Positions 1 to 64,000 of a stretch of DNA of 64,000 bases are shown here, one piece after another. The DNA lies in IMG/VR virus record IMGVR_UViG_3300025018_000136, positions 13,062 through 77,061 of that record; one strand, written 5' to 3'. The notes under the pieces were generated by a model. The model saw only the letters and a list, made by a program, of their open reading frames with translations. It was not told the DNA's origin and did not search any database. The stretch comes from a virus. Its lineage: Duplodnaviria; Caudoviricetes. Made by a program: the position numbers and the translations under genes. The stretch's first letter is position 1. Every line of letters begins with the position of its first letter.

Positions 1-2
1 TA

Positions 3-998
3 GAAAAATTAGAAGGACAAAAATTCTATGTTAAAAGTATAGATGGTTCTATTTCTACAGCTGAATGTTTTAAATCTAAGAACGATAAAGAATTAATAGA
101 AATAGAATTTAATAAAGGGATAAGTGTTAAATGTACAGAAGAACATCGGTGGCCTATCTACAAAGCACAAAAAAGTGAAGGAACACTAATAAAAACTTAT
201 GCTAAAGATTTGGTTGTTGGAGATTTAATTCCGCTATCAAGAAACGAACCACCTAGAATTACAGATGGAAACAACGACTTAACAATAGATGATGGATTCT
301 TTTTAGGATATTTGCTTGGCGATGGTTGGATTTCTACAAGAAAATCTGAAAACAATGTTGGAGAAAAGGTGTTGGGTTTTACATTTGGAAAAGATTCTCT
401 TCACTTATCAGATAAAATTCTAAATACGTTAAACGAATTTGGTAGTAAATGCAATGTAACTATCAACGATAAGGGATATGGAAATATACAAACATCAAAC
501 CAATCTGTTATAAAGAAAATAGAAGAAACGTACGGATGGTGTGGAAAAGACAAGATACCGACAAGTGTGTGGACTTCAAATGATAGATTTATACATGGAT
601 TTATAGATGGATTATTAAGTAGTGATGGTTGTGTTAGTAAAAACACCATAATTTTAGTAACATCAAGAAAGAATTTAGCTAAAGAATTCACAAAATTAAT
701 ATCTTTTTTTGGTATAAAAAGCTCAATATTAGAAACAACAACTACTGGAAACTTTCCAAATAAGAAAGATTATGATAAAACATACACGGTTTATAGAATT
801 AAATTTTCAGGAACACAATTTTTAATGAGTGGATTGACTATATCACATAAAGAGAAACAGAACATAAAAAAGGGTTCCTATATACAAAAGTCTAATACTA
901 TAAAAAATATTAAACGCATACCAAATGAAGATGTTTGGGATATAACAGTTTACGATGACACTCACGTATTTCCATGTGAATATGTATATACAGGAAAT
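3..998 (+). mobile_element. Intein with LAGLIDADG endonuclease in RNR (N-terminus outside window)
   Basis: Block B KCTEEHRW; LAGLIDADG motifs LGYLLGDG and IDGLLSSDG; ends VYTGN then Cys+1 (nt 999-1001). Confidence 0.9.
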
Positions 999-1889
999 TG
1001 CGGAGAGCAACCATTGGAAAATATGGAAATGTGTAACCTTGTAGAGACTTATCCTGGAAAACACGACACTTTAGCTGAATGGATTGAGACGCTCAAATAC
1101 GCATATCTATATGCTAAAACAGTGACTTTATTGCCATCGCATAATGAGATTAGTAATGCTGTAATGATGAGAAATAGACGTATTGGTTGTAGTATGAGTG
1201 GTATCACACAAGCGTTTACTAAGTTTGGTAGAAGAGCAATGCTTGAAGCTTCAGATAAAGGATATAATAAGATACAAGATTGGGATAAAAAATATTCTGA
1301 TTGGCTTTGTATTCCTAGAAGTATTAAAGTTACAAGTATTAAGCCAAGCGGAACTGTTAGTTTGCTTGGAGGAGTAACTCCAGGAGTCCACTATCCTGTT
1401 AGCGAATATTATATTAGAAATATTAGATTTCAAGAAGGGACACCTCTATTAGATAAGCTTAGAGAATCTGGCTACAAAGTAGAAAAAGATTCTTATAGTC
1501 TTAATACTTGGGTTGTTAGTTTTCCAGTTAAAGAAGAGTTCTTCGATAGAGCTGTTACAGAAGTATCTATTTGGGAACAACTAGAAAATGCTGCCCAGAT
1601 TCAAGAATATTGGGCTGACAATCAAGTGAGTGTGACAGTTAGTTTTAAACCAGAAGAAGCAGAACAAATAAAATATGCTCTTGAAATGTATGAGAGTAGA
1701 TTGAAAAGTGTTAGTTTCTTACCTCACAAAGAGCATGGTTATGTTCAAGCACCATATATTCCTATTACAAAAGAAGAATATGAAAAGATGAATAAAGAAA
1801 TTAGTGATGTTCGCGTCAAAGACAACGTCCACGACCAAGTTGAGAAATTTTGTGACGGAGATACTTGTCTTGTTGAGATTAAAAAATGA
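3..1889 (+). CDS. nrdJ: Class II (adenosylcobalamin-dependent, monomeric type) ribonucleotide reductase, 5'-truncated by the window, intein-containing
   Basis: Frame is open from nt 3. C-extein has CGEQPL (active-site Cys), RNRRIGCSMSG, SIKPSGTVSLL and a C-terminal Cys pair (FCDGDTC). Confidence 0.93.
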   Translation, partial: EKLEGQKFYVKSIDGSISTAECFKSKNDKELIEIEFNKGISVKCTEEHRWPIYKAQKSEGTLIKTYAKDLVVGDLIPLSRNEPPRITDGNNDLTIDDGFFLGYLLGDGWISTRKSENNVGEKVLGFTFGKDSLHLSDKILNTLNEFGSKCNVTINDKGYGNIQTSNQSVIKKIEETYGWCGKDKIPTSVWTSNDRFIHGFIDGLLSSDGCVSKNTIILVTSRKNLAKEFTKLISFFGIKSSILETTTTGNFPNKKDYDKTYTVYRIKFSGTQFLMSGLTISHKEKQNIKKGSYIQKSNTIKNIKRIPNEDVWDITVYDDTHVFPCEYVYTGNCGEQPLENMEMCNLVETYPGKHDTLAEWIETLKYAYLYAKTVTLLPSHNEISNAVMMRNRRIGCSMSGITQAFTKFGRRAMLEASDKGYNKIQDWDKKYSDWLCIPRSIKVTSIKPSGTVSLLGGVTPGVHYPVSEYYIRNIRFQEGTPLLDKLRESGYKVEKDSYSLNTWVVSFPVKEEFFDRAVTEVSIWEQLENAAQIQEYWADNQVSVTVSFKPEEAEQIKYALEMYESRLKSVSFLPHKEHGYVQAPYIPITKEEYEKMNKEISDVRVKDNVHDQVEKFCDGDTCLVEIKK

Positions 1890-2266
1890 GAATAGCGATT
1901 ATAGGAAGTAGAGAATATCCAGATAAGGATAAAGTTATTAGGTTGCTCGATTATTTTGTTGAGCAATATGATGATTTTATTCTTGTTACTGGTGGCGCTA
2001 GAGGAGTAGATACTTGGGCAATTGATTATTGCGGAGATAATAATATAGATGTTGAAATTATTAGACCACTAAACCCAAACAAAAAAATAGATTATTTGTT
2101 TAGGAACGTGGAGATAATTACTAAAGCGGATTTAATAGCGGCTTTTTGGGATGGTAAAAGTAGTGGTACAAAATTCGTTATAGATTATGCTGTTGGAAGA
2201 GGTAATAAGGAGTTGATGGTGTATGAAACTGATATGGATAATGGCGGCGTTGATTCTGTTTACTAG
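1886..2266 (+). CDS. SLOG/YspA-like (DUF2493-type) nucleotide-binding protein
   Basis: RIAIIGSRE, LVTGGARGVD and IAAFWDGKSSGT motifs; ATGA coupling to RNR. Confidence 0.8.
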   Translation: MRIAIIGSREYPDKDKVIRLLDYFVEQYDDFILVTGGARGVDTWAIDYCGDNNIDVEIIRPLNPNKKIDYLFRNVEIITKADLIAAFWDGKSSGTKFVIDYAVGRGNKELMVYETDMDNGGVDSVY

Positions 2267-2441
2267 TTGTGTACCAATAGGTAAAGAAGAACACAGTTTC
2301 TTTATCGACAACTATACAGATTGTAAATATAAATGTATGAATGATTATACTAATTACAATTGTTCAAAATACGTTTATGAATGGGTGGAAGTAAATAAGA
2401 CAGGTAATTGTACATGTAGTGTTGGTGGGTGTTTAATATGA
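2223..2441 (+). CDS. Small Cys-rich secreted lipoprotein
   Basis: Signal peptide ending FTSC (lipobox-like), seven further Cys, N-X-S/T sequons NYT, NCS, NKT, NCT. Confidence 0.6.
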   Translation: MKLIWIMAALILFTSCVPIGKEEHSFFIDNYTDCKYKCMNDYTNYNCSKYVYEWVEVNKTGNCTCSVGGCLI

Positions 2442-3400
2442 GTGATGTGTGGAAAGAATTTCTAAAACCAGTAAAGATTAATAAAGACCAACGGACGAAG
2501 ATTCTTGCTGGTAAAGCTGGTTCTCATGCTGGAAAAGTTAAATTAATAAGTATCTTTGGTAAGATTCCAGACACTATCTGGGATGTTAAACATACAGAAA
2601 AACTTGACATGGGAGAAAGAACTCAACAAAAAGTTTCTACTGAGCATCGTAATGATACGCTTAAGACTTTTGATAATTCTACAAGAAATCAGAATGTTAG
2701 ATGGAAAGGTGCTATAAGTATTTTCCCTAAAGGAATACTAGACCAGTTACTTGATTTCTACACTGAAAGAGGGGATGTATTCTTTGACCCTTTCGCAGGA
2801 CACAATTCTAGAATGGAAGCTTCTTTTAGAAAAGGACGACATTATATTGGTTATGATTGTAGTCATGATTTTATGGAATTTAATAGGGAAGTAGCCTCAA
2901 AACTTCTTAAAGACAACCCAGAAAAGATGACAATTAAGTTACATGAGAAAGATAGTAGACTTATTGATGACCCAGACAACAGTATAGATTTCATTTTTAG
3001 TTCTCCTCCTTACTGGAATATTGAATGGTATGGAGATGAAAAGGAACAGCTTGGAAATCTTTCATATGAAGATTTTATGAAAGACATTACAGACATCTAT
3101 GCTCAATGCTATCGTGTTCTTAAGCCTGGAAAATTCTGCATCATTAATGTTAATGACTTCAGAAAGGGGGGAGAATACTATAGTTATCACGTTGATACTG
3201 TTAACGCTTTAAAAAGCGTTGGTTTCAAACAATACGATATGGTTATTATGAAGTATGCTAATGCTATGCGTAAGAGTTTTCCAAACCAGATTTGGGAAGA
3301 GAAGCTCATGCCAAAAAGTATAGAATACATTATAGTTATGTATAAGCCACCAGAAGGACCTCATAGCGCGGTTTATCCATTCACACCAAAAGAAAAATGA
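2438..3400 (+). CDS. DNA N4-cytosine/N6-adenine methyltransferase
   Basis: SAM-binding DPFAGHNS followed by catalytic FSSPPY; ATG at 2438 overlaps the upstream stop. Confidence 0.85.
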   Translation: MSDVWKEFLKPVKINKDQRTKILAGKAGSHAGKVKLISIFGKIPDTIWDVKHTEKLDMGERTQQKVSTEHRNDTLKTFDNSTRNQNVRWKGAISIFPKGILDQLLDFYTERGDVFFDPFAGHNSRMEASFRKGRHYIGYDCSHDFMEFNREVASKLLKDNPEKMTIKLHEKDSRLIDDPDNSIDFIFSSPPYWNIEWYGDEKEQLGNLSYEDFMKDITDIYAQCYRVLKPGKFCIINVNDFRKGGEYYSYHVDTVNALKSVGFKQYDMVIMKYANAMRKSFPNQIWEEKLMPKSIEYIIVMYKPPEGPHSAVYPFTPKEK

Positions 3401-4029
3401 TAAAGAATGAAGATTATAGGGAAACTGTAAAACATCTTGGTGAAGTAGATTACGTATTCACTGTGCCACCAGATTTTGATGAACTTGGTCTTAATCCAAA
3501 AACTCAATTAAAAGATTATTATGAGTTCATATACGAATTATTATATCATATGACTAATTGTTCAGACTTAATAACCATTGCTATCACTGATAGGAAATTT
3601 GATGGCGGAATAATTCCTAAGCATATGGTTATCATGGAACATATGATTGAACATTTTAAATGGAAATTGTTGTCCCATAAGATTTGGCATAAAAGCCCTA
3701 AACGAAATCTTTATAGATTAAATTATACTCATATAATGACTTTTTATTGGGGTGAAAAACCAAAACAAACACATCATAATCTTTATGAGTATGATGTTTA
3801 TATAGATAAAGAAGACAAGTTCCACAAATATCCATATGGTATAGCTTTAGGCGTTGTTGATAAACTTATTAAGAATTTTCAAGAAGTAGAAGTAGTTTAT
3901 GACCCATTTATGGGAAGTGGAACTACTGCTGTAGCATGTGTAATGAATGGAAAACGTTATGTGGGCAGCGAGATTAATAAAGAATATTTTGATTTATCTC
4001 AAGCAAGATTAAAACAACAGGTGATATAA
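3397..4029 (+). CDS. Beta-class DNA methyltransferase-like protein with atypical motif IV
   Basis: N-terminal FTVPPD at the motif IV position; C-terminal YDPFMGSGTT...YVGSEIN (motif I). Confidence 0.75.
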   Translation: MIKNEDYRETVKHLGEVDYVFTVPPDFDELGLNPKTQLKDYYEFIYELLYHMTNCSDLITIAITDRKFDGGIIPKHMVIMEHMIEHFKWKLLSHKIWHKSPKRNLYRLNYTHIMTFYWGEKPKQTHHNLYEYDVYIDKEDKFHKYPYGIALGVVDKLIKNFQEVEVVYDPFMGSGTTAVACVMNGKRYVGSEINKEYFDLSQARLKQQVI

Positions 4030-4033
4030 ATTG

Positions 4034-4441
4034 ATGAAAACAGTTGCAGTAAGTGGATATTTTGACCCTCTTCATGTAGGACATCTAGAATACTTTAAGC
4101 TGGCAAAACAACTTGGCGATAGACTTGTAGTAATTGTGAATAATGATGAACAAGCAAAACTTAAGAAAGGTAAATCTTTTATGTCTGAAGAAGATAGAGT
4201 TGCAATTATTAAAGAACTTAAAGTAGTAGACGAAGTGTTTTTATCTATTGACGACGATTCTTCTGTTTGTAAGTCTTTAACTTTTATACACCCTGAAGTT
4301 TTTGCTAATGGGGGAGATAGAAAGAATCACGAAGTTCCAGAAACACAGGTGTGCAGAGAATTAAATATTGTTATAGTTGATGGTCTCGGAGAAAAAATAA
4401 GAAGTAGTTCTGAGATTATCGGAGAAATTAAAAATGAATAA
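4034..4441 (+). CDS. Cytidylyl/adenylyltransferase (TagD/RfaE-C-like)
   Basis: VSGYFDPLHVGH (HxGH), LVVIVNND, FANGGDR, SSS motif. Confidence 0.88.
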   Translation: MKTVAVSGYFDPLHVGHLEYFKLAKQLGDRLVVIVNNDEQAKLKKGKSFMSEEDRVAIIKELKVVDEVFLSIDDDSSVCKSLTFIHPEVFANGGDRKNHEVPETQVCRELNIVIVDGLGEKIRSSSEIIGEIKNE

Positions 4442-4874
4442 ACTTTTTTATATAATTGGAATTGTTGTTTTACTCTCTTTGATGTTTGTTTTTGCATATG
4501 ATTTCACCATTGTAAATGAAGGGAATGGTTGGTATTCATTCCCAGAAGGGAGCAATGTAACAGTTAATGGAGATAGCGTTGATAACTTCATATTTAGCGG
4601 AAGTATATGCGCATACGAATATAATAATGTTAGTTATGAGTGTATGATTGATGCATGGGATGAAATTGTTGTAACTATACCTACAAACTATACATATCTT
4701 GTTACAAATCAACTAATAGGAGACTTGATTGGTGAATATTGGGATAATTGTGAAAATTGGGGCGTATCACAATTTATTTATTGGTTTAACACGCATTATT
4801 ATAAAGCAGATATTAACAGCGATGGTTTTTGGAATCTAATTGATGTTGGTATGTATGCTCAAAACTACATGTAA
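4434..4874 (+). CDS. Secreted/membrane protein with C-terminal dockerin-like Ca-binding loop
   Basis: N-terminal hydrophobic segment; ADINSDGFWNLIDVG; sequons NVT, NVS, NYT. Confidence 0.55.
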   Translation: MNKLFYIIGIVVLLSLMFVFAYDFTIVNEGNGWYSFPEGSNVTVNGDSVDNFIFSGSICAYEYNNVSYECMIDAWDEIVVTIPTNYTYLVTNQLIGDLIGEYWDNCENWGVSQFIYWFNTHYYKADINSDGFWNLIDVGMYAQNYM

Positions 4875-4882
4875 GATATAAA

Positions 4883-5182
4883 ATGGCAAAAACACTAGTA
4901 GAAATTTGTAATGCTGAATGGGAAGTTAGAGAGATAAAATCTGACACCATAAAACAAAGGATGGGATATGAATGTGACGCCTATACAGATTATGATAACC
5001 AAAGAATTTATCTAGCTAGGGAGTTACATCCTCATAGAAAAGGAGTAGCACTAACTCATGAATTTGGGCACGTTATTCTTGATTTTATTGGAGTTCCAGA
5101 TGAGCAACACGAAGACCTTATTCGAAAGGTAGAACATTCATTATATCAATTAGTTCAACAATTTCCAGAGGTTTATAAATGA
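4883..5182 (+). CDS. HExxH zinc metallopeptidase-like protein (ImmA/IrrE-like)
   Basis: ALTHEFGH motif plus a downstream Glu. Confidence 0.65.
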   Translation: MAKTLVEICNAEWEVREIKSDTIKQRMGYECDAYTDYDNQRIYLARELHPHRKGVALTHEFGHVILDFIGVPDEQHEDLIRKVEHSLYQLVQQFPEVYK

Positions 5183-5562
5183 ATCTATTAGACCATTTTA
5201 AAGCTGTACAAAAAGGTGCTCGCCCACCAGAAGAATTCCTTCTACAGTTATATAAATGGTTTTCTTCTAAAGAGGGAAATATAGAGGCTATGCAGAAGAT
5301 AAATAAGAGATTTATGTACGGTAATCGAAACATTTATATAACAGAACTTGCATTAAATATAAGTGTAAAGGGTTTTATGCGCTTCCCTAAAAAGCCCAAC
5401 GAGGGATTGCCAATGTTTTTTCTAGAAGATGCAGCAAAACTATATGGTTGGACAATTAGGGAGTTAAAGCAAAATTTTTCTGTTATAGATTTAGAACAAC
5501 TTAAGATAGAAGTATCTAAACAGTTCGGCTATAGCAAGAGTGAAATAAAACAACTTCACTAA
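5179..5562 (+). CDS. Hypothetical protein, possibly clamp-loader small subunit-like
   Basis: Size, replication-module context and weak resemblance (GFMRFPKK; KQFGYSKSE). Confidence 0.3.
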   Translation: MNLLDHFKAVQKGARPPEEFLLQLYKWFSSKEGNIEAMQKINKRFMYGNRNIYITELALNISVKGFMRFPKKPNEGLPMFFLEDAAKLYGWTIRELKQNFSVIDLEQLKIEVSKQFGYSKSEIKQLH

Positions 5563-5580
5563 TAGACTGCAGGGGTTATA

Positions 5581-7473
5581 ATGGCGAAAAAAGAAGAAAA
5601 GACACTCGAAGAACAAGTTTTTGACGAAATTAAAAGATTAGGACTTAGTCCCACAGAAGCTAAGAAAGTATTAGGCCAACTACAGGGCACAAATCCAAGA
5701 AAATATCATGGTAAGAAAATTAATGGTAATAGTAAGACAAGTAGGTTTGGTGTACTTAGCGACCAACATATGGGGCATCATAATTATAGAGGCGACGTAT
5801 TAAGGGATGCGGCAAACTATTGGTCTAAGTCAGGTATTGATTTTATATTATTCCCAGGAGATACTATTGAAGGTATGAGTAATAGAGATGGTCACATTTA
5901 TGAACTTGATTATATAGGTGTTAGTGCTCAGATGGATTTTTTTGGAAAAGAGATGGAGCAATTAAAAGATTGGAATGTATATGCCATTGAAGCACAAGAT
6001 AGTCATGGTGGTTGGGCTCATAATAAGGCTAATCAAGGATTAAATATTGGCGAAGAACTTGAAAGACGTGCTGACAATTATCATTTCTTAGGTTATGATG
6101 AACAAGACCTTATGGTCGATAACATTGCATTAAGACTTAGACACCCTGGTGGAGGAACAGCTTACGCGTTATGTTTTGATGATAAGACAGAAATATTAAG
6201 TGAGAATGGGTGGAAATTATTCAAGGAATTATCACCACAAGAAAAAGTAGCAACATTAAACCTCAAAAATGACGAGTTTGAATGGCAAACACCAACAGAA
6301 TATACTGACGAACACTATAATGGAGAAATGTTGCATTTTAACAGTAGAACTGTAGATTTGTTAGTGACACCAAACCATAGAATGTTAGTAAGAAAATATC
6401 CAAATAATTTATTACAATCAAGAAGTAAAATATTAACTTATCCAACAAAATCACACAGAAGAATATCTTTTGATTGGGTGTTTAAAGAAGCAAAAGAATT
6501 AGTTAATGCTAAACGACAAGAATGGCAAATGAAAAGAACTTCTTCTAAATGGAATGGTGAACTAACCGAATTTATAGATATTCCAGAGAGAAAAGTTAAA
6601 AAATTTGGAAAAAGACAGTCTCCGAGAATTGAAAGAATTCACATTGATGATGTTGCCGAATTAATTGCTTGGTATGTGACAGAAGGATATATAAGAGATT
6701 CACTTATAGAAATAGCTCAACACAAAAAAATAAATCCACATAATTATTCAGAAATACTTGATATGTGGAGAAGAATAGGACTTACTCCCAAAGAAGATAA
6801 AAATAAACAACACATTAAAACATATTCTCTAGAGTTGGCAGAATGGCTTGTTTCAGAATGTGGCTCTGGAAGTAAAAACAAACATCTTCCAAAATGGTTA
6901 AAGAATCAACCACAGGACGTCCTGAGAGTAATATTTGATACTATGGTGAAAGGAGATGGTTGGAGTGGTTCTCAAATAGGCTATAGAAGTATCAGTAGAC
7001 AACTATTAGATGACTTCACAGAAATATCTTTGAAGCTTGGTTATGCTGTCTCGACAAATAAAGATTCGGTAAGTGTTTCAGAGAAACAAGTTTTACCAAC
7101 CATTAATAAAAAACCAGAAGTGATAGAATATACTGGAAGGGTTTACTGTGTTAGCGTTCCGAACACCACACTCATGGTGAGACGAAATGGTAAAGCTATA
7201 TGGTCTGGTAACAGTTATAAAATGCAAAAATATTTAGAAAGTTTAGCAGGTGGAGAGAAACCAAATGCAGTATTCCAAGGTCATTTCCACAAAGCAAATT
7301 ACATGTTTTATAGGAATATACATGCAATTGATGCTGGTGCATTACAAGACCAGAGCCAATTCATGAAAAAGAAAGGAAGTCCTTCAAATGTTGGATTCTG
7401 GACAGTTGAGATGGAATACGATAAGAAGGGCATAACTAGGTTTAAACCCGAGTTTACAGCCTACTACGATTAA
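5581..7473 (+). CDS. Calcineurin-like metallophosphoesterase, intein-containing
   Basis: SDQH, PGD(T)IEG, DSH, RHP and GHFH metal-binding motifs, split by an intein. Confidence 0.85.
   Translation: MAKKEEKTLEEQVFDEIKRLGLSPTEAKKVLGQLQGTNPRKYHGKKINGNSKTSRFGVLSDQHMGHHNYRGDVLRDAANYWSKSGIDFILFPGDTIEGMSNRDGHIYELDYIGVSAQMDFFGKEMEQLKDWNVYAIEAQDSHGGWAHNKANQGLNIGEELERRADNYHFLGYDEQDLMVDNIALRLRHPGGGTAYALCFDDKTEILSENGWKLFKELSPQEKVATLNLKNDEFEWQTPTEYTDEHYNGEMLHFNSRTVDLLVTPNHRMLVRKYPNNLLQSRSKILTYPTKSHRRISFDWVFKEAKELVNAKRQEWQMKRTSSKWNGELTEFIDIPERKVKKFGKRQSPRIERIHIDDVAELIAWYVTEGYIRDSLIEIAQHKKINPHNYSEILDMWRRIGLTPKEDKNKQHIKTYSLELAEWLVSECGSGSKNKHLPKWLKNQPQDVLRVIFDTMVKGDGWSGSQIGYRSISRQLLDDFTEISLKLGYAVSTNKDSVSVSEKQVLPTINKKPEVIEYTGRVYCVSVPNTTLMVRRNGKAIWSGNSYKMQKYLESLAGGEKPNAVFQGHFHKANYMFYRNIHAIDAGALQDQSQFMKKKGSPSNVGFWTVEMEYDKKGITRFKPEFTAYYD
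6172..7212 (+). mobile_element. Intein (347 aa) with LAGLIDADG endonuclease
   Basis: YAL|CFDDKTEIL, VTPNH block B, IAWYVTEG and MVKGDG motifs, ends IWSGN|S. Confidence 0.92.
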
Positions 7474-7497
7474 TTTAAACATTATGGTGATGTACTA

Positions 7498-10400
7498 GTG
7501 TATTTGGTGGAGTCTAAGGAAAACGAGAAGAATACGGATATATTCGTTTTTGGTCGAAACGAACGTGGTGAGAAGCAGGTTAAAAAAATAACTAACTTCT
7601 TTCCGTACTTCTACGTTTCCGAGGACTCCACTGTTCCTTCTGATTATAGGATAACTAAAATAGAAAAAGGCCACAAAAGTATTCTTGGAGAACCTTTAAA
7701 GAAAATATATTGTAGAAAACAAGGAGATATAGGACAACTTCGTGAAAGGTTCACAAAGCATTATGAAGCAGATATTCCAGTCACTCAAAGATATATAGTT
7801 GATGAAGTAGGAGAAATAGACCCTTATAAATTAAAAACTTTATATCTAGATATAGAACTGAATACAAAGGTTGATTTTCCAGATATGTTAGACCCAGACC
7901 AAGAGGTTGTATGTATATCATTTATTGATGATTTTACAAATAAACCATATACAATCCTTTATAAACCAAAAGACCACGACATTATTCCTAAACCAACACC
8001 AAATCTTAGGATAGTAAACAGTGAAGAAGCTTTACTAGCAGCTACAATAAATTATATCAAAGACTCAGACCCAGACATTATAAGTGGTTGGAATTGTTTA
8101 GATAAAGATACACACATACACACACTAAACGGATTAAAAACTCTCGATAATATTTCTGTAGGAGATATTTTGGAGAATGGAGATTCCGTATTAAAAAAAG
8201 CGCATAGTAAAAAAAGAGTTGTTGAATTTGGTAGCAACTTTGGCATTATACGAACCTCTAAAGACCACAAATTCTTGGTTGTTGATACACCATATAAATA
8301 TAAATCATTGCTAGCATTGAAAAAAGAGAAAGGAGAATTCAAAAAAGTAGAAAATGTTAAAAAAGGATTCTTAAAATTAGAATATGATACGAATAAAAAC
8401 AAAGATACGGACATATCAGACTTTGATTTGTATTTGTTGGGCATAATATATTCTGATGGAACAATTGGAAGGAATAGAATAAGCGTGTATAATAATAATA
8501 TTGATATAATAAATCGTATTTATAAAAATAGAGAAGAAAATGATGCATCTGTTATTACTACAGATAAAAGACACACAAACACAACCTTCAGAATAACAGT
8601 AAAACGAAAAAATATTAAAAATCTAGATATAGTTTATAATGGATATAAAAAAGAACTTAATATAGAAAAACTATCAACTCTTTCACCAAGACAATTTGCT
8701 GTATTTTGTTCCGGTCTTATTGATGGAGATGGTAGTTATTCAATGATTCAGGTAAACCAAGAGACATCATATAAAGAAACTAATGGTTTTCACAATCTAT
8801 TAATATCAAACGGAATTATAGGGTCTAGACACAAAACTACTGGGCAATATAGTAATAGATTTCATATAATATCCGTAGAAAACGATGATGTTCTATCAGC
8901 ACTAGAAAATAATGTTATAAACTCATATAAAATAAAAAAAATTAAGAAATCAACAAAATTAAACAGAAGTACTAAAATACCAAAATATTTTATAGACCGC
9001 AAAGAGAAAACAATATATACGTATATAACTACCAATAATATAACAGATGACTATGCAGATATGGTAGATATAGAAACTACATCACATACGTTTAAGACAC
9101 CATTTATTACACATAACTGCGACCATTTCGACCTAGTTTATCTTATAAGACGTATGGGTAAACTTGGAATAGAATATGGGGAAATGTCACCAATGTGGGG
9201 AGTTTATATTGATGAAAAGTTTGAAGATGTTACTATTAAAGGACGTGTAGTTCTAGATATGATGAAAGCTTACATGTATTTCAGAGGCATCTCAAATCAA
9301 GGACGTGCTGAATCTTATTCGTTAGAGTTTACTGCCCAAGACGTTTTAGGGCGTGGAAAGATTGAACATTTAGAATCTTTCTACGACATGTGGGTTAATT
9401 ATCCAGACAAGTTAGTAGAATATAACGTACGCGACGTTGTATTAGTTAATGAGATTAATAGGGAGTTGGAGATTATAGATTTCTTTAACTCTATTAGGTC
9501 AAAAGCTTGTACGCAACTTAAAAACATATATCAAACAACAGCTCTTATTGATGGATTACTATTAAACAGAACAAAGGGTAAAATGGTTTTACCAAGTAAG
9601 AACTTTGTTGGTGGAGATAAATATACAGGAGCATATGTATTTGAACCAAAACCTGGGGTGTATAATAATATACTTGCGTTAGACGTAAAAGGCATGTATC
9701 CTAATATTATTAAAACATTTAATATGGGGTATGAAACTTTCAACAAAGAAGGTTCAATAAAAATTACGAAAGACATAGCATTTGATGACGGCATAGGTTT
9801 AATATCGGAAACAATTAGAGATTTACAAGAAGAACGTGCTCATTATAAAAGTATTATGAAAAAAACTAAAGATAAAAGAGAGTGGAAAGTTGCTCACTTT
9901 AGACAGTACGCAGTAAAAGTTCTTATGAACAGTATTTATGGATATCTAGGTTTTCCAAAGGCAAGACTTTATAAAAAAGAAGTTGCTTTTGCAGTTACTC
10001 ATATGGGGCAAAAACTTATTAAATGGACTCAAAAATTCTTAATAGACAAAGGATACGACATTGTTTATGGTGATACTGATAGCGTCTATGTTCAATCTAA
10101 GAAGAATACTAAAGTGTCAATGCTTATAGAAGGGAATAAATTGGTTCAAGAAATCAATGAATCTTATAAAGAGTTCTCTTCTAGTTATGGAGCTAAAGAT
10201 TGTACTTTAGAGATGGAGTTTGAAAAAGTTTTTAAATCGATTATTTTTGTTGAAAAACGTGGAGGAAATGGTGGTGCAAAGAAGAAGTACGCATATATTC
10301 CTTTATGGATTGATGGTAAAGATGTAGATGGTAGTGTTGAATACACAGGTTTTGATACAGTACGCTCAGACATACCAAGAATAGCAAGAGAAGTACAAAA

Positions 10401-10845
10401 GAATGTTATTGAGATGATTCTTAACGGTGGTAGGAGACAAGACATTGAAAATTATATAGTTAGTATTGATAAGAAGATTAAAGCCAAAGAAATTCCAGAT
10501 GAAGAAATAGGATTTCCAAAAGGCTTAAGTTCTCATCTTGAAGAATATAAACAAGCAAACCCGGCAGTAACTGGCGCGTTATATTCAAATAAATATCTTG
10601 GAACTAGGTTTACTAAAGGTAGCAAACCAAAATGGATATATGTTAGGTCTGTACCAACAGGTTATCCACCAACACATGTCATAGCTTATGATGAATTCAT
10701 ACCTGAAGGGTTTACTGTAGATTATAAAACACTTAATGATAAAATATTTAAGATGAAATTAGAATCAATTTTTAAAGCGGCTGGTTTCGGAGAGTTCCCA
10801 GACGTGGATTCAAACAACTCAAAACTTAGCGCATGGGGATTATAA
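7498..10845 (+). CDS. polB: Family B DNA polymerase, intein-containing
   Basis: ExoI DIE, ExoII GWNxxxFD, ExoIII YNVRD, DVKGMYP, KVLMNSIYG, YGDTDS, KKKY; GTG start after GGTGA. Confidence 0.96.
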   Translation: MYLVESKENEKNTDIFVFGRNERGEKQVKKITNFFPYFYVSEDSTVPSDYRITKIEKGHKSILGEPLKKIYCRKQGDIGQLRERFTKHYEADIPVTQRYIVDEVGEIDPYKLKTLYLDIELNTKVDFPDMLDPDQEVVCISFIDDFTNKPYTILYKPKDHDIIPKPTPNLRIVNSEEALLAATINYIKDSDPDIISGWNCLDKDTHIHTLNGLKTLDNISVGDILENGDSVLKKAHSKKRVVEFGSNFGIIRTSKDHKFLVVDTPYKYKSLLALKKEKGEFKKVENVKKGFLKLEYDTNKNKDTDISDFDLYLLGIIYSDGTIGRNRISVYNNNIDIINRIYKNREENDASVITTDKRHTNTTFRITVKRKNIKNLDIVYNGYKKELNIEKLSTLSPRQFAVFCSGLIDGDGSYSMIQVNQETSYKETNGFHNLLISNGIIGSRHKTTGQYSNRFHIISVENDDVLSALENNVINSYKIKKIKKSTKLNRSTKIPKYFIDRKEKTIYTYITTNNITDDYADMVDIETTSHTFKTPFITHNCDHFDLVYLIRRMGKLGIEYGEMSPMWGVYIDEKFEDVTIKGRVVLDMMKAYMYFRGISNQGRAESYSLEFTAQDVLGRGKIEHLESFYDMWVNYPDKLVEYNVRDVVLVNEINRELEIIDFFNSIRSKACTQLKNIYQTTALIDGLLLNRTKGKMVLPSKNFVGGDKYTGAYVFEPKPGVYNNILALDVKGMYPNIIKTFNMGYETFNKEGSIKITKDIAFDDGIGLISETIRDLQEERAHYKSIMKKTKDKREWKVAHFRQYAVKVLMNSIYGYLGFPKARLYKKEVAFAVTHMGQKLIKWTQKFLIDKGYDIVYGDTDSVYVQSKKNTKVSMLIEGNKLVQEINESYKEFSSSYGAKDCTLEMEFEKVFKSIIFVEKRGGNGGAKKKYAYIPLWIDGKDVDGSVEYTGFDTVRSDIPRIAREVQKNVIEMILNGGRRQDIENYIVSIDKKIKAKEIPDEEIGFPKGLSSHLEEYKQANPAVTGALYSNKYLGTRFTKGSKPKWIYVRSVPTGYPPTHVIAYDEFIPEGFTVDYKTLNDKIFKMKLESIFKAAGFGEFPDVDSNNSKLSAWGL
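8095..9117 (+). mobile_element. Intein (341 aa) with LAGLIDADG endonuclease in the PolB ExoII motif
   Basis: SGWN|CLDKDT, TSKDH block B, LGIIYSDG and GLIDGDG, ends ITHN|CDHFD. Confidence 0.92.
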
Positions 10846-11903
10846 TGAGACAATTAGAAACTATAAAGGACTTTTGTGCAGGAGCAACGTATTATCTTGT
10901 TAAATTCGATAGGACAGAAGATGGAGATTTTGGTAAGATTCTAAGTAAAGATGAATTACTAGAAGTAGATATTACTAAACATGAAGTTCATAGAAGCATT
11001 GAGTATGTTAATTATGATAGATTATTCGTGTTTGATTTAAAACCAAAAGAAGAACAACTAGTTGAGAATCCAATGCAACTATTACTTTCTTGTTTAGAAG
11101 AAGCTAAAGTGATAGAAATGGTGTATCCAAATATTTTCAGATGGGTCTATGATGGTCTTAGTATAAAAGCTTATGCTATTATACCAAGTGGAGACCCAAA
11201 ACAACACTCAACTATTACAAGATATGGCGGAACAGAAATGTTTATGAAAATTCTAAAACAACATTTAGAAAACATTTCTAAGATGAGAAAAGGTATGACT
11301 CCTGATTATAATTTTTTAAACTCAGATTTTAGAATAGATGATACAGAAATATCCATTGGCTCAGTAAATCAATATACTAAACTTTACTCAGTTGGAATAA
11401 CTACTAAGATGTCTTTTAAAGAGATTATACAAAAAAGTGCTAACTGCACCCAGACTTGGCAACCACTAAACAAGCTCAAAATGAAATATTGGGCTAAAGA
11501 GATTAATCCTGATTTTATTACAGAAGCAAAACATATAAAACTCAAGAAAACACTTGCTATAGATGAAAAAATTATAGCTAAATATCCTCAACCAATTCGC
11601 GCGTTAATGGCTCTTAAGCATAAAGGTAATTATAACAGATTCTTAATAGCTAGATTTTTGCTATCTGTTCATAAACCTCAAGATGCTAAATTTATGTATT
11701 ATTCTGTACTAGGAGATGAAGAGTTAGAACACGTACAAGGTGGTAATTGTAGTACACAGTGGAATTTTATACAGAACAACATGAAGAGATATGGTTGTCC
11801 TACAAATCAGGAGTTAAAGAATTTTATAGATAAAGATACTTATAAGCTTTCACACCCTTTAGAGGAGATACAAGAACTTATTGGTGAGAAAGATGATGAA
11901 TAA
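10845..11903 (+). CDS. Primase-like protein: degenerate AEP domain fused to a PriL-CTD/PriX-like domain
   Basis: FVFDLK, WVYDGLSIKAY and SIGSVN..T occupy AEP motif positions; YPQPI...NYNRFLIARFL...YGCPT resembles the PriL C-terminal domain. Confidence 0.55.
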   Translation: MRQLETIKDFCAGATYYLVKFDRTEDGDFGKILSKDELLEVDITKHEVHRSIEYVNYDRLFVFDLKPKEEQLVENPMQLLLSCLEEAKVIEMVYPNIFRWVYDGLSIKAYAIIPSGDPKQHSTITRYGGTEMFMKILKQHLENISKMRKGMTPDYNFLNSDFRIDDTEISIGSVNQYTKLYSVGITTKMSFKEIIQKSANCTQTWQPLNKLKMKYWAKEINPDFITEAKHIKLKKTLAIDEKIIAKYPQPIRALMALKHKGNYNRFLIARFLLSVHKPQDAKFMYYSVLGDEELEHVQGGNCSTQWNFIQNNMKRYGCPTNQELKNFIDKDTYKLSHPLEEIQELIGEKDDE

Positions 11904-12114
11904 ACCAGAATTAGAGGCTCTCATTGATAGTCTTAAAAAAGACAATAATAATTTAATGAGACAAGCAAAAGATATGCGGACGCTCGCAGAGTCTGCAGGC
12001 AGTGAAACTGCAAAATGGAAACATCAAGCTTTAAGACAAGAAGAAGAGATTTTAAAGTTAAAAAGTGAATTGTCAAGATATGAGGAGAAGAAAAATGGAA
12101 AAAAACCTAAGTGA
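11893..12114 (+). CDS. Hypothetical coiled-coil protein
   Basis: Heptad pattern; GGTGA upstream; coupled to neighbours. Confidence 0.6.
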   Translation: MMNKPELEALIDSLKKDNNNLMRQAKDMRTLAESAGSETAKWKHQALRQEEEILKLKSELSRYEEKKNGKKPK

Positions 12115-13243
12115 AGCTCAAGAACGAATATTGCTTGTTCTTGGAGATGGAGAAAAGTATACTTATGAAGAATTGGCTGAGGCTACTGGTCTTAGTTATG
12201 ACGGTGTTAGAGGTCGTGTTTCTGAGCTTAAACAGCGCGGAATAAATATACAACGTCTAAAAGAAGGAAAGAACACGGTGTTAATGATGGAACATAAGAA
12301 AATTACAACTAGAAAACTAAAGAAACCAGTTACTTATGGTGACTTAGTATCTAAAAGGATGCAAAGTCTAGAAGACTTTTATGGTATTACTGAATTTCTA
12401 AATGAACTTAGAGATATTAAGAAACCAAAAAAGAAAGTTACTAAACGAATATCAGAAGGAACTGCTGCTGTGCTCGCCCTATCTGATTTGCATTTTGGTG
12501 AGATTATAAAAGACCAATCTGGTAAAGTAGTATTTGATACAAGTAAGGCATACGAAAGGATTGAGAATTTGACTCAAGAAGTATTACAAACACTTACTGA
12601 TAATGAGATTACAGAGATTTATCTTATGATGCTTGGAGATATGGTTGATGGAGATTCTATTTATAAGAATCACTTATTCTACGTTGAAAAGGCTGCAGTA
12701 GAACAAGTTAAAGATGTTGTTTCTGCACTTACAGGTATGATTAAAACGTTTACAGAATATGGTATATATGTTAATGTTCATGCTGTTCGTGGAAACCACG
12801 GAATCACAAACTATAAAAACTTAGAAATGGATAACTGGGATAATGTAGTTTATGACATGATTGATTTAACCTTCTCAGAGGATGAGCTTGTTAATGTTAA
12901 CCATTACCAGACTGATGAGGCTAAAGTTCCTGTAATGGATAGACATATTGTCCTTTATCATGGAGATAACCTTGGAGACCAGATTAAGACAGCTTCTGGT
13001 CTTAAATCGTTTAGAGGTATCTGTGGTAAACATAAACTTTATGATGGAGACATCATAATGGTTGGGCACTTACATCAATTTGGTGTAGAATATGACCAAG
13101 GAAAGATGCTTATTAGAAATGGAAGTATTACCGATACTTCTGAATATGCGTTTAAACTAAACATGTATTCTGAACCATGCCAAGTGCTTTTAATAATTAA
13201 TGTAGATGAACAATACCCAATTATTATTCCTGCAGAGGTGTGA
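12095..13243 (+). CDS. wHTH-fused metallophosphoesterase
   Basis: N-terminal HTH (YTYEELAEATGLSYDGVRGRVSEL); SDLHFG, LGDMVDG, RGNHG, YHGD, GHLH. Confidence 0.85.
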   Translation: MEKNLSEAQERILLVLGDGEKYTYEELAEATGLSYDGVRGRVSELKQRGINIQRLKEGKNTVLMMEHKKITTRKLKKPVTYGDLVSKRMQSLEDFYGITEFLNELRDIKKPKKKVTKRISEGTAAVLALSDLHFGEIIKDQSGKVVFDTSKAYERIENLTQEVLQTLTDNEITEIYLMMLGDMVDGDSIYKNHLFYVEKAAVEQVKDVVSALTGMIKTFTEYGIYVNVHAVRGNHGITNYKNLEMDNWDNVVYDMIDLTFSEDELVNVNHYQTDEAKVPVMDRHIVLYHGDNLGDQIKTASGLKSFRGICGKHKLYDGDIIMVGHLHQFGVEYDQGKMLIRNGSITDTSEYAFKLNMYSEPCQVLLIINVDEQYPIIIPAEV

Positions 13244-13527
13244 ATATGGATTTGATTAGTTTTGGGCTTGGATTCGGAGCAGGAGCATTCATATCGTATA
13301 CTATTATGCAATTTAAGTATTTAAATAGTAAAATTAATTTGGTTGCTGATAATATAGACTCGTTTCCTACACCAGAAGAGATGGCTAAAAAAGTTTTGCA
13401 AGTAAAGTTACCTATGTCTGAATTGCCAGAAGATTTAAAACAACAATTAGATGAGATGGCAGCAAAATATAAGCCAGCTACTCCTCTTACTCCTAAAGAA
13501 ATAAAAGATATGGGGTATCTAGGATAA
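13240..13527 (+). CDS. Hypothetical single-pass membrane protein
   Basis: N-terminal hydrophobic helix; operon coupling. Confidence 0.55.
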   Translation: MNMDLISFGLGFGAGAFISYTIMQFKYLNSKINLVADNIDSFPTPEEMAKKVLQVKLPMSELPEDLKQQLDEMAAKYKPATPLTPKEIKDMGYLG

Positions 13528-13754
13528 TGGCAATAAGAAAGAAGACGAAAGTAATTAGGAACTGGGAAGACTTGATAAACTACATTGAAAAGATTAACCC
13601 ACACCAGAACACAATAATTTTATCTGGTTGGATAAACAAGCTTGATGGTTTTACAGGAGAGACTGAAATAGACACTTTAATATTTAATCTAACTCCTGTA
13701 AAAGTATTACAAGATGTAAACAATGGCAAGTACGACAAGAAGCAGAAAAAATAA
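13527..13754 (+). CDS. Hypothetical protein
   Basis: TAATG coupling; genome-like codon use. Confidence 0.55.
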   Translation: MAIRKKTKVIRNWEDLINYIEKINPHQNTIILSGWINKLDGFTGETEIDTLIFNLTPVKVLQDVNNGKYDKKQKK

Positions 13755-13783
13755 GGGGCTCTTTTGTTGTGATAGGTGTTCAA

Positions 13784-14131
13784 ATGAATACAAGAAGTCG
13801 TAAACAAAAAGGTTCAAAATTACAAAATCTTTTAGCTGAAAAACTCAGAGAAAAGTTTAAACTAGACGAAGGTCTAGAACGTTTTGACGGAGATATACAG
13901 CCAAAGATGATGGGCGGTGCAGGTGTAGATATAGTTCTATCTCCTTACGCTAAGAAGATTATACCTTATGATTTTGAATGCAAAAACCAAGAATCTTGGT
14001 CTATACCTAATTGGTGGCAACAAGCTGTAGCTAACACTAGAGAAGGGCGTAAGCCTGCACTAGTGATTAGCAAGAATAGGCATGAACCACTCGTTATTAT
14101 ACGACTTGAAGACTTCTTAGAAACGCTGTAA
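13784..14131 (+). CDS. Holliday junction resolvase-like PD-(D/E)xK nuclease
   Basis: SRKQKG..LQN, GVDI, FECKNQESWSI, PLVIIRLEDF. Confidence 0.8.
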   Translation: MNTRSRKQKGSKLQNLLAEKLREKFKLDEGLERFDGDIQPKMMGGAGVDIVLSPYAKKIIPYDFECKNQESWSIPNWWQQAVANTREGRKPALVISKNRHEPLVIIRLEDFLETL

Positions 14132-14182
14132 ATAAAGAATTCTAAGGTTATAGCTCAAGGAACGAGTTTTAACCCTAGAAAA

Positions 14183-14218
14183 ACCGAAAGTTTTATATAG
14201 TAGAACTAACATATATAG
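14183..14218 (+). promoter_or_regulatory. Archaeal BRE-TATA promoter with extended motif
   Basis: ACCGAAAG TTTTATATA G TAGAA CTAA CATATATA upstream of the S-layer-like gene. Confidence 0.8.
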
Positions 14219-14337
14219 TATGATATCACGAAAATAGAGTGTTTTGTGTGATAATTAATATTCAACCATAAAGGCTTTTTTCTACGTCATTTTATTAGAC
14301 TGTAGACTTAGGAAGCCAAGTTGGAGGGAAAAACAAA

Positions 14338-15903
14338 ATGGATAAAACAAAGATACTTGTTGGAGCTTTAACTCTTGCAGTTGCTTTAGCCGTAGTTTTT
14401 GCTGTTGGCATGTTCAATAGAATGAACGACGATGAAGTAAATGCTGTTCTAGCTGAACAAAAAGTACTTGTTCAAGAGGAGTATAAAGCTTCACTAGACA
14501 GTGCTAAAGAGTTGTTTCGACAAGAAATAGACGCAAAAGTAGCGGATTACGAAAGTAAGCTTTCCGAAAAGGAAACAGATATTGCCGCTAAAGCTGAAGA
14601 GATTGACGCATTGAACGCAGAAATTGCTGCGCTCGATGATGAGGTTACTCAGCTACAAGAACCAGCAGTAGATGAATTCGTTGGTTACACCTTTGATGGA
14701 GTCGCTTTTGATGGCAACTTTGAAGGTACAATTGACAACGGAGACCTTGCTAAACTGTTAGAAGACGAAATTCGATACGATGGCGAAAATTATGATTTTG
14801 AGGAAGTCCTATATCTTAGCGAAGACCTCTTGCCATTGTTAAATCTAGAAGGATTCGATGGTGCAGTTGGCCTTGGTATCACATCAGATAATGCAATCAT
14901 CTACAAGTATGTTTTCGACGACCTAATCGTTGTTGATGGAAGTGAAGAGGAATTAGACATTACTTTCCTTGGAGCACCACTAACTATTATTGATTTCGAC
15001 GGAAGCGAACTTACATATAGAACATCTGCAGAGCTTGCAGGCAGTACTGGAGACTCATTTGAAGTTGAGGGTAAAACTGTAACTATTATTGCTGTTAGTG
15101 ATAATTCAGCTCTTATTGATGTTGATGGTGTTGCTAAAGCTGTAGACGAAGGAAACGCACGAACTATTAATGGTGTGCGTGTAGAAGTTAATGAGGTTTT
15201 CACTTCAGACTTCTCAGATTATACATACGTTAAATTCTTTGTTGGCGACGAAATTTCAGAGACTGTTGAGACAGGTGATGAATATACAGCCGATGATAGA
15301 TATGAGTGGATTGTAGAATCTGACGCTATCGGTGTAGCACTTGTAGAGCAGTATGACGACGAAGATGAAGCATTTAAAGTTGGAGATAGCATCTCTCTAC
15401 CAAACGATTACGTAACGTTTAAGTTTGGTGAAGTCCTTGGACTCGATTATGAAGATGTTAAATTCAAGATTTCTGGAAATGACCTTGATGTTTCCTTTAC
15501 AGGAGATATTGAGATTAATGGAAAGAGAATAGATGATGCAAAGTTTAGTGTCGACCTAGATACTCTTGAGTACGAATACAAATATAAGGACGATAAATTT
15601 GTAGAATCAGACTTTAGTTTGATTAAGTTTGTCTTCGACGACCGCAGTGACTTTGATTTCTCAGTTGCTGGTGGAGAAGTTTCACTCTCTGGTGATAAAG
15701 ACTACGTTTTCGCATACAGTGGAAACGAGTTTGTTGAATCACTTGCTGATGCAACTAATATGAACGAAGATGACCACTATCTATTAGTTAATGGAGACTT
15801 GCTTTACAAGTCATCTGTGAACGAAGACGATGGCTACAAAGAGGTTGAGTTTGGACTTGTCAAAGACCTTGGCGACGTTGAAGCACAACTATTCGTTTAT
15901 TAG
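14338..15903 (+). CDS. S-layer-like protein (DPANN type) with N-terminal membrane anchor and coiled-coil stalk
   Basis: TM segment, about 80 aa coiled coil, then acidic beta-rich region with DLAKLLED..YDFEE, YKYVFDD..LDITFLG and GDSFEVEGKTVTIIAVSDNSALIDVDG..TINGVRVEV, resembling Woese-/Pacearchaeota S-layer proteins. Confidence 0.7.
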   Translation: MDKTKILVGALTLAVALAVVFAVGMFNRMNDDEVNAVLAEQKVLVQEEYKASLDSAKELFRQEIDAKVADYESKLSEKETDIAAKAEEIDALNAEIAALDDEVTQLQEPAVDEFVGYTFDGVAFDGNFEGTIDNGDLAKLLEDEIRYDGENYDFEEVLYLSEDLLPLLNLEGFDGAVGLGITSDNAIIYKYVFDDLIVVDGSEEELDITFLGAPLTIIDFDGSELTYRTSAELAGSTGDSFEVEGKTVTIIAVSDNSALIDVDGVAKAVDEGNARTINGVRVEVNEVFTSDFSDYTYVKFFVGDEISETVETGDEYTADDRYEWIVESDAIGVALVEQYDDEDEAFKVGDSISLPNDYVTFKFGEVLGLDYEDVKFKISGNDLDVSFTGDIEINGKRIDDAKFSVDLDTLEYEYKYKDDKFVESDFSLIKFVFDDRSDFDFSVAGGEVSLSGDKDYVFAYSGNEFVESLADATNMNEDDHYLLVNGDLLYKSSVNEDDGYKEVEFGLVKDLGDVEAQLFVY

Positions 15904-15941
15904 GGGAGTAATCCCCGCTTTTTTCTTTTTTTTCTTTTTTT
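15903..15941 (+). terminator. Hairpin plus T-tract terminator
   Basis: GGGGA-GTAA-TCCCC followed by long T runs. Confidence 0.8.
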
Positions 15942-15952
15942 AATGAAGATGT

Positions 15953-16393
15953 ATGGAAAATTATATATACTTAATTATAATATTTGTTGTTAATATTTTA
16001 ATCATAATAGTTACAAGAAAACACAGCACAATGGTTGCTGGATTGGATATTACGCTGACTGGATGTTTCTTATCTGGTTATTGGTTAAACTTTTCTTCTG
16101 GTGTATTAATATCCTTATTATTTATGATTAGTAGTTATGTCGCATTAATAGATATTACCCCAACAATGTTAATAACTATCCCAGTATCATTTATAGTTTT
16201 TATATGTGGAACGCTTACAGCCTCAACGAACATACCAATAATGGTAGGAGTCATAATTGGGTTATTATTATATAGTCTTATATCAGACTTGTTAATTTTC
16301 AAGGTTTTTGGAACAGAAGACGTGTTCTTAATAATGTTTTCTGATATTAAAATGTTTGTAAGTAACATATTATTTTTTAGAATATTTTGGTGA
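15953..16393 (+). CDS. Multi-pass membrane protein
   Basis: About five hydrophobic helices. Confidence 0.65.
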   Translation: MENYIYLIIIFVVNILIIIVTRKHSTMVAGLDITLTGCFLSGYWLNFSSGVLISLLFMISSYVALIDITPTMLITIPVSFIVFICGTLTASTNIPIMVGVIIGLLLYSLISDLLIFKVFGTEDVFLIMFSDIKMFVSNILFFRIFW

Positions 16394-16399
16394 GAAAAA

Positions 16400-16516
16400 A
16401 TGAACGAAAGAATGATGAAGTATCTTAATGATATAGTTGCTGTTCTTAAACAGATTATTAATGATGATAATCTTACTTCTGAAGATAAAGTAAGGCTTAT
16501 AGGGATGATATTATGA
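16400..16516 (+). CDS. Small hypothetical protein (38 aa, not in ORF track)
   Basis: MNERMMKYLNDIVAVLKQ...; GGTGA SD; ATGA overlap with the next gene. Confidence 0.55.
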   Translation: MNERMMKYLNDIVAVLKQIINDDNLTSEDKVRLIGMIL

Positions 16517-16704
16517 GTTTTACATTTTCTGTTTTGTTTAGGGATAATTCTACACACAAAAAGAACAAATGGACACATCTTTTTTCTACATACGAAAAAA
16601 ACTGGAAGGAAGATACAATAAGTTATTATAACAACAGCGAATATTTGTTTTCGCAAACTTTTCCAACATTTCTTGGAAGAGTTTATAAGTTTTTTAAAAG
16701 GTGA
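16513..16704 (+). CDS. Hypothetical protein
   Basis: Coupled ORF. Confidence 0.45.
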   Translation: MSFTFSVLFRDNSTHKKNKWTHLFSTYEKNWKEDTISYYNNSEYLFSQTFPTFLGRVYKFFKR

Positions 16705-16991
16705 ACAAAATGGATTTAGAAAAAATCACACAAGATGAATTTGAAGTTGTGCTGGACGAAAACGTATCTGCGTCAGAAGAGAGAACAAGGATGCTTAGAC
16801 ATGTTAAACAGTTGCGTGGTTATAATTTACACCACCACAAAGATTCTGTAGAATTCTTTTATGATAGGGATAACGATTTGTATGTTATGAGAGCACGTGG
16901 TATGAAAACTACTTTTAAACCAGACTCTCCAAAAGAAACTTGGAAAGAGAGCTATATTCGTTATCAGAACGAAAATCCACATGCTCGTTAA
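16701..16991 (+). CDS. Hypothetical protein
   Basis: Last gene of the + strand block; ATG at 16710 is an alternative start. Confidence 0.6.
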   Translation: MNKMDLEKITQDEFEVVLDENVSASEERTRMLRHVKQLRGYNLHHHKDSVEFFYDRDNDLYVMRARGMKTTFKPDSPKETWKESYIRYQNENPHAR

Positions 16992-17050
16992 ACGCATATA
17001 AGCGCGATTTAACAAGACTTTTTCTTAGCTTAGTAAAGTACTATAGAATT

Positions 17051-17087
17051 AAAAAAGTAGCTAGGAACGCAACGGATTGCGTCCTAG
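17051..17087 (-). terminator. Terminator of the virion operon at the convergence point
   Basis: CTAGG-ACGCAA-TCCG-TTGCGT-T-CCTAG followed by TTTTTT on the minus strand. Confidence 0.75.
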
Positions 17088-17097
17088 TGTACTTTGT

Positions 17098-17367
17098 TTA
17101 TTGTAATGCTGCTCTTCTCTTTGTAAACTGACTATAAATCCAGTCTGCAACAGCAATAACAATTCCAGATACGATTGTAATCGCCTGGTCTAGGTCAGCA
17201 ATTTGTACTCCAATAGCTATAATAGCTATAGGTGTTCCAAGGGAGACCACAGTTGTCATTAATCGTTTCCATTCAGGCCAATCGATGATTCCATCGATAA
17301 ATGCGTTTTCTATCCACCCAAGGACTCCACGCAAAAGTGGAAACAACAGTGCTATATATTCGTTCAT
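17098..17367 (-). CDS. Small membrane protein (holin-like candidate)
   Basis: Two or three hydrophobic helices, basic C-terminus, last gene of the late operon. Confidence 0.45.
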   Translation of the reverse strand: MNEYIALLFPLLRGVLGWIENAFIDGIIDWPEWKRLMTTVVSLGTPIAIIAIGVQIADLDQAITIVSGIVIAVADWIYSQFTKRRAALQ

Positions 17368-17660
17368 TTTTTATCACCCGTGTCTTTTAGACTACATCTC
17401 ATTATGTTTAGTAGTCCTAAAATAAATATGAATTTTGGTATTATTTTAAAATAAAAAGTGTGAAAGACTTCTGGTTTAATTACTATTAAAAAAGAAGATA
17501 GTGCCTCTATAAATATTGTAGTAATAAGTGCTGCTGCACTACCAACAATAATATTTCTATTTGAATTAAAATAAGAGTACCAATAGAGAAATGAAACTAT
17601 TAAGGACACACTTATCAGTGTTATTGACAAACTATACGATACTAAATGTTCCGATATCAT
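17364..17660 (-). CDS. Three-TM membrane protein
   Basis: Hydrophobic helices; coupled. Confidence 0.55.
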   Translation of the reverse strand: MISEHLVSYSLSITLISVSLIVSFLYWYSYFNSNRNIIVGSAAALITTIFIEALSSFLIVIKPEVFHTFYFKIIPKFIFILGLLNIMRCSLKDTGDKK

Positions 17661-17662
17661 TT

Positions 17663-17941
17663 TTATATAACAAACCTCGAAAATACTTCTACCGCCTTTT
17701 CACCCAATGCAAGTAAAGCTAATACAGCTATTAACGCTATGATTAGTTTATAAAACTTACCAGACATAAGTTTCAACAAAACCATTACTTCTCTATTATG
17801 TAATATATTCTGGTCATTCATCTGCAATATGTTATCTGTCATCTTATCTAGCTTTGAAGCTACATCAACCGTCAATTTGGCGTTCATTTTCGAAAGTTCT
17901 TTATATATTTCTATTGCTTCTCTATCTTCCACTATAATCAC
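17663..17941 (-). CDS. Coiled-coil protein with C-terminal TM helix
   Basis: Amphipathic N-terminus, hydrophobic C-terminus; follows the tail hub gene. Confidence 0.5.
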   Translation of the reverse strand: MIIVEDREAIEIYKELSKMNAKLTVDVASKLDKMTDNILQMNDQNILHNREVMVLLKLMSGKFYKLIIALIAVLALLALGEKAVEVFSRFVI

Positions 17942-20900
17942 TTGTAAAGTAAAGTTACACTTTCATATGTAGGAGACGTTGCTGAAGTAGTGCTTCTATG
18001 AAGCTCCATTCTAAATCCAAAGCTACTACCAGTATTCGTGAATGTGTGAACCTCTCCTGGCGTGTAAGTCTCCCAATTGCTACCACCATCAGCAGTAACC
18101 GTATATATATCATTATCTATTAAAAGGTTTGAATAAGTTCTGAACTCGCACTGAGACACAACTTTATCAGTAATTCTAAAATCAGAAGTTGCTGTGCCAA
18201 CAGTAGCTGCTGAGACCAACTTAAGTCTTCCACTAACTTCTTCTGTATTAAGATGAGTCATAATTGATGGGTCTTCGTCAAAATAGACTGTATAACTATT
18301 TTCCATTGAATTAATATTAGATATTGTGTCTCCAATCTCGTCTGGGTTAAGTTTCTCTACAAAGATATCGGATATACCAACGTTCTTCTTAGATATTTCT
18401 ACAGATGTTGTAAACCCACTGTTACTTAAATTATGAGTAAATGATTGAACCCTGTTATATCCAGTTATACCACAATTAGCAACTGTTACAGATATAAGTT
18501 CTCCTGGGTTAAGAGTAGATAAACCATACGATGTAACTTGGCCACTGAAAACATCTTCTATTCCTTTAGCTAGTTCAAAGTCTGCTTTATCTTGAACCTC
18601 GTCTGTTGTAGTAAGGTCTCCATCAGTAATTATAAGGTCTTTAATCCACAAATCTGCTTGTGATGCGTCATCATTTTCAGATTTAAGCAATATAATGTTG
18701 TCCGATTCTTGTTTACCATAAACAAACACTCTGTTTGAAATTGCTGTGTTGTCTTTACCATAACTATTTACACCAATAAGGTTAGAACCATAAGATATAG
18801 ATTCATCATTGTTTATTACATCGTCTTGTGTAAAAGTTCTAAGATACCACTGCTCACCTTCATCAAAATACCACATATAACAGTCTAAGCCAGCACGTTT
18901 AAATATGTCTGTTATTACAGTCCATGCTTTTTTATGCTGATATGAAATATTAATAAGCTCTGTTGGATAATCTGTAACAGATGTAGACCAACTAATTAAA
19001 CCAGTCCCAGGATTATAAGTAGCTTCAGCCCACTCATCTCCATCCCAGAAAACCATAATAATGTCTGGAAAATCATTATATAGAATTTTTCCAACTGATT
19101 CTGCTGCAGTGGCTGCAACATGTGCTCCAGTAATAGTCTTATCAATAAGCTCTGGATAATCACGCCCATCTATATCTATATAGAATCCACTAGACATATC
19201 TGCTCCATAAGATACATTATCAATGTAACCTTTAAATAATAATTGAGCAAGTGTATTTAAGCTAGCATAACGAATAGCGTTTCCTTCATTATATAAAACA
19301 CTTACCTCGTTTTCACTCAATACTCTATTAGTCCAAAGTGCAATCTCGTCTATCTGAGAAGAAAGCCCATAAGAATAAGTCGTAGGAGAACCTATATATT
19401 TAAACGTTAAATCTGCTACCATCATCTCGCCAAAACTATTAATGTGAGAACCATCAATATATAAGTTAACGTTTGCTGAAGTTTGTTCATTATAAAGATT
19501 ACTATAAAGAGTTGTTATCTCATCATCTGTCAACGCTTTATCAAAAACCATAATATCATCTATTAATCCGTTGAAATAATTACCTGACACATATCTCCCA
19601 ACATAGAAATTTAGATTAGTTGCTGAAGGAATATCTGTTCGAATGCTAGTATTTGTTTTATGTTTTATACCATTAACATATCCTATTAATTCATCGTTTG
19701 TTTTACTAACAGTAAACGCAATATGAACCCATTCTCCAAGATAATCATCTATGCCTACAGTGTCGCTAAGAGGATAAAAAGTGTCCCCACCAGTCCCATA
19801 TAATCTAGCATGCCATCTAGAACCAAGAGAATAATTTAAAAGTTCCCATTTTGTAGTATTAGCAACAATTCTACTATCTACAGAAGGAGCAATTGATGCT
19901 TTAACCCATAAAGCTACAGTAAATTCATCATTATCAACATCTTCAAAACTAGAAGTTGAAAGATACGACGTAGAACCATTAAAGCTCATACAAGAATTTA
20001 CAGAATTAAATCTGTTAGTACCATCAGTTGCGTTAGTATTGGTTAAAGAACCCCCATAACTACTAAAATCATCAATAGTTGTAGATAAATCGTTATAAGA
20101 AAACGGATAATAACATCTTAAAGTAGCATCTGTCATATCCCAAGGAGTAGTTGTTGTTAATACAACATGATGCCAGGCAGTATCATTAAGTGTATCACTA
20201 TCACCTATAGATACTATAGCATTATTAACATCTGGCTCTATTCTAATATCGTTCCCGCTATCTATCTCAAAATGCCTATTGAAAGAATTTGGCGCATAAT
20301 TAAAAATAGTTTCATGCTTACCCTCTTCGCCACGTTTAATCCAGAAAGATATTGTAGAACCATTTTTATTAATAACAACATAATCAGTTAATTCTACATA
20401 TGAATTAAAATAACCATTAATATTATATTTTTGGCCTAACATATCTAAACTAGAAACTATCTTTCCAGTTGTATTATACGGAATAGTCATTCTATGATTA
20501 TTTGTTATAGTGTATAATTTGCTAACTTCAGAGTCTGTTAACATAGATTTCACAAAGAATACGTCATCTATGTAACCCTCAAAAGTAGAAGGTGCAATAT
20601 GATTAGAAGTAATATTTCCACCAATTTCAGCATTTCCTGCTCCATTACAAGTTTTAAAATCTGGATACAACACATTTGTTCCTTCTAAAACTCCATCTGC
20701 GTATACATAAATTCTTTTAGATATTCTTATATCATCATTACCGTCATTATAAATCTGTAATATCTCATCGTCTGTCAGTGCCCTAGCCCAAATAGCAACA
20801 TCGTCAATAGCTCCATCCATAAGATTAGTTGTAGAATCATATGCTCCTATGTTTAAAGTTGTGCTTGTAGTAGCGTTTCCTCCAGTAACAGTAGTTGTTA

Positions 20901-23466
20901 ATGTTTGTTTAACACCATTAATAAATAGTTCAACGTCTCCAACAACTCTAGTAGATGTGGTTGTTACTACATTTGTTCTTGCTACAACATGATACCATGT
21001 GCCTGTAGTTATTGTGCCTACAGAATAATATCTTCTTCCAGCAGTAGAACCCTGAGCTTCAACTCTTATTCTTCCATCTGTTTGAACATCAAACGTATGA
21101 TATCCGTTATAAGAAGTTATTGTTCTAACGCTACTTAAATTATCAACCTTAATCCAAGCAGAAGTTGTTTGTATATCTCTACTGTTTACACCGCTAAAAC
21201 TAGTTTTCTGAAGATACTGATTTACACCATCTAAAACAACAGCATTACTAAATTTACCGCTAGTATAAGTAGGACTATTATATTCAGTCATATCGTTGCT
21301 TCCGTATTCATCACCAGCGTCACTTTCCATCCAATAAACTGATACTAAATCTGTAAATAAAGATTCTTGTGCGCCGAATACACCAACAACTTGATGCCAC
21401 TCATTATCGGATAAATTAGTAGTACCTAAAACAGTTACGTCTTGGCCTGTTATTCTATCTTCTACGTGCCAACTAGCATATCCTGTTGTTACAGCAACAA
21501 CAAATTGATAATTATCATTGTTATCAGTAGCGTTTCCGTTATCAGACTTATATATAAATGTTCTGCCTGCAGTGTCTGTTTTAATCCATGCACCAATAGT
21601 GAACGACATATCATCAACTGGACTAAGTCCTCCATCAGTATTATCTAAAATAATATTGTTCTTAATGCCGTCAAAATAATAACATTTGTTTAAACTACCA
21701 AATCTATCTGTTGCAAGTTGAGCAGAATCTATATTTATGTTCTCTGTACCAGAACCGCTATTATAAGCTCTGGCTATATCACCGGAATTAAGTATACCAT
21801 CATAAATTCTAAGGTCATCTATTGAGCCATCAAAAAAGTCACTAGGAGTAGCTGTGTCCCACTCTTGCCCAACAACAAACAAATCAGTGTTTGCAACTGT
21901 TACAGTTGTAGATAAATCAGTATCTACAGAATTACCATCAACGAAAAGTTCCCAGTCACCAGCACTATGGTCATAAGTAAAACCAACATGATGCCATTGG
22001 TCATCTCTAAGATTAGTAGAACCAGTAACTATTGGTGTAGAAACATTTTGAACTGAAATATAACCAGAAGTATTAATAAAAAACAATATTCTATTTGTTA
22101 CTCCTGAAGAATCACTAACTCCTAGAATCATATCGTTTCCAGAACCAGAAGAGTTCGCTTTAATCCACGTAAAACATGACATATCAGAAGCTGCCAGCTC
22201 ATCAGCAATATCACCATAAACATTTTTTACTACGCGCGCATAACCATCTACAGGTTCTCCCCATGTAATAACTGCTGTGTTTGCGTCTGTTATTGATATA
22301 TCTGTTGGCTCTATTCTATGGTGACTATTATCAAAACAAGCTATAAGAGGATATTCATCATTTAAAGAATGTGTAATATTCCACGTTGTACTAGAAGTGC
22401 CATTAGTATAAGTATAATCACCAGTTCTAAAACTAACGATAGCATATCCTGACTGAGAACTATCAAAAGTAAGGGTTCTTATATCTGCGCTAGTATAATT
22501 ATCAGTTAATGGTTCAATAACATATCCATTTAAATCATATACTGTAACTATTGGTCTAGAAACATCAAAGTTGTGACTTATAGTCCAAGTTGTACTACTA
22601 ATTGTTTGCGTATGTAAATAATCTTCAGCAACACTAGTCCTAAGAATTCTGACGTATCCTGTTGTTGCCTCTCCAAACTCTAGATAAAGAGAGTTCTCAT
22701 CAAGTGCACGTGCAACTTCTGGCTGAATAATATTTCCAGAATCATCAAAACATTCAAAGTTTACATATTTAAAATTAAGATTGTGATTAACGAACCACGT
22801 AATACTACTTGTAAACGCATATAGGTGAATACTGGACGTATCTGATGGATTAAGTTCTATATAATCTGTACTACCATCAAACTCAAATGCATCATTAATT
22901 TTACCAGTAACGTTTAACTCATTAGTATTATTCTGAGAAAGACCATCGAACCCATTAGCACTAGTATCAGTAACCGTCTTAGAATCTGTATTATCATTCA
23001 TTCTATATTGGGCTACTAGGTTTGTTGAAAGAGTACCATTATGAGATGGAGTATAACTCACATCGTTAGCATTACCATTAAACCCGTAAACTGCCTCTGC
23101 TCTAATCTGAAAAGTGCCATTGTTTCCTGAAATCTCATCAATAATATAATTACCACTATCACATTTATAATAGTGGTCAAGACCAGTTAAAAAATTAATA
23201 TCTTGAGGAACACGATATCCTCCATAGATTGACACCAGTTCGCCGCCACCAAATGTGTTTAAAAACTCACCATTACTATTAGTAACCCTAAGATTAAATC
23301 TACCAAGACTATCAGTCACAGATTTAACAACTTGACCACTAATCACATTGTTATCACTAGTAGTACTGCTCTGAGAATCCATAATTGTATGTACAACATC
23401 AGAATCATCTTTTATTTGAACCCTAAAGCTTGGACGGGCAGCATCAGTCTCAGTCAACGAAGTCAT
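17938..23466 (-). CDS. Tail hub/central spike protein (1842 aa) carrying five LamG-like domains and three short beta repeats
   Basis: Hub-like LVSIYGGY...LLFKGYID split; ISNRVFVYG; multiple WHHV/WYHV/WVHI and IDD(V/L)xIW/Y LamG motifs; TWxIxH repeats. Confidence 0.75.
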   Translation of the reverse strand: MTSLTETDAARPSFRVQIKDDSDVVHTIMDSQSSTTSDNNVISGQVVKSVTDSLGRFNLRVTNSNGEFLNTFGGGELVSIYGGYRVPQDINFLTGLDHYYKCDSGNYIIDEISGNNGTFQIRAEAVYGFNGNANDVSYTPSHNGTLSTNLVAQYRMNDNTDSKTVTDTSANGFDGLSQNNTNELNVTGKINDAFEFDGSTDYIELNPSDTSSIHLYAFTSSITWFVNHNLNFKYVNFECFDDSGNIIQPEVARALDENSLYLEFGEATTGYVRILRTSVAEDYLHTQTISSTTWTISHNFDVSRPIVTVYDLNGYVIEPLTDNYTSADIRTLTFDSSQSGYAIVSFRTGDYTYTNGTSSTTWNITHSLNDEYPLIACFDNSHHRIEPTDISITDANTAVITWGEPVDGYARVVKNVYGDIADELAASDMSCFTWIKANSSGSGNDMILGVSDSSGVTNRILFFINTSGYISVQNVSTPIVTGSTNLRDDQWHHVGFTYDHSAGDWELFVDGNSVDTDLSTTVTVANTDLFVVGQEWDTATPSDFFDGSIDDLRIYDGILNSGDIARAYNSGSGTENINIDSAQLATDRFGSLNKCYYFDGIKNNIILDNTDGGLSPVDDMSFTIGAWIKTDTAGRTFIYKSDNGNATDNNDNYQFVVAVTTGYASWHVEDRITGQDVTVLGTTNLSDNEWHQVVGVFGAQESLFTDLVSVYWMESDAGDEYGSNDMTEYNSPTYTSGKFSNAVVLDGVNQYLQKTSFSGVNSRDIQTTSAWIKVDNLSSVRTITSYNGYHTFDVQTDGRIRVEAQGSTAGRRYYSVGTITTGTWYHVVARTNVVTTTSTRVVGDVELFINGVKQTLTTTVTGGNATTSTTLNIGAYDSTTNLMDGAIDDVAIWARALTDDEILQIYNDGNDDIRISKRIYVYADGVLEGTNVLYPDFKTCNGAGNAEIGGNITSNHIAPSTFEGYIDDVFFVKSMLTDSEVSKLYTITNNHRMTIPYNTTGKIVSSLDMLGQKYNINGYFNSYVELTDYVVINKNGSTISFWIKRGEEGKHETIFNYAPNSFNRHFEIDSGNDIRIEPDVNNAIVSIGDSDTLNDTAWHHVVLTTTTPWDMTDATLRCYYPFSYNDLSTTIDDFSSYGGSLTNTNATDGTNRFNSVNSCMSFNGSTSYLSTSSFEDVDNDEFTVALWVKASIAPSVDSRIVANTTKWELLNYSLGSRWHARLYGTGGDTFYPLSDTVGIDDYLGEWVHIAFTVSKTNDELIGYVNGIKHKTNTSIRTDIPSATNLNFYVGRYVSGNYFNGLIDDIMVFDKALTDDEITTLYSNLYNEQTSANVNLYIDGSHINSFGEMMVADLTFKYIGSPTTYSYGLSSQIDEIALWTNRVLSENEVSVLYNEGNAIRYASLNTLAQLLFKGYIDNVSYGADMSSGFYIDIDGRDYPELIDKTITGAHVAATAAESVGKILYNDFPDIIMVFWDGDEWAEATYNPGTGLISWSTSVTDYPTELINISYQHKKAWTVITDIFKRAGLDCYMWYFDEGEQWYLRTFTQDDVINNDESISYGSNLIGVNSYGKDNTAISNRVFVYGKQESDNIILLKSENDDASQADLWIKDLIITDGDLTTTDEVQDKADFELAKGIEDVFSGQVTSYGLSTLNPGELISVTVANCGITGYNRVQSFTHNLSNSGFTTSVEISKKNVGISDIFVEKLNPDEIGDTISNINSMENSYTVYFDEDPSIMTHLNTEEVSGRLKLVSAATVGTATSDFRITDKVVSQCEFRTYSNLLIDNDIYTVTADGGSNWETYTPGEVHTFTNTGSSFGFRMELHRSTTSATSPTYESVTLLYK

Positions 23467-23468
23467 AA

Positions 23469-25298
23469 TTATTCACACACCATGCATATACCATTTATTG
23501 AAGGATAACCAGTTGTAGGACTTGAATCTTTAGGATTAAGTCTCACAAGTAATTGTGTAGGAGAATATTCAAAAGTTGAAAAACTACTCATTGTAGTTCC
23601 GTCATTTGCATTAAGCCAACCAGTGTCCTCTTGGTCTATATATTTATCAACATAAATGTTGTCAACCCAGCAAGTACTAGTTCTTCCACCAGAGTAATAC
23701 TCCCAACCAATGATTTCTATTCTAAGAGTAGCAGAAGATTTTCTTGAAGATGCTGTAACATCTCCACTTCCTGTAGTCCAAGAAGAATCATTTTGTGTAG
23801 CACCAGAACCAGCAGTCTTAGTCCTAGTATAAACAACATCATCATCTATATATATATTAAGCTGCACACTACCGTTTGTAGTATTTAACCAATTAGACAC
23901 ATGAATCTTATTCCAACCTCTAGTATCTACTATCTGGTCAGCATGAACGTATGCACCTTCATTGTTAGACTGACTAGATTCAGCTGTTTTAAAAGACCAC
24001 GTACCGTCTTCTGCAGCATCACTAGAACGTGTATAAGAAGACCAACTACCACTAATAGAAACATCCCACTCATCACCTAGAGCGTTTTCAAAACTATAAT
24101 TCTCTATTTCTGTAGTTAAAGTACTATTAGTTGTTGATAAAATTCTATAATCGACACTGATACCTTCTTCCCAATCTTCTACTTTATAAGCAAGAAGACT
24201 AGCACCTATACCAGAAGGTACCCTATTAGCTGGAATATCGTGGGTAATTATAGTTGAAGGATTTTCTGTAGCTGCAGTAAAATCTGGAATACCATAAGTA
24301 GCATAATAACTGTTTGTATAATAACTATAATCTGAAGAAGGACTACCATCTGGGTTAGAAAAAACCCAAGATATTGCTCCTTTAGTTAATATTATTGCAT
24401 AAGCATATCTAACACCATAATTACTATCAGTTCTACTTGGTCTTAATTCTAATTCACATGTTGCTGGATTAGTTATTTGGTCAGAAGATGTATCTATTCC
24501 TGTCTCATCACTTACTGGTTGTCCAGTATAATTTAGATTAGTACTGCTTGGCATTTCCCACTGAACGTACGGATTATAACTATCAGTATATCCGTTAAGA
24601 TAAGACCAACTATCAACTAAATTATCAGACGTGTTCTCAAAAGTACCAGTATATCTAAACACAGGCTCAGAATAACCTATTGACTCTTTACCATAAAGAT
24701 ATGCCAAATGACATCTTCTACCAACATCATCTGTAACAGATGTCTTCATAGCAGTAATATCTGGACATTTAAGAACAGCAGGATTAGTACCATTAGTACC
24801 ATAAAACAGGGTTTTTATAATTTGAGCATGTCTAACATCATACGTACCAGTACTACAATAAACAACCCATTTACCAATGTCAAATTCAACAGCTGTACAA
24901 TTATTAATATTGAAAACGCTTTCTGAAACTGCTGTAGCCTCAATAATAACATATGGCATAGTTAAATCTATAGCTTTATATTTGTCAGTATCAAAATCTG
25001 CATTTGTATTTATAGTATCTACAGTTCCAAATCTTCCATCTGTATCAGTATATGCCTCAACATAAAAATCATTTCCGTTACTGAACGTTATTGCTCTATC
25101 AATAGACTGATTAATAGTGTTTATTCCTTCAACTTTAAACGCTATGCCTGAATCCATTGGAGAACTAACTTCTTTGATAATACTGTTTGCATCCTGGAAT
25201 TTAAGATTATCACTGGCCGCATCAATAAACATACTGTCATCTACTGCGGAACCAACTCCTATTTGTGAAAAAACTTTTGAACCAGATACTTTTACCAT
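23469..25298 (-). CDS. Tail-associated receptor-binding protein, paralog 1
   Basis: Shares N-terminal MVK...F.D..DN..KF and YTDT.G motifs and C-terminal D.GWL...P..L.V.L.P...P.I.G motif with the next two genes. Confidence 0.6.
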   Translation of the reverse strand: MVKVSGSKVFSQIGVGSAVDDSMFIDAASDNLKFQDANSIIKEVSSPMDSGIAFKVEGINTINQSIDRAITFSNGNDFYVEAYTDTDGRFGTVDTINTNADFDTDKYKAIDLTMPYVIIEATAVSESVFNINNCTAVEFDIGKWVVYCSTGTYDVRHAQIIKTLFYGTNGTNPAVLKCPDITAMKTSVTDDVGRRCHLAYLYGKESIGYSEPVFRYTGTFENTSDNLVDSWSYLNGYTDSYNPYVQWEMPSSTNLNYTGQPVSDETGIDTSSDQITNPATCELELRPSRTDSNYGVRYAYAIILTKGAISWVFSNPDGSPSSDYSYYTNSYYATYGIPDFTAATENPSTIITHDIPANRVPSGIGASLLAYKVEDWEEGISVDYRILSTTNSTLTTEIENYSFENALGDEWDVSISGSWSSYTRSSDAAEDGTWSFKTAESSQSNNEGAYVHADQIVDTRGWNKIHVSNWLNTTNGSVQLNIYIDDDVVYTRTKTAGSGATQNDSSWTTGSGDVTASSRKSSATLRIEIIGWEYYSGGRTSTCWVDNIYVDKYIDQEDTGWLNANDGTTMSSFSTFEYSPTQLLVRLNPKDSSPTTGYPSINGICMVCE

Positions 25299-26389
25299 TA
25301 TTCAGTATACACCCATATTCCTTCTATTGCAGGATATCCATAAGTTGCTGTAGTCCCAGGAGTATCAAGTTTAACAAGAACCTTAGTAGGTTCACTGGTT
25401 AAAGCTGTATATCCAGTAACTTCTTCTGAACCAATCCACCCACTATCTTCACCAGCATTAGCAATTTTATATTGAACTGTATCACCAGTCTCCCAATTCG
25501 TATCATTAATAAACGCAACACCAAAACCAGATGAAGGAGTAGCATTAAATGTTCCACTATCGACATCGTGTGTTATATAACAATCTCCAGCAACAGTGTC
25601 TGTGGAATAGCTAAATATACTTACACGTAACTCGTGCCCGGATGCTTCAAGATAACTAGCTGCATAAAACAACAATCTTATACCTTGCACACTGGCATTT
25701 AAGTATACTGTGCCACCACTATAAATAAATACGCCACTACTAGAAAAAAGGGTTTGTACATCACTCCACGTTGAACCATCATATGTTTGCAATATTACAC
25801 GATTAGTTCCACTATATCCAATTCTATTAATATCCATATAAAAATTAACAGAAACATACTGTATGGTTTTAGCACTAAAAGTAGTTCCAAAAGCTATTGT
25901 ATTAGCCTGAAGCTGAGTATTTGTAGGAGCACAAGTAGCATATGTAGAGGTATCATTATCATACCCATTTGAAGCATTAGTCCACGTAACAATTGCAGCA
26001 TGAGGAGTATCGCCAGAAGATTCGTTATTTGTTATATTACGCAAATAACCTATTCTATCTGTTTCTCCATCAGTATCACAATATGCAAAAAAAGAATTAG
26101 CTAAGTCTATAGTATTGTATAAACCATTAGAGTCTGTGTATAATTCAGAAAAACCATCCTTATCATCTGCAGAAAAATCTACTGTCCTATCTTTCATTTG
26201 TCTAATTCTATTAAGACCTGATAAAGTTAATAGTTTGTTCTGAGATAGTTGTTTTTCTATTTTTAATATGTTTGAATTAGAATCTACAAATTTTATCTTG
26301 TTATCACTAGAATCAAGAAATACTGAATTATCTTCAGCTGCAGTACTTGATATACCATTAAACAGTAATGACCCTTGTGTCTTAACCAT
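25298..26389 (-). CDS. Tail-associated receptor-binding protein, paralog 2
   Basis: Same termini; central F5/8C-like segment (WTNASNGYDND, LQTYDGSTWS). ATG at 26389. Confidence 0.6.
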   Translation of the reverse strand: MVKTQGSLLFNGISSTAAEDNSVFLDSSDNKIKFVDSNSNILKIEKQLSQNKLLTLSGLNRIRQMKDRTVDFSADDKDGFSELYTDSNGLYNTIDLANSFFAYCDTDGETDRIGYLRNITNNESSGDTPHAAIVTWTNASNGYDNDTSTYATCAPTNTQLQANTIAFGTTFSAKTIQYVSVNFYMDINRIGYSGTNRVILQTYDGSTWSDVQTLFSSSGVFIYSGGTVYLNASVQGIRLLFYAASYLEASGHELRVSIFSYSTDTVAGDCYITHDVDSGTFNATPSSGFGVAFINDTNWETGDTVQYKIANAGEDSGWIGSEEVTGYTALTSEPTKVLVKLDTPGTTATYGYPAIEGIWVYTE

Positions 26390-26391
26390 TT

Positions 26392-27450
26392 TTATTCGGC
26401 GTAACACCACACCCCCAATAGACTAGGACTTCCAGAAACAGGGCTTCCTGATGGGTCAAGTTTTAAAATCAACGTCTCAGGCTCACCATTACTAAAAGCA
26501 GTAAAAGATGTAAAATCATCTATATTTAACCAACCACTATCATCGCCACCAGTATTAGTTAATTTGTATTGTATAGAATCTCCACTAGTAAATAAATCTG
26601 AAACAGTTGTAGCAAAAGCTTTAGATATAGAGGATGAAAATGTTCCAGTGGGAATATTGTTATAAATATAGCTGTCTTCTGTTTTTGAAGAATATTCTAA
26701 AGAATATACGTAACAATAATTACTAGTACCGCTACCAGCAGCATTCATATCAAAATATAACCTTATTCCTTGCACACTAGCATCAATGTTTATTACCCTC
26801 TCAATATCATCTGAGTGTGTTCCTAAATAATTTTGATTTACAAGAGTGGTGTGGTTTGACCATGTACTACCATTATATGTTTGTAAATAGATATGTACGC
26901 TTGTATTACCAACGCTTTCATGACTATAATAAAAAAATTTTGTAAACACTTTACCTATTGTCCGTGCACTAAACGTTTTACCTATCTCAAAATCAGCTAT
27001 ACTTTCAGAAATACTTTTACTAGCATAAGTAGTTGTATCTCCATCAAACGCATTCGCATAATTTGTAAATGAGTCTGGGTCATGGTTAGTATCTCCGCTA
27101 GGAAGACTATTACCACCCTTCCAAATATTTAAATTAATTGCATCATAATAAGAATCAGAAGTGTCTCTATCAAAAGTGTTAAATCTTCCGTTTGTATCAG
27201 TATACGCTTCTAAATAACCTTTAGTTCCAGAGGCATCAACTGCAATAGCCTTATCATAGGCTTGTCTAATAAGATTTTTTCCAACAAGACTAAAAGAAGT
27301 ACTAACTGGCAAAGCATTTGAGAGTAAAGATATTCCTGTTCCGTTCTTAAATTTAAGAACGTTATCACTAGAATCTACAAATATTGAATTAGTTTCAGCA
27401 TTAGCAGAATCCATACTAAGTAATTCTTTAGCTCCGTAAATTTTAACCAT
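26392..27450 (-). CDS. Tail-associated receptor-binding protein, paralog 3
   Basis: Same termini; central FTNYANAFDGD, LQTYNGSTWS. Confidence 0.6.
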   Translation of the reverse strand: MVKIYGAKELLSMDSANAETNSIFVDSSDNVLKFKNGTGISLLSNALPVSTSFSLVGKNLIRQAYDKAIAVDASGTKGYLEAYTDTNGRFNTFDRDTSDSYYDAINLNIWKGGNSLPSGDTNHDPDSFTNYANAFDGDTTTYASKSISESIADFEIGKTFSARTIGKVFTKFFYYSHESVGNTSVHIYLQTYNGSTWSNHTTLVNQNYLGTHSDDIERVINIDASVQGIRLYFDMNAAGSGTSNYCYVYSLEYSSKTEDSYIYNNIPTGTFSSSISKAFATTVSDLFTSGDSIQYKLTNTGGDDSGWLNIDDFTSFTAFSNGEPETLILKLDPSGSPVSGSPSLLGVWCYAE

Positions 27451-27458
27451 TTTGTCAC

Positions 27459-27827
27459 CTATTGTTGCACTACTTCCATAGTGTAATGATATATCGAACC
27501 AGCGTCCGACTGTGAATCTGTAAATGTAATAGAACCAGGGACTACATAATAAGTACCATCATGGATTCCATCTGTATATGTGTGTGTTCCAGCACTATTA
27601 AGAGCTTCAACAGAAGCACGATTAGTTGCTAATTCTGTCCTGTTTGCTCCTGTAATTATACCAGATAATCTTATTCTCCACTGATTAGAAGCAAGCCCCA
27701 TAACATTAAGTTCAACTAACGTTTTACCTATAACTTGTTTCTGAGTCTTCTGCTCTTTTGTTGGAGTCATATCTGTAATATAAAGAGTTGTAGAATCTAT
27801 AGTGATAGTATCATTGTAGTTAGCCGT
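27459..27827 (-). CDS. Distal tail (Dit)-like protein; probable ACG start
   Basis: Follows the tape measure gene; frame is open upstream of ATG 27770 to ACG GCT AAC TAC (27827) after a G-rich SD. Confidence 0.5.
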   Translation of the reverse strand, partial: TANYNDTITIDSTTLYITDMTPTKEQKTQKQVIGKTLVELNVMGLASNQWRIRLSGIITGANRTELATNRASVEALNSAGTHTYTDGIHDGTYYVVPGSITFTDSQSDAGSIYHYTMEVVQQ

Positions 27828-27828
27828 G

Positions 27829-28125
27829 TTAATCCCCCCTCTCTAGATGCCTATGAATGTCTTCGTCATCATGGTATTTAAGGCATAATGTTATACCGTT
27901 GTCTATATGTTTATAAGTTGAATCGCTCATTTTTTGTCGTGCTTCTTCTGAAATAACATCTTTTTTATTCTTATTCCAAGGAATGCTTCCTTTCTTTGAC
28001 TCGCTTATTTTCTTTTTAATTCCGCCACTCAATTTTACCCCTTTTCTTGAGCTTGTCTTGCCTAATTTAACCAATCGTATCTTAAGCTTGGTTTCATCTG
28101 AGTGTTTGTATCCTTTAGGCGGCAT
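27829..28125 (-). pseudogene. Internally deleted NUMOD3-HNH homing endonuclease remnant
   Basis: KGYKHSDETKLKI and ISEEARQKMS repeats fused directly to DNGITLCLKYH; the first half of the HNH/Zn core is missing. Confidence 0.6.
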
Positions 28126-28126
28126 C

Positions 28127-31100
28127 TTATTGTGTCCTCAATTGTCTTTTAATTTCCATCACAAACTCGTTAGCAAAACTACTTGGGTTACCATTAGCAC
28201 CATTGATAGTTATGTTTCCAATAGATATTGATTGGCCTCCACCATTTCCAAGAGGACCTTCACCATTAAATCCCATAATAGTGTCATTCTGCGCAAATTC
28301 TATATATTTTCCATCGTTTGTTAAAAGGAAATCCTTAGGTGTATATCTTGTTATCTTATATTCCTTTCCGCCAAGTCCTGTTTGAGTTGTTGTTGATGCG
28401 TTATATTGAGACCTATCAAAAGAACTACCAGATGCACCGCTAGAACTTCTTCCTATAGCATTAGAATAAGAGAGAGCATTGCTAGCAAGATTTGCATACT
28501 TAGTACTAAGAGTATCTATCTGGGGTATTAGTTTATTAACTTCAGCCTCTTCAAATCTCATAGCATAAGAAATTTGCTCATGAGCGTCTCTCTGTTGGTC
28601 TAAAATTTCTTTTAAATCGTCATATTCTTGCTGTTGAGTTTTAATTTTACGCTCCAATCTATCTCTCTGATTCCACTCACCACCAAGAGAACTTATAATT
28701 GACTCAGCAGAACTAGCTGTACCATTCTTTCTATCCTCATCAATCTGAATAGCATTCTGCACCTGATTATGCATATTTCCAAAATATACGTCTTGAGCAA
28801 GTTGTAATCTACGAAGATTAGTTTCAGCCTCAGTTTGACCACCACCAGTGTCCATAGCTGAACTACTAAGTAATAATGTTTGATGCGCTTGAACAGCACT
28901 AGTTGTGTTCTTAGCAAGTTCATTTCCTTCAACTATTAAAGCACGAATATGCTCCCTTACAGTTGTCTGCCAAGCTTCAAAAGCAGTCTGAGATGTAGTT
29001 GCTGCATTAGTCACATTATCTATAGCTGTAACAACCCCACTATAAGCGTCTCCAGTGTTACCTACAGCTGCTGCAATAAATGCCTGAGCATCTGATACCC
29101 CAAGAGCTTCAAGTTCTTGTTTCTTAATAACTAATTCTTGTTGTTGAATAACTCTTGAAAATGCAGTTTCCATCTTAAAATTCATAGATGTAAGTCTTTT
29201 AATCTCATCAGTAGTAGAAGCTAAATCTTTCTTATATTTATCTAATACTTTTGCTACACCTTCTATTGCAAAATTAGTCTCATCCATAGCAAGACTAAGT
29301 AATGTAAGCGTGTCTTTATAATTATTAGTTCGTTCAGTAACATCATTCAACCTATCGAGATATTTCTCCATAGCCTGTAACGTGACAGAACCAAATTGGT
29401 CTGATATAGATTCTTGAACATCTGAAAGTTCCGACGTAGCAGCTATAAGACGTTCTAGATTTCCAGATGCCAAAGCAGAATCATATTCTTCATATGCGCT
29501 TTTTAAATCCTGTAAAGCTTCTTGATTATTCTTATATTTATCTTGTGCTTTAGTTTGATTTAATAGCTCGTTTCTTTCTACTTCATTCATCGCAGAAAGA
29601 GCATCTATTAACTGTTGAATATAAATAGCGGTTAAACCTATATCATTATTTGTATCCTTTAATAATTTTGATTGGTACTCTAATATCTCATTATATTGGT
29701 TGCCATAGATTGTTCCTGACGCTAAAGCTTCATCTAAATGTTTCATAGAATTTGTATAAGCTTTCATTTCATCATTATTATTTAAAATAAGATTCCACGA
29801 ATCAGTCCATCCTTTCTTAGCTTTACCCCAAAAACCAGCACTCTCACTAGCCAAATCTTTTATTATAGATTTATTTTCTTCAGCAATATTCTTATTTGTT
29901 CTAAAAGCTATATATGCCTCAGCCATTAAAGAATTACCAGAGCGCATCTCTTCATTTACATTCTTAAGATTAATATAATAATCATCTGCTCCGTTTGCTA
30001 AAGTAATAAGAGCGTTACCACCAATTCTACCAGCTGCATCAAATGCTGCTGATGATTTTTCTACAGAACTACTCATTCTATTAAGACCATCAATTACTCT
30101 CTGGAACGCAACATCAGCATTATTCTCCAATTCATTCCTAAAAGACTCAACTGACATTCCTGCAATATCTGCAAATTCTTCAACATTGGAAGACATTCTT
30201 AAAAATAAATTGCGCAACCTAGTACCAGCACGTTCTGCACTCATACCAGCGTCAACCATAGTTGCTATACCAGCAGCACTTGTCTCAAAAGAAATTCCTA
30301 ACACTTCTGCTTGTGCTCCAACTCTAGTAAGACCACCAATAAGGTTACCAACTGTTGCTGCTGTAGTGTTCTCTAATTTGTTCAATGAACTAGCTAGTAA
30401 AAACGTACTTTCAATTGGAAGATTAAATGCATTAGTAATCTTAGCAAAATTAGTTGCAACATCTTCAGCTGTCATATCAGTAACGAAACTTATAATAGAG
30501 ATTGCTTGAGTAAATCTAGCAATATCTTCTGTCCCTCTAATTCCCATCTGCCCAGCTACTTTAGCAATCTTAGCAAGTTCATCTGCGGCTACAGGAATAG
30601 TTCTAGCCATACTATAAAATTGAGATGAAAGACTTTCTGCCTCAGCCTGACTAAGACCTGCAGTCTTAGTAACGCCAACCATAGCTTCTTCCATCTTCTC
30701 ATATTCACCTATAAGCATTTGGATTGGCTTATAAATAATATACATAGCAGCACCAATTGCTGTAGCTGCGAAAGCTATGTTTACCATAGACCAACGAAGG
30801 TTATTAAGAGCCCTATTCATCTTATTAAGTGCAGGATAAGCTGTTTCCCATTGGCCAGTAGTAAGTTTTTGCCAATGAGACATCTTTTCCTGTGCGCGAA
30901 TATTAGATGTAAGTTGTTTAGAATGTTTCTCTGTATATCCTGCAGCTACAAGCATACCTTGTGCTTGTTTAGAAGTTGTAGATTGTAAGCGCTGTGTAAC
31001 CCCAGTAAGTTTATTTGTCTGCGATACAGCTACTCCAGTAACTTTATTGTTCTTATCACGAAGAATAGAATACTTATTAATTATTTTAGCAGACTTATCT

Positions 31101-31276
31101 TCTTCTTTAGAAAGTTTCTGAACAGCCTTCTCAGCTTTAGTAGAGGAAATTACTCCTTTATCATTAGCTTGAGCTGCTTTCTGTGTCTTATTAATATAGT
31201 CGTCTAAAGCTTTTGTGGCAGCCTTTTCATTCTTTGTTTCAAAGTTTGTAACTATATTTATTCTGTGGTCTGACAT
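28127..31276 (-). CDS. Tape measure protein (TP901-like core)
   Basis: 1049 aa helical protein; VTKTAG..ELAKIAKVAGQMGI..AERAGTRLRN; position after the chaperones. Confidence 0.9.
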   Translation of the reverse strand: MSDHRINIVTNFETKNEKAATKALDDYINKTQKAAQANDKGVISSTKAEKAVQKLSKEEDKSAKIINKYSILRDKNNKVTGVAVSQTNKLTGVTQRLQSTTSKQAQGMLVAAGYTEKHSKQLTSNIRAQEKMSHWQKLTTGQWETAYPALNKMNRALNNLRWSMVNIAFAATAIGAAMYIIYKPIQMLIGEYEKMEEAMVGVTKTAGLSQAEAESLSSQFYSMARTIPVAADELAKIAKVAGQMGIRGTEDIARFTQAISIISFVTDMTAEDVATNFAKITNAFNLPIESTFLLASSLNKLENTTAATVGNLIGGLTRVGAQAEVLGISFETSAAGIATMVDAGMSAERAGTRLRNLFLRMSSNVEEFADIAGMSVESFRNELENNADVAFQRVIDGLNRMSSSVEKSSAAFDAAGRIGGNALITLANGADDYYINLKNVNEEMRSGNSLMAEAYIAFRTNKNIAEENKSIIKDLASESAGFWGKAKKGWTDSWNLILNNNDEMKAYTNSMKHLDEALASGTIYGNQYNEILEYQSKLLKDTNNDIGLTAIYIQQLIDALSAMNEVERNELLNQTKAQDKYKNNQEALQDLKSAYEEYDSALASGNLERLIAATSELSDVQESISDQFGSVTLQAMEKYLDRLNDVTERTNNYKDTLTLLSLAMDETNFAIEGVAKVLDKYKKDLASTTDEIKRLTSMNFKMETAFSRVIQQQELVIKKQELEALGVSDAQAFIAAAVGNTGDAYSGVVTAIDNVTNAATTSQTAFEAWQTTVREHIRALIVEGNELAKNTTSAVQAHQTLLLSSSAMDTGGGQTEAETNLRRLQLAQDVYFGNMHNQVQNAIQIDEDRKNGTASSAESIISSLGGEWNQRDRLERKIKTQQQEYDDLKEILDQQRDAHEQISYAMRFEEAEVNKLIPQIDTLSTKYANLASNALSYSNAIGRSSSGASGSSFDRSQYNASTTTQTGLGGKEYKITRYTPKDFLLTNDGKYIEFAQNDTIMGFNGEGPLGNGGGQSISIGNITINGANGNPSSFANEFVMEIKRQLRTQ

Positions 31277-31464
31277 TATTTACGTCCTTTACTATTTTTG
31301 GCGTTTCTAGCCAAGTTCTCTTGCTTTCTGTTCCAAGCACGAATCAAATGGTTTATTTCCCCATATGTTAATGCTCCAATGTTGAACAAATTGTATCCCA
31401 TTTCATGCAAAAAAAGAAGTAAGTCTGCTTCATAACGTTCTTTCTTTGCTTTAACTAGTTTTTT
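31276..31464 (-). other. -1 frameshift extension (gpGT-like) of the tail assembly chaperone
   Basis: Slippery A AAA AAC (31464-31458) just before the stop; -1 frame open for 60 aa (LVKAKKERYEADLLLFLHEMGY...) ending in TAATG on the TMP start. Confidence 0.8.
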
Positions 31465-31838
31465 GCGAATTCATCCTCTGCTTTGTTCATACCAGACTTT
31501 TTACCACCAGAGGTATCAAGACCACTATTAACAAGTATAGTATTCACAATTGCTGACAACATATGTGGTTTTATATGTGGCAACTCTTCTGGAAGATATT
31601 TTGGTTCTACACAATATTGTTTCACAATATCTCCATCTATATCTTTCTCGTCTTTATTTCCAAGTTGAGAAAATATTTTCTTAATGTCTCCCCTTGGTAT
31701 TGGAATAGCTACAATAGTTTCTCCCTTCAACATAAGTTGATTATCGTCATCTAAATCAATCTCTAATTCCCATTCTTGTGGAATAAGATTTCCTTCAGAA
31801 TCTCTCTCATATAATGTATCTCCTTTTTTCAATACCAT
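31455..31838 (-). CDS. Tail assembly chaperone (gpG-like)
   Basis: Lies between the tail tube and TMP; slippery site at its 3' end. Confidence 0.75.
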   Translation of the reverse strand: MVLKKGDTLYERDSEGNLIPQEWELEIDLDDDNQLMLKGETIVAIPIPRGDIKKIFSQLGNKDEKDIDGDIVKQYCVEPKYLPEELPHIKPHMLSAIVNTILVNSGLDTSGGKKSGMNKAEDEFAKN

Positions 31839-31861
31839 TCTTTCATCACCTTGTTTTTATT

Positions 31862-32086
31862 TTAACTTTGCATTGCTGGGGGTGTCTTTCCTCCGCCAGA
31901 AGGTGTTTGAGTAACACTTTCAGTAGAAATTTTTCTTGCGGTACCGTTTCCTTTAACTACTTTAGATATTCCTGCTATTGAAGGTGTAACTTTGGCTTTT
32001 GTTCCAGTGTTTTTACCAATAATAGCTGTTGAAACTCCAACAGAACTATTTCCTGCAAATGCTTTTAGTTGATTTGGTTTTTTCAT
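31862..32086 (-). CDS. Small basic low-complexity protein
   Basis: K/G/S/T-rich ORF with a G-rich SD. Confidence 0.45.
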   Translation of the reverse strand: MKKPNQLKAFAGNSSVGVSTAIIGKNTGTKAKVTPSIAGISKVVKGNGTARKISTESVTQTPSGGGKTPPAMQS

Positions 32087-32126
32087 TTTTCATTTCCCCA
32101 TAATTAAAAAAAATTAAAAAAATAAT

Positions 32127-33218
32127 TTACTTATATGATGCGTCTGAATCAACAACATAAATCTTTGCAGATTCTACGAATACGCCAATAGATTGGCTAA
32201 CGATGTCTTCTGGAGAACCAGAAATATTCATAGTGTCAAATTTTGTGTTGTTAAGTACAACTCTCATCCAGTCATCTGTAGCAGTTTTACTTCCAGATAT
32301 AACCCCACTTCTTACGAAATCGAGAACAACTTGGTATGAAGTAAAAGTGTTCTGAGGTTCTGTAGCACCAGTAGCGCCTAGGAACATCTCATATTGGCTC
32401 TTGTCTTCAAAATGAACTGTTAAGTTAGACTCATATTCACGCCCTTTAGGAATAAGACTCTTAAGTGAGCGAATATTGTCTGTAGCACTACAAGTACCAG
32501 ACACATACCAATTTGCTTCTAGGTTGTTATTAACGCTAAAATCAAAGCTGTTAACTTTACAAAGTCTAGAACCAGAATCAATTGCTGTATACGCAGTAAT
32601 AGCTCCAGTTGTAGCATAAACTACTCCTTGATAAAAGACGTATGGGTCAACAGTTAACTCACTAACGCTTTCTGCTGCTGCTGTACTAATAGTTACACTC
32701 TTTCCAATCCAATCGACAGAAGTCATAACTGGTTCATCAACAGAACCACTAATAGTCATACTGTTTACTCTACAACCATCATAAATTCTCTTTAGGTTGT
32801 AAGTTCCTGGGTTTCCACCGTCTTCATCATCTGTAAATTCTAATGTAAAACTTGGAAAACTATTTGTTTGAGGTGCAGCTGCACTGCCCATAACGTGTAG
32901 ATACGTTGCTTTACTTGCATCATGATATCTTGGGCCTATATCTACTCCTGCAGTAGTACCACTATCTTCTCCAATTGCCTGTCTAATCATTGAACCGCCC
33001 TGTAAGTAATAATCGAAGCTTCCAGAAACTTCAAACTTACCAGGAACAATGTTACTAAAATCTCTGCTTCCGCCCATAGTTCTAATCTTAATAAGGTTGT
33101 TTGTCTCAGTTGGGTTAACCGTCTGAACAAGTCCAATTGATTGATTTGCGGGCATAGCAGAACCATAGTTTGTTTCATTTGCGAAATACAAACTTTGTTT
33201 ATATCCTGTATTTACCAT
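32127..33218 (-). CDS. Major tail tube protein
   Basis: ETNYG, PGKFEVSGSFDY, FPSFTLE, YDGCRVNSMTISG pattern; followed by T-tracts. Confidence 0.82.
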   Translation of the reverse strand: MVNTGYKQSLYFANETNYGSAMPANQSIGLVQTVNPTETNNLIKIRTMGGSRDFSNIVPGKFEVSGSFDYYLQGGSMIRQAIGEDSGTTAGVDIGPRYHDASKATYLHVMGSAAAPQTNSFPSFTLEFTDDEDGGNPGTYNLKRIYDGCRVNSMTISGSVDEPVMTSVDWIGKSVTISTAAAESVSELTVDPYVFYQGVVYATTGAITAYTAIDSGSRLCKVNSFDFSVNNNLEANWYVSGTCSATDNIRSLKSLIPKGREYESNLTVHFEDKSQYEMFLGATGATEPQNTFTSYQVVLDFVRSGVISGSKTATDDWMRVVLNNTKFDTMNISGSPEDIVSQSIGVFVESAKIYVVDSDASYK

Positions 33219-33463
33219 TTTATATCCTCTCTATCTGTTTTTTCATCGTCAAGTGATTCTTCTGTAGGTTCTTCATTAACCACTTTTTTTACTTTTTTCT
33301 CTTCTTGTGATTTTACTTCAGAAAAATCTATATTTCTTAAAATTCTACCTGCTGTAAAGTCATCTAATTCTTTAACATCTCCCTTTTTCCAGTCATTAAA
33401 AATTGCATTCCCTACTTTAATTCTGCACGGAGAGATGTCTCCATTATAAATAATTTTCTTCAT
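33212..33463 (-). CDS. Hypothetical protein
   Basis: ATG 33463 after GGTGA. Confidence 0.55.
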   Translation of the reverse strand: MKKIIYNGDISPCRIKVGNAIFNDWKKGDVKELDDFTAGRILRNIDFSEVKSQEEKKVKKVVNEEPTEESLDDEKTDREDIKW

Positions 33464-33476
33464 AATATTTTCACCT

Positions 33477-33869
33477 TTACTTAAATGCCATTGAAAATTC
33501 TTCATCTGCTATAATTGGCACTTGTTGCGCGGCAAGTAGTGCACCAGCAGCCATAAAGTGATATCCAGGCCAATGTTTTTTGTTTCTCAATGTATGCCCT
33601 TGGTCTACCCATATTAGATATGGAGTTTCTGCATATACATACCCAATATATCCAGTTGCATGTTTAACTGGAGATTTAACAACAAAACTATTAATAATCA
33701 TACTTGTTGGATGTTTACTTTTTCTTTTACTTCTGTAATTTTTAATCGCTTCATCTTTTGCTACTTCACAAACACGACTAACAGTATTCATAGCTGGTCT
33801 ATCTATACTAGCAAGAGCATTACTTAAAGCGATTCTATTGAAATCTATACTTACTGTGACACTTACCAT
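33477..33869 (-). CDS. HK97 gp10-like neck/tail component
   Basis: PYLIWVDQGH...PGYHFM motif; position. Confidence 0.7.
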   Translation of the reverse strand: MVSVTVSIDFNRIALSNALASIDRPAMNTVSRVCEVAKDEAIKNYRSKRKSKHPTSMIINSFVVKSPVKHATGYIGYVYAETPYLIWVDQGHTLRNKKHWPGYHFMAAGALLAAQQVPIIADEEFSMAFK

Positions 33870-34345
33870 TAACAACCCACATTATAATATTTAACTGATA
33901 TTGTAACATTCGCATAATGAAGCTGAGTTTCAGGGTCATATTCAACAGGGCTTGTAGAAACAGCCTTATATCCTTTTATACCATCAGAAACTTTATCAGG
34001 CATCTTTGACTTAAGAGTATTCTTTATTCTACCAAGATAATAATCTACCAATTGGTCATTTTTATATACAGTTCCACCTACTGTAAGTTTAAAATTATTT
34101 TTAGAAAAAAACCAAACATTTAAGAGTAAAACTTCTTCTTCTGTAAAGTTTGACCCAATAGTAATTGGTTCAATAATATTATCAAATTTCTTTATTTGAA
34201 TTCGTGGATATTTAGCACCAGCATCAGGCTCATCAGTAAATACCCAGAGTCCGTTTCTAGAATTTCCACCAGCAGTTACATATGGGTCTATTAAGTTATC
34301 CCTTAATGTGTCACGAACTGCGTTGATAGCATCGATTAGTTCCAT
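33869..34345 (-). CDS. Tail terminator/completion protein
   Basis: YPRIQI..., LLLNVW and final beta-strand pattern; position. Confidence 0.6.
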   Translation of the reverse strand: MELIDAINAVRDTLRDNLIDPYVTAGGNSRNGLWVFTDEPDAGAKYPRIQIKKFDNIIEPITIGSNFTEEEVLLLNVWFFSKNNFKLTVGGTVYKNDQLVDYYLGRIKNTLKSKMPDKVSDGIKGYKAVSTSPVEYDPETQLHYANVTISVKYYNVGC

Positions 34346-34932
34346 AAAAGCGCACCACATCCTTTATTTTTTATATCGCTCTCCCACATAACTATTACAT
34401 CAAATCCTTTGTTTTTAAGGTATGAAATCTTCTTTTTATCTTTTTCAATTTTCTCTGGCAAACTATGCCAATAATTGCCAAGTACTTCTATTATTATATT
34501 ATCTTCTGGAAGCCAAAAATCTGCTATGCCATATTTATATTTAAATTGTTTTACATACAAAATGTTATTGAATAAAAGATAATTTTCTACCATTCGTTCT
34601 GGTTTCGTGTCTTCAGTTATTAAACCTCTCTTTTTTTGTTTAATTGAAGCTTCTCTTATCTTCTCTATTGACTTCTCACTATGCTTTTTTCCTAAAAAAG
34701 GTTTTCTACATTTAGGAGAACAAAAACATTTTTTTGTTTCTGTGCTGTTAAATGTTTTTCTTTCAAACATTTCTTCACATGTAGGACAAACAAAAGAATT
34801 AATTTTAGCATGGTTAGAATTTACACAAATATCTGTGCCAGACCAATTTTCAGATTGCCATTTATAAATGCAAGAACGTGAGCAAAAAGACTTATTAGTG
34901 GTATGTTTACCACAAAAGTTACATTTATTCAT
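34336..34932 (-). CDS. Free-standing Vsr/DUF559-like endonuclease with Zn-finger and NUMOD3 motifs
   Basis: CxxC..FCSxxC repeats, GKKHSEKS, ADFWLP..IIEVLGNYWH. Confidence 0.8.
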   Translation of the reverse strand: MNKCNFCGKHTTNKSFCSRSCIYKWQSENWSGTDICVNSNHAKINSFVCPTCEEMFERKTFNSTETKKCFCSPKCRKPFLGKKHSEKSIEKIREASIKQKKRGLITEDTKPERMVENYLLFNNILYVKQFKYKYGIADFWLPEDNIIIEVLGNYWHSLPEKIEKDKKKISYLKNKGFDVIVMWESDIKNKGCGALLWN

Positions 34933-34995
34933 AGTTGTGCCCCTTGGCGACCTAAAAAGGTTCTTAGAGAATTTCCCCTTGGAAACCCACTTACT

Positions 34996-35035
34996 TTTAT
35001 ATATGGCACTTCTAGTATATAAACCTTTCGGTTTT
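34996..35035 (-). promoter_or_regulatory. Extended BRE-TATA promoter
   Basis: AAAACCGAAAG GTTTATATA C TAGAA GTGC CATATATA. Confidence 0.8.
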
Positions 35036-35043
35036 GTTAAGAA

Positions 35044-35211
35044 TTAGCTGGTCATTTTGGGCTCTTTGCCCGTAGAACCATCAGGCCCTCTCTTGTTTGT
35101 ATCTATTGTATAATCAACTGCAACTGCACGTTTGATTTCATCTTTAGTTACACCAAGTCTTTGTTGGTCTGCAGTGCCCTTCTTAGGGGCTTTTTTCTTT
35201 TCTATAGCCAT
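35044..35211 (-). CDS. Small hypothetical protein (55 aa, not in ORF track)
   Basis: MAIEKKKAPKKG...; GGTGA SD. Confidence 0.6.
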   Translation of the reverse strand: MAIEKKKAPKKGTADQQRLGVTKDEIKRAVAVDYTIDTNKRGPDGSTGKEPKMTS

Positions 35212-35233
35212 ATTTTTAATCACCTTTATTCAC

Positions 35234-36118
35234 CTAACTCCAACCATAACTACCAATATAGGCATTTCTGTCGTGGTCTTGTCTTATATGTTTACGATTT
35301 ACACCATAAACTTTATCATAATATTTAACATCTGAACTTAATTGGACAGAAACCCTATCAGAAAGTATTTTCTCTACCATATTAAGTCTATCTGTAATAG
35401 TCTGAAGTTCTTTGCTAGTTTCTCCACCACTCGTAAAATCAAGCTTCTCAAGAAGAGCTTTACAAGTTCTATAAATAGAAAGCTTATTAAATAAACCTGG
35501 GACATACTGAGCTTCCAATTCATCGTTTGTATCAAGTGTTATACCACTAGAACCAACCGGAAGAATACGAACCATACCATATTTAGCATTAACTTTATAC
35601 CCATCCTCTAAGAAAAGTTCAGTTTTTGTTGTAGTGCCATAGAAAACTCTATCCACTCTATAAATATTCTCTTCACCAAGATAATAAGTGTCCTGAATAG
35701 TATCATCAATCTTATTAATATATGACCAAGTTGCAGCTAAAGGTTGTCCATATTCATAATAAATGAATTCATCAGTATCTGAAATCTGGTCGAAAATCTC
35801 GTCATCTGTCCATCTACCAACAGTATCAATAACTCTTTTAATCTCTGCTACAGTGCAAAGCCTAACATTTTCTTCTGCAGAAATTGGTGTAGAATAATCA
35901 GACCATGCTCCGCCAGCATTATCATAGAATCTTAATCTATACCAATGTGTTTTTGAACCATCTGGGTCAGTATAAGAAGTTACTGCCCCACTACTTCCAA
36001 CATATGATGACGCTGTAATTAAAACAGTATAATTACCATAAAGAGTAACTGCACGACTAACTTCATGCTCTATAATATCTGTTGTGCTCGGTGATTGCCA
36101 ATGAATAGTTTGTGCCAT
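35234..36118 (-). CDS. Head-tail adaptor with N-terminal FN3-like domain
   Basis: YTD...WYRLRFY (FN3-like) then LCTVAEIK adaptor-like start. Confidence 0.65.
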   Translation of the reverse strand: MAQTIHWQSPSTTDIIEHEVSRAVTLYGNYTVLITASSYVGSSGAVTSYTDPDGSKTHWYRLRFYDNAGGAWSDYSTPISAEENVRLCTVAEIKRVIDTVGRWTDDEIFDQISDTDEFIYYEYGQPLAATWSYINKIDDTIQDTYYLGEENIYRVDRVFYGTTTKTELFLEDGYKVNAKYGMVRILPVGSSGITLDTNDELEAQYVPGLFNKLSIYRTCKALLEKLDFTSGGETSKELQTITDRLNMVEKILSDRVSVQLSSDVKYYDKVYGVNRKHIRQDHDRNAYIGSYGWS

Positions 36119-36133
36119 TTTTATACCTATATT

Positions 36134-36171
36134 TATATATTGTTCTTCTAGTATTTAAATCTTTTGGTTTT
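36134..36171 (-). promoter_or_regulatory. Extended BRE-TATA promoter
   Basis: AAACCAAAAG ATTTAAATA C TAGAA GAAC AATATATA. Confidence 0.75.
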
Positions 36172-36460
36172 TTAATCTTCCTATAATTACAGGCGTTTCA
36201 ACTTCATCACTTATAATGGTAATATTCTCAGTTTCTATGTCTGAAACGCTAATTATTTGTGTTCTTTCTGGAACAGTAGTAACACTCATTAAAGTATCAC
36301 CAAAACCAGAAGCAGACTTTATTATTGGTATTTCTGGAGAAGAAACACTAGACATAACTATTAAAGGACCAGTATAAGTATTAAACTGTGTTTCTGGATT
36401 TATAAATCCATAAATAGAGTTACCATATACACCAACACCATAATATGCAGATATGGTCAT
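36155..36460 (-). CDS. Putative virion accessory protein
   Basis: YYGVGVYGNSIYG glycine-aromatic motif; coupled. Confidence 0.45.
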   Translation of the reverse strand: MTISAYYGVGVYGNSIYGFINPETQFNTYTGPLIVMSSVSSPEIPIIKSASGFGDTLMSVTTVPERTQIISVSDIETENITIISDEVETPVIIGRLKNQKI

Positions 36461-37224
36461 ATTCCATTCACCTTACTAATACTAGTTATTGCTATACCAT
36501 TAATCTTTGAAGGAGCGATGCCATTAAACTTACCATTCCAACTAGTTGGTTCTCCCCCACTGAAAGGGTAAGATAAACCAACACCACTGTTGTACAAGTC
36601 AGCAATATCATATGTTGACAATGTTCTTGACCAAGTAGAAACCTCATCAATCAAACCATCATAAGACCTTGTTGCCGTAAAAGAATTAGAATAACTGCCA
36701 AGATAAGCTTGGAAACTGCCAAAACCATTAAAAGTAGTTGCCTGACTACCAACCTCAGTATTGTTGATATAAGTCTTCACTGTTGCCCCATCATAAGTAA
36801 TTACTAGATGATAGAAGCTTGTGGTGTCATACCCGTTAACATCAAATATTAATTGGGCACTCCCAGAACCATTCTTCACATAACCATTAATTCTTCCAGT
36901 AGGGCTGTTGTACGTCACAACATAAAAAGCATAAGAAGCAGTGCTTGCTGTATGAAAACAGAAAACTAAATCACTATCCACAAGAGGATAAGTCGTTGTT
37001 TTAATCCACATACTAACAGACCAATTAGTGTTGCTGGTAAAGTGAGAGTTAGAAGCCCCAAGAGCGATATAGTCTCCTGAACCGAACTCATAAGCTCCAC
37101 CAATCTTTCCGCTAGCGTTATAGGAAGCCCCACTTATTGTTCCGTGAAGACTGCCAACACTAGAGTTAAAACTACCATCAGAATCAGCCTTATAATAAGC
37201 TGTTAAACCAGTAGTTTCTACCAA
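36457..37224 (-). CDS. LamG-domain virion protein
   Basis: LTAYYKAD, SVSMWIK, FYHLVITYDG, GLIDEVSTW; C-terminal NGI repeats; TTG start. Confidence 0.8.
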   Translation of the reverse strand: MVETTGLTAYYKADSDGSFNSSVGSLHGTISGASYNASGKIGGAYEFGSGDYIALGASNSHFTSNTNWSVSMWIKTTTYPLVDSDLVFCFHTASTASYAFYVVTYNSPTGRINGYVKNGSGSAQLIFDVNGYDTTSFYHLVITYDGATVKTYINNTEVGSQATTFNGFGSFQAYLGSYSNSFTATRSYDGLIDEVSTWSRTLSTYDIADLYNSGVGLSYPFSGGEPTSWNGKFNGIAPSKINGIAITSISKVNGI

Positions 37225-37226
37225 TC

Positions 37227-38795
37227 TTATGCCACCTCTACGTATGATTTATCAGGGTCTACGAACAACTGAGTGGTGCTTAAAGCATAACCAACAATCC
37301 TCACTATTGAAGTGCTCGTACTAGGGGCGGTAGTTGTTATCGCTCCAGCAGTCTCACTAAGATAATAAGTTGCCCCAGCAGTCAAACCAGAAGTTGTATA
37401 AACACCGTGTGTCAGGATTGTGTTTGTTGAAACATAAATTCCAAGCATCCCATTAGCAGTGCTCTCAGCACTAGCATCTGCTTGAACCCAGTTCGTACCA
37501 TTAAAACGAGCAATATTCCCTGCTGAAAGACCACTAGGACTGATACTCTCAAGAATCATCCCTTTAGCGTTCCAAGATAAGTTTCCGCCAAGCTGAGGAG
37601 TAGTGTCCTCAACAACATTGCTTATCTGGTCAGTGACCCCCACTTTAAGAGTGTTAGCGGCAACATCAGTTGCAATATCAATACCGTCAACAGTTCCAGA
37701 AACAGTTATGTTGCCAGTAACGTCAAAACCTGTGCTTGTAAATCTTGAAACTTCATTGCCTAAAGAACTAACAGCTACAATTCCACTTGAAGGACTCCAA
37801 AAACCAGTTGTTGTCCAATAACCTGAAGGCGAACTAAAAAATGTATAACCAGGAGCTGCTTCTGTTCCTTTCATAATGCCTATTCTTCCACCATCCATAT
37901 AAGCTATTTCTACACCGCTACTTTGGAAAGAGAAAAAATTATTATTAACACCACCTGTTTGGTTAAGCACTAAAGCATCACCACCAGTAGTGACATTTAA
38001 ATCACCTGTTATCTCAAGATTACCGGACTCATCAATAGTAAACACGGGGTCTCCGGCACTATCAGATATTTCAAAATAATAAGTTGCTGAATCATTTCTA
38101 ACAACTCTAAAATTCATGTCAGCAGGGGTGTTATTATAATAACTTCTCATAGACCAATAAGGACTGTTAACTGTTCCTCCAGTGTCGGAAGGGTTAATTA
38201 ACAAACTATTATCATCAGCGTTCGCAGTGTAAGTAAGATATTTATTAGAACTATTATAAGTTAGACTTGATGTTCCTTCTATGGTTCCATCACCAGTCCA
38301 AACAGCTATCTGGTTATCAGCAGGCGTACCTACCTTAACAACGTCTCCACCACCACCTGCTGTGTATTGAGGGATGTTAAGTGTTGCTCCAACAAGAGTG
38401 GCTGCTCCACTAGTACCAGTAGTTGTCAACGTAATGTTATCTTGTTTACCACTTAAGTCTTGGTCACCAGTATTTGTCCCAGAAAGATTAGAAAGTTTTA
38501 TTATATCTCCAGAAGTCACAAATTTATTAGTAGTACTTGTATCATCAATATCGTCAGCATCTAATTGGTGAGGATTTCCAGTTGTTATTACTGAATGTGA
38601 ATAAGCCGCATCCCAGTTAGTATTAGTAACATTTTGAAGTACTCTAGAATCAGTAATAACAGAAGTATCTCCTATTTCTAATGCAAGAGTATTAATCCTG
38701 TAAGTACCGTCCTCTATATATTCTTTCACTGAATTATAGTCATTTGCTACTATGGCATCTACTAAATCAGTTTTTGTTGTTATTGGTGCTGGCAT
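37227..38795 (-). CDS. Fibre-like virion protein
   Basis: Mosaic Gly/Thr-rich fibre segments (SGTNTGDQDLS, DTTPQLGGNL, GATYYLSETAG). Confidence 0.7.
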   Translation of the reverse strand: MPAPITTKTDLVDAIVANDYNSVKEYIEDGTYRINTLALEIGDTSVITDSRVLQNVTNTNWDAAYSHSVITTGNPHQLDADDIDDTSTTNKFVTSGDIIKLSNLSGTNTGDQDLSGKQDNITLTTTGTSGAATLVGATLNIPQYTAGGGGDVVKVGTPADNQIAVWTGDGTIEGTSSLTYNSSNKYLTYTANADDNSLLINPSDTGGTVNSPYWSMRSYYNNTPADMNFRVVRNDSATYYFEISDSAGDPVFTIDESGNLEITGDLNVTTGGDALVLNQTGGVNNNFFSFQSSGVEIAYMDGGRIGIMKGTEAAPGYTFFSSPSGYWTTTGFWSPSSGIVAVSSLGNEVSRFTSTGFDVTGNITVSGTVDGIDIATDVAANTLKVGVTDQISNVVEDTTPQLGGNLSWNAKGMILESISPSGLSAGNIARFNGTNWVQADASAESTANGMLGIYVSTNTILTHGVYTTSGLTAGATYYLSETAGAITTTAPSTSTSIVRIVGYALSTTQLFVDPDKSYVEVA

Positions 38796-38797
38796 AT

Positions 38798-38947
38798 TTA
38801 AGTATCCTCAATTTCTTTCTCTACATCTTGTGTTTTATTGTTTTTAAATCTTCCACCACAATAGTAACAAATACCATAAGACCCATAGTCTATGGCAGCT
38901 GTGCGTTTGCACGATGCACAAATCGTATATCTTTCATAGCTTACCAT
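38798..38947 (-). CDS. Small Zn-ribbon protein
   Basis: CASC...CYYC; ATG 38947 lies downstream of the promoter. Confidence 0.5.
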   Translation of the reverse strand: MVSYERYTICASCKRTAAIDYGSYGICYYCGGRFKNNKTQDVEKEIEDT

Positions 38948-38951
38948 ATAT

Positions 38952-38990
38952 TTATATATGATTGTTCTTATATTTAAATCTTTTGGTTTT
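38952..38990 (-). promoter_or_regulatory. Extended BRE-TATA promoter
   Basis: AAAACCAAAAG ATTTAAATA T AAGAA CAAT CATATATA; near-repeat of 36134-36171. Confidence 0.7.
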
Positions 38991-39097
38991 TCTATGTTGT
39001 ACATATACTAACATTATAATATGCAGCTGCTGGTGCAGCATGGGTAATACTTAAATAAGCAGCATAACCGCCCCATACTCGTAAGCTCTGCTTATTT

Positions 39098-39643
39098 TCA
39101 ATTTGTGCACACTCCTGCAAAAGTATAAACTGTTCCGTCACTCGTGATAATCTCAACATAAGGCTTATTAGAAGCACTATCTTGACTATAAATTCCTGTG
39201 TAACGAGGAGAAGTAGTATAAGTCGTTCCTTCTCGCTCATCAAGAATCTTCAACCAAAGAGTACCCGACAAATCAATATTGTTCTTATCAATAGTGTAAG
39301 AAACATAAGCCCCGTTAGTGCTCAAATCAACACCCGTATCCTCAATATGAGCTGCAGTACTAAGCCAATCAGCCTCAGTTGCGTCAACAGTAGTACCCCA
39401 ATTAGAATCAGTGCTAATGGCACTTTTAAGAGTACTAATGTCAACTCCACCGGCTTGCTGATAATGAGGATAAACGTACAGCTTGACACTCGTAATGTCC
39501 CCCAAAGATAACCCTGTCCCGCTGAGGTCAAACCTCATATAAGCCCTCGTACTATGATAAGTATCAAGAGGGTCACCTGGTGTGTAGTAACTACCAACAG
39601 TAAAATATGTGTTTGTTGCTCCTTTAGCAAGATAAGTAGCCAT
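39098..39643 (-). CDS. DNRLRE/CBM96-like beta-sandwich protein
   Basis: RAYMRFDLS...ITSVKLYVY...NKPYVEI. Confidence 0.65.
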   Translation of the reverse strand: MATYLAKGATNTYFTVGSYYTPGDPLDTYHSTRAYMRFDLSGTGLSLGDITSVKLYVYPHYQQAGGVDISTLKSAISTDSNWGTTVDATEADWLSTAAHIEDTGVDLSTNGAYVSYTIDKNNIDLSGTLWLKILDEREGTTYTTSPRYTGIYSQDSASNKPYVEIITSDGTVYTFAGVCTN

Positions 39644-39652
39644 TTTTAATCA

Positions 39653-39748
39653 TCAGCCCTGACGTTCTGGGGGGTCACCAGTAAAAACCGTCTGAGTCTG
39701 TGTGATACTGCAATCACTACTATGACCGTAAACTATCGTTGAAGCCAT
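39653..39748 (-). pseudogene. 31-aa ORF, possible N-terminal remnant of a related gene
   Basis: MASTIVYGHSSDCSITQ...; TAATG-coupled to the upstream gene. Confidence 0.35.
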
Positions 39749-41037
39749 TATGCGTACCTCCATTCAATATGTATAAGAGCCTTAGTTATTGCCACGTTAG
39801 GCTCAGCCGTGAACTCTAAGTACAAAACCTTATCTGCCGCAACACTGCCGGCCGTTATTGTGCTGTCGTCTAAAACACCGCTGCTCGTGCTGAAACTATT
39901 AATAGTGGTTGCTCCTGTGAAGCTCGTCATGTCACTCGCCCACTTAACATTACCCGATAACTCATAAGAAGAGCTATCAGTCTTAGCAACAACTCTCGTC
40001 ACAACAATAGCCGAGCTCGTGAAACCAAAAACGTACTTAGAATCATTATTGTACAAACCATTAGGGTTTGCAAGACCTATATCGTACTGGTGCAATTGAC
40101 CCACGATGACCGAATCATCATCAACAGTCACAGTTCCTGCCGTTACGTCGCCAGTAGTGTTTAAATTATTACTTCCGAGCGCTACTGTCCCGCTTGCTGG
40201 GCTGAGTTTTAAATCTCCTGCTCCAGTGTATATTTCCCCATCAGTTTTGTTGTGCTGCATACCAATATGATGGGTTAGAGTAGTATCATTAGCGCAAACA
40301 TGAAGTTGAGGGTCAACAATGCCAGCATTAGTTGTTTGAGTAGGAGCACTTTCTCCTCTTACCCTCACAATCCCCGTACACTCGGCAGCCCCTGCCGTGT
40401 GAGTATAAAACTCCATCACACCATCATCGGTGCTCCCACCGTTAACAAAACGAATGCCCGCACTGCTTTGACCGCCCAACATCAAGAACTTGTTATCAGC
40501 AACCAAAGGAGTGCACATAAAATAAAGAATTTTCCCACCACTACCGGTGTTGTCAGTAACATCAATACTCGCACCCCATTGATAAACAGAACTATTCAAA
40601 CCTAAATACAAGTTACTCTCAGTTATTGAAGGATAAACAGGATTAGGATTACGAAATCTTATTCTGCCTGTTGCCGATTCACTTATCTCAACACCACTTG
40701 GGAGAGTGAAAGTCTGAGCCGCCACGTCGTGACTTCCAACATCAACATCACCAGTCGCGCCAGAATAAGGAACATAGATAAGTTCATTGCCAGCAACAGT
40801 CCAATCAGTTCCAGTCCAAATAATTTCGTCTCCTTCCTGAAATGATTGCCCAGTATTTGTTTTAGAAACATCGTTGTCAGTCACATCTGCTGCAATTTTA
40901 TAGAACCAACCATTCTGAACTTCAGAACTAGTTGGAAAATCATCATTAGAATCAATAGAACCAACAAACTGCAATGGACTAGTAAGAGAAATTTTGTAAT
41001 CTAAATTACCAGTAAAAGGATTGTAAGTAAAACCCAT
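39748..41037 (-). CDS. Fibre/decoration-type virion protein
   Basis: MGFTYNPFTGNLD start; GDEIIWTGTDW; VPYSGATGDVDVG; mosaic GC content. Confidence 0.65.
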   Translation of the reverse strand: MGFTYNPFTGNLDYKISLTSPLQFVGSIDSNDDFPTSSEVQNGWFYKIAADVTDNDVSKTNTGQSFQEGDEIIWTGTDWTVAGNELIYVPYSGATGDVDVGSHDVAAQTFTLPSGVEISESATGRIRFRNPNPVYPSITESNLYLGLNSSVYQWGASIDVTDNTGSGGKILYFMCTPLVADNKFLMLGGQSSAGIRFVNGGSTDDGVMEFYTHTAGAAECTGIVRVRGESAPTQTTNAGIVDPQLHVCANDTTLTHHIGMQHNKTDGEIYTGAGDLKLSPASGTVALGSNNLNTTGDVTAGTVTVDDDSVIVGQLHQYDIGLANPNGLYNNDSKYVFGFTSSAIVVTRVVAKTDSSSYELSGNVKWASDMTSFTGATTINSFSTSSGVLDDSTITAGSVAADKVLYLEFTAEPNVAITKALIHIEWRYA

Positions 41038-41294
41038 TATGATTTTGTAACGGTACTAAGGCTACTTTTACCAGAATCTGTATAGACAAGAGTAATTGTA
41101 CCAGTAGTAGTCCCGCCACTACCTCCCGTTTTAAAAATATAAACCTCAGTAGTTGTGTTTGGATAGGTAATAGTAACATAGTCATATTCAAAATTAATCA
41201 TACCACTACTAACTATGTTTGTGTCTATACTGCCATCAGCATTGACTTTCATCTGCTGAGACATATTTTTTCTGTCTCCTATCTGAACTGCCAT
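41037..41294 (-). CDS. Small virion structural protein
   Basis: YDYVTITYPNTTTEVYIFKTGGSGG motif recurrent in phage structural genes. Confidence 0.6.
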   Translation of the reverse strand: MAVQIGDRKNMSQQMKVNADGSIDTNIVSSGMINFEYDYVTITYPNTTTEVYIFKTGGSGGTTTGTITLVYTDSGKSSLSTVTKS

Positions 41295-41296
41295 TT

Positions 41297-41656
41297 TTAA
41301 ATTGTGTCGTCTTCTCTGACACCTTCTCTCTGAATATCTTGAGGATTTGTTTCTTCATCCTGTATTAATGAAATGTCTATTAAGTTTCCTTCTGTTTTTT
41401 TCTCTTCAACAGTAGAAACAATGTCTCCTTTAGCATCTGGAATCCTAAAATTAAGCTTCATAGCTCCAGTAAACATTTTATCAGAAAAAAATGCTTGAGG
41501 ATTTGTTATACTGTCTTTCATAACAGTAGTCTTAATAATTACACCATCAAACAAGAATTGTAAATCAATAAAAGAATCGCCTTCAAAATAATATATTCTG
41601 CTATTTGAAGCTAATCTCTTAAAATCTTCAAATCCTACTGATAGTGGCTGTGTCAT
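41297..41656 (-). CDS. Hypothetical protein
   Basis: ORF within the operon. Confidence 0.55.
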   Translation of the reverse strand: MTQPLSVGFEDFKRLASNSRIYYFEGDSFIDLQFLFDGVIIKTTVMKDSITNPQAFFSDKMFTGAMKLNFRIPDAKGDIVSTVEEKKTEGNLIDISLIQDEETNPQDIQREGVREDDTI

Positions 41657-41658
41657 TT

Positions 41659-41829
41659 TTAAGGTCTACCAACAAAAATTATAATTGACTTTACTGTAAA
41701 ATCAAATTGCCCAGAAACTACATTCTGTGGTTTTGCATTAACCCTATTAAGTTCTGCGTTAACAGCATCTACGCTACCAACAATGTAATACCAATTACCA
41801 TTATATCCTGTACCAACTAAAGCTCCCAT
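41659..41829 (-). CDS. Small hypothetical protein (56 aa, not in ORF track)
   Basis: MGALVGTGYNGNWYYI...; GAGGT SD. Confidence 0.55.
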   Translation of the reverse strand: MGALVGTGYNGNWYYIVGSVDAVNAELNRVNAKPQNVVSGQFDFTVKSIIIFVGRP

Positions 41830-41927
41830 ATTATTTACCTCTACTAAAAAGTTTTTTTATCTTGTAAAATATGTTCTTAAATGAACATTTATTATATTTT
41901 AATTCCGTTCTAACGGTTTCTTTTGTT

Positions 41928-43085
41928 TTAGCCACGTCTCTCGACCTCTCTTGCACTAATATTAAAAACATCCTCTCCTGTACCCATTTCAGTAGATAAT
42001 TTATCTATGTGACCAAACTCTTGTTTTCTACCGTCTTTCTTTGATTCTGATAATGCCATCATATATCTAAGTTTTGAATTCTCGTGGTTGTAAAACTCTG
42101 AACGTTCTCTAGCAGTACTTACAACTTTGTTATAAAACTCCTCATCAGTGTTAAGTTTCACAACCAACTCTCTTGCTTTCTTTATATCGTATGGGTCTAT
42201 AGTTGTAAACGGATACAATAAAGGAGATGATTGTGTTCTACTAGAACCAATATATGCTACCCCCAAAGCCGCTGCATCAACTGTAGCTCTGCTATAACTA
42301 TGATATGTGAAAGGGTCATAAACAATCTTACTTTCTCTCATCTGGTCACAAAACTGAAAATAGTTTGTTCCAGCCATAACATAATCATACAGAGGAGTTG
42401 TCGCGTGGAATCGTTGGTCTTGATTCTTATCATAACCAATCAATCTAGTCGTCAAACCATGACCTCTTATAGCCAAAGATGGGACAAAGGTTCTGTTATC
42501 ATATCTACGCCAAATAGCTGTTATTATATCTTTTCTCTGTTTAGGAGCTAAAGATTTTAATCTTCTAATATCTGCTGGATGAGGTATTACAAAACATTTA
42601 CGTCCTACCATTTCTGAAAGGGCTGTTGTCTGATAATATTCTGTGCCAAATAACATATCTGCATATGCTATTTCTCTGGACATAGTTGTTGGGAACTGAA
42701 ATGCATTCTCCCAAATCTCTGTCGTATAATCATTGTTTACTACTAATAATGTCTTACTATCTTCTCCGATTTTTGCTCTTATATCACCTATAAGATGCAT
42801 ATCTTGTGAAGATAAATTTACTTGCACGATATCGTAGTCATTATAATCTTTTATGTCACGAGGACGTTTAACGTCTCCTTTAAAAACGTTAATCCATTGG
42901 TATAAACCAGTTCTTGTTAGTTCTTCTTCCAACAGTTGTCTATGAATATAATTTGTAACCAATAAATATTTAACATCTTTACTTGGTTTTCCAAACAATT
43001 CTTGACTAATTTCTTCTATTAGGTCTTCTGTTGGTTTCTGAAGTTCAGTCTCATCTACTTTTCTTTCTTTTTGATTTTCCGCCAT
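41928..43085 (-). CDS. GT-B fold glycosyltransferase-like protein within the virion operon
   Basis: FVIPHP, SKIVYDPFTYHSYSRATVDAAALGV, C-terminal helix pattern of GT4-like enzymes. Confidence 0.65.
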   Translation of the reverse strand: MAENQKERKVDETELQKPTEDLIEEISQELFGKPSKDVKYLLVTNYIHRQLLEEELTRTGLYQWINVFKGDVKRPRDIKDYNDYDIVQVNLSSQDMHLIGDIRAKIGEDSKTLLVVNNDYTTEIWENAFQFPTTMSREIAYADMLFGTEYYQTTALSEMVGRKCFVIPHPADIRRLKSLAPKQRKDIITAIWRRYDNRTFVPSLAIRGHGLTTRLIGYDKNQDQRFHATTPLYDYVMAGTNYFQFCDQMRESKIVYDPFTYHSYSRATVDAAALGVAYIGSSRTQSSPLLYPFTTIDPYDIKKARELVVKLNTDEEFYNKVVSTARERSEFYNHENSKLRYMMALSESKKDGRKQEFGHIDKLSTEMGTGEDVFNISAREVERRG

Positions 43086-43190
43086 TTACTACACCTACAT
43101 GTGATTTGATTATATTATAACTAGCAATATCTAAGTAATATCGTACTTCTTCGATTAAGTTATTGCTCATTTGATTTTTTCACCTATTAT

Positions 43191-43214
43191 AAAAAAATAA
43201 AGGGGCGAAGCCCC
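43191..43214 (-). terminator. Hairpin plus T-tract
   Basis: GGGGC-TTC-GCCCC then TTTATTTTTTT. Confidence 0.7.
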
Positions 43215-43223
43215 AAATTATAT

Positions 43224-43478
43224 TTAAGTTGCTGTACCCAAAGGTGCGCCAACGTTTGCAAATGCACCACTAGTTCCTACTGGAGCTGAGTCGCTTGCAC
43301 ACACTCTGTTAGCAGTGCCAACAAAGATGTAGATTGGACTTCCACCTTTTGCTACAGGATAGAGTTTCAAATAAGGAGCTGCTTTTGTTCCTTGGTTGTC
43401 TTCATCCTTGATAACAACATGTTTTGCTTCCACTTGAGGAAGACTTATTTTTCCGTTTCGTAGACTGTATCGTCCCAT
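43224..43478 (-). CDS. Putative capsid decoration protein
   Basis: Small beta-rich ORF directly after the MCP. Confidence 0.45.
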   Translation of the reverse strand: MGRYSLRNGKISLPQVEAKHVVIKDEDNQGTKAAPYLKLYPVAKGGSPIYIFVGTANRVCASDSAPVGTSGAFANVGAPLGTAT

Positions 43479-43504
43479 TTTCTTTTACCTCATTTAACGT
43501 TACT

Positions 43505-43530
43505 AAAAGTAACAGGGGATTGCTCCCCCA
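43505..43530 (-). terminator. Hairpin after MCP (attenuator/stabiliser)
   Basis: GGGGA-GCAA-TCCCC GNRA hairpin. Confidence 0.55.
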
Positions 43531-43552
43531 TTAAATTAGTAAAAAACTAAGC

Positions 43553-44560
43553 TTATGCGTCAGTAAACAAACCAAGGCAGATTGCTTTTGCATTAATAAC
43601 AGTCATCTTATACCAAGCGTCCAAGAGAACTTTGTGGATTCTCTCATCGTCTTCAGTAACGACTTTTACCTTTGCTTTTTCTTTCCACACAATACCTGCT
43701 GCAGCGCTTGGGTCAATCATGTATGCAAAGTGTCCTGCCGCTCCGAAGTTAACAGCTGCGTCACCTGTAACAAGAGTTGACACTTCAATCATGCAACCAA
43801 TGTACTCTTCAATGACTCCTTTTCGGACCACACTAGGTGAACCAAATTCTGATGCATTGGTAAACTGGCTTGATTTCAAAAGCTGCTTAAACTGAGTAGG
43901 GTGCAAGAAAAGCACTGCCTCTCCAGGTCGCTTTCCGAAATCCATGCTCTGAAGTCGGATTTTCATATCAACAACTTTGTCAACGTCAATGACGTCTCCA
44001 GCTGCCAAGTTTCCGTCTCCGGTTGCAACGGCTGTGTTGTCTGCAACAGTACTACCACCATAAATGGTTCCTGCTCCAGTCGTAGCGTTAACAGTTGCTC
44101 CTTCAAGAACTGAGTTTGCATCAGTCTCAAGGGTGTTCAAATACTGTCGAACGAGCTGCTTGTGAGCCATTTCGATTACACTAACACGAGTTGCTGAAGC
44201 AGTCTCAAATGAGATGCTACATCCACCAAGCTTAACATCTGCCGATGTAAGGCTAACTGTGATGTTGTCAGCAGTGTCGAACTTAGTCATAACACGTGCA
44301 ACGCCTTCTTTGTCTGCTGTTCGTCCGCCCATAAGGTTGATATCTCCAATCTTAGGGATGACAATCGTGACGTCATTATTTCCCATTAAGTCGTTAAACT
44401 CAAGGAAATATTTTGATAGAACACGGTCAGGTTGTGCGTCAAACACAATTCTGTCGCTCCAAGTTGAGCCCATAATACTGCCGATTCCGCCAGTTTGGGA
44501 ACCCCAACTTGAACTACCAATCATTGTAACTCCACTATCGAGTTGTTCTGGTGTTTTCAT
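43553..44560 (-). CDS. Major capsid protein (HK97 fold)
   Basis: TIVIPKIG, KEG, VLFLHPTQFKQL, GVIEEYIGC; follows scaffold and protease. Confidence 0.88.
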   Translation of the reverse strand: MKTPEQLDSGVTMIGSSSWGSQTGGIGSIMGSTWSDRIVFDAQPDRVLSKYFLEFNDLMGNNDVTIVIPKIGDINLMGGRTADKEGVARVMTKFDTADNITVSLTSADVKLGGCSISFETASATRVSVIEMAHKQLVRQYLNTLETDANSVLEGATVNATTGAGTIYGGSTVADNTAVATGDGNLAAGDVIDVDKVVDMKIRLQSMDFGKRPGEAVLFLHPTQFKQLLKSSQFTNASEFGSPSVVRKGVIEEYIGCMIEVSTLVTGDAAVNFGAAGHFAYMIDPSAAAGIVWKEKAKVKVVTEDDERIHKVLLDAWYKMTVINAKAICLGLFTDA

Positions 44561-44577
44561 TTTTCTAAAACCTCTAT

Positions 44578-45372
44578 TTACATATATTGTATCTTGCTGT
44601 TTCTATGGTCTCGCTCTTGCTCTCCTGCCATTTTTTGCAGTAATCCAGCGAAGAACTGTTCCTTATTATCAGCCTTGACTTCTTCTTTCTTTACTTCTAC
44701 CTTTACAGGTTCCACATTACTTTCTGCTATTTCAGCTCCTTGTGAAGGACTAGTAACTTCCTCTGCAGGACTTGCTTCATCTGCTTTATCAATTGCTGCG
44801 TCAACAATTTTTTCAAACTCATCAAGTGTTTCGTCGTCTTTCTCAGAAAGCTGTTCAACAGATTTAAGTTGTCCAAGCTTCTTGAACTTAGCTGAAAGTT
44901 GCTCTAATCGCTCAAGCTTTTGCTTTTCTGCGATAGCTTTTTCAGCTTCAACATAGCGTGAAAGTTTCTCTTCAAACTCAGCCCTTTCAGACTTAAGTTC
45001 TTTAAGTTCTTTCGAAAGCTGTTCTTTAAGTGCTGAAAGGTCTTTGTTTTTTGCATAAAGCGCAACAAGTTCCTCTCGAACTTCTTTAATTACAGCTAAT
45101 TCTTCTTTTGTTTCTTTTGCCTCTTTCTTAAGCTTCTCAGCTTCATCAACAGGTTCTTCGTCCTCTGAAAGTTTTTCTTTAACTTTCTCAAGAACTGATT
45201 TCTTCTTAGGTGTCTCAGAGACCGTTTCCTTCTCAACAACAGGTTCTTTAGGTTCCTCAATCTTTTCCTCAGAAACCTTTTCAAGTTGCATCTTAGGATT
45301 AACGTCCCTAAACAACTGTTCTTTTTCAATCTCCATCTTTTGCTCCTCCGAAGAGTTTATTTTTTCTTTCAT
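44578..45372 (-). CDS. Capsid scaffolding protein
   Basis: E/K-rich coiled coil directly before the MCP. Confidence 0.75.
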   Translation of the reverse strand: MKEKINSSEEQKMEIEKEQLFRDVNPKMQLEKVSEEKIEEPKEPVVEKETVSETPKKKSVLEKVKEKLSEDEEPVDEAEKLKKEAKETKEELAVIKEVREELVALYAKNKDLSALKEQLSKELKELKSERAEFEEKLSRYVEAEKAIAEKQKLERLEQLSAKFKKLGQLKSVEQLSEKDDETLDEFEKIVDAAIDKADEASPAEEVTSPSQGAEIAESNVEPVKVEVKKEEVKADNKEQFFAGLLQKMAGEQERDHRNSKIQYM

Positions 45373-45380
45373 AATCGTTT

Positions 45381-45650
45381 TTACCCTCTCATATTACCAA
45401 GCCAACTATCAACCATAAAATTAATACGGTCTCTATGAGTAACTTCCCCAACATTCATTTCCTTGTCCAAATTCTTTTTAAGGACACTATTAGCTGCTTG
45501 AAAAGCTCTTCCCTCTGCCTGCTTGGCGTCTTTTGATTCTCGTAATACCTTTGCATACACACTATTAAAAACATGCATCCACTGGCGTTGTTTGGTTTGA
45601 GAGTATTTCTTTACATGTTCAGGTAAAGAATCGACTGAATCGTAAGGCAT
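45381..45650 (-). CDS. ChaB-family protein
   Basis: MPYDSVDSLPEHVK...QWMHVFNS...AFQAANS. Confidence 0.8.
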   Translation of the reverse strand: MPYDSVDSLPEHVKKYSQTKQRQWMHVFNSVYAKVLRESKDAKQAEGRAFQAANSVLKKNLDKEMNVGEVTHRDRINFMVDSWLGNMRG

Positions 45651-46255
45651 TATGCATCAACCTCTATAAAATTTCCACTTACTGCTCCATCCATTACAAG
45701 AGATAACTCTTTAAATGCAAGGTCTATACCGACAATACCATATTTATCATCTGGAACTCCCTCAGAGAATACAGTTACGCTAACCTCTTTAATAGCTCCA
45801 TCTAAAATATTTCTTGCGAAAGTCTCATCATTAATATGCCCCCACCATCTAATACCTTTAATCTTATCATCATACTTAATCTTATCAACCATACCAATAA
45901 CTGTTGATGCTTCATTATCTCTATGGTCAAGCATTAAAGGAAATTTAGAGTTAATAGGATTAACAGATGCTTTTGCTAATTCATCTGCGGTATAAAACTT
46001 TTTCTTTGGTCGTCCTTCATATAAGAACACACCACGAACCTTAAGCGGTAATATAAATTTGTCAGACAATTGTTCCGCATATTCAATTGTGCTAGAGAAC
46101 ACTTCCTCTGAAGGTGTTTCTCTTTGTGTTTTGTAATAGTCGTTAATTACATTAATTCTCATAAGTTTTTCCTCATCAGAGTACTTAAATCTCATAAGAG
46201 ATAAATAATTATCAACTCTACGCAAAACTTCTTCTGTTCTGTTTTCTTCATTCAT
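45650..46255 (-). CDS. Prohead maturation protease
   Basis: FYTADEL, PLMLDH, KEVSV, ELSLV motifs. Confidence 0.75.
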   Translation of the reverse strand: MNEENRTEEVLRRVDNYLSLMRFKYSDEEKLMRINVINDYYKTQRETPSEEVFSSTIEYAEQLSDKFILPLKVRGVFLYEGRPKKKFYTADELAKASVNPINSKFPLMLDHRDNEASTVIGMVDKIKYDDKIKGIRWWGHINDETFARNILDGAIKEVSVTVFSEGVPDDKYGIVGIDLAFKELSLVMDGAVSGNFIEVDA

Positions 46256-46563
46256 TTTTCATCAAGTCTGTCATAATTTTCGTGCGGTATCAAGACAGCG
46301 ATTCTATCATGTAATTCTTTTATTACTGGTTTCTTTAACCATTTATTTCCGGTTAAATTGAACTTGTGAAGTAACACGTGTGCTAGGACAAGTTCATCCT
46401 GAGATAGGGACTCAACATCCATATCTTGTGTGATAAATAGGCCCGAAGCAGGCGGCCTGCCCACTCCGGACGGCGGTGATGTAGGTGAGACAAGCTCGGA
46501 TTTCTCCGAACTAATCAGCATGTCAAGTTTATATAACAATCTGTTGTAATTAGATGAATCCAT
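46252..46563 (-). CDS. Hypothetical protein
   Basis: Coupled ORF. Confidence 0.55.
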   Translation of the reverse strand: MDSSNYNRLLYKLDMLISSEKSELVSPTSPPSGVGRPPASGLFITQDMDVESLSQDELVLAHVLLHKFNLTGNKWLKKPVIKELHDRIAVLIPHENYDRLDEK

Positions 46564-47089
46564 TTTTACACATCATATCAAGACATTTATTTATATCTGA
46601 CAAAATGTCTTTGTCTGAGAATCTAAACACGATATAATTATTTTTTTCTAACCACATCGTTTGTTTTATATCTCGTTTTTTATCTTTTTCTCTATTATGC
46701 CAATATAATCCATCACATTCAATGATTGTGTTTGTTTCCGGTAGCCAAAAATCAGCAACCCCTAGCTTATAATGATATTGTTTTACGTAAAGTATACCTC
46801 TAAACAAAAGATTATTCTTCATTATTCTTTCTATAGATGTTTCTTTTGTTGGCATACGTCCTTCTTTCATTTGTTTTAATGTGGCCTCTCTGAGTTTTTG
46901 TTTTTGATATTCACTCATCTTTTTACCAGAACGGTAATTTGATATCTTCTTTCTAGTTTTTTCGTTTTGTGAATGACCACAATTGTTTCTCAATTTTTGT
47001 TTAGTACTTTCTGGCATACCATTAGCAAACTGTCTAAGCGCAGCCTCTCTTAACTTCCTTTTGGTTTCCTTCGAATGCGCACGTACCAT
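46550..47089 (-). CDS. Free-standing NUMOD3 + DUF559-like endonuclease
   Basis: HSKETKRKL-type repeats; ADFWLP..IIECDGLYWH. Confidence 0.8.
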   Translation of the reverse strand: MVRAHSKETKRKLREAALRQFANGMPESTKQKLRNNCGHSQNEKTRKKISNYRSGKKMSEYQKQKLREATLKQMKEGRMPTKETSIERIMKNNLLFRGILYVKQYHYKLGVADFWLPETNTIIECDGLYWHNREKDKKRDIKQTMWLEKNNYIVFRFSDKDILSDINKCLDMMCKNGFI

Positions 47090-47105
47090 TTTTAATCTTA
47101 CTCAT

Positions 47106-49769
47106 TCATTTTGAGTTAGCCTTTACTTCGGAGAAAGTACTAGTTTTCATTGCTTTCTTTTCTCCTTTTTGACTACCAGCTGGGCTATTTTCAGTAGCAG
47201 GATGCCAAGTTTGCATATCTGACTTCTTCATATCTGTCTGAATATCAGACGGTTTCTGAATAATTCCAGGTCCTTCCAAACCAATCATATTTCTTGCTTC
47301 TTCTCTACTGATAAGACCAGCTTGGAATAATTCCATCGCTGCTTGAGCTGTACCGGCTGCATCTTCTGCGATATCTTCAAATACCAACTTTGGAGGTTTA
47401 AACCCTGCAAGATAAGCATATTCTTTAAAGATTTTGTTCATAAAATCTTCAATATATCGCTGGTTGCTTCTTATCAATGAATAAAAATGCCTTGTTAAAA
47501 CTATTCCTTCTGCCCTGTTACTTCCTCCGTCTGACGCTCCAAGTAAAACTGATTTTGGAACACCAAAAGTAGCAACAACAGCATTCAAAAAATAGTCTGC
47601 ATAATCGCTAAAATTCTGTTGGCCTGGAGATAACATTTCAAGTTTCATTCCATCAGGAATAAATACTTGCTCCTGCCCACTTATTCTTCCCAGCACTTGT
47701 CCCCACTGTGCAATTTGGTGCGGAGATTTTGTATTTGCAGTTCCAACAATAAGAGGGTTTGCTGTTTTAATAGCTGCCTCAGCTGCTGAAAACTCCATAT
47801 TCATAAGTCTTACAATAGTATTGTATCCTGGTTGAATTGTACTTATTCCTGTAAATTCGTCTCCAAGAGTATTAAATCGTAAATGTTCAATATTTTCTTT
47901 AGGCACTATACGTTTTTGTTCTTTGCCTTCAGAATCAATGTAGTACTGTGTGTAACTTTTTGGCTCTTTATCTGGGCCTAAAATTATCTTTCCGGTTTTA
48001 TCATCTTTAGTAAATTCAAGAGTTAATGGGTGAACATGTTTTAATTTAAGAATCTTATTCTTTTTCTTGTTGTATATTTTCTCATCAAAACCATCACCAG
48101 CAATGTCTGTATTATGATGTAAAAGTCCACCAACACCAGCTACAAATCTATGATTTTCTGTAGCTATATCATAAACATAATCATCATAAAATTCTTTTCT
48201 AATTTCTTCAATAATGCCGTCTTGTTTTCTTTTTGTTAAATAATCTAAATGATTATCTTTTAAAAATACAAATTCTGAATTTTCTAAATCATATATTTTC
48301 TGTCGTTCGTATTTTGATGGTATATTATTTAAACTACGATAATATGAAATGGTTCTTCGTGGAATTTCTGTAATTAAAGAAATTTCATCATCTGATAATG
48401 ATTCTTTTTTATCATACTCTGATTTCATAATTGAATTTAATTGTTCTAATTTTCCATTGATGTGTTTATCTTCAAAAGAATCTCTAATTCTAATTAAATA
48501 AACGTTTTCTCTATTTTTGATAGTTGTTAACGAAATGCTTTTACCAAGCATTTTAACAATATATTCTATACCAGCAATCAATGAAAATGAATCTGTAGCG
48601 TAAGATGAATTCCTCCAAGATGTATATTTTGCGCCATCTCCGGCCCAATATCCTTCCATAAACGATTCCATAGTTGTTTTTGAAGAATTCAAAATTGATT
48701 GGGGAACTCTTTTAAATCTATTTGGTGTATAACATTTATTTAAAAACCAATTAAACCATTCTTCATTTTTAATAGTTGAGAAAGAAACGTGTCCAATATC
48801 ATTATACCAATATGTTTTTGCGTTTTTATCAATGTTTTCTTTTATAATTAATTCTGACTTTTCTAAAAATTTTCTGTTTTTATTAGTAATTTTCCACTGC
48901 TTACCCGTTTTATATGTGCCAGCAGTTCCATCTGCTACAAAAAACCCGCATAACCACGCCATATCATCAGATATTTCTTTCCAAATATCGTGATTAAGAC
49001 TGTTATCTATAATATCTACCACATCTATATTAGTTCCAATCTTTAAATCTTTAGAATGAACTTCGTTTCCATTAGACATTAATGAGTGGTCGTGTGTGAC
49101 TTTAGCAAGACCTGTTCCTGTATTAATTTTATAAATATCTTCTTTTATTTTGTGTCTGAAAACATATTTAATTTTTTTCCAACCTTCATCTGTCATAACT
49201 TGTAAATCTCTAATTTCTTGTGTAGAATATCTTCCAATATTTGACGAATCCTCTTTATCTTTATAAAGTTCTGACATTTCAATTATATCAATAGAATCAT
49301 CTGGATATTTAATCAGTATAGGAGTATCTTTTGTCACGCTATTAACTGATAACTGCCAGAAGAAGTTATTTCCTCCACTATTCTCAATTAATTCTTCACA
49401 AGCTTTAATACCAATTTGGTCTTCTCCAAAAACTTTATACCCTTTATAAATTAGTGTGTCTGCTCTAACATTAACTGCTCTAGCAACAAACTGATTTGTG
49501 AGATACAAATTAAGAAGTTGTTTGACTGTCTTTCTGACATTATTATTCATAGAATTGCCAGATTCTTTTGATGTCTCACTTAAAGCTATTGCGCTTGGGT
49601 TAGTAAATGAAGCCTTAAGAGCATCATCGCTTTGTTTTTTAAGAATGTCCTTTGCAGCTGCCATCTGTTCTTTAGAAGCCTGAGCCGCAACATTTAGTTC
49701 TCTAACCAACCTTTCATCATCACCTTTAGAAAAAGGGTCAATATCTACCTTATCAATTTCATTAACCAT
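47106..49769 (-). CDS. Portal protein, intein-containing
   Basis: VARAVNVRA, G.GF.EK, HLRFNTLGDEFTGIS, VATFGVPKSVLLG; first gene of the virion operon. Confidence 0.85.
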   Translation of the reverse strand: MVNEIDKVDIDPFSKGDDERLVRELNVAAQASKEQMAAAKDILKKQSDDALKASFTNPSAIALSETSKESGNSMNNNVRKTVKQLLNLYLTNQFVARAVNVRADTLIYKGYKVFGEDQIGIKACEELIENSGGNNFFWQLSVNSVTKDTPILIKYPDDSIDIIEMSELYKDKEDSSNIGRYSTQEIRDLQVMTDEGWKKIKYVFRHKIKEDIYKINTGTGLAKVTHDHSLMSNGNEVHSKDLKIGTNIDVVDIIDNSLNHDIWKEISDDMAWLCGFFVADGTAGTYKTGKQWKITNKNRKFLEKSELIIKENIDKNAKTYWYNDIGHVSFSTIKNEEWFNWFLNKCYTPNRFKRVPQSILNSSKTTMESFMEGYWAGDGAKYTSWRNSSYATDSFSLIAGIEYIVKMLGKSISLTTIKNRENVYLIRIRDSFEDKHINGKLEQLNSIMKSEYDKKESLSDDEISLITEIPRRTISYYRSLNNIPSKYERQKIYDLENSEFVFLKDNHLDYLTKRKQDGIIEEIRKEFYDDYVYDIATENHRFVAGVGGLLHHNTDIAGDGFDEKIYNKKKNKILKLKHVHPLTLEFTKDDKTGKIILGPDKEPKSYTQYYIDSEGKEQKRIVPKENIEHLRFNTLGDEFTGISTIQPGYNTIVRLMNMEFSAAEAAIKTANPLIVGTANTKSPHQIAQWGQVLGRISGQEQVFIPDGMKLEMLSPGQQNFSDYADYFLNAVVATFGVPKSVLLGASDGGSNRAEGIVLTRHFYSLIRSNQRYIEDFMNKIFKEYAYLAGFKPPKLVFEDIAEDAAGTAQAAMELFQAGLISREEARNMIGLEGPGIIQKPSDIQTDMKKSDMQTWHPATENSPAGSQKGEKKAMKTSTFSEVKANSK
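48111..49340 (-). mobile_element. Intein (410 aa, Ser1/Thr+1) with LAGLIDADG and an extra HTH-like insert
   Basis: LSVN|SVTKDTPIL, VTHDHSL, GFFVADG, GYWAGDG, ends LHHN|TD. Confidence 0.9.
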
Positions 49770-49834
49770 CTTATATGCCGCACATTTGTTTGATATAGTT
49801 TTTTAGAATTTTACTATATCATTTGATATACATT

Positions 49835-49872
49835 TATATATGACAGTTCTACTATTTAAATCTTTCGGTTTT
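49835..49872 (-). promoter_or_regulatory. Promoter of the virion operon
   Basis: AAAACCGAAAG ATTTAAATA G TAGAA CTGT CATATATA. Confidence 0.8.
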
Positions 49873-49880
49873 AATGGTAA

Positions 49881-49918
49881 AAAAACAAACATTTATATAG
49901 TAGAAGTGACTATTATAT
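49881..49918 (+). promoter_or_regulatory. Back-to-back divergent promoter
   Basis: AAAAACAAAC ATTTATATA G TAGAA GTGA. Confidence 0.75.
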
Positions 49919-49945
49919 AGTAACAAGTACTTGGAGGTACTAAAA

Positions 49946-50059
49946 ATGTTAAAAACAATAAAGATTAAGGGAGACACACATACAAGACTATTAGAGATTG
50001 GAAAAAAAGGAGAATCATTCGATACTCTGTTGAATAGGTTAATGGAAAATGTTAAGTAG
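49946..50059 (+). CDS. Ribbon-helix-helix DNA-binding protein (37 aa, not in ORF track)
   Basis: MLKTIKIKGDTHTRLLEIGKKGESFDTLLNRL, typical archaeal RHH pattern; GGAGGT SD. Confidence 0.75.
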   Translation: MLKTIKIKGDTHTRLLEIGKKGESFDTLLNRLMENVK

Positions 50060-50462
50060 AAAATTCATAAAAAAGAAATGTTTTGTTTGTGGTGAAATAT
50101 TTGATGCTAAAAATGAAGAACAATTGTTGTGTTCTATAGATTGTTCAAAACAATTCAAATTACGTAGAAGCTACAAAGACTGCCATAGTTGCGGAACAAC
50201 AAAAAATAATTCTGACAAATATTGTCAATCATGTAGAGGAATAACAAGAAATATTAGTAAACTACGATTTGAGATTCTGAAAAGATATAATTTTACATGC
50301 CAATATTGTGGAAGAAAAGTAAAAGATGTTATAAAACTGAATGTAGACCACATCATACCATATAGCATGGGTGGATTATCAACACCAAGTAATCTTATTA
50401 CGTCTTGTTTTGATTGTAATATTGGAAAATCTAACAATTTGTTGGAAAATAAGATGAAATAA
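50049..50462 (+). CDS. HNH endonuclease with Zn fingers
   Basis: YNFTCQYCG, VDHIIP..GG, NLITSCFDCNIGK. Confidence 0.88.
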   Translation: MLSRKFIKKKCFVCGEIFDAKNEEQLLCSIDCSKQFKLRRSYKDCHSCGTTKNNSDKYCQSCRGITRNISKLRFEILKRYNFTCQYCGRKVKDVIKLNVDHIIPYSMGGLSTPSNLITSCFDCNIGKSNNLLENKMK

Positions 50463-50495
50463 CCGAAAAGTTTATATATTAGAAGTTGCATTACT
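50461..50495 (+). promoter_or_regulatory. BRE-TATA promoter
   Basis: AACCGAAAAG TTTATATA T TAGAA; a second ACAAAAGCTTTAAATA at about 50551. Confidence 0.7.
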
Positions 50496-50591
50496 ATAAT
50501 ATGAGCTTAAAGATGAACAAAACCAGGAGCGAAGTTCGCCCCTAGAACAAACAAAAGCTTTAAATATTAAAAGATACATAAGTGATATAAT

Positions 50592-50939
50592 ATGGAAGGA
50601 TTTTATTTATCATATCGAACTATTGATGCAAAAAGTAATACGTTGTTAAACCACTCTTTGTATGGTAGATTGGTATACAGAAATTACAAAGGTAAGCGTT
50701 ACGCTTCTTATGTTTCTGGAATGTTGCATAATATTCCATTTTCAAGAATAAAGAATTCTACTGTTTTTTTAAAAACTCTGGACGGTATAGATTTAGAAAT
50801 GTTAAAAATCTTTGGTGATGCAACTATTGAACGTGGTTTTCTTGAAAAATGTGAATTTGAAACAGCAGAAGAACACTGGAAAAAAATAGTTAACGAAAAA
50901 GGCTTGGTGATGAAATATGGCAGAAACAAGAAAAGGTAA
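50592..50939 (+). CDS. Hypothetical protein (possible ferredoxin-like fold)
   Basis: FYLSY...SLYG...GML..IP..RI..STVF pattern. Confidence 0.5.
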   Translation: MEGFYLSYRTIDAKSNTLLNHSLYGRLVYRNYKGKRYASYVSGMLHNIPFSRIKNSTVFLKTLDGIDLEMLKIFGDATIERGFLEKCEFETAEEHWKKIVNEKGLVMKYGRNKKR

Positions 50940-51489
50940 AGGCAATGTAATGAAAATTGTAGAACTTGGTTTAGATAACCGAGTATACAATGAAATGAAG
51001 AAGCCTGGTTTTTCTGCAGAAGCACTAGCAAGAGAACTAACAATAGAAGGAATTCCTATAACAGCCCAGTCAATAAGAAAATTTATAAAGAATACTAAGA
51101 CTGCTCAACAAAAAATAATACAGCAAGATTTACAAGTAGCTGAACAGGTTAAAGCATTAACTATTGATTATACAAATGAATTAAAATCTATCTTAGATGA
51201 AGTACAAGAAGTTAAAAACGAAGCTAAAGACGAAAAAGACTTAACAACGTACAATCAGCTAATTGGTAGAATTTTTCAAGGTATAGAATTATTAGCTAAA
51301 CTTAGTGGTGATATCAAACCAAAAGGTTCTGTTGATATAAATATAATTTATCAGGAAATAAATACAGATATTGAACGTCAAATGAGAGATGTAAAAAAAG
51401 ACATGTTTCAGGACGTTATTGATGTTGATGCGGAGATAATAAAGGAAGATAAAAAATATCAAGATAGTATGGTCGCACAACCCTTATAA
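50917..51489 (+). CDS. Putative terminase small subunit
   Basis: N-terminal HTH-like segment, helical core ending IELLAKLSGDI; co-oriented with TerL. Confidence 0.55.
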   Translation: MAETRKGKGNVMKIVELGLDNRVYNEMKKPGFSAEALARELTIEGIPITAQSIRKFIKNTKTAQQKIIQQDLQVAEQVKALTIDYTNELKSILDEVQEVKNEAKDEKDLTTYNQLIGRIFQGIELLAKLSGDIKPKGSVDINIIYQEINTDIERQMRDVKKDMFQDVIDVDAEIIKEDKKYQDSMVAQPL

Positions 51490-51585
51490 GACTTATACCT
51501 CCTTAAGGAGGTATATTATTATATATAATTATATATAAGTCTTATATAAGTACCTTAAAGTACTGTCGTACAACCCTTAAAGGGC
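51483..51585. repeat. Cluster of nested palindromes
   Basis: Perfect 22-bp (51494-51515) and 20-bp (51519-51538) palindromes within a 13-bp inverted repeat (51485-51497 / 51534-51546). Confidence 0.9.
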
Positions 51586-51614
51586 TGTGTCACAAAAACA
51601 TGTGGTGATGATGG

Positions 51615-51878
51615 ATGATTTATAAATGGATAACAGGCGAATTGAGCAAATATTCGTTTGTAAAAAAAGTTGAGATGAAAAATGCGTACATGTATGTGCA
51701 TTATGAACTCAATGATGAAACTGGGTGGAGACGAATAAGTATTCGTGCTAATCGTGACCAACTAGTGAACTTTCTTGAGAAACTTAAAAAAGATATTGGT
51801 TTCTTTGAAGATTTGGAAGAACGAAAGAAAAAAGGACAATACAAAGTAGATGAGAATAAACCTCTCATGTTTTATTAG
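51615..51878 (+). CDS. Hypothetical protein
   Basis: ORF with GGTGA upstream. Confidence 0.55.
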   Translation: MIYKWITGELSKYSFVKKVEMKNAYMYVHYELNDETGWRRISIRANRDQLVNFLEKLKKDIGFFEDLEERKKKGQYKVDENKPLMFY

Positions 51879-51887
51879 GTGATTATT

Positions 51888-52094
51888 ATGGCGGAAGATA
51901 CGAAAATTGTACACATTGCAGTTGTTGATGGTGAGCCACAACAGATTAGAGCATTAGCAAATAGATTATCAGAGATTAGAGATAAACTTCCTTTCGATGC
52001 AGAATTTCTTATTACGAATGATAAAGTTCAGTTTAGAGACGTAAAGTGGTTGTTACAAGAACTAGTTTCATTAGTTAAGAGGGCTAAGAAGTAA
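51888..52094 (+). CDS. Hypothetical protein
   Basis: ATG 51888 after GGTGA. Confidence 0.6.
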   Translation: MAEDTKIVHIAVVDGEPQQIRALANRLSEIRDKLPFDAEFLITNDKVQFRDVKWLLQELVSLVKRAKK

Positions 52095-52095
52095 A

Positions 52096-53172
52096 ATGGC
52101 AAACATTGGTTTTCTCAGTTATTGGGGGTGGGGCAGGGGTCAGGCTTATGTTACTCTTGGATATGTTAAGATGCTTCAAGGAGAACACAACTGTTTTGTT
52201 TTAAACCAAGTTGTTAACGATTTTGAAAAAGAAAAAGAATTTGAAGAAGTGGAAGTTTCAGTCACAGACGTAAAAGGATATTTTGTCGACCCAGAAGTAT
52301 TCAAAATGTGGATTGAAACAAACAAGCTTGATGCTGTAGTATTTAACGAGTATGACCAATGGTCTAAAGACTCAAATGATTTGGTACAAATAGCTAGAGA
52401 TATGGGTTGTAAAGTTTATGGTTTTCTTGTTTTGGAAAAATATAAAGCTGGTCAGGCTGAAAGATATGATAGAGTTTTTGCTCCAACAGTTTCTAGTGTT
52501 AGATTCTATCGTTGGAGAAAGGTAAGAAATTTTTCTTATATACCTTTTTCTGTTGACTTAAAAAAACATAATAGATTAATTGAAGAAAACGAAAAGTTTA
52601 CATTCTTTCATCCTGGGGGAATGCTTGGTGTTAGAGGCAGAAAAAATACGAGAGACGTAATAGAAGCATTTGAATATCTTGCTGGTGATAAAGAAGATTT
52701 TGGAGCTGAATTAATTATAACATCTCAAGTCTCACTTCAGTTCAACAGAGAAGTTCATCCTAATATAAAATTTATTCATGGAAATCAGACTAAAGAAGAA
52801 ATTAACAGGTTATATGCTCAAGCCGATTTTCTTGTATATCCAACTAAATGGGAAACCATAGGAATTGGAGTAATAGAAGCAATGGCTTCAGGCACACCAT
52901 CTATAGTAACAGATATTCCACCATTAAACGAATTTATTATACCAAACAAGAATGGTTTTTTGGTAGGAGTTGATTTAATAAGATATCCAGAAGTAGAATG
53001 TATGGCCGCAGAAATAGATTACAAAGAGCTTTCTCAAAAGATGGAACTTGCTATGAATCCATTGTTCACAGGTATGATGAAAAAGAATGCGAAGTACATA
53101 GCAGAAAAAATTTATAATATTGACAAAAATAAACATTATATGCTTGATTTCTTAAAGGGTGATTTAGAGTGA
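52096..53172 (+). CDS. Glycosyltransferase family 4
   Basis: FFHPGG..RKN, ADFLVYPTKWETIGIGVIEAMASGTP. Confidence 0.88.
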   Translation: MANIGFLSYWGWGRGQAYVTLGYVKMLQGEHNCFVLNQVVNDFEKEKEFEEVEVSVTDVKGYFVDPEVFKMWIETNKLDAVVFNEYDQWSKDSNDLVQIARDMGCKVYGFLVLEKYKAGQAERYDRVFAPTVSSVRFYRWRKVRNFSYIPFSVDLKKHNRLIEENEKFTFFHPGGMLGVRGRKNTRDVIEAFEYLAGDKEDFGAELIITSQVSLQFNREVHPNIKFIHGNQTKEEINRLYAQADFLVYPTKWETIGIGVIEAMASGTPSIVTDIPPLNEFIIPNKNGFLVGVDLIRYPEVECMAAEIDYKELSQKMELAMNPLFTGMMKKNAKYIAEKIYNIDKNKHYMLDFLKGDLE

Positions 53173-53903
53173 AAGATTTAATAATTGGTTATGGTGAGAT
53201 TGGTAAAAGTATTGGAAAAGTTTTAGAACAAGCTGGTGTAGATTATGATGCGTTCGACAACGCATTTCCGTGCGCTGTAGAAGGAGATTATAATGTTATG
53301 CATGTGTGTGTACCATTTTCAAAAAAGTTCGTTAAATCGATTTTAAACTATGTAGGATTGCATCGACCAAATTACGTAGTGATTCACAGTACAGTAGACA
53401 TTGGCACAACAAGAAAATTACAAGAAAAAAGCGAATCGGGGTGGTTTGTGCATTCTCCAGTAGTAGGAGTTCATCCAAATCTTTATGACGGATTAATCAC
53501 ATTCACAAAATTTTTTGGTGCACCAATACAACAGGCTGCAGAAGACATGTCCAATTATTTCAATCTAACATTAGGATTAAATACAAGAGTAATGGAATCT
53601 TCAGAAACTACTGAAATGGCAAAACTTTTGAGCACAACATATTATGGGTGGAATATAACTTTTAATAAAGAAGTTGCTTTACTTTGTGACGAGTATGGTT
53701 TGGATTTTAATCAAGTTTACAATGAGTGGAATGAGAATTATAATCGAGGGTATAAAATATTAAATATGAATAATGTTATTCGTCCTATACTAAAATATGT
53801 CCCTGGTAAAATTGGCGGTCATTGCATAATGCCAAACGTAGAAATTCTTAAAAACAAATTTAGTATAGCTAAGATTATTAAAAAATTAAGTAGGAAGTGG
53901 TGA
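53169..53903 (+). CDS. Short NDP-sugar dehydrogenase (UDP-glucose/GDP-mannose dehydrogenase family)
   Basis: IIGYGEIG, HSTV..GTT, EMAKL, IGGHC; lacks the C-terminal domain. Confidence 0.8.
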   Translation: MKDLIIGYGEIGKSIGKVLEQAGVDYDAFDNAFPCAVEGDYNVMHVCVPFSKKFVKSILNYVGLHRPNYVVIHSTVDIGTTRKLQEKSESGWFVHSPVVGVHPNLYDGLITFTKFFGAPIQQAAEDMSNYFNLTLGLNTRVMESSETTEMAKLLSTTYYGWNITFNKEVALLCDEYGLDFNQVYNEWNENYNRGYKILNMNNVIRPILKYVPGKIGGHCIMPNVEILKNKFSIAKIIKKLSRKW

Positions 53904-53908
53904 AAAAT

Positions 53909-54928
53909 ATGAAAATAAATGAAAGAAAAACCGCTTTGGTGACTGGTTGTGCAGGTATGGATGGTTCTTATCTTTGTGAAAAACTTTTAAATAAAAGATA
54001 TAAAGTTATAGGAATTGATAGATGGAACGCAACAGGGATGTCTCCAAACATGAAAACGTTTGTAGATAATCCAAACTTTGAATTTGTAACAGGTGACATT
54101 ACAGAACGAGATTTTATTTATCGTTTATTTAGAGATAATCATATCGATTATTTTTATAATATGGCTGCTATTAGTCTAGTTCCAGAATCGTTTAAAATAC
54201 CACAGAAAGTATTCGAAATAAATACAATTGCTGTAATTAACATTCTAGAAATTATAAGAAGTTATTCTCCTCATACACGTTTTTATCAGGCAAGTACTTC
54301 TGAACAGATTGGTAAGAATACTGAACCATTACAGAACACAGAAAGTAAGATGATACCAAATAGTCCTTACGCAATTGCTAAGTTGGCTAGTTATCACATG
54401 GTTCGTCTTTATAGAGAAGCTTATGGTCTTTTTGCTTGTAATGGCATGCTTTGGAATCATGAGGGTCCTAGAAGAGGGCCTACATTTGTAACTAGAAAAA
54501 TTACAATTGGTGTTGCAAACATTTTTAGAGGATGGCAAGACGTAATAGAACTTGGTAATCTTGATTCTGGAAGGGATTGGGGTCATGCAGATGATTATAC
54601 TGACGCAATGATTATGATGATGGAAGCAGAAGAAGCAGACGATTACGCTGTTGCTACTGGTGAAACACATACTGTTAGAGAGTTTGTTGACGCCGCTTTT
54701 GAAGCAGTAGATATGGATATTACATGGGAAGGAGAAGGATTTAATGAAGTAGCAAAAGATAAGGAAGGAAAAGTGGTTGTCAAAATTAATCCTAATTTTT
54801 ATAGACCAGCAGAAGTTCCAAATTTGAATGGAGATCCCAGTAAAATTAAAGAAAAACTTGGTTGGGAACCAAAAATTAAATTTAAAGAATTAGTTAAAGA
54901 AATGATGAAGGGTGATTTAAATTATTAA
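53909..54928 (+). CDS. gmd: GDP-mannose 4,6-dehydratase
   Basis: ALVTGCAGMDGSYL, FYQASTSE, PNSPYAIAK, WNHEGPRRGPTFVTRKI, LGNLDSGRDWGHA. Confidence 0.93.
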   Translation: MKINERKTALVTGCAGMDGSYLCEKLLNKRYKVIGIDRWNATGMSPNMKTFVDNPNFEFVTGDITERDFIYRLFRDNHIDYFYNMAAISLVPESFKIPQKVFEINTIAVINILEIIRSYSPHTRFYQASTSEQIGKNTEPLQNTESKMIPNSPYAIAKLASYHMVRLYREAYGLFACNGMLWNHEGPRRGPTFVTRKITIGVANIFRGWQDVIELGNLDSGRDWGHADDYTDAMIMMMEAEEADDYAVATGETHTVREFVDAAFEAVDMDITWEGEGFNEVAKDKEGKVVVKINPNFYRPAEVPNLNGDPSKIKEKLGWEPKIKFKELVKEMMKGDLNY

Positions 54929-56003
54929 ACTTGGAGATTTTAAAATTACAAAAAAACAAAAGGATTATGTTAATGAAGTATTAGATAGTAATCGTATTAC
55001 TGAAGGTCCTTTTGTAAAAAGATTAGAAGATGAATTTAAAAAATATTTTGATGTTAAACATGCAATAGTTGTTACAAATGGAACAGTAGCATTACAGTTA
55101 GTTTCAACATATTTAATTCATAAGGAGAAACAAGGATTAAATGTCCTAGTTCCAGCGATGACTTTTCCAGCAACTATAAACGCATTTGTTGTTGGAGGGC
55201 ACTCTGTGGCTCTTTGTGATATAGGAGAAGATTTACAAATAGATATGGATACTATTAGTGAACAGATGATGGAAGAATTGGATGTTCTTGTTCCTGTTCA
55301 TCTTATGGGATACCCAGCAGATATGAAAAAGATTATGGCTCTTAAAGAAAAATATGGTTGGACTGTAGTTGAAGATTCTGCAGAAGCTTTTGGTACTGAG
55401 ATTGATGGTAAGAAAGTTGGAACATTTGGAGATTTTGGAACCTTCAGTTTTTACGTGAGTCATAATATTGCAGCAGGAGAATTAGGATTAGTAATAACTA
55501 ATGATGATGAAGCTGCTAAAATAATGAGAAGTATGAAGAATCATGGTCGTGTTGGAGATAATATGAAGTTCTTGCATGGTTATGTTGGTTCTAATTATAA
55601 GACAAATGAATTTTGCGCAGCTCTTGGTCTTGCAAGTCTTGAAGATTCGAAAGAAACTCTTGCTGCTAGATTAGATAATGCAAAGTTCTTGCATGATTTT
55701 ATTAAAAATGAAAATGTTGAAGTTTTTCCTGTCCCAGACAATGCAAGTTTGCTTGGTTTACCAATTAGATGCAAAGATGAAGAAACAAAAAATGAGTTAG
55801 TTAAAAGACTTAATGATGAAGGTATAGAAACTAGAGACATCTTCCCGAACTTGGCTAATCAGGATGCGTATGAAGAACATTTCAACCCATTTGATTTTCC
55901 AGTAGCAAATAAACTAGAAAAAGAAGTCTTTTATGTTGGTATACATCACTTTTTAAGTTTAGAAGACTTAAAAAAAATAGTTAAAGTTATTAACGGTGAA
56001 TAA
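54921..56003 (+). CDS. DegT/DnrJ-family PLP enzyme with His at the catalytic Lys position (ColD/E1-type 3-dehydratase); probable ATT start
   Basis: TNGTVAL lies upstream of the first ATG; PVHLMG, EDSAEAFG, FSFYVSHNI; frame opens at ATT 54921 after GGTGA. Confidence 0.82.
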   Translation: MIKLGDFKITKKQKDYVNEVLDSNRITEGPFVKRLEDEFKKYFDVKHAIVVTNGTVALQLVSTYLIHKEKQGLNVLVPAMTFPATINAFVVGGHSVALCDIGEDLQIDMDTISEQMMEELDVLVPVHLMGYPADMKKIMALKEKYGWTVVEDSAEAFGTEIDGKKVGTFGDFGTFSFYVSHNIAAGELGLVITNDDEAAKIMRSMKNHGRVGDNMKFLHGYVGSNYKTNEFCAALGLASLEDSKETLAARLDNAKFLHDFIKNENVEVFPVPDNASLLGLPIRCKDEETKNELVKRLNDEGIETRDIFPNLANQDAYEEHFNPFDFPVANKLEKEVFYVGIHHFLSLEDLKKIVKVINGE

Positions 56004-56005
56004 AA

Positions 56006-57067
56006 ATGAAACTTTTATACATAGGTGCTGAAAGCGCAAATTGGGTAATTACTCTATGTAACGAAATGTGTAAACTTGGGCACGAAGTTACCTGTGTTGT
56101 TCAACAAAAAGATGAATATGATGCAGGAACAATTGTTAAATATCATAAGAATCTTACACGTATAAATGTTGAATGGGATGATTTCTTTAATCCTTTGAGA
56201 ATTAAATCTAAACTTGTAAGAGAATTAACAACTAATAAATATGATTGGGTTTTTGGTTCTCATGCTCCTATTAGTCCAGTTGTCGCAGATATTGCAAGGA
56301 CTTATAGGCTTCCATGGGGAATAATGTTATTAGACATACCAAAGGATTTAATGGAACAAGACAGAAATAGAATGTTGCAATGGATTCAATGGTTTGACAT
56401 TTTAAAATATGCTAACGTGATGGTGTTTAACACATATGTAGCTAGAGACTTATATTATGAATATACAAAACAATGGTTTGATGACACCCACGTTATAACA
56501 TATGGAACGTCTTTTAACGAAGAATATTTTATGTCTGGTGTTGGTAAAGATGATAATTATATTTTGAGTATTTGCAGATTAACTAATATGAAAGCTGTTA
56601 GTTCGATAACTAAAGCTCTTGGTGAGTTAAAGAATCCTCCAAAACAAGTTATAATTGGTAGAGATAGGGGGGACCTTAACGAAATAAAATATTTTGCTGC
56701 AGAGAACGGTGTTGATATTGAACATCACGAAAATGTAACAGAAAAAGAGAAATATGAGTTAATTAAGAATTGTACATGTTTAATTTATCCTCAAGAGTCG
56801 GAGTATATAGGAGGATTAAGTCCTTGGGAAGGATTATATGTAGGAAAACCAGTGATTTGTAAGGACTATAAAGTTCTTAGAGAACTTTACAAGGGGGCTA
56901 ACATTATTTATGCTACCCCTTTTAATACAGAAAAACTTACACAAGCAATAGCTATTGTTAGAGAACTTAAAACTTTTGACTTCCTTGTTAAGAAAGATGC
57001 AGAGTTGGCAAAAAGAGAAGCTTCGTTTGAGTATATGGCAAAACAATTAGTGGGGTTGATGAAATAA
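56006..57067 (+). CDS. Glycosyltransferase family 4-like
   Basis: LSICRLTNMK, LIYPQESE..GLSPWEGL..GKPVI. Confidence 0.8.
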   Translation: MKLLYIGAESANWVITLCNEMCKLGHEVTCVVQQKDEYDAGTIVKYHKNLTRINVEWDDFFNPLRIKSKLVRELTTNKYDWVFGSHAPISPVVADIARTYRLPWGIMLLDIPKDLMEQDRNRMLQWIQWFDILKYANVMVFNTYVARDLYYEYTKQWFDDTHVITYGTSFNEEYFMSGVGKDDNYILSICRLTNMKAVSSITKALGELKNPPKQVIIGRDRGDLNEIKYFAAENGVDIEHHENVTEKEKYELIKNCTCLIYPQESEYIGGLSPWEGLYVGKPVICKDYKVLRELYKGANIIYATPFNTEKLTQAIAIVRELKTFDFLVKKDAELAKREASFEYMAKQLVGLMK

Positions 57068-58110
57068 TGGAAATCTTGCTTATAGGAGCGTTTGAAGACC
57101 AACAAACTGGGATTTATATTGCACGCTCAATGTTTGAACTAGAGCATACGGTGGAAGCTATAGATTCTAGAAAATTCTTTCAAGAATTAGGGTCTATAGA
57201 AAGTCAAAAAGCAATAATTGCCGAGATAGACGATTATGCAACACAATATTATCCTAAAATGATAATGATTCTTAAAGGATTAGAACTTCATCCCGCTACT
57301 ATACAATACTTAAAAGAAAAATTTCCTGATGCAAAATTAGTGAATTGGTTTTTTGATGTTTATTTAGGAGAAGAACCAATTTGGAAAGCAAAAGAATATT
57401 TATCAGTAATAAAAATGTTTGATTATTATATTTGTAGTCTTAAAGGTGTTGCTGATAAACTGAGAGAAGATGGTTTTGATAATGTTTATTATGTTGACGA
57501 AGCTTGTTATCCGCAATCTAATGGTGAAGTTCATATGAATTGGTATCAAACTGTAAAATATGGTAATGATGTTTCATTTGTTGGCGCATTAGGATATTTA
57601 AAACAACATTCTAATAGGACAAAAATCTTAAAAAAAGTGTCTAAAGAATGTTTTAATTTATCAATTTGGGGGCCTATTGTTGAAGACTGGACTAAAATAG
57701 GCGTAGAACTTAAACCTCATCATCGTGGTAAGTCAGTTATTAATGAGACACATAGTATGGTTGCTCAATCAAGTCTAATTAATCTTGGAATAGACCAGAA
57801 TAGGGATATAGATATGGGGCATAGTGCTAGACTTTATAGGGTTATGTGTGCTGGAGGTTTATATTTACTTAATGCTACTAAAGGAGTAGATAAAATGTTT
57901 AAAGTTAATAAGGATGGAGCTGAGATTACTGGGGATGAAGAATTAGTTTTTTATTATAGTGAGGACGATTTAATTAACAAAATTGATTTTTTACTTGAAC
58001 ACGACGACATAAGAAAAAAGATTGCTAAAAATGGTCAGAAAGCAGTTTTAGAAAAACACAAATTCACTGGCCGAATAAATGAGATAATAGAATTAATAGG
58101 TGAAAAATAA
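57067..58110 (+). CDS. CgeB-like GT-B glycosyltransferase
   Basis: DVSFVG, SLINLGI, SARLYRVMCAGG, LINKIDFLL..RKKIAKNGQ. Confidence 0.82.
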   Translation: MEILLIGAFEDQQTGIYIARSMFELEHTVEAIDSRKFFQELGSIESQKAIIAEIDDYATQYYPKMIMILKGLELHPATIQYLKEKFPDAKLVNWFFDVYLGEEPIWKAKEYLSVIKMFDYYICSLKGVADKLREDGFDNVYYVDEACYPQSNGEVHMNWYQTVKYGNDVSFVGALGYLKQHSNRTKILKKVSKECFNLSIWGPIVEDWTKIGVELKPHHRGKSVINETHSMVAQSSLINLGIDQNRDIDMGHSARLYRVMCAGGLYLLNATKGVDKMFKVNKDGAEITGDEELVFYYSEDDLINKIDFLLEHDDIRKKIAKNGQKAVLEKHKFTGRINEIIELIGEK

Positions 58111-58334
58111 TGGGAAGATTGAAATGCGGACACAACGATACTTGGACTATGAGACTTGTTGACAGAGGAATTAGGTATGCTTTTTGTATTGGTTGTTTAG
58201 TAGAAGCAACAGGAATAAAAGATATTAATGGACGAGACGTTATAAATATGAAACAAAATCAGGAATCTACTGTTGAGAAACAAGTTATAGTAAAAACTCC
58301 TGATAAGAAAAAAGAAGATGCAAAAGTGAATTAA
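58110..58334 (+). CDS. Small Zn-binding protein
   Basis: CGH...CIGC. Confidence 0.5.
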   Translation: MGRLKCGHNDTWTMRLVDRGIRYAFCIGCLVEATGIKDINGRDVINMKQNQESTVEKQVIVKTPDKKKEDAKVN

Positions 58335-58338
58335 TTAA

Positions 58339-60024
58339 ATGAGGACTTATAACGACATTTACGAATCATATCTCGAATGGACTTACGAGAGAACTGGAAA
58401 AGACTCTTATCTTCCAGAGAATTTCTTTGATAAAAGATTTCCCGAAGAAGAAATAAGGACTAGAAAAGCTTTCTTATATAAGAATATACTTGAGAAATGT
58501 TATCATCCTATAGATGGTATGTTTTACTTTACCAAATTCGTTATAGGTGGTCTAGAAGAGATTGGTTATCCAACTCCTTTTAGGTTTAATACTCTACTTA
58601 GAAAATGGGATAAGCTCGTCAAAAGCAAGAAAAGACTTTCTGTTCTGTGTGCTAGAGGACATGGTAAATCATTGTTTTTTTCTCAGATTGGAAACATTTA
58701 TGAAACATTTCTTTTTTCTAATAGGAGAATATTGATTGAATCTGCTAGTCAGGAACAAGCCGACATTTTATTAGAAGAAATCAAAAGAATAATTGAGAAC
58801 AACGAATGGCTTGCTACAAAGATTAATAAGGATAAATGGCGTGCTGGTATGCTTGGTTATAATGGTGGCTTCATTCTTGGTAAAGGATTTGGTTCTGAGA
58901 TTAGAGGATTACATCTTGATAAGATTGTTATTGACGATATTTTGAGAAGTGATAATAAACTTTCAGACCAAGAGATTGAAGATTTTATTGATATGGTATT
59001 GTCTCCTATGCTTCTAAACAGAAAAGGACAAATGATACTTGTTGGTACACCAAAGAGCGAAACAGATATTTTTATGACTATTAAACGTAGAATTAAAGAA
59101 GGTAGTGTTTGGACACTTAAAGAATATCCTGCTATATTAGATTTTGATAATAAAATACTACAGTGCCCTGATAGATTTAGTTGGGAGGATATCATTAATA
59201 AGCGTCTTGAGATGGGAGCATTAAAGTTTAGTAGAGAATATCAATTAGAATTTTTTTCTCGTGACCAGAGTTTGTTTCCAGAAGAGATTATTAATCCAGC
59301 TAAAGAACGCGGAGAATCTTTGTCATTAATGAGAGTTGGTGAAAACTTGGGTCCTAACTGGTCTTATGTTGGTGGAGTTGATGTTGCTAGAAGTGGTAGT
59401 GCTAGTGCAGATTACACTGTGGTGTTTATTCTAGCTTATAATCAGATATCTCAAGAGAAACGTATAGCTCATATGTGGAGAGAGAAAGGAATGAAGATTC
59501 GTGACCAAGCTGCAAGAATAGCAGAACTATCTGTTAAGTTTAATCATCCATTATTCGTTGTTGAACAAAACAATGTTGGTATTGATATGATTGATGAATT
59601 GGTTGATGAGTTCAATGTTAATGTTCAAGCGTTTATTACTGGCGGTAGAGGTCAGAAGAAAGATGATTTAATAAGATTTTTGATTACCGCGTTTGAATAT
59701 GACCAGATGATTATTCCTCGTGGAGACAGATTTTCTAGAGAAGCAATGGATATTTTGGAATATGAGCTTGCTAAGTTTTGCACAACTCTTACTCATGCTG
59801 GTAATGAACAATTTAAAGGTATGGGAGCACATGACGATACAGTTATGGCTTTAGCTTTGGCTAATAGAGGCACTCAAGAGTTAGGAATTCCTTTTGCTGT
59901 CACCAATTTTGGTGGTGGCGGAAGCAATAGTCATATGAAAGAGTATGATGCGCTTATGGATGTTGGTTCTAATAGAAAAGAATCAGATTTAGTACAAAAA
60001 ATACGAATGGGCATCATTAAGTAG
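58339..60024 (+). CDS. terL: Terminase large subunit
   Basis: Walker A ARGHGKS, Walker B IVIDD, LVGTP, GVDVA, HDDTVMALALA. Confidence 0.93.
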   Translation: MRTYNDIYESYLEWTYERTGKDSYLPENFFDKRFPEEEIRTRKAFLYKNILEKCYHPIDGMFYFTKFVIGGLEEIGYPTPFRFNTLLRKWDKLVKSKKRLSVLCARGHGKSLFFSQIGNIYETFLFSNRRILIESASQEQADILLEEIKRIIENNEWLATKINKDKWRAGMLGYNGGFILGKGFGSEIRGLHLDKIVIDDILRSDNKLSDQEIEDFIDMVLSPMLLNRKGQMILVGTPKSETDIFMTIKRRIKEGSVWTLKEYPAILDFDNKILQCPDRFSWEDIINKRLEMGALKFSREYQLEFFSRDQSLFPEEIINPAKERGESLSLMRVGENLGPNWSYVGGVDVARSGSASADYTVVFILAYNQISQEKRIAHMWREKGMKIRDQAARIAELSVKFNHPLFVVEQNNVGIDMIDELVDEFNVNVQAFITGGRGQKKDDLIRFLITAFEYDQMIIPRGDRFSREAMDILEYELAKFCTTLTHAGNEQFKGMGAHDDTVMALALANRGTQELGIPFAVTNFGGGGSNSHMKEYDALMDVGSNRKESDLVQKIRMGIIK

Positions 60025-60300
60025 GTGAATAATATGGAAGAAGATAGTTATTATGATTTAGGTATTGGAGAATGTAGCACTGATTTAACATTTACTGTAC
60101 AAGATTGCACTGTTAGATGTGATAATATGGACAGTTATGCTGTTTTTAATATTGGATGTGTTGAATCTCAAGATTTTGAGGTTTTTTATAAGGGAGAAAA
60201 GCTAATTAATGTTGCATCTATTACTATTTCTCCTGGTACTATGATATTTGAAGAAAAAAAGTCTTGGAAGGAGAAGATTGAAAGTGGCAAGTACGACTAA
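60025..60300 (+). CDS. Hypothetical acidic protein
   Basis: Coupled ORF. Confidence 0.5.
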   Translation: MNNMEEDSYYDLGIGECSTDLTFTVQDCTVRCDNMDSYAVFNIGCVESQDFEVFYKGEKLINVASITISPGTMIFEEKKSWKEKIESGKYD

Positions 60301-60655
60301 ACTCACCAAAGCTAAAGCAAAAGAGATACTTATGTTCATGAATAAATATAAATATCTCGTTGGTATGAGCGATTGGGGGATAGTTATTAATGAGGATATC
60401 GCTATTAATGCTGATTTTAAAGCTGAAGTAGAAACAGATATTTATGAGCAGATTATGAAGCTTCAAGTTTCTACTAGTTTTATGAATAGTAGTATTAATA
60501 TGCAGCGTTCAATACTTATTCATGAGCTTATTCATGGGAGGATTAACGCTTATGACAACAAATTGGAGAAATTTATAGATATAGAGCAAGAAATTCTTGC
60601 TAATGATTTAGAAAGAGGTATGATGAGTATTTTAAAATTTGAAGAGGATGAATGA
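60284..60655 (+). CDS. HExxH metallopeptidase-like protein
   Basis: ILIHELIH; GTG start at 60284 is likely. Confidence 0.6.
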   Translation: MASTTKLTKAKAKEILMFMNKYKYLVGMSDWGIVINEDIAINADFKAEVETDIYEQIMKLQVSTSFMNSSINMQRSILIHELIHGRINAYDNKLEKFIDIEQEILANDLERGMMSILKFEEDE

Positions 60656-60658
60656 AAA

Positions 60659-60991
60659 ATGATGGTTGCTTATGTGGCTGGGCCTTACAGGGCTGCTACA
60701 CACAAAGAAGTTGTTGATAATATTAGAAGAGCAGAAGAAATAACTGTTAACCTTTTGAAAAGAGGGTTCGCTGTTATTTGTCCACACAAAAATTATCAGT
60801 GGTTAAATGGTATAATGGATGATGATAAATGGATACCTGCAACTGTTGAACTTGTTTCTCGTTGTGATTTTGTCGTTATGATAGATGGTTGGGAGAATAG
60901 TGAGGGGTCACGTGCTGAGCATGAATACGCTGTTGAAGATGGTATTCCTATTTTTTATAAAGTTGAGGATGTAAAATATGACACAAACTAG
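60659..60991 (+). CDS. Nucleoside deoxyribosyltransferase-like protein (DUF4406/DUF1937 type)
   Basis: YVAGPY, VICPH, CD..V..GWENSEGSRAE. Confidence 0.78.
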   Translation: MMVAYVAGPYRAATHKEVVDNIRRAEEITVNLLKRGFAVICPHKNYQWLNGIMDDDKWIPATVELVSRCDFVVMIDGWENSEGSRAEHEYAVEDGIPIFYKVEDVKYDTN

Positions 60992-61145
60992 AAGAAGGCC
61001 TGGTAGGCCAAGTAAAAAAAGAAGTTTTGATGATGTTGAGGAAGCCAAGAATAGGCAGCCTTTGATTACAGCAGCTGGTGATAGACCTACTTATGTTGAT
61101 AAGAAGAGATTAACAGCTGAGATTGATATGGAGCAGGTGGAATAA
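60978..61145 (+). CDS. Small AT-hook protein (55 aa, not in ORF track)
   Basis: RRRPGRPSKK; coupled on both sides. Confidence 0.6.
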   Translation: MTQTRRRPGRPSKKRSFDDVEEAKNRQPLITAAGDRPTYVDKKRLTAEIDMEQVE

Positions 61146-61146
61146 A

Positions 61147-61749
61147 ATGGGAGCAATTAAAGAACATGCTTTGAGAGAATTACGAATTATTGGTTATGAT
61201 GATAAAGCTCTTGAGGATGAAGTGAATAAAGGGATGTTTGATAGTATTATGACGTTGGTTGATACTTTTGAGTCTCAAGGACATAGTGGTATTTCTGCAG
61301 AATATGCTGTTAGGATTTTTAACAAGTTGGCTAGTTTTCAGGCTTTGAGTCCTATAACTAAGAGTTCTGATGAATGGAAAGATGTTTCAGCAGAAAATTC
61401 TGGGAAGCCTTTGTGGCAGAATAATCGAGACCCACGTTTCTTTTCTGAAGATGGTGGAGAAACTTGGTATTCTTTAGACGAAAAACAACCAACAACAAAC
61501 AATACAAAGGAAGAAGATAACACAAATAATGATTCTGATGCTGTAGAGGAAACTGAAGAGTCTTCTAAAAAAGCTGATGATAAGAAGGAGGAAGCTCCTT
61601 CTACTAAAACTGAAGAATCTAGCGATGATTCAGGTGAAGAAAAGAAAGAAGAAACGAATGAGGAGAATGAAAATGAACCAAAGACAAAAGGACAATCTGG
61701 AGAACCTACGAGCGACGATAGCAACATTTCAGATGGAAACAAAGAGTAA
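61147..61749 (+). CDS. Conserved phage protein (GHSG motif) with acidic tail
   Basis: FESQGHSG.SA, LSPIT...EW, WQNNRDPR.F.EDGG.TW. Confidence 0.7.
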   Translation: MGAIKEHALRELRIIGYDDKALEDEVNKGMFDSIMTLVDTFESQGHSGISAEYAVRIFNKLASFQALSPITKSSDEWKDVSAENSGKPLWQNNRDPRFFSEDGGETWYSLDEKQPTTNNTKEEDNTNNDSDAVEETEESSKKADDKKEEAPSTKTEESSDDSGEEKKEETNEENENEPKTKGQSGEPTSDDSNISDGNKE

Positions 61750-61915
61750 CTCAGTTCTAGATTATACTCAATGGGTTGAGAATAGGGAGACTCTTATTGC
61801 TAAGCAGAGAGAGGATATGGAACGACAACAAAAAACATTTAATGATGCCGCTAAAGAACAACCAGTTGTTGAGAAGGTTAATAAGAAGGTAGAGGTAGTT
61901 GAAGATGGAAATTAG
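61733..61915 (+). CDS. Hypothetical protein
   Basis: ATG 61733. Confidence 0.5.
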   Translation: METKSNSVLDYTQWVENRETLIAKQREDMERQQKTFNDAAKEQPVVEKVNKKVEVVEDGN

Positions 61916-62138
61916 ATTGATGGATAAGAATAAAGATACTGGCCGTTTTAATAACGTAGAAGTTTATTCTGAGGATGAATTTGACACGTTAGTTGCTAAC
62001 GCTGTTTTAGAGTCTGTTGCAGAGATTCCATGGTACAAACGTGTTGGTAAACAATATGTTGAGCGTGCTATTAATGGGGCTCTTTACAGAATCAATGATG
62101 AGTTTAAAGCTCGTCTTAAAGCCAATAAGAATCGGTAG
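61905..62138 (+). CDS. Hypothetical protein
   Basis: ATG 61905 after GAGGT. Confidence 0.55.
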   Translation: MEIRLMDKNKDTGRFNNVEVYSEDEFDTLVANAVLESVAEIPWYKRVGKQYVERAINGALYRINDEFKARLKANKNR

Positions 62139-62194
62139 GTGGCTCCTACCATTTTTCTTTTTAAATAGAGAACAACCAATAATAATAACACAAA

Positions 62195-62386
62195 ATGATG
62201 CCTATTTTTTTATCCGATAAATTACCGCACTTGTTCTCTATTAAACTATTTAAAAAAGACGGCACAGAAATTATTAACATACCAATAGACTTTAACTTTA
62301 ATAGTAAAGAAGACGAAGAATGGTTAATTCTTAGACTGTTAAAAGAGTCTAATAAATATACTTCTCGTCGTTATAGGTCTGTATAA
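62195..62386 (+). CDS. Hypothetical protein
   Basis: Short ORF, weak support. Confidence 0.35.
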   Translation: MMPIFLSDKLPHLFSIKLFKKDGTEIINIPIDFNFNSKEDEEWLILRLLKESNKYTSRRYRSV

Positions 62387-62677
62387 CACTGTCTATCTTT
62401 GATAGACTTGTCTTATAATAAGAGATTATAACACACCAATTTCTTCAATTTTTGTTCCGGATGTCGGGTAGGTAGTATTTTACGCTTTCTAGCTTCCTTT
62501 TAAACTATTCTTAATACGCTTTAATACACCTTATTTTAATGCGTTTTAATCATTACTTAAGCAACTCTTTTAACTACTTCTTAATAGCACACCGTGTACC
62601 GCGTTATTTATAAATAAACATTCATATTTAATTATTGTTTTCTTTATAAGCGTTACTTCTATTAAGTAACACTAAAA

Positions 62678-62811
62678 CAACGAAACCTTTATAAACTGAG
62701 TAGCGTTTCACTGAGTAGTAACAACAGCTTAAACTCTTGAATTCTTACGTTTTAAGCTCTCTATTCAAAAATATTAATAAAGTGTATACCAAAAACGAAA
62801 CATTTAAATAC
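62678..62811 (+). promoter_or_regulatory. Tandem BRE-TATA promoters
   Basis: CAACGAAACCTTTATAAA (62678) and AAACGAAACATTTAAATA (62793). Confidence 0.7.
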
Positions 62812-62827
62812 TTTCTCTGACCCAGTA

Positions 62828-63349
62828 GTGAGTATGACAACGACATTAAGCGTCGCAACGCACGACCATAAAAACAGCGTGAACGAAGCAACGACGGCAA
62901 AACAACAGCACCACATTACGCCTAATGGCTTAAAGAGTAGTAAAAAACTTACGCAACGCGAGAGTAGTGGCTTCATTGGCTGTTATACGTGCAACGTGCA
63001 GTTTACAGATATTGAAATGTTGCAACTGCTCGACGTGTTGAAGCTCGACCACTTTCATAAATCCACCGTTGAAGTGGCACTACTCAAGCACTTAAACGTT
63101 GCGCTTGACAACGTGAGAGTTAAAAAACCAGTGGTCGCAGTGGCAGATAAAACACCAGTTGCCACGACTGAGCAACTCGACGCCCAGCTACTAGACGCTA
63201 TTAGAGAAGCACGAACGCGCAACGTAAGTTTCGACGATATAAGAGCGAAACTTTCACACGCTGGTTTTACTGAGCAGAAAATAAACGCTCACTTTGAGAG
63301 CGTGACGGTTGCGCGACCAGTTGAGCCAGTCATACCAAAACTTTTTTAA
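62828..63349 (+). CDS. Hypothetical protein with a C-terminal DPANN/CPR-typical helical motif
   Basis: QLLDAIREARTRNVSFDDIRAKLSHAGFTEQKINAHF; CYTC..HFH possible Zn site. Confidence 0.6.
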   Translation: MSMTTTLSVATHDHKNSVNEATTAKQQHHITPNGLKSSKKLTQRESSGFIGCYTCNVQFTDIEMLQLLDVLKLDHFHKSTVEVALLKHLNVALDNVRVKKPVVAVADKTPVATTEQLDAQLLDAIREARTRNVSFDDIRAKLSHAGFTEQKINAHFESVTVARPVEPVIPKLF

Positions 63350-63380
63350 GTGGCTCTAGCCACTATTTTTTTTTATTTTT
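63349..63380 (+). terminator. Hairpin plus T-tract
   Basis: AGTGGC-TCTA-GCCACT then T-runs. Confidence 0.8.
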
Positions 63381-63430
63381 CCCAATGGTCGTGAGCGTGT
63401 TAAAATCACACCACGACAGGAGACACAAAA

Positions 63431-63649
63431 ATGAAAAACCCATTTAAAAGAACGACAACGTACGAAAACTTCAACGACTACAAAAACCATATTGAGAGCG
63501 TGGCACTCTTGCAGTGGCAAAACGCAACACGCAAAGCGTCGCTTAAAAACGTGGCTCGTGGTGGTATTACTGAAGAACAACGCCGCGAGAACGCACGACT
63601 GCGCGAGAATATCTCACGACTACGACAGCTTGAAGTTTTAACTTATTAA
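63431..63649 (+). CDS. Hypothetical protein
   Basis: AGGAG SD; own terminator. Confidence 0.65.
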   Translation: MKNPFKRTTTYENFNDYKNHIESVALLQWQNATRKASLKNVARGGITEEQRRENARLRENISRLRQLEVLTY

Positions 63650-63650
63650 C

Positions 63651-63680
63651 GTGGTGGCGACACCACAACTTTTTTATTTT
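63651..63680 (+). terminator. Hairpin plus T-tract
   Basis: GTGGTG-GCGA-CACCAC then TTTTTT. Confidence 0.8.
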
Positions 63681-63733
63681 CTCTTGTGGTCACTTACGGG
63701 TTAAATTCCTGTGGTGGTCTGGAGGAAAAGAAA

Positions 63734-63898
63734 ATGGAACAATGCGAAGACCTTATTAACCGAATGAGGAGAACACTAGAGCATTACGGACTAGAGTCTT
63801 ATTTACCTGAGAAGGTAGAAGAGGCAAGCGCAGTCAGTGGTTACGCAATGGACAACATCGGATTCGGAGTAGTACGTAAGCCTCGCACTCATCGGTAA
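63734..63898 (+). CDS. Hypothetical protein
   Basis: GGAGG SD before ATG 63734. Confidence 0.55.
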   Translation: MEQCEDLINRMRRTLEHYGLESYLPEKVEEASAVSGYAMDNIGFGVVRKPRTHR

Positions 63899-63910
63899 TT
63901 ACCTGAAGAA

Positions 63911-63961
63911 ACCGGGTAGCCCCACTGTCGCTCGTTGTCTCGGTGGTGGCTACCTTTTTTT
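63911..63961 (+). terminator. Long hairpin plus T-tract
   Basis: GGTAGCC...GGCTACC then TTTTTTT. Confidence 0.75.
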
Positions 63962-64000
63962 AGGTCTCACGGTTGAATGGTGGCCGTGGTCTGGCGTCTG

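Follow-up and report, generated by a model that had tools for sequence, protein, structure and literature searches.

Phage T5 Llp and F-plasmid TraT are receptor-masking, or superinfection-exclusion, proteins. In archaea, S-layer proteins serve tailed viruses as primary receptors, and receptor masking has been proposed for a small S-layer-like protein encoded on a mobile element (bioRxiv 10.1101/2022.10.18.512658). Among the auxiliary genes described for DPANN viruses, those for glycosyltransferases and nucleotide sugars have been linked to the surface (PMC12647753). The window analysed here, 64 kb of a linear, 77-kb tailed-virus record, carries both an S-layer-like gene and an island of glycan genes. 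From homology, architecture, gene order and distribution, we put at about even the chance that these are two independent modules of one archaeal virus: a virion glycosylation cassette and an S-layer mimic inserted into the cell envelope.

The record encodes TerL, portal, major capsid protein (MCP), tail tube, tape measure, PolB and RNR, and upstream of the window are genes for an intein-containing RadA/Rad51 and an RFC-like clamp loader; its replication genes are of archaeal type. The virus occurs in aquifer and groundwater metagenomes. It is probably an archaeal, siphovirus-like groundwater virus whose host is a DPANN archaeon of Woesearchaeales type; the DPANN host named in the initial annotation is thus plausible, as a Woesearchaeota-type host, by homology rather than by CRISPR spacers. 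The same annotation called the system integrated. Read as a provirus, this is unsupported, because the linear viral contig has no host flank along its 77 kb and no integrase was found among the ORFs scanned; Pfam scans of the record's ORFs likewise returned no signs of lysogeny. Comparisons with relatives were made against five genomes by tblastn and, for distribution, against nine related records, or ten when the distant virus G211 is added.

The S-layer-like gene (14338..15903, plus strand) encodes an acidic protein of 521 aa (24% D+E, no Cys) with a transmembrane segment at residues ~5-26, a coiled coil at ~31-106 and beta-rich S-layer-type domains at ~114-521; its AF2 model has a pLDDT of 92.8. 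The resemblance to S-layer proteins, originally noticed by eye, reflects real homology to archaeal S-layer-type proteins: the stretch of residues ~117-376 aligns at 30-33% identity with the central part of S-layer-type proteins from Woesearchaeota. BLASTP E-values are 2e-28 and 2e-29 for two of these, P0125 and P0113, both of which combine a signal peptide and a YPxPF motif with a PF05124 domain that is split. Relatives of P0125 occur in MAGs titled Woesearchaeota and Nanoarchaeia. The viral protein has no match to Pfam DUF1608, but in two independent searches the DUF1608 domain of a Methanosarcina S-layer protein came out as the top PDB match of its model (Foldseek E 1e-5; VIA Z 9.0 over 214 residues that span model positions 114-521). 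In the viral protein, the transmembrane anchor and the 75-residue coiled coil take the place that a signal peptide and PF05124 have in the cellular form. The gene is probably derived from the central domains of a host-type S-layer protein in which these parts were swapped for a membrane anchor and a ~11-nm coiled-coil stalk. We infer that the infected cell displays the product at S-layer height, where it would mask or mimic an S-layer receptor, leading to superinfection exclusion and protection of progeny, or would disturb the lattice.

The family to which this protein belongs is large (635 or more clusters; 774 representative clusters matched). Among the best 150 of the 774 matching clusters, nearly every one shows an anchor or lipobox at the N-terminus and a helical region after it. 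The Atlas cluster that holds the viral protein is 96% viral. An S-layer match was found in 26 of 201 Woesearchaeales genomes, in every case to ORFs of 550-800 aa that align only to viral residues ~114-391, and the anchored, virus-type architecture was absent from the 201 genomes searched. Between viruses whose MCPs share 64-84% identity the S-layer-like gene is only 28-34% identical, and in a tree its five copies from the clade are scattered. It is present in five of the nine related records, and could not be found in G003 even with a 77-sequence profile search; G003 has direct terminal repeats at both ends, yet a CheckV completeness of 71%. On these comparisons the gene is accessory, fast-evolving and dispensable in G003.

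Both this dispensability and the extreme divergence, a trait seen more often in genes for receptors or exclusion, count against the possibility that the protein is instead an egress factor, a poison subunit or tethered patches that break the S-layer lattice together with small transmembrane neighbours. In its favour, the literature reports neither a lysis system for archaeal tailed viruses nor an S-layer protease, and the gene does abut small proteins with 1-5 transmembrane segments. Directly 3' of it lies a 146-aa protein with ~5 predicted segments (15953..16393, plus strand) for which tblastn detected no homologue in the relatives, followed by three small membrane proteins with which the tail operon ends (17098..17941, minus strand); they have 1-3 segments each and are holin-like by size and topology only. 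One of the latter (17098-17367) is kept beside the S-layer-like gene, its homologues adjoining that gene in G001 and G004. In this window, however, the S-layer-like gene stands at the end of the plus-strand replication block, outside the tail and holin-like operon, and we regard a role in egress as rather unlikely.

The glycan island (52096-58110) lies on the plus strand within the packaging and morphogenesis block. Its upstream border is a conserved 190-aa gene (50917..51489, plus strand) that is kept in all five relatives, has no diagnostic Pfam match and is called a putative terS by position only; downstream is the large terminase gene (58339..60024, plus strand). The first island gene encodes a GT4-type glycosyltransferase (52096..53172), 30-49% identical to its counterparts in 5/5 relatives, and the second a truncated and divergent NDP-sugar-dehydrogenase-like Rossmann protein of 244 aa (53169..53903); both are core genes of the clade. 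These are followed by Gmd, a GDP-mannose 4,6-dehydratase (53897..54928; Pfam 1.9e-116, 390 bits over the full length; TIGR01472 346 bits), and a DegT-fold enzyme of the ColD/E1-type PMP-dependent 3-dehydratases (54921..56003) in which His replaces the Schiff-base Lys (SFYVSH). By sequence the latter is nearer to aminotransferases (7b0d, 8e-40) than to ColD (2gms, 1.5e-19). A second GT4-type enzyme (56006..57067) and a CgeB-like glycosyltransferase (PF13524; 57067..58110), a hallmark of the clade and invariably the last island gene before terL, complete the island. The deoxysugar pathway that had been read from the sequence is thus borne out by Gmd and the ColD-type enzyme, while the four glycosyltransferases proposed with it reduce to three, Pfam scans of all larger ORFs of the 77-kb record having revealed no fourth. 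The ColD-like frame is open from 54921 with its first ATG, GTG or TTG only at 55158, and no ColC/Fcl-type reductase was recognised; given both, the pathway may be incomplete here. The product would be a GDP-mannose-derived 3,6-dideoxy-type sugar, and the three soluble glycosyltransferases would transfer sugars to an acceptor that we infer to be a late cytoplasmic protein, most likely the virion capsid, tube or fibres, in the way that virions of mycobacteriophages and chloroviruses are glycosylated.

Among relatives the island keeps its position between putative terS and terL, and both its flanking genes and the CgeB-like glycosyltransferase were found in 9/9 related records. A CgeB-like gene was found in 5 of the 201 Woesearchaeales genomes, at no more than 37% identity, and in G211 a GT1 gene lies 2 kb away from the gene for the MCP. 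Island content differs from relative to relative, including a heptose pathway, a pyruvyl transferase, methyltransferases, radical SAM and GT2 proteins. No relative's island contains a multi-transmembrane protein, each coding-strand ORF having at most one predicted segment, and therefore none encodes a flippase, polymerase, oligosaccharyltransferase or initiating transferase. Encoding only soluble enzymes and placed in the packaging block, the island is characteristic of the whole virus clade.

It is conceivable, at perhaps one chance in several, that the island enzymes act independently of the S-layer-like gene on lipid-linked or S-layer glycans of the host, and so exclude competitors in the manner of serotype conversion. 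GT4 enzymes often use lipid-linked acceptors, and archaeal N-glycans are assembled on dolichol phosphate by peripheral cytoplasmic glycosyltransferases, so that islands free of transmembrane proteins are compatible with modification of host glycans via the host's flippase and AglB. Hypervariable content, as in O-antigen loci, would likewise agree with an arms race over receptors at the host surface, and the tails suggest that these receptors are glycans. A 1842-aa tail protein with both ends conserved among relatives (17938..23466, minus strand) has six LamG_3 (ConA-like lectin) stretches with pentaxin and sialidase-N-like matches, in agreement with the lectin-armed tails described previously. 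Next to it are three paralogous fibre-like genes, alike at their N-termini and different at their C-termini (23469..27450, minus strand), with no homologue in the relatives by tblastn, and a 255-aa LamG-domain protein is encoded between the head and tail genes (36457..37224, minus strand). Against modification of host glycans are the want of any GtrA/GtrB/GtrC-type or other membrane component in the islands, the lack of lysogeny signs noted above, and the status of the island as core to the clade in a late-operon position.

Other viruses encode glycosyltransferases that attach a variety of glycans to DNA, according to Pyle et al. 2024 as cited in PMC12619734, and the genome of the virus studied here has two DNA methylases and several Vsr/HNH-type nucleases. 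Sugar hypermodification of viral DNA to evade restriction nonetheless seems very improbable: a ThyA-type dNMP hydroxymethylase was not found in the record or in the five relatives, and the sugar chemistry of the islands, with a dideoxy sugar derived from GDP-mannose, a pyruvyl transferase and a heptose pathway, is typical of glycoconjugates rather than of modified DNA.

The remaining candidate components lie near the start of the window. A small nucleotidyltransferase (4031..4441, plus strand; phrog_7878 3.9e-27) was initially annotated as a cytidylyltransferase, and Pfam confirms it as CTP_transf_like (1.2e-16). Its best match is to RfaE domain II/heptose-1-P adenylyltransferase at 79.6 bits, below the 181.5-bit cut-off, so that this match does not fix its specificity, and its neighbours are DNA-methylase and replication genes. 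Of two proteins previously described as secreted and sequon-rich, the description suits a 72-aa, Cys-rich ORF without a Pfam match (2223..2441, plus strand), which has a lipoprotein-like signal (MKLIWIMAALILFTSC), eight Cys and four sequons where 0.72 would be expected (P=0.002 by shuffling, before correction for ~67 ORFs). This ORF, which overlaps a DNA methylase gene (2429-3400) and may be strain-specific, was left out of the tblastn query set. The description does not hold for the other (4434..4874, plus strand): this protein of 146 aa, which has a hydrophobic anchor or signal at its N-terminus and no family match, is not enriched (three sequons against 1.7 expected); nor are sequons enriched when pooled over the window (159 observed against 171 expected). 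Neither the nucleotidyltransferase nor the 4434-4874 ORF has a homologue in the relatives by tblastn, and both appear to be strain-specific extras outside the two modules.

The initial annotation had joined all of these parts in a single system, in which the S-layer-like protein, glycosyltransferase island, nucleotidyltransferase and secreted proteins replace both protein canopy and glycan, exclude competitors and perhaps alter the contact of the DPANN cell with its own host. Every type of component is present, the S-layer homology is real, and the S-layer-like gene and glycosyltransferases occur together in six of ten related records, G211 included, a co-occurrence interrupted by G003, which has an island without the S-layer-like gene, the kind of separation that the initial annotation had itself named as counting against its proposal. 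We nevertheless find the joint system unsupported and doubtful, because 36 kb separate the loci, which belong to different gene blocks; they are inherited separately, with island flanks in all nine records and the S-layer-like gene in five; N-X-S/T sequons are missing from the viral S-layer-like protein, which therefore cannot be an N-glycan acceptor (its cellular homologues are not enriched either, with 84 observed against 88 expected); export and lipid-carrier components are missing from all islands; and two of the proposed parts are the extras described above. The island, moreover, is a core feature of the packaging block and no variable moron.

How do the two modules compare with described systems? 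The island and the GDP-L-colitose pathway (Gmd, ColD, ColC) have in common Gmd and a DegT-fold enzyme with His for Lys, and differ in the reductase and in the start codon of the ColD-like gene. GtrABC serotype-conversion cassettes are likewise virus-encoded glycosylation genes able to alter surface receptors, as the island could be; unlike them, it has no flippase, bactoprenol- or dolichol-linked glycosyltransferase or integral-membrane glycosyltransferase, and it lies away from an attachment site. The loci for mycobacteriophage virion glycosylation (Freeman et al. 2023) and those of marine archaeal viruses, where glycosyltransferase genes adjoin MCP or tail genes, have soluble glycosyltransferases in or beside the structural block, as here. 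What sets the present, putative virion glycosylation cassette apart is its place between terL and a putative terS, a nucleotide-sugar pathway of its own and high variability among relatives.

For the S-layer-like protein, the likeness to the DUF1608 domain of Methanosarcina acetivorans MA0829 (PDB 3u2g/3u2h), its best structural match, is at the level of fold only (12% identity, rmsd 5.5 A). With the PF05124 (S_layer_C) proteins of Woesearchaeota/Nanoarchaeia MAGs it shares homologous central beta-rich domains over ~200-315 residues and an acidic composition, in contrast to which it is ~200 aa shorter, anchored, stalked and free of sequons, and lacks the Sec signal peptide, the N-terminal YPxPF motif and both PF05124 halves. 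Hlac_3088 of Halorubrum lacusprofundi is a small protein that also resembles S-layer proteins; it is host- or plasmid-encoded and has a C-terminal PGF-CTERM anchor, and the role suggested here for the viral protein would be comparable. Together with T5 Llp and TraT, Hlac_3088 belongs to a set of masking or exclusion proteins that, like the putative viral mimic, are membrane-anchored, encoded on mobile elements and proposed to hide a receptor.

The gene that the initial annotation had called S-layer-like (14338-15903, plus strand) proved to be a true homolog of archaeal S-layer proteins by BLASTP and genome matches, beyond resemblance. A word-indexed search with its 521-residue product recovered two close homologs only, while a profile search of 1.84 billion representatives matched 774 clusters (635 at E<=1e-10). 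BLASTP of viral against cell-type S-layer proteins gave 30-33% identity (E 2e-28 and 2e-29), and relatives of one cell-type family member, P0125, sit in MAGs titled Woesearchaeota and Nanoarchaeia. Matches occur in 26 of 201 Woesearchaeales genomes, those listed all being ORFs of 550-800 aa that align to residues ~114-391 of the viral protein only; the form with a transmembrane (TM) segment plus coiled coil was not found in these 201 genomes. PF05124 ('S-layer like family, outer domain') is carried by 3 of the 77 family members scanned, and where it was located, in the cell-type proteins P0054, P0113, P0125 and P0161, it is split into N- and C-terminal parts with the virus-homologous region between them. 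The viral protein has no PF05124 profile match, Sec signal peptide or YPxPF segment; it begins with a hydrophobic anchor of 21 residues, after which comes the coiled coil.

An AlphaFold model built on a 77-sequence alignment (pLDDT 92.8, as against 45 with 3 sequences) consists of a TM helix, a single helix over residues 31-106 and, beyond it, beta domains. Both Foldseek on the PDB and an independent all-against-all aligner ranked first the DUF1608 domain of MA0829, an S-layer protein of Methanosarcina acetivorans (Foldseek E 1e-5, TM 0.22/0.35; VIA Z 9.0 over 214 residues, rmsd 5.5 A), at 12% identity and with a VIA Z barely above the background range. The ESM Atlas returned S_layer_C clusters of Aenigmatarchaeota and Methanobacteriota, plus a 176-member cluster that is 96% viral. 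Other searches added little: tblastn against cultured phages gave no match, a BFVD fold search nothing meaningful (TM <0.15), a profile search of PDB sequences coiled-coil noise only, and a further protein search with the 77-sequence profile four matches, swamped by coiled-coil words. Given the BLASTP, genome matches and ESM Atlas clusters together, 'S-layer-like' here is homology, though the family-defining features are absent, and the protein is most fittingly called a stalked, membrane-anchored viral derivative of the central S-layer domains. A literature search of incomplete coverage found no description of a virus-encoded S-layer homolog.

The best 150 family matches are almost all 450-590 aa long, with an N-terminal anchor or lipobox and then a helical region. 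Among viruses with capsid proteins that are 64-84% identical, the S-layer-like proteins are 28-34% identical. In a tree of the shared S-layer domain, a quick ML tree only, the five copies from the clade are scattered amid other viral-type sequences, and 15 of 16 cell-type sequences cluster apart, with one nested amid viral ones. The central domain of P0054, a cell-type protein with a signal peptide, YPTPF and PF05124, lies deep within the viral-type sequences in this quick tree, and its position suggests more than one transfer of the S-layer domain between cells and viruses. The family proteins P0045, P0067, P0082, P0111 and P0114 have a third architecture: they are ~700 aa long, and their S-layer-type domain is preceded by a signal peptide and an N-terminal beta region of another kind. 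They form their own fully supported clade; another family protein, P0001, is also present on a 98-kb contig. Sequons are mildly depleted in viral-type members (345 observed vs 478 expected) and neutral in cell-type members (84 vs 88). The viral gene stands at the end of the plus-strand replication block, is followed by a gene for a 5-TM protein, and faces three small TM proteins that terminate the tail operon. One of these small membrane proteins is conserved and adjoins the S-layer-like gene in three viruses (17098-17367, minus strand, in the window; 6928-7194 and 24210-24506 in the related records G001 and G004), preceded in the latter two by a short ORF with an archaeal TRAM-domain-like motif, as judged by eye.

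The S-layer is the only wall of most archaea and serves archaeal tailed viruses as a primary receptor, and we know of no account of how archaeal tailed viruses block superinfection or exit through it. Homology and the anchor-stalk-domain architecture lead us to propose that the viral protein would be displayed at S-layer height on the infected cell. Tailed viruses of haloarchaea have S-layer proteins as their primary receptor, a small S-layer-like protein of a mobile element has been proposed as a receptor mask, and no lysis system is known for archaeal tailed viruses; on these grounds we rank receptor masking or mimicry first, as a tentative choice. Ranked second, and unlikely in our estimate, is disruption of the lattice by the protein for egress; if true, with such a lattice-opening role it would be the first candidate for an exclusion or egress factor directed at the S-layer in any archaeal tailed virus. 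With receptor masking still preferred, the wider picture that we put forward, with some reserve, is that DPANN tailed viruses have a large, virus-specific, fast-evolving family of captured host S-layer central domains on an anchor and coiled-coil stalk, and that the infected cell would show a counterfeit S-layer element at lattice height that blinds competing and progeny virions to the receptor or opens the lattice for release. This membrane-tethered family of hundreds of clusters is a concrete candidate for superinfection block or egress; its anchored form was not found in the 201 host-order genomes searched.

The second module is a glycan island at 52096-58110 (plus strand), which contains a GT4 glycosyltransferase (GT), a truncated NDP-sugar-dehydrogenase-like protein, Gmd, a DegT-fold enzyme, a second GT4 and a CgeB-like GT. 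Of the four GTs and deoxysugar pathway first reported in this virus, Gmd and a ColD/E1-like enzyme are indeed present, but the GTs number three. Gmd matches PF16363 over positions 1-332 of 332 (1.9e-116) and scores 346 bits against TIGR01472, under the equivalog cut-off of 415. In the DegT-fold enzyme a His replaces the Schiff-base Lys (SFYVSH vs SFYPTK of 7b0d), and this His is kept in the homologs of G001, G002 and G004. The swap is common to the viral enzyme and the PMP-dependent 3-dehydratases ColD and E1, although the viral sequence is nearer the aminotransferase (7b0d, 8e-40; E1 3bcx, 7.5e-27; ColD 2gms, 1.5e-19). The ColD-like frame, open from 54921 (ATT ATT AAA ...), overlaps the stop codon of Gmd and matches full-length homologs from their N-termini on; its first ATG/GTG/TTG is at 55158, with none before codon 78. 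The absent start codon could mean that the gene has a non-canonical start, is translationally coupled or is decaying, or it could be a sequencing error. DegT matches are present in 105 of 201 Woesearchaeales genomes (a tally that takes in the unpublished genomes G130 and G191, on which no conclusion depends) at <=43% identity, too unspecific for a colitose-type sugar of the host to be read from them.

Capsid-based searches yielded eight related IMG/VR records of 23-111 kb, five of which were taken whole. In all five the island lies between a conserved 190-aa gene, a putative terS, and terL, starting near the dehydrogenase-like gene and first GT4 and ending at the CgeB-like GT. The latter is present in nine of nine clade records, three further records included, and is rare and distant in Woesearchaeales (5/201 genomes, <=37% identity). 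The middle of the island is different in every virus: in G002 it holds an FkbM methyltransferase, an SDR and an intein-bearing ColD-like gene, together with a heptose-type set (nucleotidyltransferase, GHMP kinase, SIS isomerase and HAD phosphatase); in G003 a UDP-GlcNAc 2-epimerase, a rhamnosyl O-methyltransferase, two GT2s, a radical SAM enzyme and a pyruvyl transferase; and in G004 further GT1s, methyltransferases, an aminotransferase and a radical-SAM/SPASM enzyme. G004 also has a Gmd homolog (62% identity) outside its terS-terL island, at 18398-19426 in the replication block, 2.7 kb upstream of its S-layer-like gene. In G211, a virus more distantly related (capsid profile E 1e-30), there is an S-layer-like gene and also, 2 kb away from the capsid gene, a GT1 gene. 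An earlier report (PMC12647753) had described GT and nucleotide-sugar genes of DPANN viruses as auxiliary genes related to the surface; the cassette described here, with conserved ends and a hypervariable middle between the putative terS and terL, marks a whole virus clade.

Several smaller ORFs had been grouped with these genes. Of two ORFs taken for sequon-rich secreted proteins, 2223-2441 is real and sequon-enriched (72 aa, a lipoprotein-like signal, eight Cys, 4 sequons vs 0.72 expected; P=0.002, uncorrected), and a larger listed ORF, a DNA methylase, starts at 2429; 4434-4874 has a hydrophobic N-terminal segment but no sequon enrichment, and its 'sequon-rich' label was dropped. The window as a whole has no overall sequon enrichment. 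The supposed cytidylyltransferase is a small nucleotidyltransferase at 4031-4441, nearest to RfaE domain II / heptose-1-P adenylyltransferase but well under that equivalog cut-off (79.6 vs 181.5 bits), the sole model passed being the generic cyt_tran_rel domain. Lectin-type domains were verified in the tail proteins. Three consecutive minus-strand genes at 23469-27450 (609, 370 and 352 aa) have N-termini that are alike (MVK..G....S.....S.F.D...) and divergent downstream parts; the relatives have no homolog of any of the three, which look like an exchangeable receptor-binding fibre set.

The initial annotation had joined all of this, from 2223 to 58110, into a single host-surface remodelling system, a proposal that our results do not support. 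The S-layer-like gene is present in five of nine clade records (G000, G001, G002, G004 and G208). It was not found in G003 even with the 77-sequence profile, and direct terminal repeats, usually the mark of a complete genome, bound G003, whose CheckV completeness is 71%; three other S-layer-negative clade records are fragments and uninformative. Since G003 has the island without the S-layer-like gene, the island does not depend on that gene. The two lie 36 kb apart in separate gene blocks, the viral S-layer-like protein contains no N-X-S/T sequon and, as judged from its predicted sequence, cannot accept N-glycans, and neither the nucleotidyltransferase nor the 4434 ORF has a counterpart in any relative searched. 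Each module may act on the cell surface separately, but the data do not carry a unified story, and the two are separate subjects.

The window comprises the final 64 kb of a linear record of 77,061 bp that has no terminal repeats (CheckV completeness 64%). Its structural genes include an intein-bearing portal, major capsid protein, tail tube, tape-measure protein and giant LamG tail protein, and a large terminase at 58339-60024 is matched by tblastn to TerL of Thermus and Halogranum viruses. The window further encodes a family-B DNA polymerase, two N6/N4 DNA methylases and an intein-bearing ribonucleotide reductase (RNR), and the 13 kb upstream add an intein-containing RadA/Rad51, an RFC-like clamp loader, a GMP-reductase-like enzyme and a cobalamin adenosyltransferase. 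Neither integrase nor host flank was seen in the 77,061-bp record, and a provirus reading was dropped on that account; with this gene content, the record is that of a tailed virus, siphovirus-like and with replication genes of archaeal type, and no provirus has been demonstrated. The S-layer-like stretch is present in aquifer and groundwater metagenomes, and the host, judged from homology and habitat only, is probably a Woesearchaeales-type DPANN archaeon. Inteins with a homing-endonuclease domain interrupt RNR (window 3-1889), portal (47106-49769) and RadA (4484-6232 on L001, the handle cited for this intein); that of G002 (32317-34602) lies in the gene for the ColD-like sugar enzyme, which is an unusual place for an intein. 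At 61123-61749 (plus strand, 208 aa) is a match to PF25185, the type I Thoeris inhibitor Tad3 (E 3.2e-31, 108 bits vs a cut-off of 27), an anti-defence family of phages here in a probable archaeal virus and with no homolog found in the five relatives. Family matches on the plus strand also identify a DUF4406 (nucleoside 2-deoxyribosyltransferase-like) protein (60659-60991) and a YspA/SLOG-family protein (1886-2266), which may have nucleotide-modifying or nucleotide-sensing roles.

What the island modifies can be approached through comparison with known systems. Among its coding-strand ORFs in this record and the five relatives, none has more than one predicted TM segment, and a flippase, polymerase, oligosaccharyltransferase or polyprenyl-phosphate transferase, all multi-TM, is absent; serotype-conversion and lipid-linked glycan systems have such components, whereas the viral island does not. 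Action on host glycans made via host export machinery we consider rather improbable. In DNA-glycosylating phages a ThyA-family hydroxymethylase supplies the acceptor base, but no ThyA-type dNMP hydroxymethylase (PF00303) was found in this record or the five relatives by a search whose control was positive in 10 of 14 genomes, which argues against DNA as the acceptor and leaves that reading with very little likelihood. Position in the packaging/morphogenesis block, all-soluble enzymes and clade-wide conservation with variable sugars instead suggest that the enzymes would glycosylate late proteins in the cytoplasm, most likely virion proteins; we put the chance that virions are the acceptor at roughly even. 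Mycobacteriophages are known to glycosylate their virions, marine archaeal viruses with GTs beside capsid or tail genes have been suggested to do so, and the island offers a tractable case for self-encoded glycosylation of archaeal tailed virions. As in virion glycosylation systems, the GT genes of the viral cassette lie in the structural/packaging block. The S-layer-like protein, for its part, shares its central beta-rich domains with the archaeal S-layer proteins of PF05124/PF05123, which have PF05124, a signal peptide and YPxPF, whereas the viral protein lacks all three.

Follow-up and report, generated by a model that had tools for sequence, protein, structure and literature searches.

A protein of 1842 aa, encoded on the minus strand at positions 17938-23466 of the window (the whole 64,000-nt stretch of viral DNA that was analyzed), was identified as the tail-tip hub of an uncultured siphovirus-like virus and belongs to the gp27 / Mu gp44 / Tal-N-terminal type. 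One hairpin turn of this hub is replaced by an insertion of ~1,315 residues that contains five LamG domains, encoded within one another in the bracket order hub[A[B[C[repeats]][D]][E]]. Hub homology, the point of insertion, the domain content and the bracket order were demonstrated by sequence comparison. Taken as one explanation, a hub that carries a nested LamG tree and serves in host-glycan binding is considered likely; the tree in three dimensions, the trimer and the ligand are what we infer. Coordinates are window positions, and residue numbers refer to the 1842-aa protein (Table 1).

The first-pass annotation had assigned a single gene to this interval. The reading frame is real and unbroken over 5.5 kb. 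Among the large genes of a siphovirus-type tail module it comes last; in this module the tape measure gene (28127-31276; phrog_28, E 3e-39) is followed by four to five smaller tail genes and then by the hub gene. The same gene order, with the hub downstream of the tape measure, was found in L001. The hub is the last and largest tail-tip protein, and no separate fibre gene lies downstream of it. A tblastn search of the hub against 50,697 phage records gave no match, and a scan of IMG/VR for hub relatives found none. The terminase showed only distant matches to isolated phages, so that no host could be inferred. Within the protein, each boundary drawn in the first-pass annotation coincides with a boundary between domain pieces.

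Table 1. Segments of the 1842-aa hub protein, from N- to C-terminus
Segment	Residues (aa)	Window position	Strand	Basis or remark
Hub, N-terminal part	1-93	23188..23466	-	Ends in first strand of the interrupted hairpin; aligns to residues 24-91 of 534-aa homologues
A1, N-terminal segment of LamG A	94-124	23095..23187	-	Sub-profile match aa 94-119
B1, N-terminal segment of LamG B	125-148	23023..23094	-	Sub-profile match aa 125-147
C1, N-terminal part of LamG C, to FDGxxDY strand	149-208	22843..23022	-	Sub-profile match aa 145-180
Three ~68-aa beta-rich repeats within LamG C	209-418	22213..22842	-	Mutual alignment and P0002 repeats
C2, remainder of LamG C	419-580	21727..22212	-	Laminin_G_3 profile 14-151 (scanned aa 418-580, E 7e-21)
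B2, middle of LamG B, to WHQVV strand	581-700	21367..21726	-	Laminin_G_3 profile 14-89 (scanned aa 581-700, E 8.5e-8)
D, complete LamG in hairpin of B	701-912	20731..21366	-	Laminin_G_3 profile 2-150 (scanned aa 699-912, E 2e-20); missing from P0002
B3, C-terminal part of LamG B	913-990	20497..20730	-	Laminin_G_3 profile 91-151 (scanned aa 913-990, E 9e-6)
A2, middle of LamG A, to WHHVV strand	991-1107	20146..20496	-	Laminin_G_3 profile 4-88 (scanned aa 991-1107, E 5e-10)
E, complete LamG in hairpin of A	1108-1327	19486..20145	-	Laminin_G_3 profile 1-150 (scanned aa 1108-1327, E 8.5e-25); missing from P0002
A3, C-terminal part of LamG A	1328-1397	19276..19485	-	Laminin_G_3 profile 90-151 (scanned aa 1328-1400, E 3e-4)
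Short linker and rest of hub	1398-1842 + stop	17938..19275	-	Hub resumes at LLFKGYIDN, ~aa 1409

The hub domain had been described as split, and this was borne out by ~35 insert-free homologues of ~534 aa, which match aa 15-82 and 1391-1842 contiguously and thereby place the insertion in a hairpin turn of the hub. Most of these homologues are 43-51% identical to the full length of the C-terminal part (aa 1398-1842). The hub fold was tested on one of them, P0021 (51% identical to aa 1391-1842), for which an AF2 model with a pLDDT of 82.6 was obtained. The model has a strand at 86-92, a turn at 93-98 and a strand at 99-113, and it is this six-residue turn whose place the insertion takes. Foldseek matched the model to more than 40 hub structures with probability 1.0 (best E 2e-21), including the hubs of eCIS, HFTV1, Mu gp44, T4 gp27, VgrG, 80alpha Tal and T5 pb3. 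By its fold, P0021 belongs to the gp27 / Mu gp44 / gpD-type hubs (Tal N-terminal domain; PF24032, PF06605). Of 30 homologues, 19 match the Pfam YQBQ-like family (PF24032) at E <= 0.01, the best of them at 8.5e-9, while the C-terminal hub part of the 1842-aa protein scored 15.1 bits against a cut-off of 27. Two further loops of the hub hold different inserts in three relatives (P0029, P0024 and P0035); judged by these, the hub serves as a display scaffold. Proteins of the gp27 / Mu gp44 / Tal-N-terminal type close the tail tube, and such hubs are trimers.

Scanned as a whole, the protein matched Laminin_G_3 (PF13385) with 282.6 bits (cut-off 27.6; E 1e-84) in seven stretches. The domain pieces were also scanned separately against Pfam, and the families matched were Laminin_G_3, pentaxin and sialidase-lectin. 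In isolation, C2, B2, D, A2 and E scored 32.9-88.1 bits, above the cut-off, and B3 (26.4 bits) and A3 (21.3 bits) fell below it. The profile coordinates are continuous over the breaks: positions 14-89 of B precede D and 91-151 follow it, 4-88 of A precede E and 90-151 follow it, and the repeats separate 1-13 of C from 14-151. The pieces are arranged in the order A1 B1 C1 [repeats] C2 B2 D B3 A2 E A3, which contains the A1-B1-C-B2-A2 pattern of recursive insertion, where an inserted domain in turn hosts another.

For the short N-terminal segments, a sub-profile was built from 160 unrelated contiguous LamG domains. In addition to A1 (6.4 bits), B1 (6.2 bits) and C1, it matched aa 703-737 and, weakly, aa 1113-1146; one additional match at 875-893 scored near zero. 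Five N-terminal segments and five bodies are present, in mirror order, and A1, B1 and C1 come consecutively before any body, in agreement with the three successive LamG starts that had been noticed earlier. With an independent LamG HMM, joining A1 to A2+A3 raised the score by 10 bits and shifted the start of the alignment from 45 to 14, a score reached by none of 200 shuffles. Adding B1 gave a gain of 18.6 bits, to a score that no shuffle and no random window (200 of each) reached, and adding C1 gave 33.5 bits. A1 and B1 score about equally on the A or the B body, and the pairing of segment to body therefore rests on topology and parsimony. B2 and A2 begin at HMM positions 41 and 45 and have an upstream linker of just 10-12 residues, so that neither has a local first strand.

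The reassembled domains A, B and C have lengths of 212, 222 and 223 aa, respectively, and align end to end with the contiguous domains D, E and X' as well as with contiguous LamG domains of unrelated proteins. Residues 1-221 of reassembled B align to the contiguous LamG of P0196 with 38% identity (E 6e-23), and A and C align over 2-207 and 2-219 to unrelated contiguous LamG domains. Judged from these alignments, each of the five LamG domains is complete, with all jelly-roll strands present. The bracket order, proposed in the first-pass annotation, thus has the support of four kinds of sequence evidence that are independent of one another: profile continuity, homologues, the count of N-terminal segments and the alignments of the reassembled domains. 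The arrangement departs from that of other LamG-rich proteins (n = 167), in which 977 of 1065 domain matches were contiguous, as expected from the earlier remark that LamG domains are normally tandem, and none had an N-part / full / C-part pattern.

The three ~68-aa repeats reported within C were recovered at aa 213-282, 283-350 and 351-418. They align with one another and with three repeats of P0002. They match phrog_21918 (E 7e-33), phrog_16122 (virion structural protein) and phrog_2647 (head decoration). A search of the ESM Atlas returned no usable match for the repeats, and their profile found nothing significant among PDB sequences.

A search for long hub homologues identified only P0002, which is 47% identical, comes from other samples and shares the core nesting. 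Its A and B bodies are unbroken exactly where D and E sit, and its equivalents of B2 and B3 are contiguous; a comparison with homologues having fewer inserts had been suggested beforehand as a check, and P0002, without D and E, is such a homologue. P0002 has the same A1-B1-C1 order, and its B1' adds 26 bits in the LamG HMM. Its A N-terminal piece, split as aa 94-116 + 311-330, changed the score by -5 bits, and the boundary of this piece is uncertain. The first-pass annotation had proposed that repeated loop insertion built the structure. The two long homologues differ by gain or loss of D, E and X', which fits such a process. Recent internal duplication was rejected as the source of the domains: identities among the paralogues are 16-27%, DNA repeats are absent and LamG domains outside the protein are closer (30-40%). 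The nearest relatives of E lie outside the hub protein, at up to 40% identity. When A2-E-A3 was searched against the whole library with phmmer, the best stretches of the 17,052 matches all fell on E alone. No collinear nested relative was among them, so that a deep alignment of A2 and A3 could not be built.

AlphaFold2 was run on aa 120-990 with an alignment of 11 rows. The mean pLDDT of the model was 51.6, with B1, B2, B3 and C1 below 50. C2 and D were modelled at moderate confidence (D, pLDDT ~62-86), and the repeat region consisted entirely of strands (pLDDT ~55-77). In Foldseek, this low-confidence model matched LamG/LNS/CBM40 structures, including neurexin and laminin LG domains.

In the proposed architecture, the six-residue hairpin turn of the hub would have given way to a ~1,315-residue tree of plug-in beta-sandwich domains. 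LamG A would sit in the hub loop. Two of its loops would carry LamG B and LamG E, the equivalent two loops of B would carry LamG C and LamG D, and a third loop of C would hold the three 68-aa modules, giving an insertion depth of four levels. Both ends of the LamG jelly roll adjoin each other, and nesting is possible because a whole domain can in this way be spliced into a loop of another. Since gp27-type hubs are trimeric, the tail tip may bear branched stalks with ~15 lectin-type domains and 9 small modules in all. The 1,300-residue insertion is probably a branched, many-armed host-binding device. It would act at adsorption through multivalent, low-affinity binding of host surface glycans, such as cell-wall polysaccharide or S-layer glycans.

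A shallower nesting was also considered, in which A1 and B1 are linker or orphan strands and the insert consists of three LamG domains in tandem (C, B and A), each truncated at its N-terminus and bearing one insert; the insertions of D into B, of E into A and of the repeats into C would still be real. A1 (31 aa) and B1 (24 aa) are indeed short, their sub-profile scores are modest, and the low-confidence AF2 model is uninformative on both. However, this arrangement is at odds with the HMM starts of B2 and A2, which lack a local first strand, and with the N-terminal segments, of which exactly two are left over and lie in the mirror order expected from nesting. P0002 keeps the same arrangement, including the gain from B1', and reassembled B aligns to contiguous LamG domains from its first residue. 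The shallower nesting is accordingly judged quite improbable. That the gene is an artefact, whether through misassembly or chimera formation in the metagenome or as a decaying pseudogene, could be suspected of a metagenome-type contig from an uncultured virus. The uninterrupted frame, a longest internal DNA repeat of <= 26 nt, which leaves no long repeats able to mislead an assembler, the identical 1842-aa protein on three contigs and the same core nesting in a 47%-identical homologue from other samples make this explanation extremely improbable.

With the nested LamG tree taken as real, its function may be other than adhesion. LamG domains also bind proteins and may be purely structural, and concanavalin-like folds take in hydrolases and protein-binding LNS domains; the neurexin and laminin LG domains matched by the partial model point the same way. 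A tail-tip spacer or shield, a protein-binding module or a carrier of enzymatic activity is nevertheless unlikely. The Pfam families matched are non-catalytic, and the place of the hub as last and largest tail-tip protein, with no fibre gene behind it, suggests host recognition. Moreover, the analogous carbohydrate-binding modules (CBMs) inserted in Dit and Tal bind host saccharides (PMC7533335). A multivalent, glycan-binding adhesin is most likely the role of the nested tree, as judged from family knowledge and gene position.

Several known systems bear comparison. The 'evolved' Tal and Dit of lactic-acid-bacteria siphophages have loop-inserted carbohydrate-binding modules, and the Tal of the Streptococcus thermophilus pac group B has two modules in loops of its gp27-like domain (PMC7533335). 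As in these, the hub is a siphovirus tail-tip scaffold that keeps a gp27-like fold and holds beta-sandwich modules of binding type in loops of a structural domain, presumably for host adhesion. In 'evolved' Tal/Dit, one or two single-level inserts are found per loop, the decorated domain has ~800 residues and the modules have BppA-like or hydrolase-like folds, whereas here a single loop holds 1,315 residues, and its five LamG domains are nested to a depth of up to four levels. Homology to 'evolved' Tal/Dit was not found, the hub having no match in the phage records and its modules being LamG rather than BppA-like. The hub protein works like them, outside their lineage.

Recursive insertion is known from SI3 of the cyanobacterial RNA polymerase beta' subunit (RpoC2), with six levels of sandwich-barrel hybrid motifs (PMC13114784). 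Homotypic recursion, single hosts with more than one insert and A1-B1-C-B2-A2 patterns are common to both (PMC13114784). The hub differs from SI3 in its LamG jelly rolls of ~210 aa in place of small hybrid motifs, in being a viral surface protein rather than a polymerase and in its depth (4 vs 6). Its inserts far exceed their hosts in size, whereas those in the SI3 survey were generally smaller than theirs (PMC13114784). The hub gp44 of Haloferax tailed virus 1 (PDB 9h4p), a trimeric archaeal-virus tail-tip protein with a predicted carbohydrate-binding domain (PMC12494034), has the same hub fold (P0021 Foldseek E 8e-20; weak profile match, E 0.003). In gp44 of this virus the binding domain is attached at the C-terminus instead of being nested within a loop, and at sequence level the relationship is only remote. 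Bacterial and archaeal surface proteins with several LamG domains in tandem (PF13385 arrays) share the domain family, with individual domains 25-40% identical; their domains are arranged head to tail, while those of the hub protein are encoded within one another. Loop-inserted CBMs in Tal/Dit and recursive nesting in RNA polymerase were thus already known, and nested LamG in a hub is a new variant.

A broader proposal is that homotypic recursive LamG insertion provides a general and fast-evolving route by which uncultured, possibly archaeal, tailed viruses build branched multivalent lectin 'trees' from one tail-tip loop. Branches such as D, E and X' would be gained and lost, perhaps by recombination with outside LamG genes, and would tune host range. 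This is put forward tentatively, as a possibility that falls somewhat short of probable.

If the nested reading is true, the protein is a clear natural case of one fold repeatedly inserted into itself in a viral host-recognition protein, with four levels, five LamG domains and inserts several times bigger than their hosts. For annotation, it means that standard domain callers give broken or partial LamG matches, a reading that the bracket pattern corrects. The family also gives a natural comparison series, from the insert-free 534-aa forms through P0002 to the 1842-aa protein. For protein evolution, the LamG jelly roll would both accept inserts readily and itself travel as an insert, with two or three defined loops as the sites. 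For the biology of the virus, the arrangement suggests that a trimeric tail tip could present ~15 lectin domains in compact form, with no need for additional fibre genes.

Residues 1398-1842 of P0001, an 1842-aa protein of the window, matched 38 shorter proteins, most of them about 534 aa long and 43-51% identical across the full query. By BLASTP, the 534-aa forms align to P0001 as two pieces flanking an insert (residues 24-91 of the insert-free homologue P0021 correspond to 15-82 of P0001, and 80-533 to 1391-1842), which bears out the split hub proposed in the first-pass annotation. The junction in the short forms reads GGE-V-x-x-YAD-x-TDATT-LIFRGKIDNV, and that in P0001 reads GGGELVSIYGG...INFL, about 1,315 residues, and then LLFKGYIDNV. 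In an AlphaFold2 model of P0021, calculated with 30 family members as input (mean pLDDT 82.6), the break maps to the turn at 93-98 of a hairpin with strands 86-92 and 99-113.

Foldseek matched this model with probability 1.0 to many baseplate hubs, including those of extracellular contractile injection systems (7aef, E 2e-21) and Haloferax tailed virus 1 (HFTV1; 9h4p, E 8e-20), and also to Mu gp44, T4 gp27, VgrG, phage 80alpha Tal and T5 pb3. Support at the sequence level is weaker: YQBQ-like matches were found in 19 of 30 family members and Prophage_tail in 3 of 30, and a profile search matched the 9h4p hub at E 0.003. The modelled fold indicates that the identification as a hub is right, the protein folded being P0021 rather than P0001 itself. 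At its C-terminal end the family has an additional all-beta domain (about 411-533 in P0021), which lies outside the gp27-like core, follows a linker modelled with low confidence and may be a further binding domain.

The Pfam Laminin_G_3 profile matched whole P0001 with E 1e-84 in seven stretches. P0001 was then cut at the boundaries of the first-pass annotation and each piece was scanned on its own against Pfam. The profile coordinates of the pieces place D within B and E within A, both at the identical point, the turn that links the WHxVV strand to the LYxDG strand after it. C is interrupted by three 68-aa repeats directly after its FDGxxDY strand. The five LamG domains and these insertions, as originally described, were thereby confirmed at the sequence level.

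Features of P0001 and its genomic neighbourhood
Feature	P0001 residues	Window	Strand	Match
P0001 (single unbroken ORF)	1-1842	17938-23466	minus	
Three 68-aa repeats		22213-22842	minus	
C2	418-580			Laminin_G_3 14-151
B2	581-700			Laminin_G_3 14-89
D	699-912			Laminin_G_3 2-150
B3	913-990			Laminin_G_3 91-151
A2	991-1107			Laminin_G_3 4-88
E	1108-1327	19486-20145	minus	Laminin_G_3 1-150
A3	1328-1400			Laminin_G_3 90-151
C-terminal all-beta domain	~1715-1842	17941-18330	minus	
609-, 370- and 352-aa tail genes		23469-27450	minus	
Tape measure		28127-31276	minus	phrog_28, E 3e-39
Minor tail protein		32127-33218	minus	
Major head protein		43553-44560	minus	
Portal		47106-49769	minus	
Family B DNA polymerase (1115 aa) and ribonucleotide reductase fragment		7498-10845 and 210-1889	plus	

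The assignment of A1 and B1 as the opening strands of A and B decides between a nesting depth of four levels and one of only two. A LamG HMM was built on 160 contiguous domains taken from unrelated proteins, with P0001 and its long homologue P0002 left out. A2 plus A3 aligns from HMM position 45, and with A1 in front from position 14 with a gain of 10 bits, a score reached by none of 200 shuffles of A1 and by 5 of 200 random windows from P0001. B1 adds 18.6 bits to B (0/200 shuffles, 0/200 random windows) and C1 adds 33.5 bits to C; the B domain of P0002 gains 26 bits in the same test. A sub-profile of the first 42 HMM positions found N-terminal segments at 94-119, 125-147, 145-180, 703-737 and, weakly, 1113-1146, with an additional near-zero-score match at 875-893. 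Segments and bodies thus number five each, and three segments follow one another ahead of any body, in agreement with the three successive LamG starts noted earlier.

The reassembled domains were compared by BLASTP with 167 other LamG-rich proteins and gave end-to-end alignments spanning the splice points. Reassembled B aligned over 1-221 of 222 residues to P0196 (38% identity, E 6e-23), and both of its junctions were crossed in 200 of 310 alignments. For A, residues 2-207 (P0179) and 6-210 (P0187) were covered, with both junctions crossed in 48 of 123 alignments; residues 2-219 of C aligned to P0154. At 212-223 aa, the reassembled domains were judged equal in size to the contiguous D, E and X' (an extra LamG of P0002; 194-220 aa), and all conserved columns match. 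A1 and B1 score about equally on either body, so that the profile cannot tell them apart, and it is topology that assigns A1 to A and B1 to B: because the two ends of C must come together, the end of B1 comes to lie beside the start of B2, and the same logic applies to A.

Only one further long protein of this hub family was found, P0002 (1579 aa, present in two other samples, hub 47% identical), and it was compared by global alignment and domain HMM. Its core is the same, A1-B1-C1-[three repeats]-C2, and its B (aa 789-958) and A (aa 961-1131) bodies are unbroken where D and E sit in P0001. This comparison with a homologue having fewer inserts, called for in the first-pass annotation, shows that D and E were inserted (or deleted) as discrete units, precisely at the junctions predicted. 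In P0002 the N-terminal loop of A holds the complete X' (about aa 117-310). The comparison shows at least three branch gains or losses in the LamG tree since the two viruses diverged.

An AlphaFold2 model of aa 120-990 (B1-C-B2-D-B3), based on an 11-row alignment, reached a mean pLDDT of 51.6, with the repeats, C2 and D at 55-86 and all B pieces and C1 below 50. The parts modelled with confidence resemble LamG/LNS/CBM40 lectin domains. No deeper alignment was possible, since a whole-library search with A2-E-A3 gave 17,052 relatives that all matched E alone. All sequence evidence points against tandem domains, or halves failing to form LamG folds, and supports the nested reading of the insert. 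P0001 was shown to be a gp27-type hub in which one hairpin turn is replaced by five bracketed LamG domains and three small modules.

Among the 167 LamG-rich proteins, a sample picked by similarity to E, 977 of 1065 domain matches are complete and contiguous and a few domains hold non-LamG gaps of 70-215 aa. The N-part/full/C-part pattern occurred in none, by a search insensitive to nesting near domain ends. Misassembly and recent duplication were ruled out, as DNA repeats in the P0001 gene do not exceed 26 nt and three contigs carry the identical protein. Paralogues share 16-27% identity, C is 36% identical to its orthologue, and outside LamG domains match each domain at 30-40%; the branches are old, or were acquired from other LamG genes. 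E is closer to unrelated LamG domains (P0098, 40.5%; P0184, 38%; P0115, 36.5%) than to its own paralogues (23% or less), which hints at acquisition by recombination rather than internal duplication.

The 68-aa repeats of P0001 and P0002, three in each, share the pattern Y-x-H-T-Q...T-W-x-I-x-H-N-L...P...D...G...I-E-P...G-Y-V-R-V. They match phrog_21918 (E 7e-33), phrog_16122 (virion structural protein) and phrog_2647 (head decoration), with no relative among Pfam and PDB sequences. In the model they form small all-beta modules; presumably they too serve at the surface or in binding.

P0001 lies within a run of minus-strand virion genes. Past the tape measure the genes encode 98, 103, 352, 370 and 609 aa and then P0001, followed by three ORFs of <100 aa and a switch of coding strand. 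P0001 is the last large tail gene, with no fibre gene after it, as in the related virus sequence L001. The 609-, 370- and 352-aa products gave no match in Pfam or PHROG; L001 has one 685-aa gene at their position. The plus-strand flanks code for a family B DNA polymerase, a phosphoesterase, a terminase-like protein and a fragment of ribonucleotide reductase that contains a LAGLIDADG domain. A long gap separating the exonuclease and polymerase matches, together with the LAGLIDADG domain, suggests inteins in both the polymerase and the reductase fragment, and the L001 polymerase likewise has an intein-like match. The assembly is one contig of 77,061 bp, no tRNA genes were found in the sequence, and the terminase has only remote matches to isolated phages; the source is an uncultured siphovirus-like virus.

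Other hub relatives carry different inserts in two other loops, and the hub therefore appears to be a general display scaffold. P0029 (744 aa) has a LamG insert at the position of P0001 1535/1540, while in P0024 (704 aa) and P0035 (691 aa) the loop corresponding to P0021 40-49 holds a beta-rich insert of about 170 aa.

Hubs of the gp27-type fold are trimers, and in the LamG fold the two termini lie side by side, so that insertion into a loop is possible. Together these features would place about 15 LamG domains on branched stalks at the tail tip. In HFTV1 the hub is trimeric and bears a carbohydrate-binding domain (PMC12494034). In Tal from lactic-acid-bacteria phages, loop-inserted modules of the gp27-like domain have been described once and were then called unique (two inserts, about 800 residues; PMC7533335). 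Cyanobacterial RpoC2 SI3 is a described case of deep recursive insertion that reaches six levels; the survey reporting it found the insert to be generally smaller than its host (PMC13114784). The literature search turned up no account of one LamG nested in another. Rather than a new kind of system, the architecture of P0001 is thus a combination of two known principles. Binding of host glycans has been proposed for the carbohydrate-binding modules that sit within Dit and Tal of lactic-acid-bacteria phages (PMC7533335), and by analogy the most likely role of P0001 is multivalent binding of host surface glycans by its LamG tree during adsorption.
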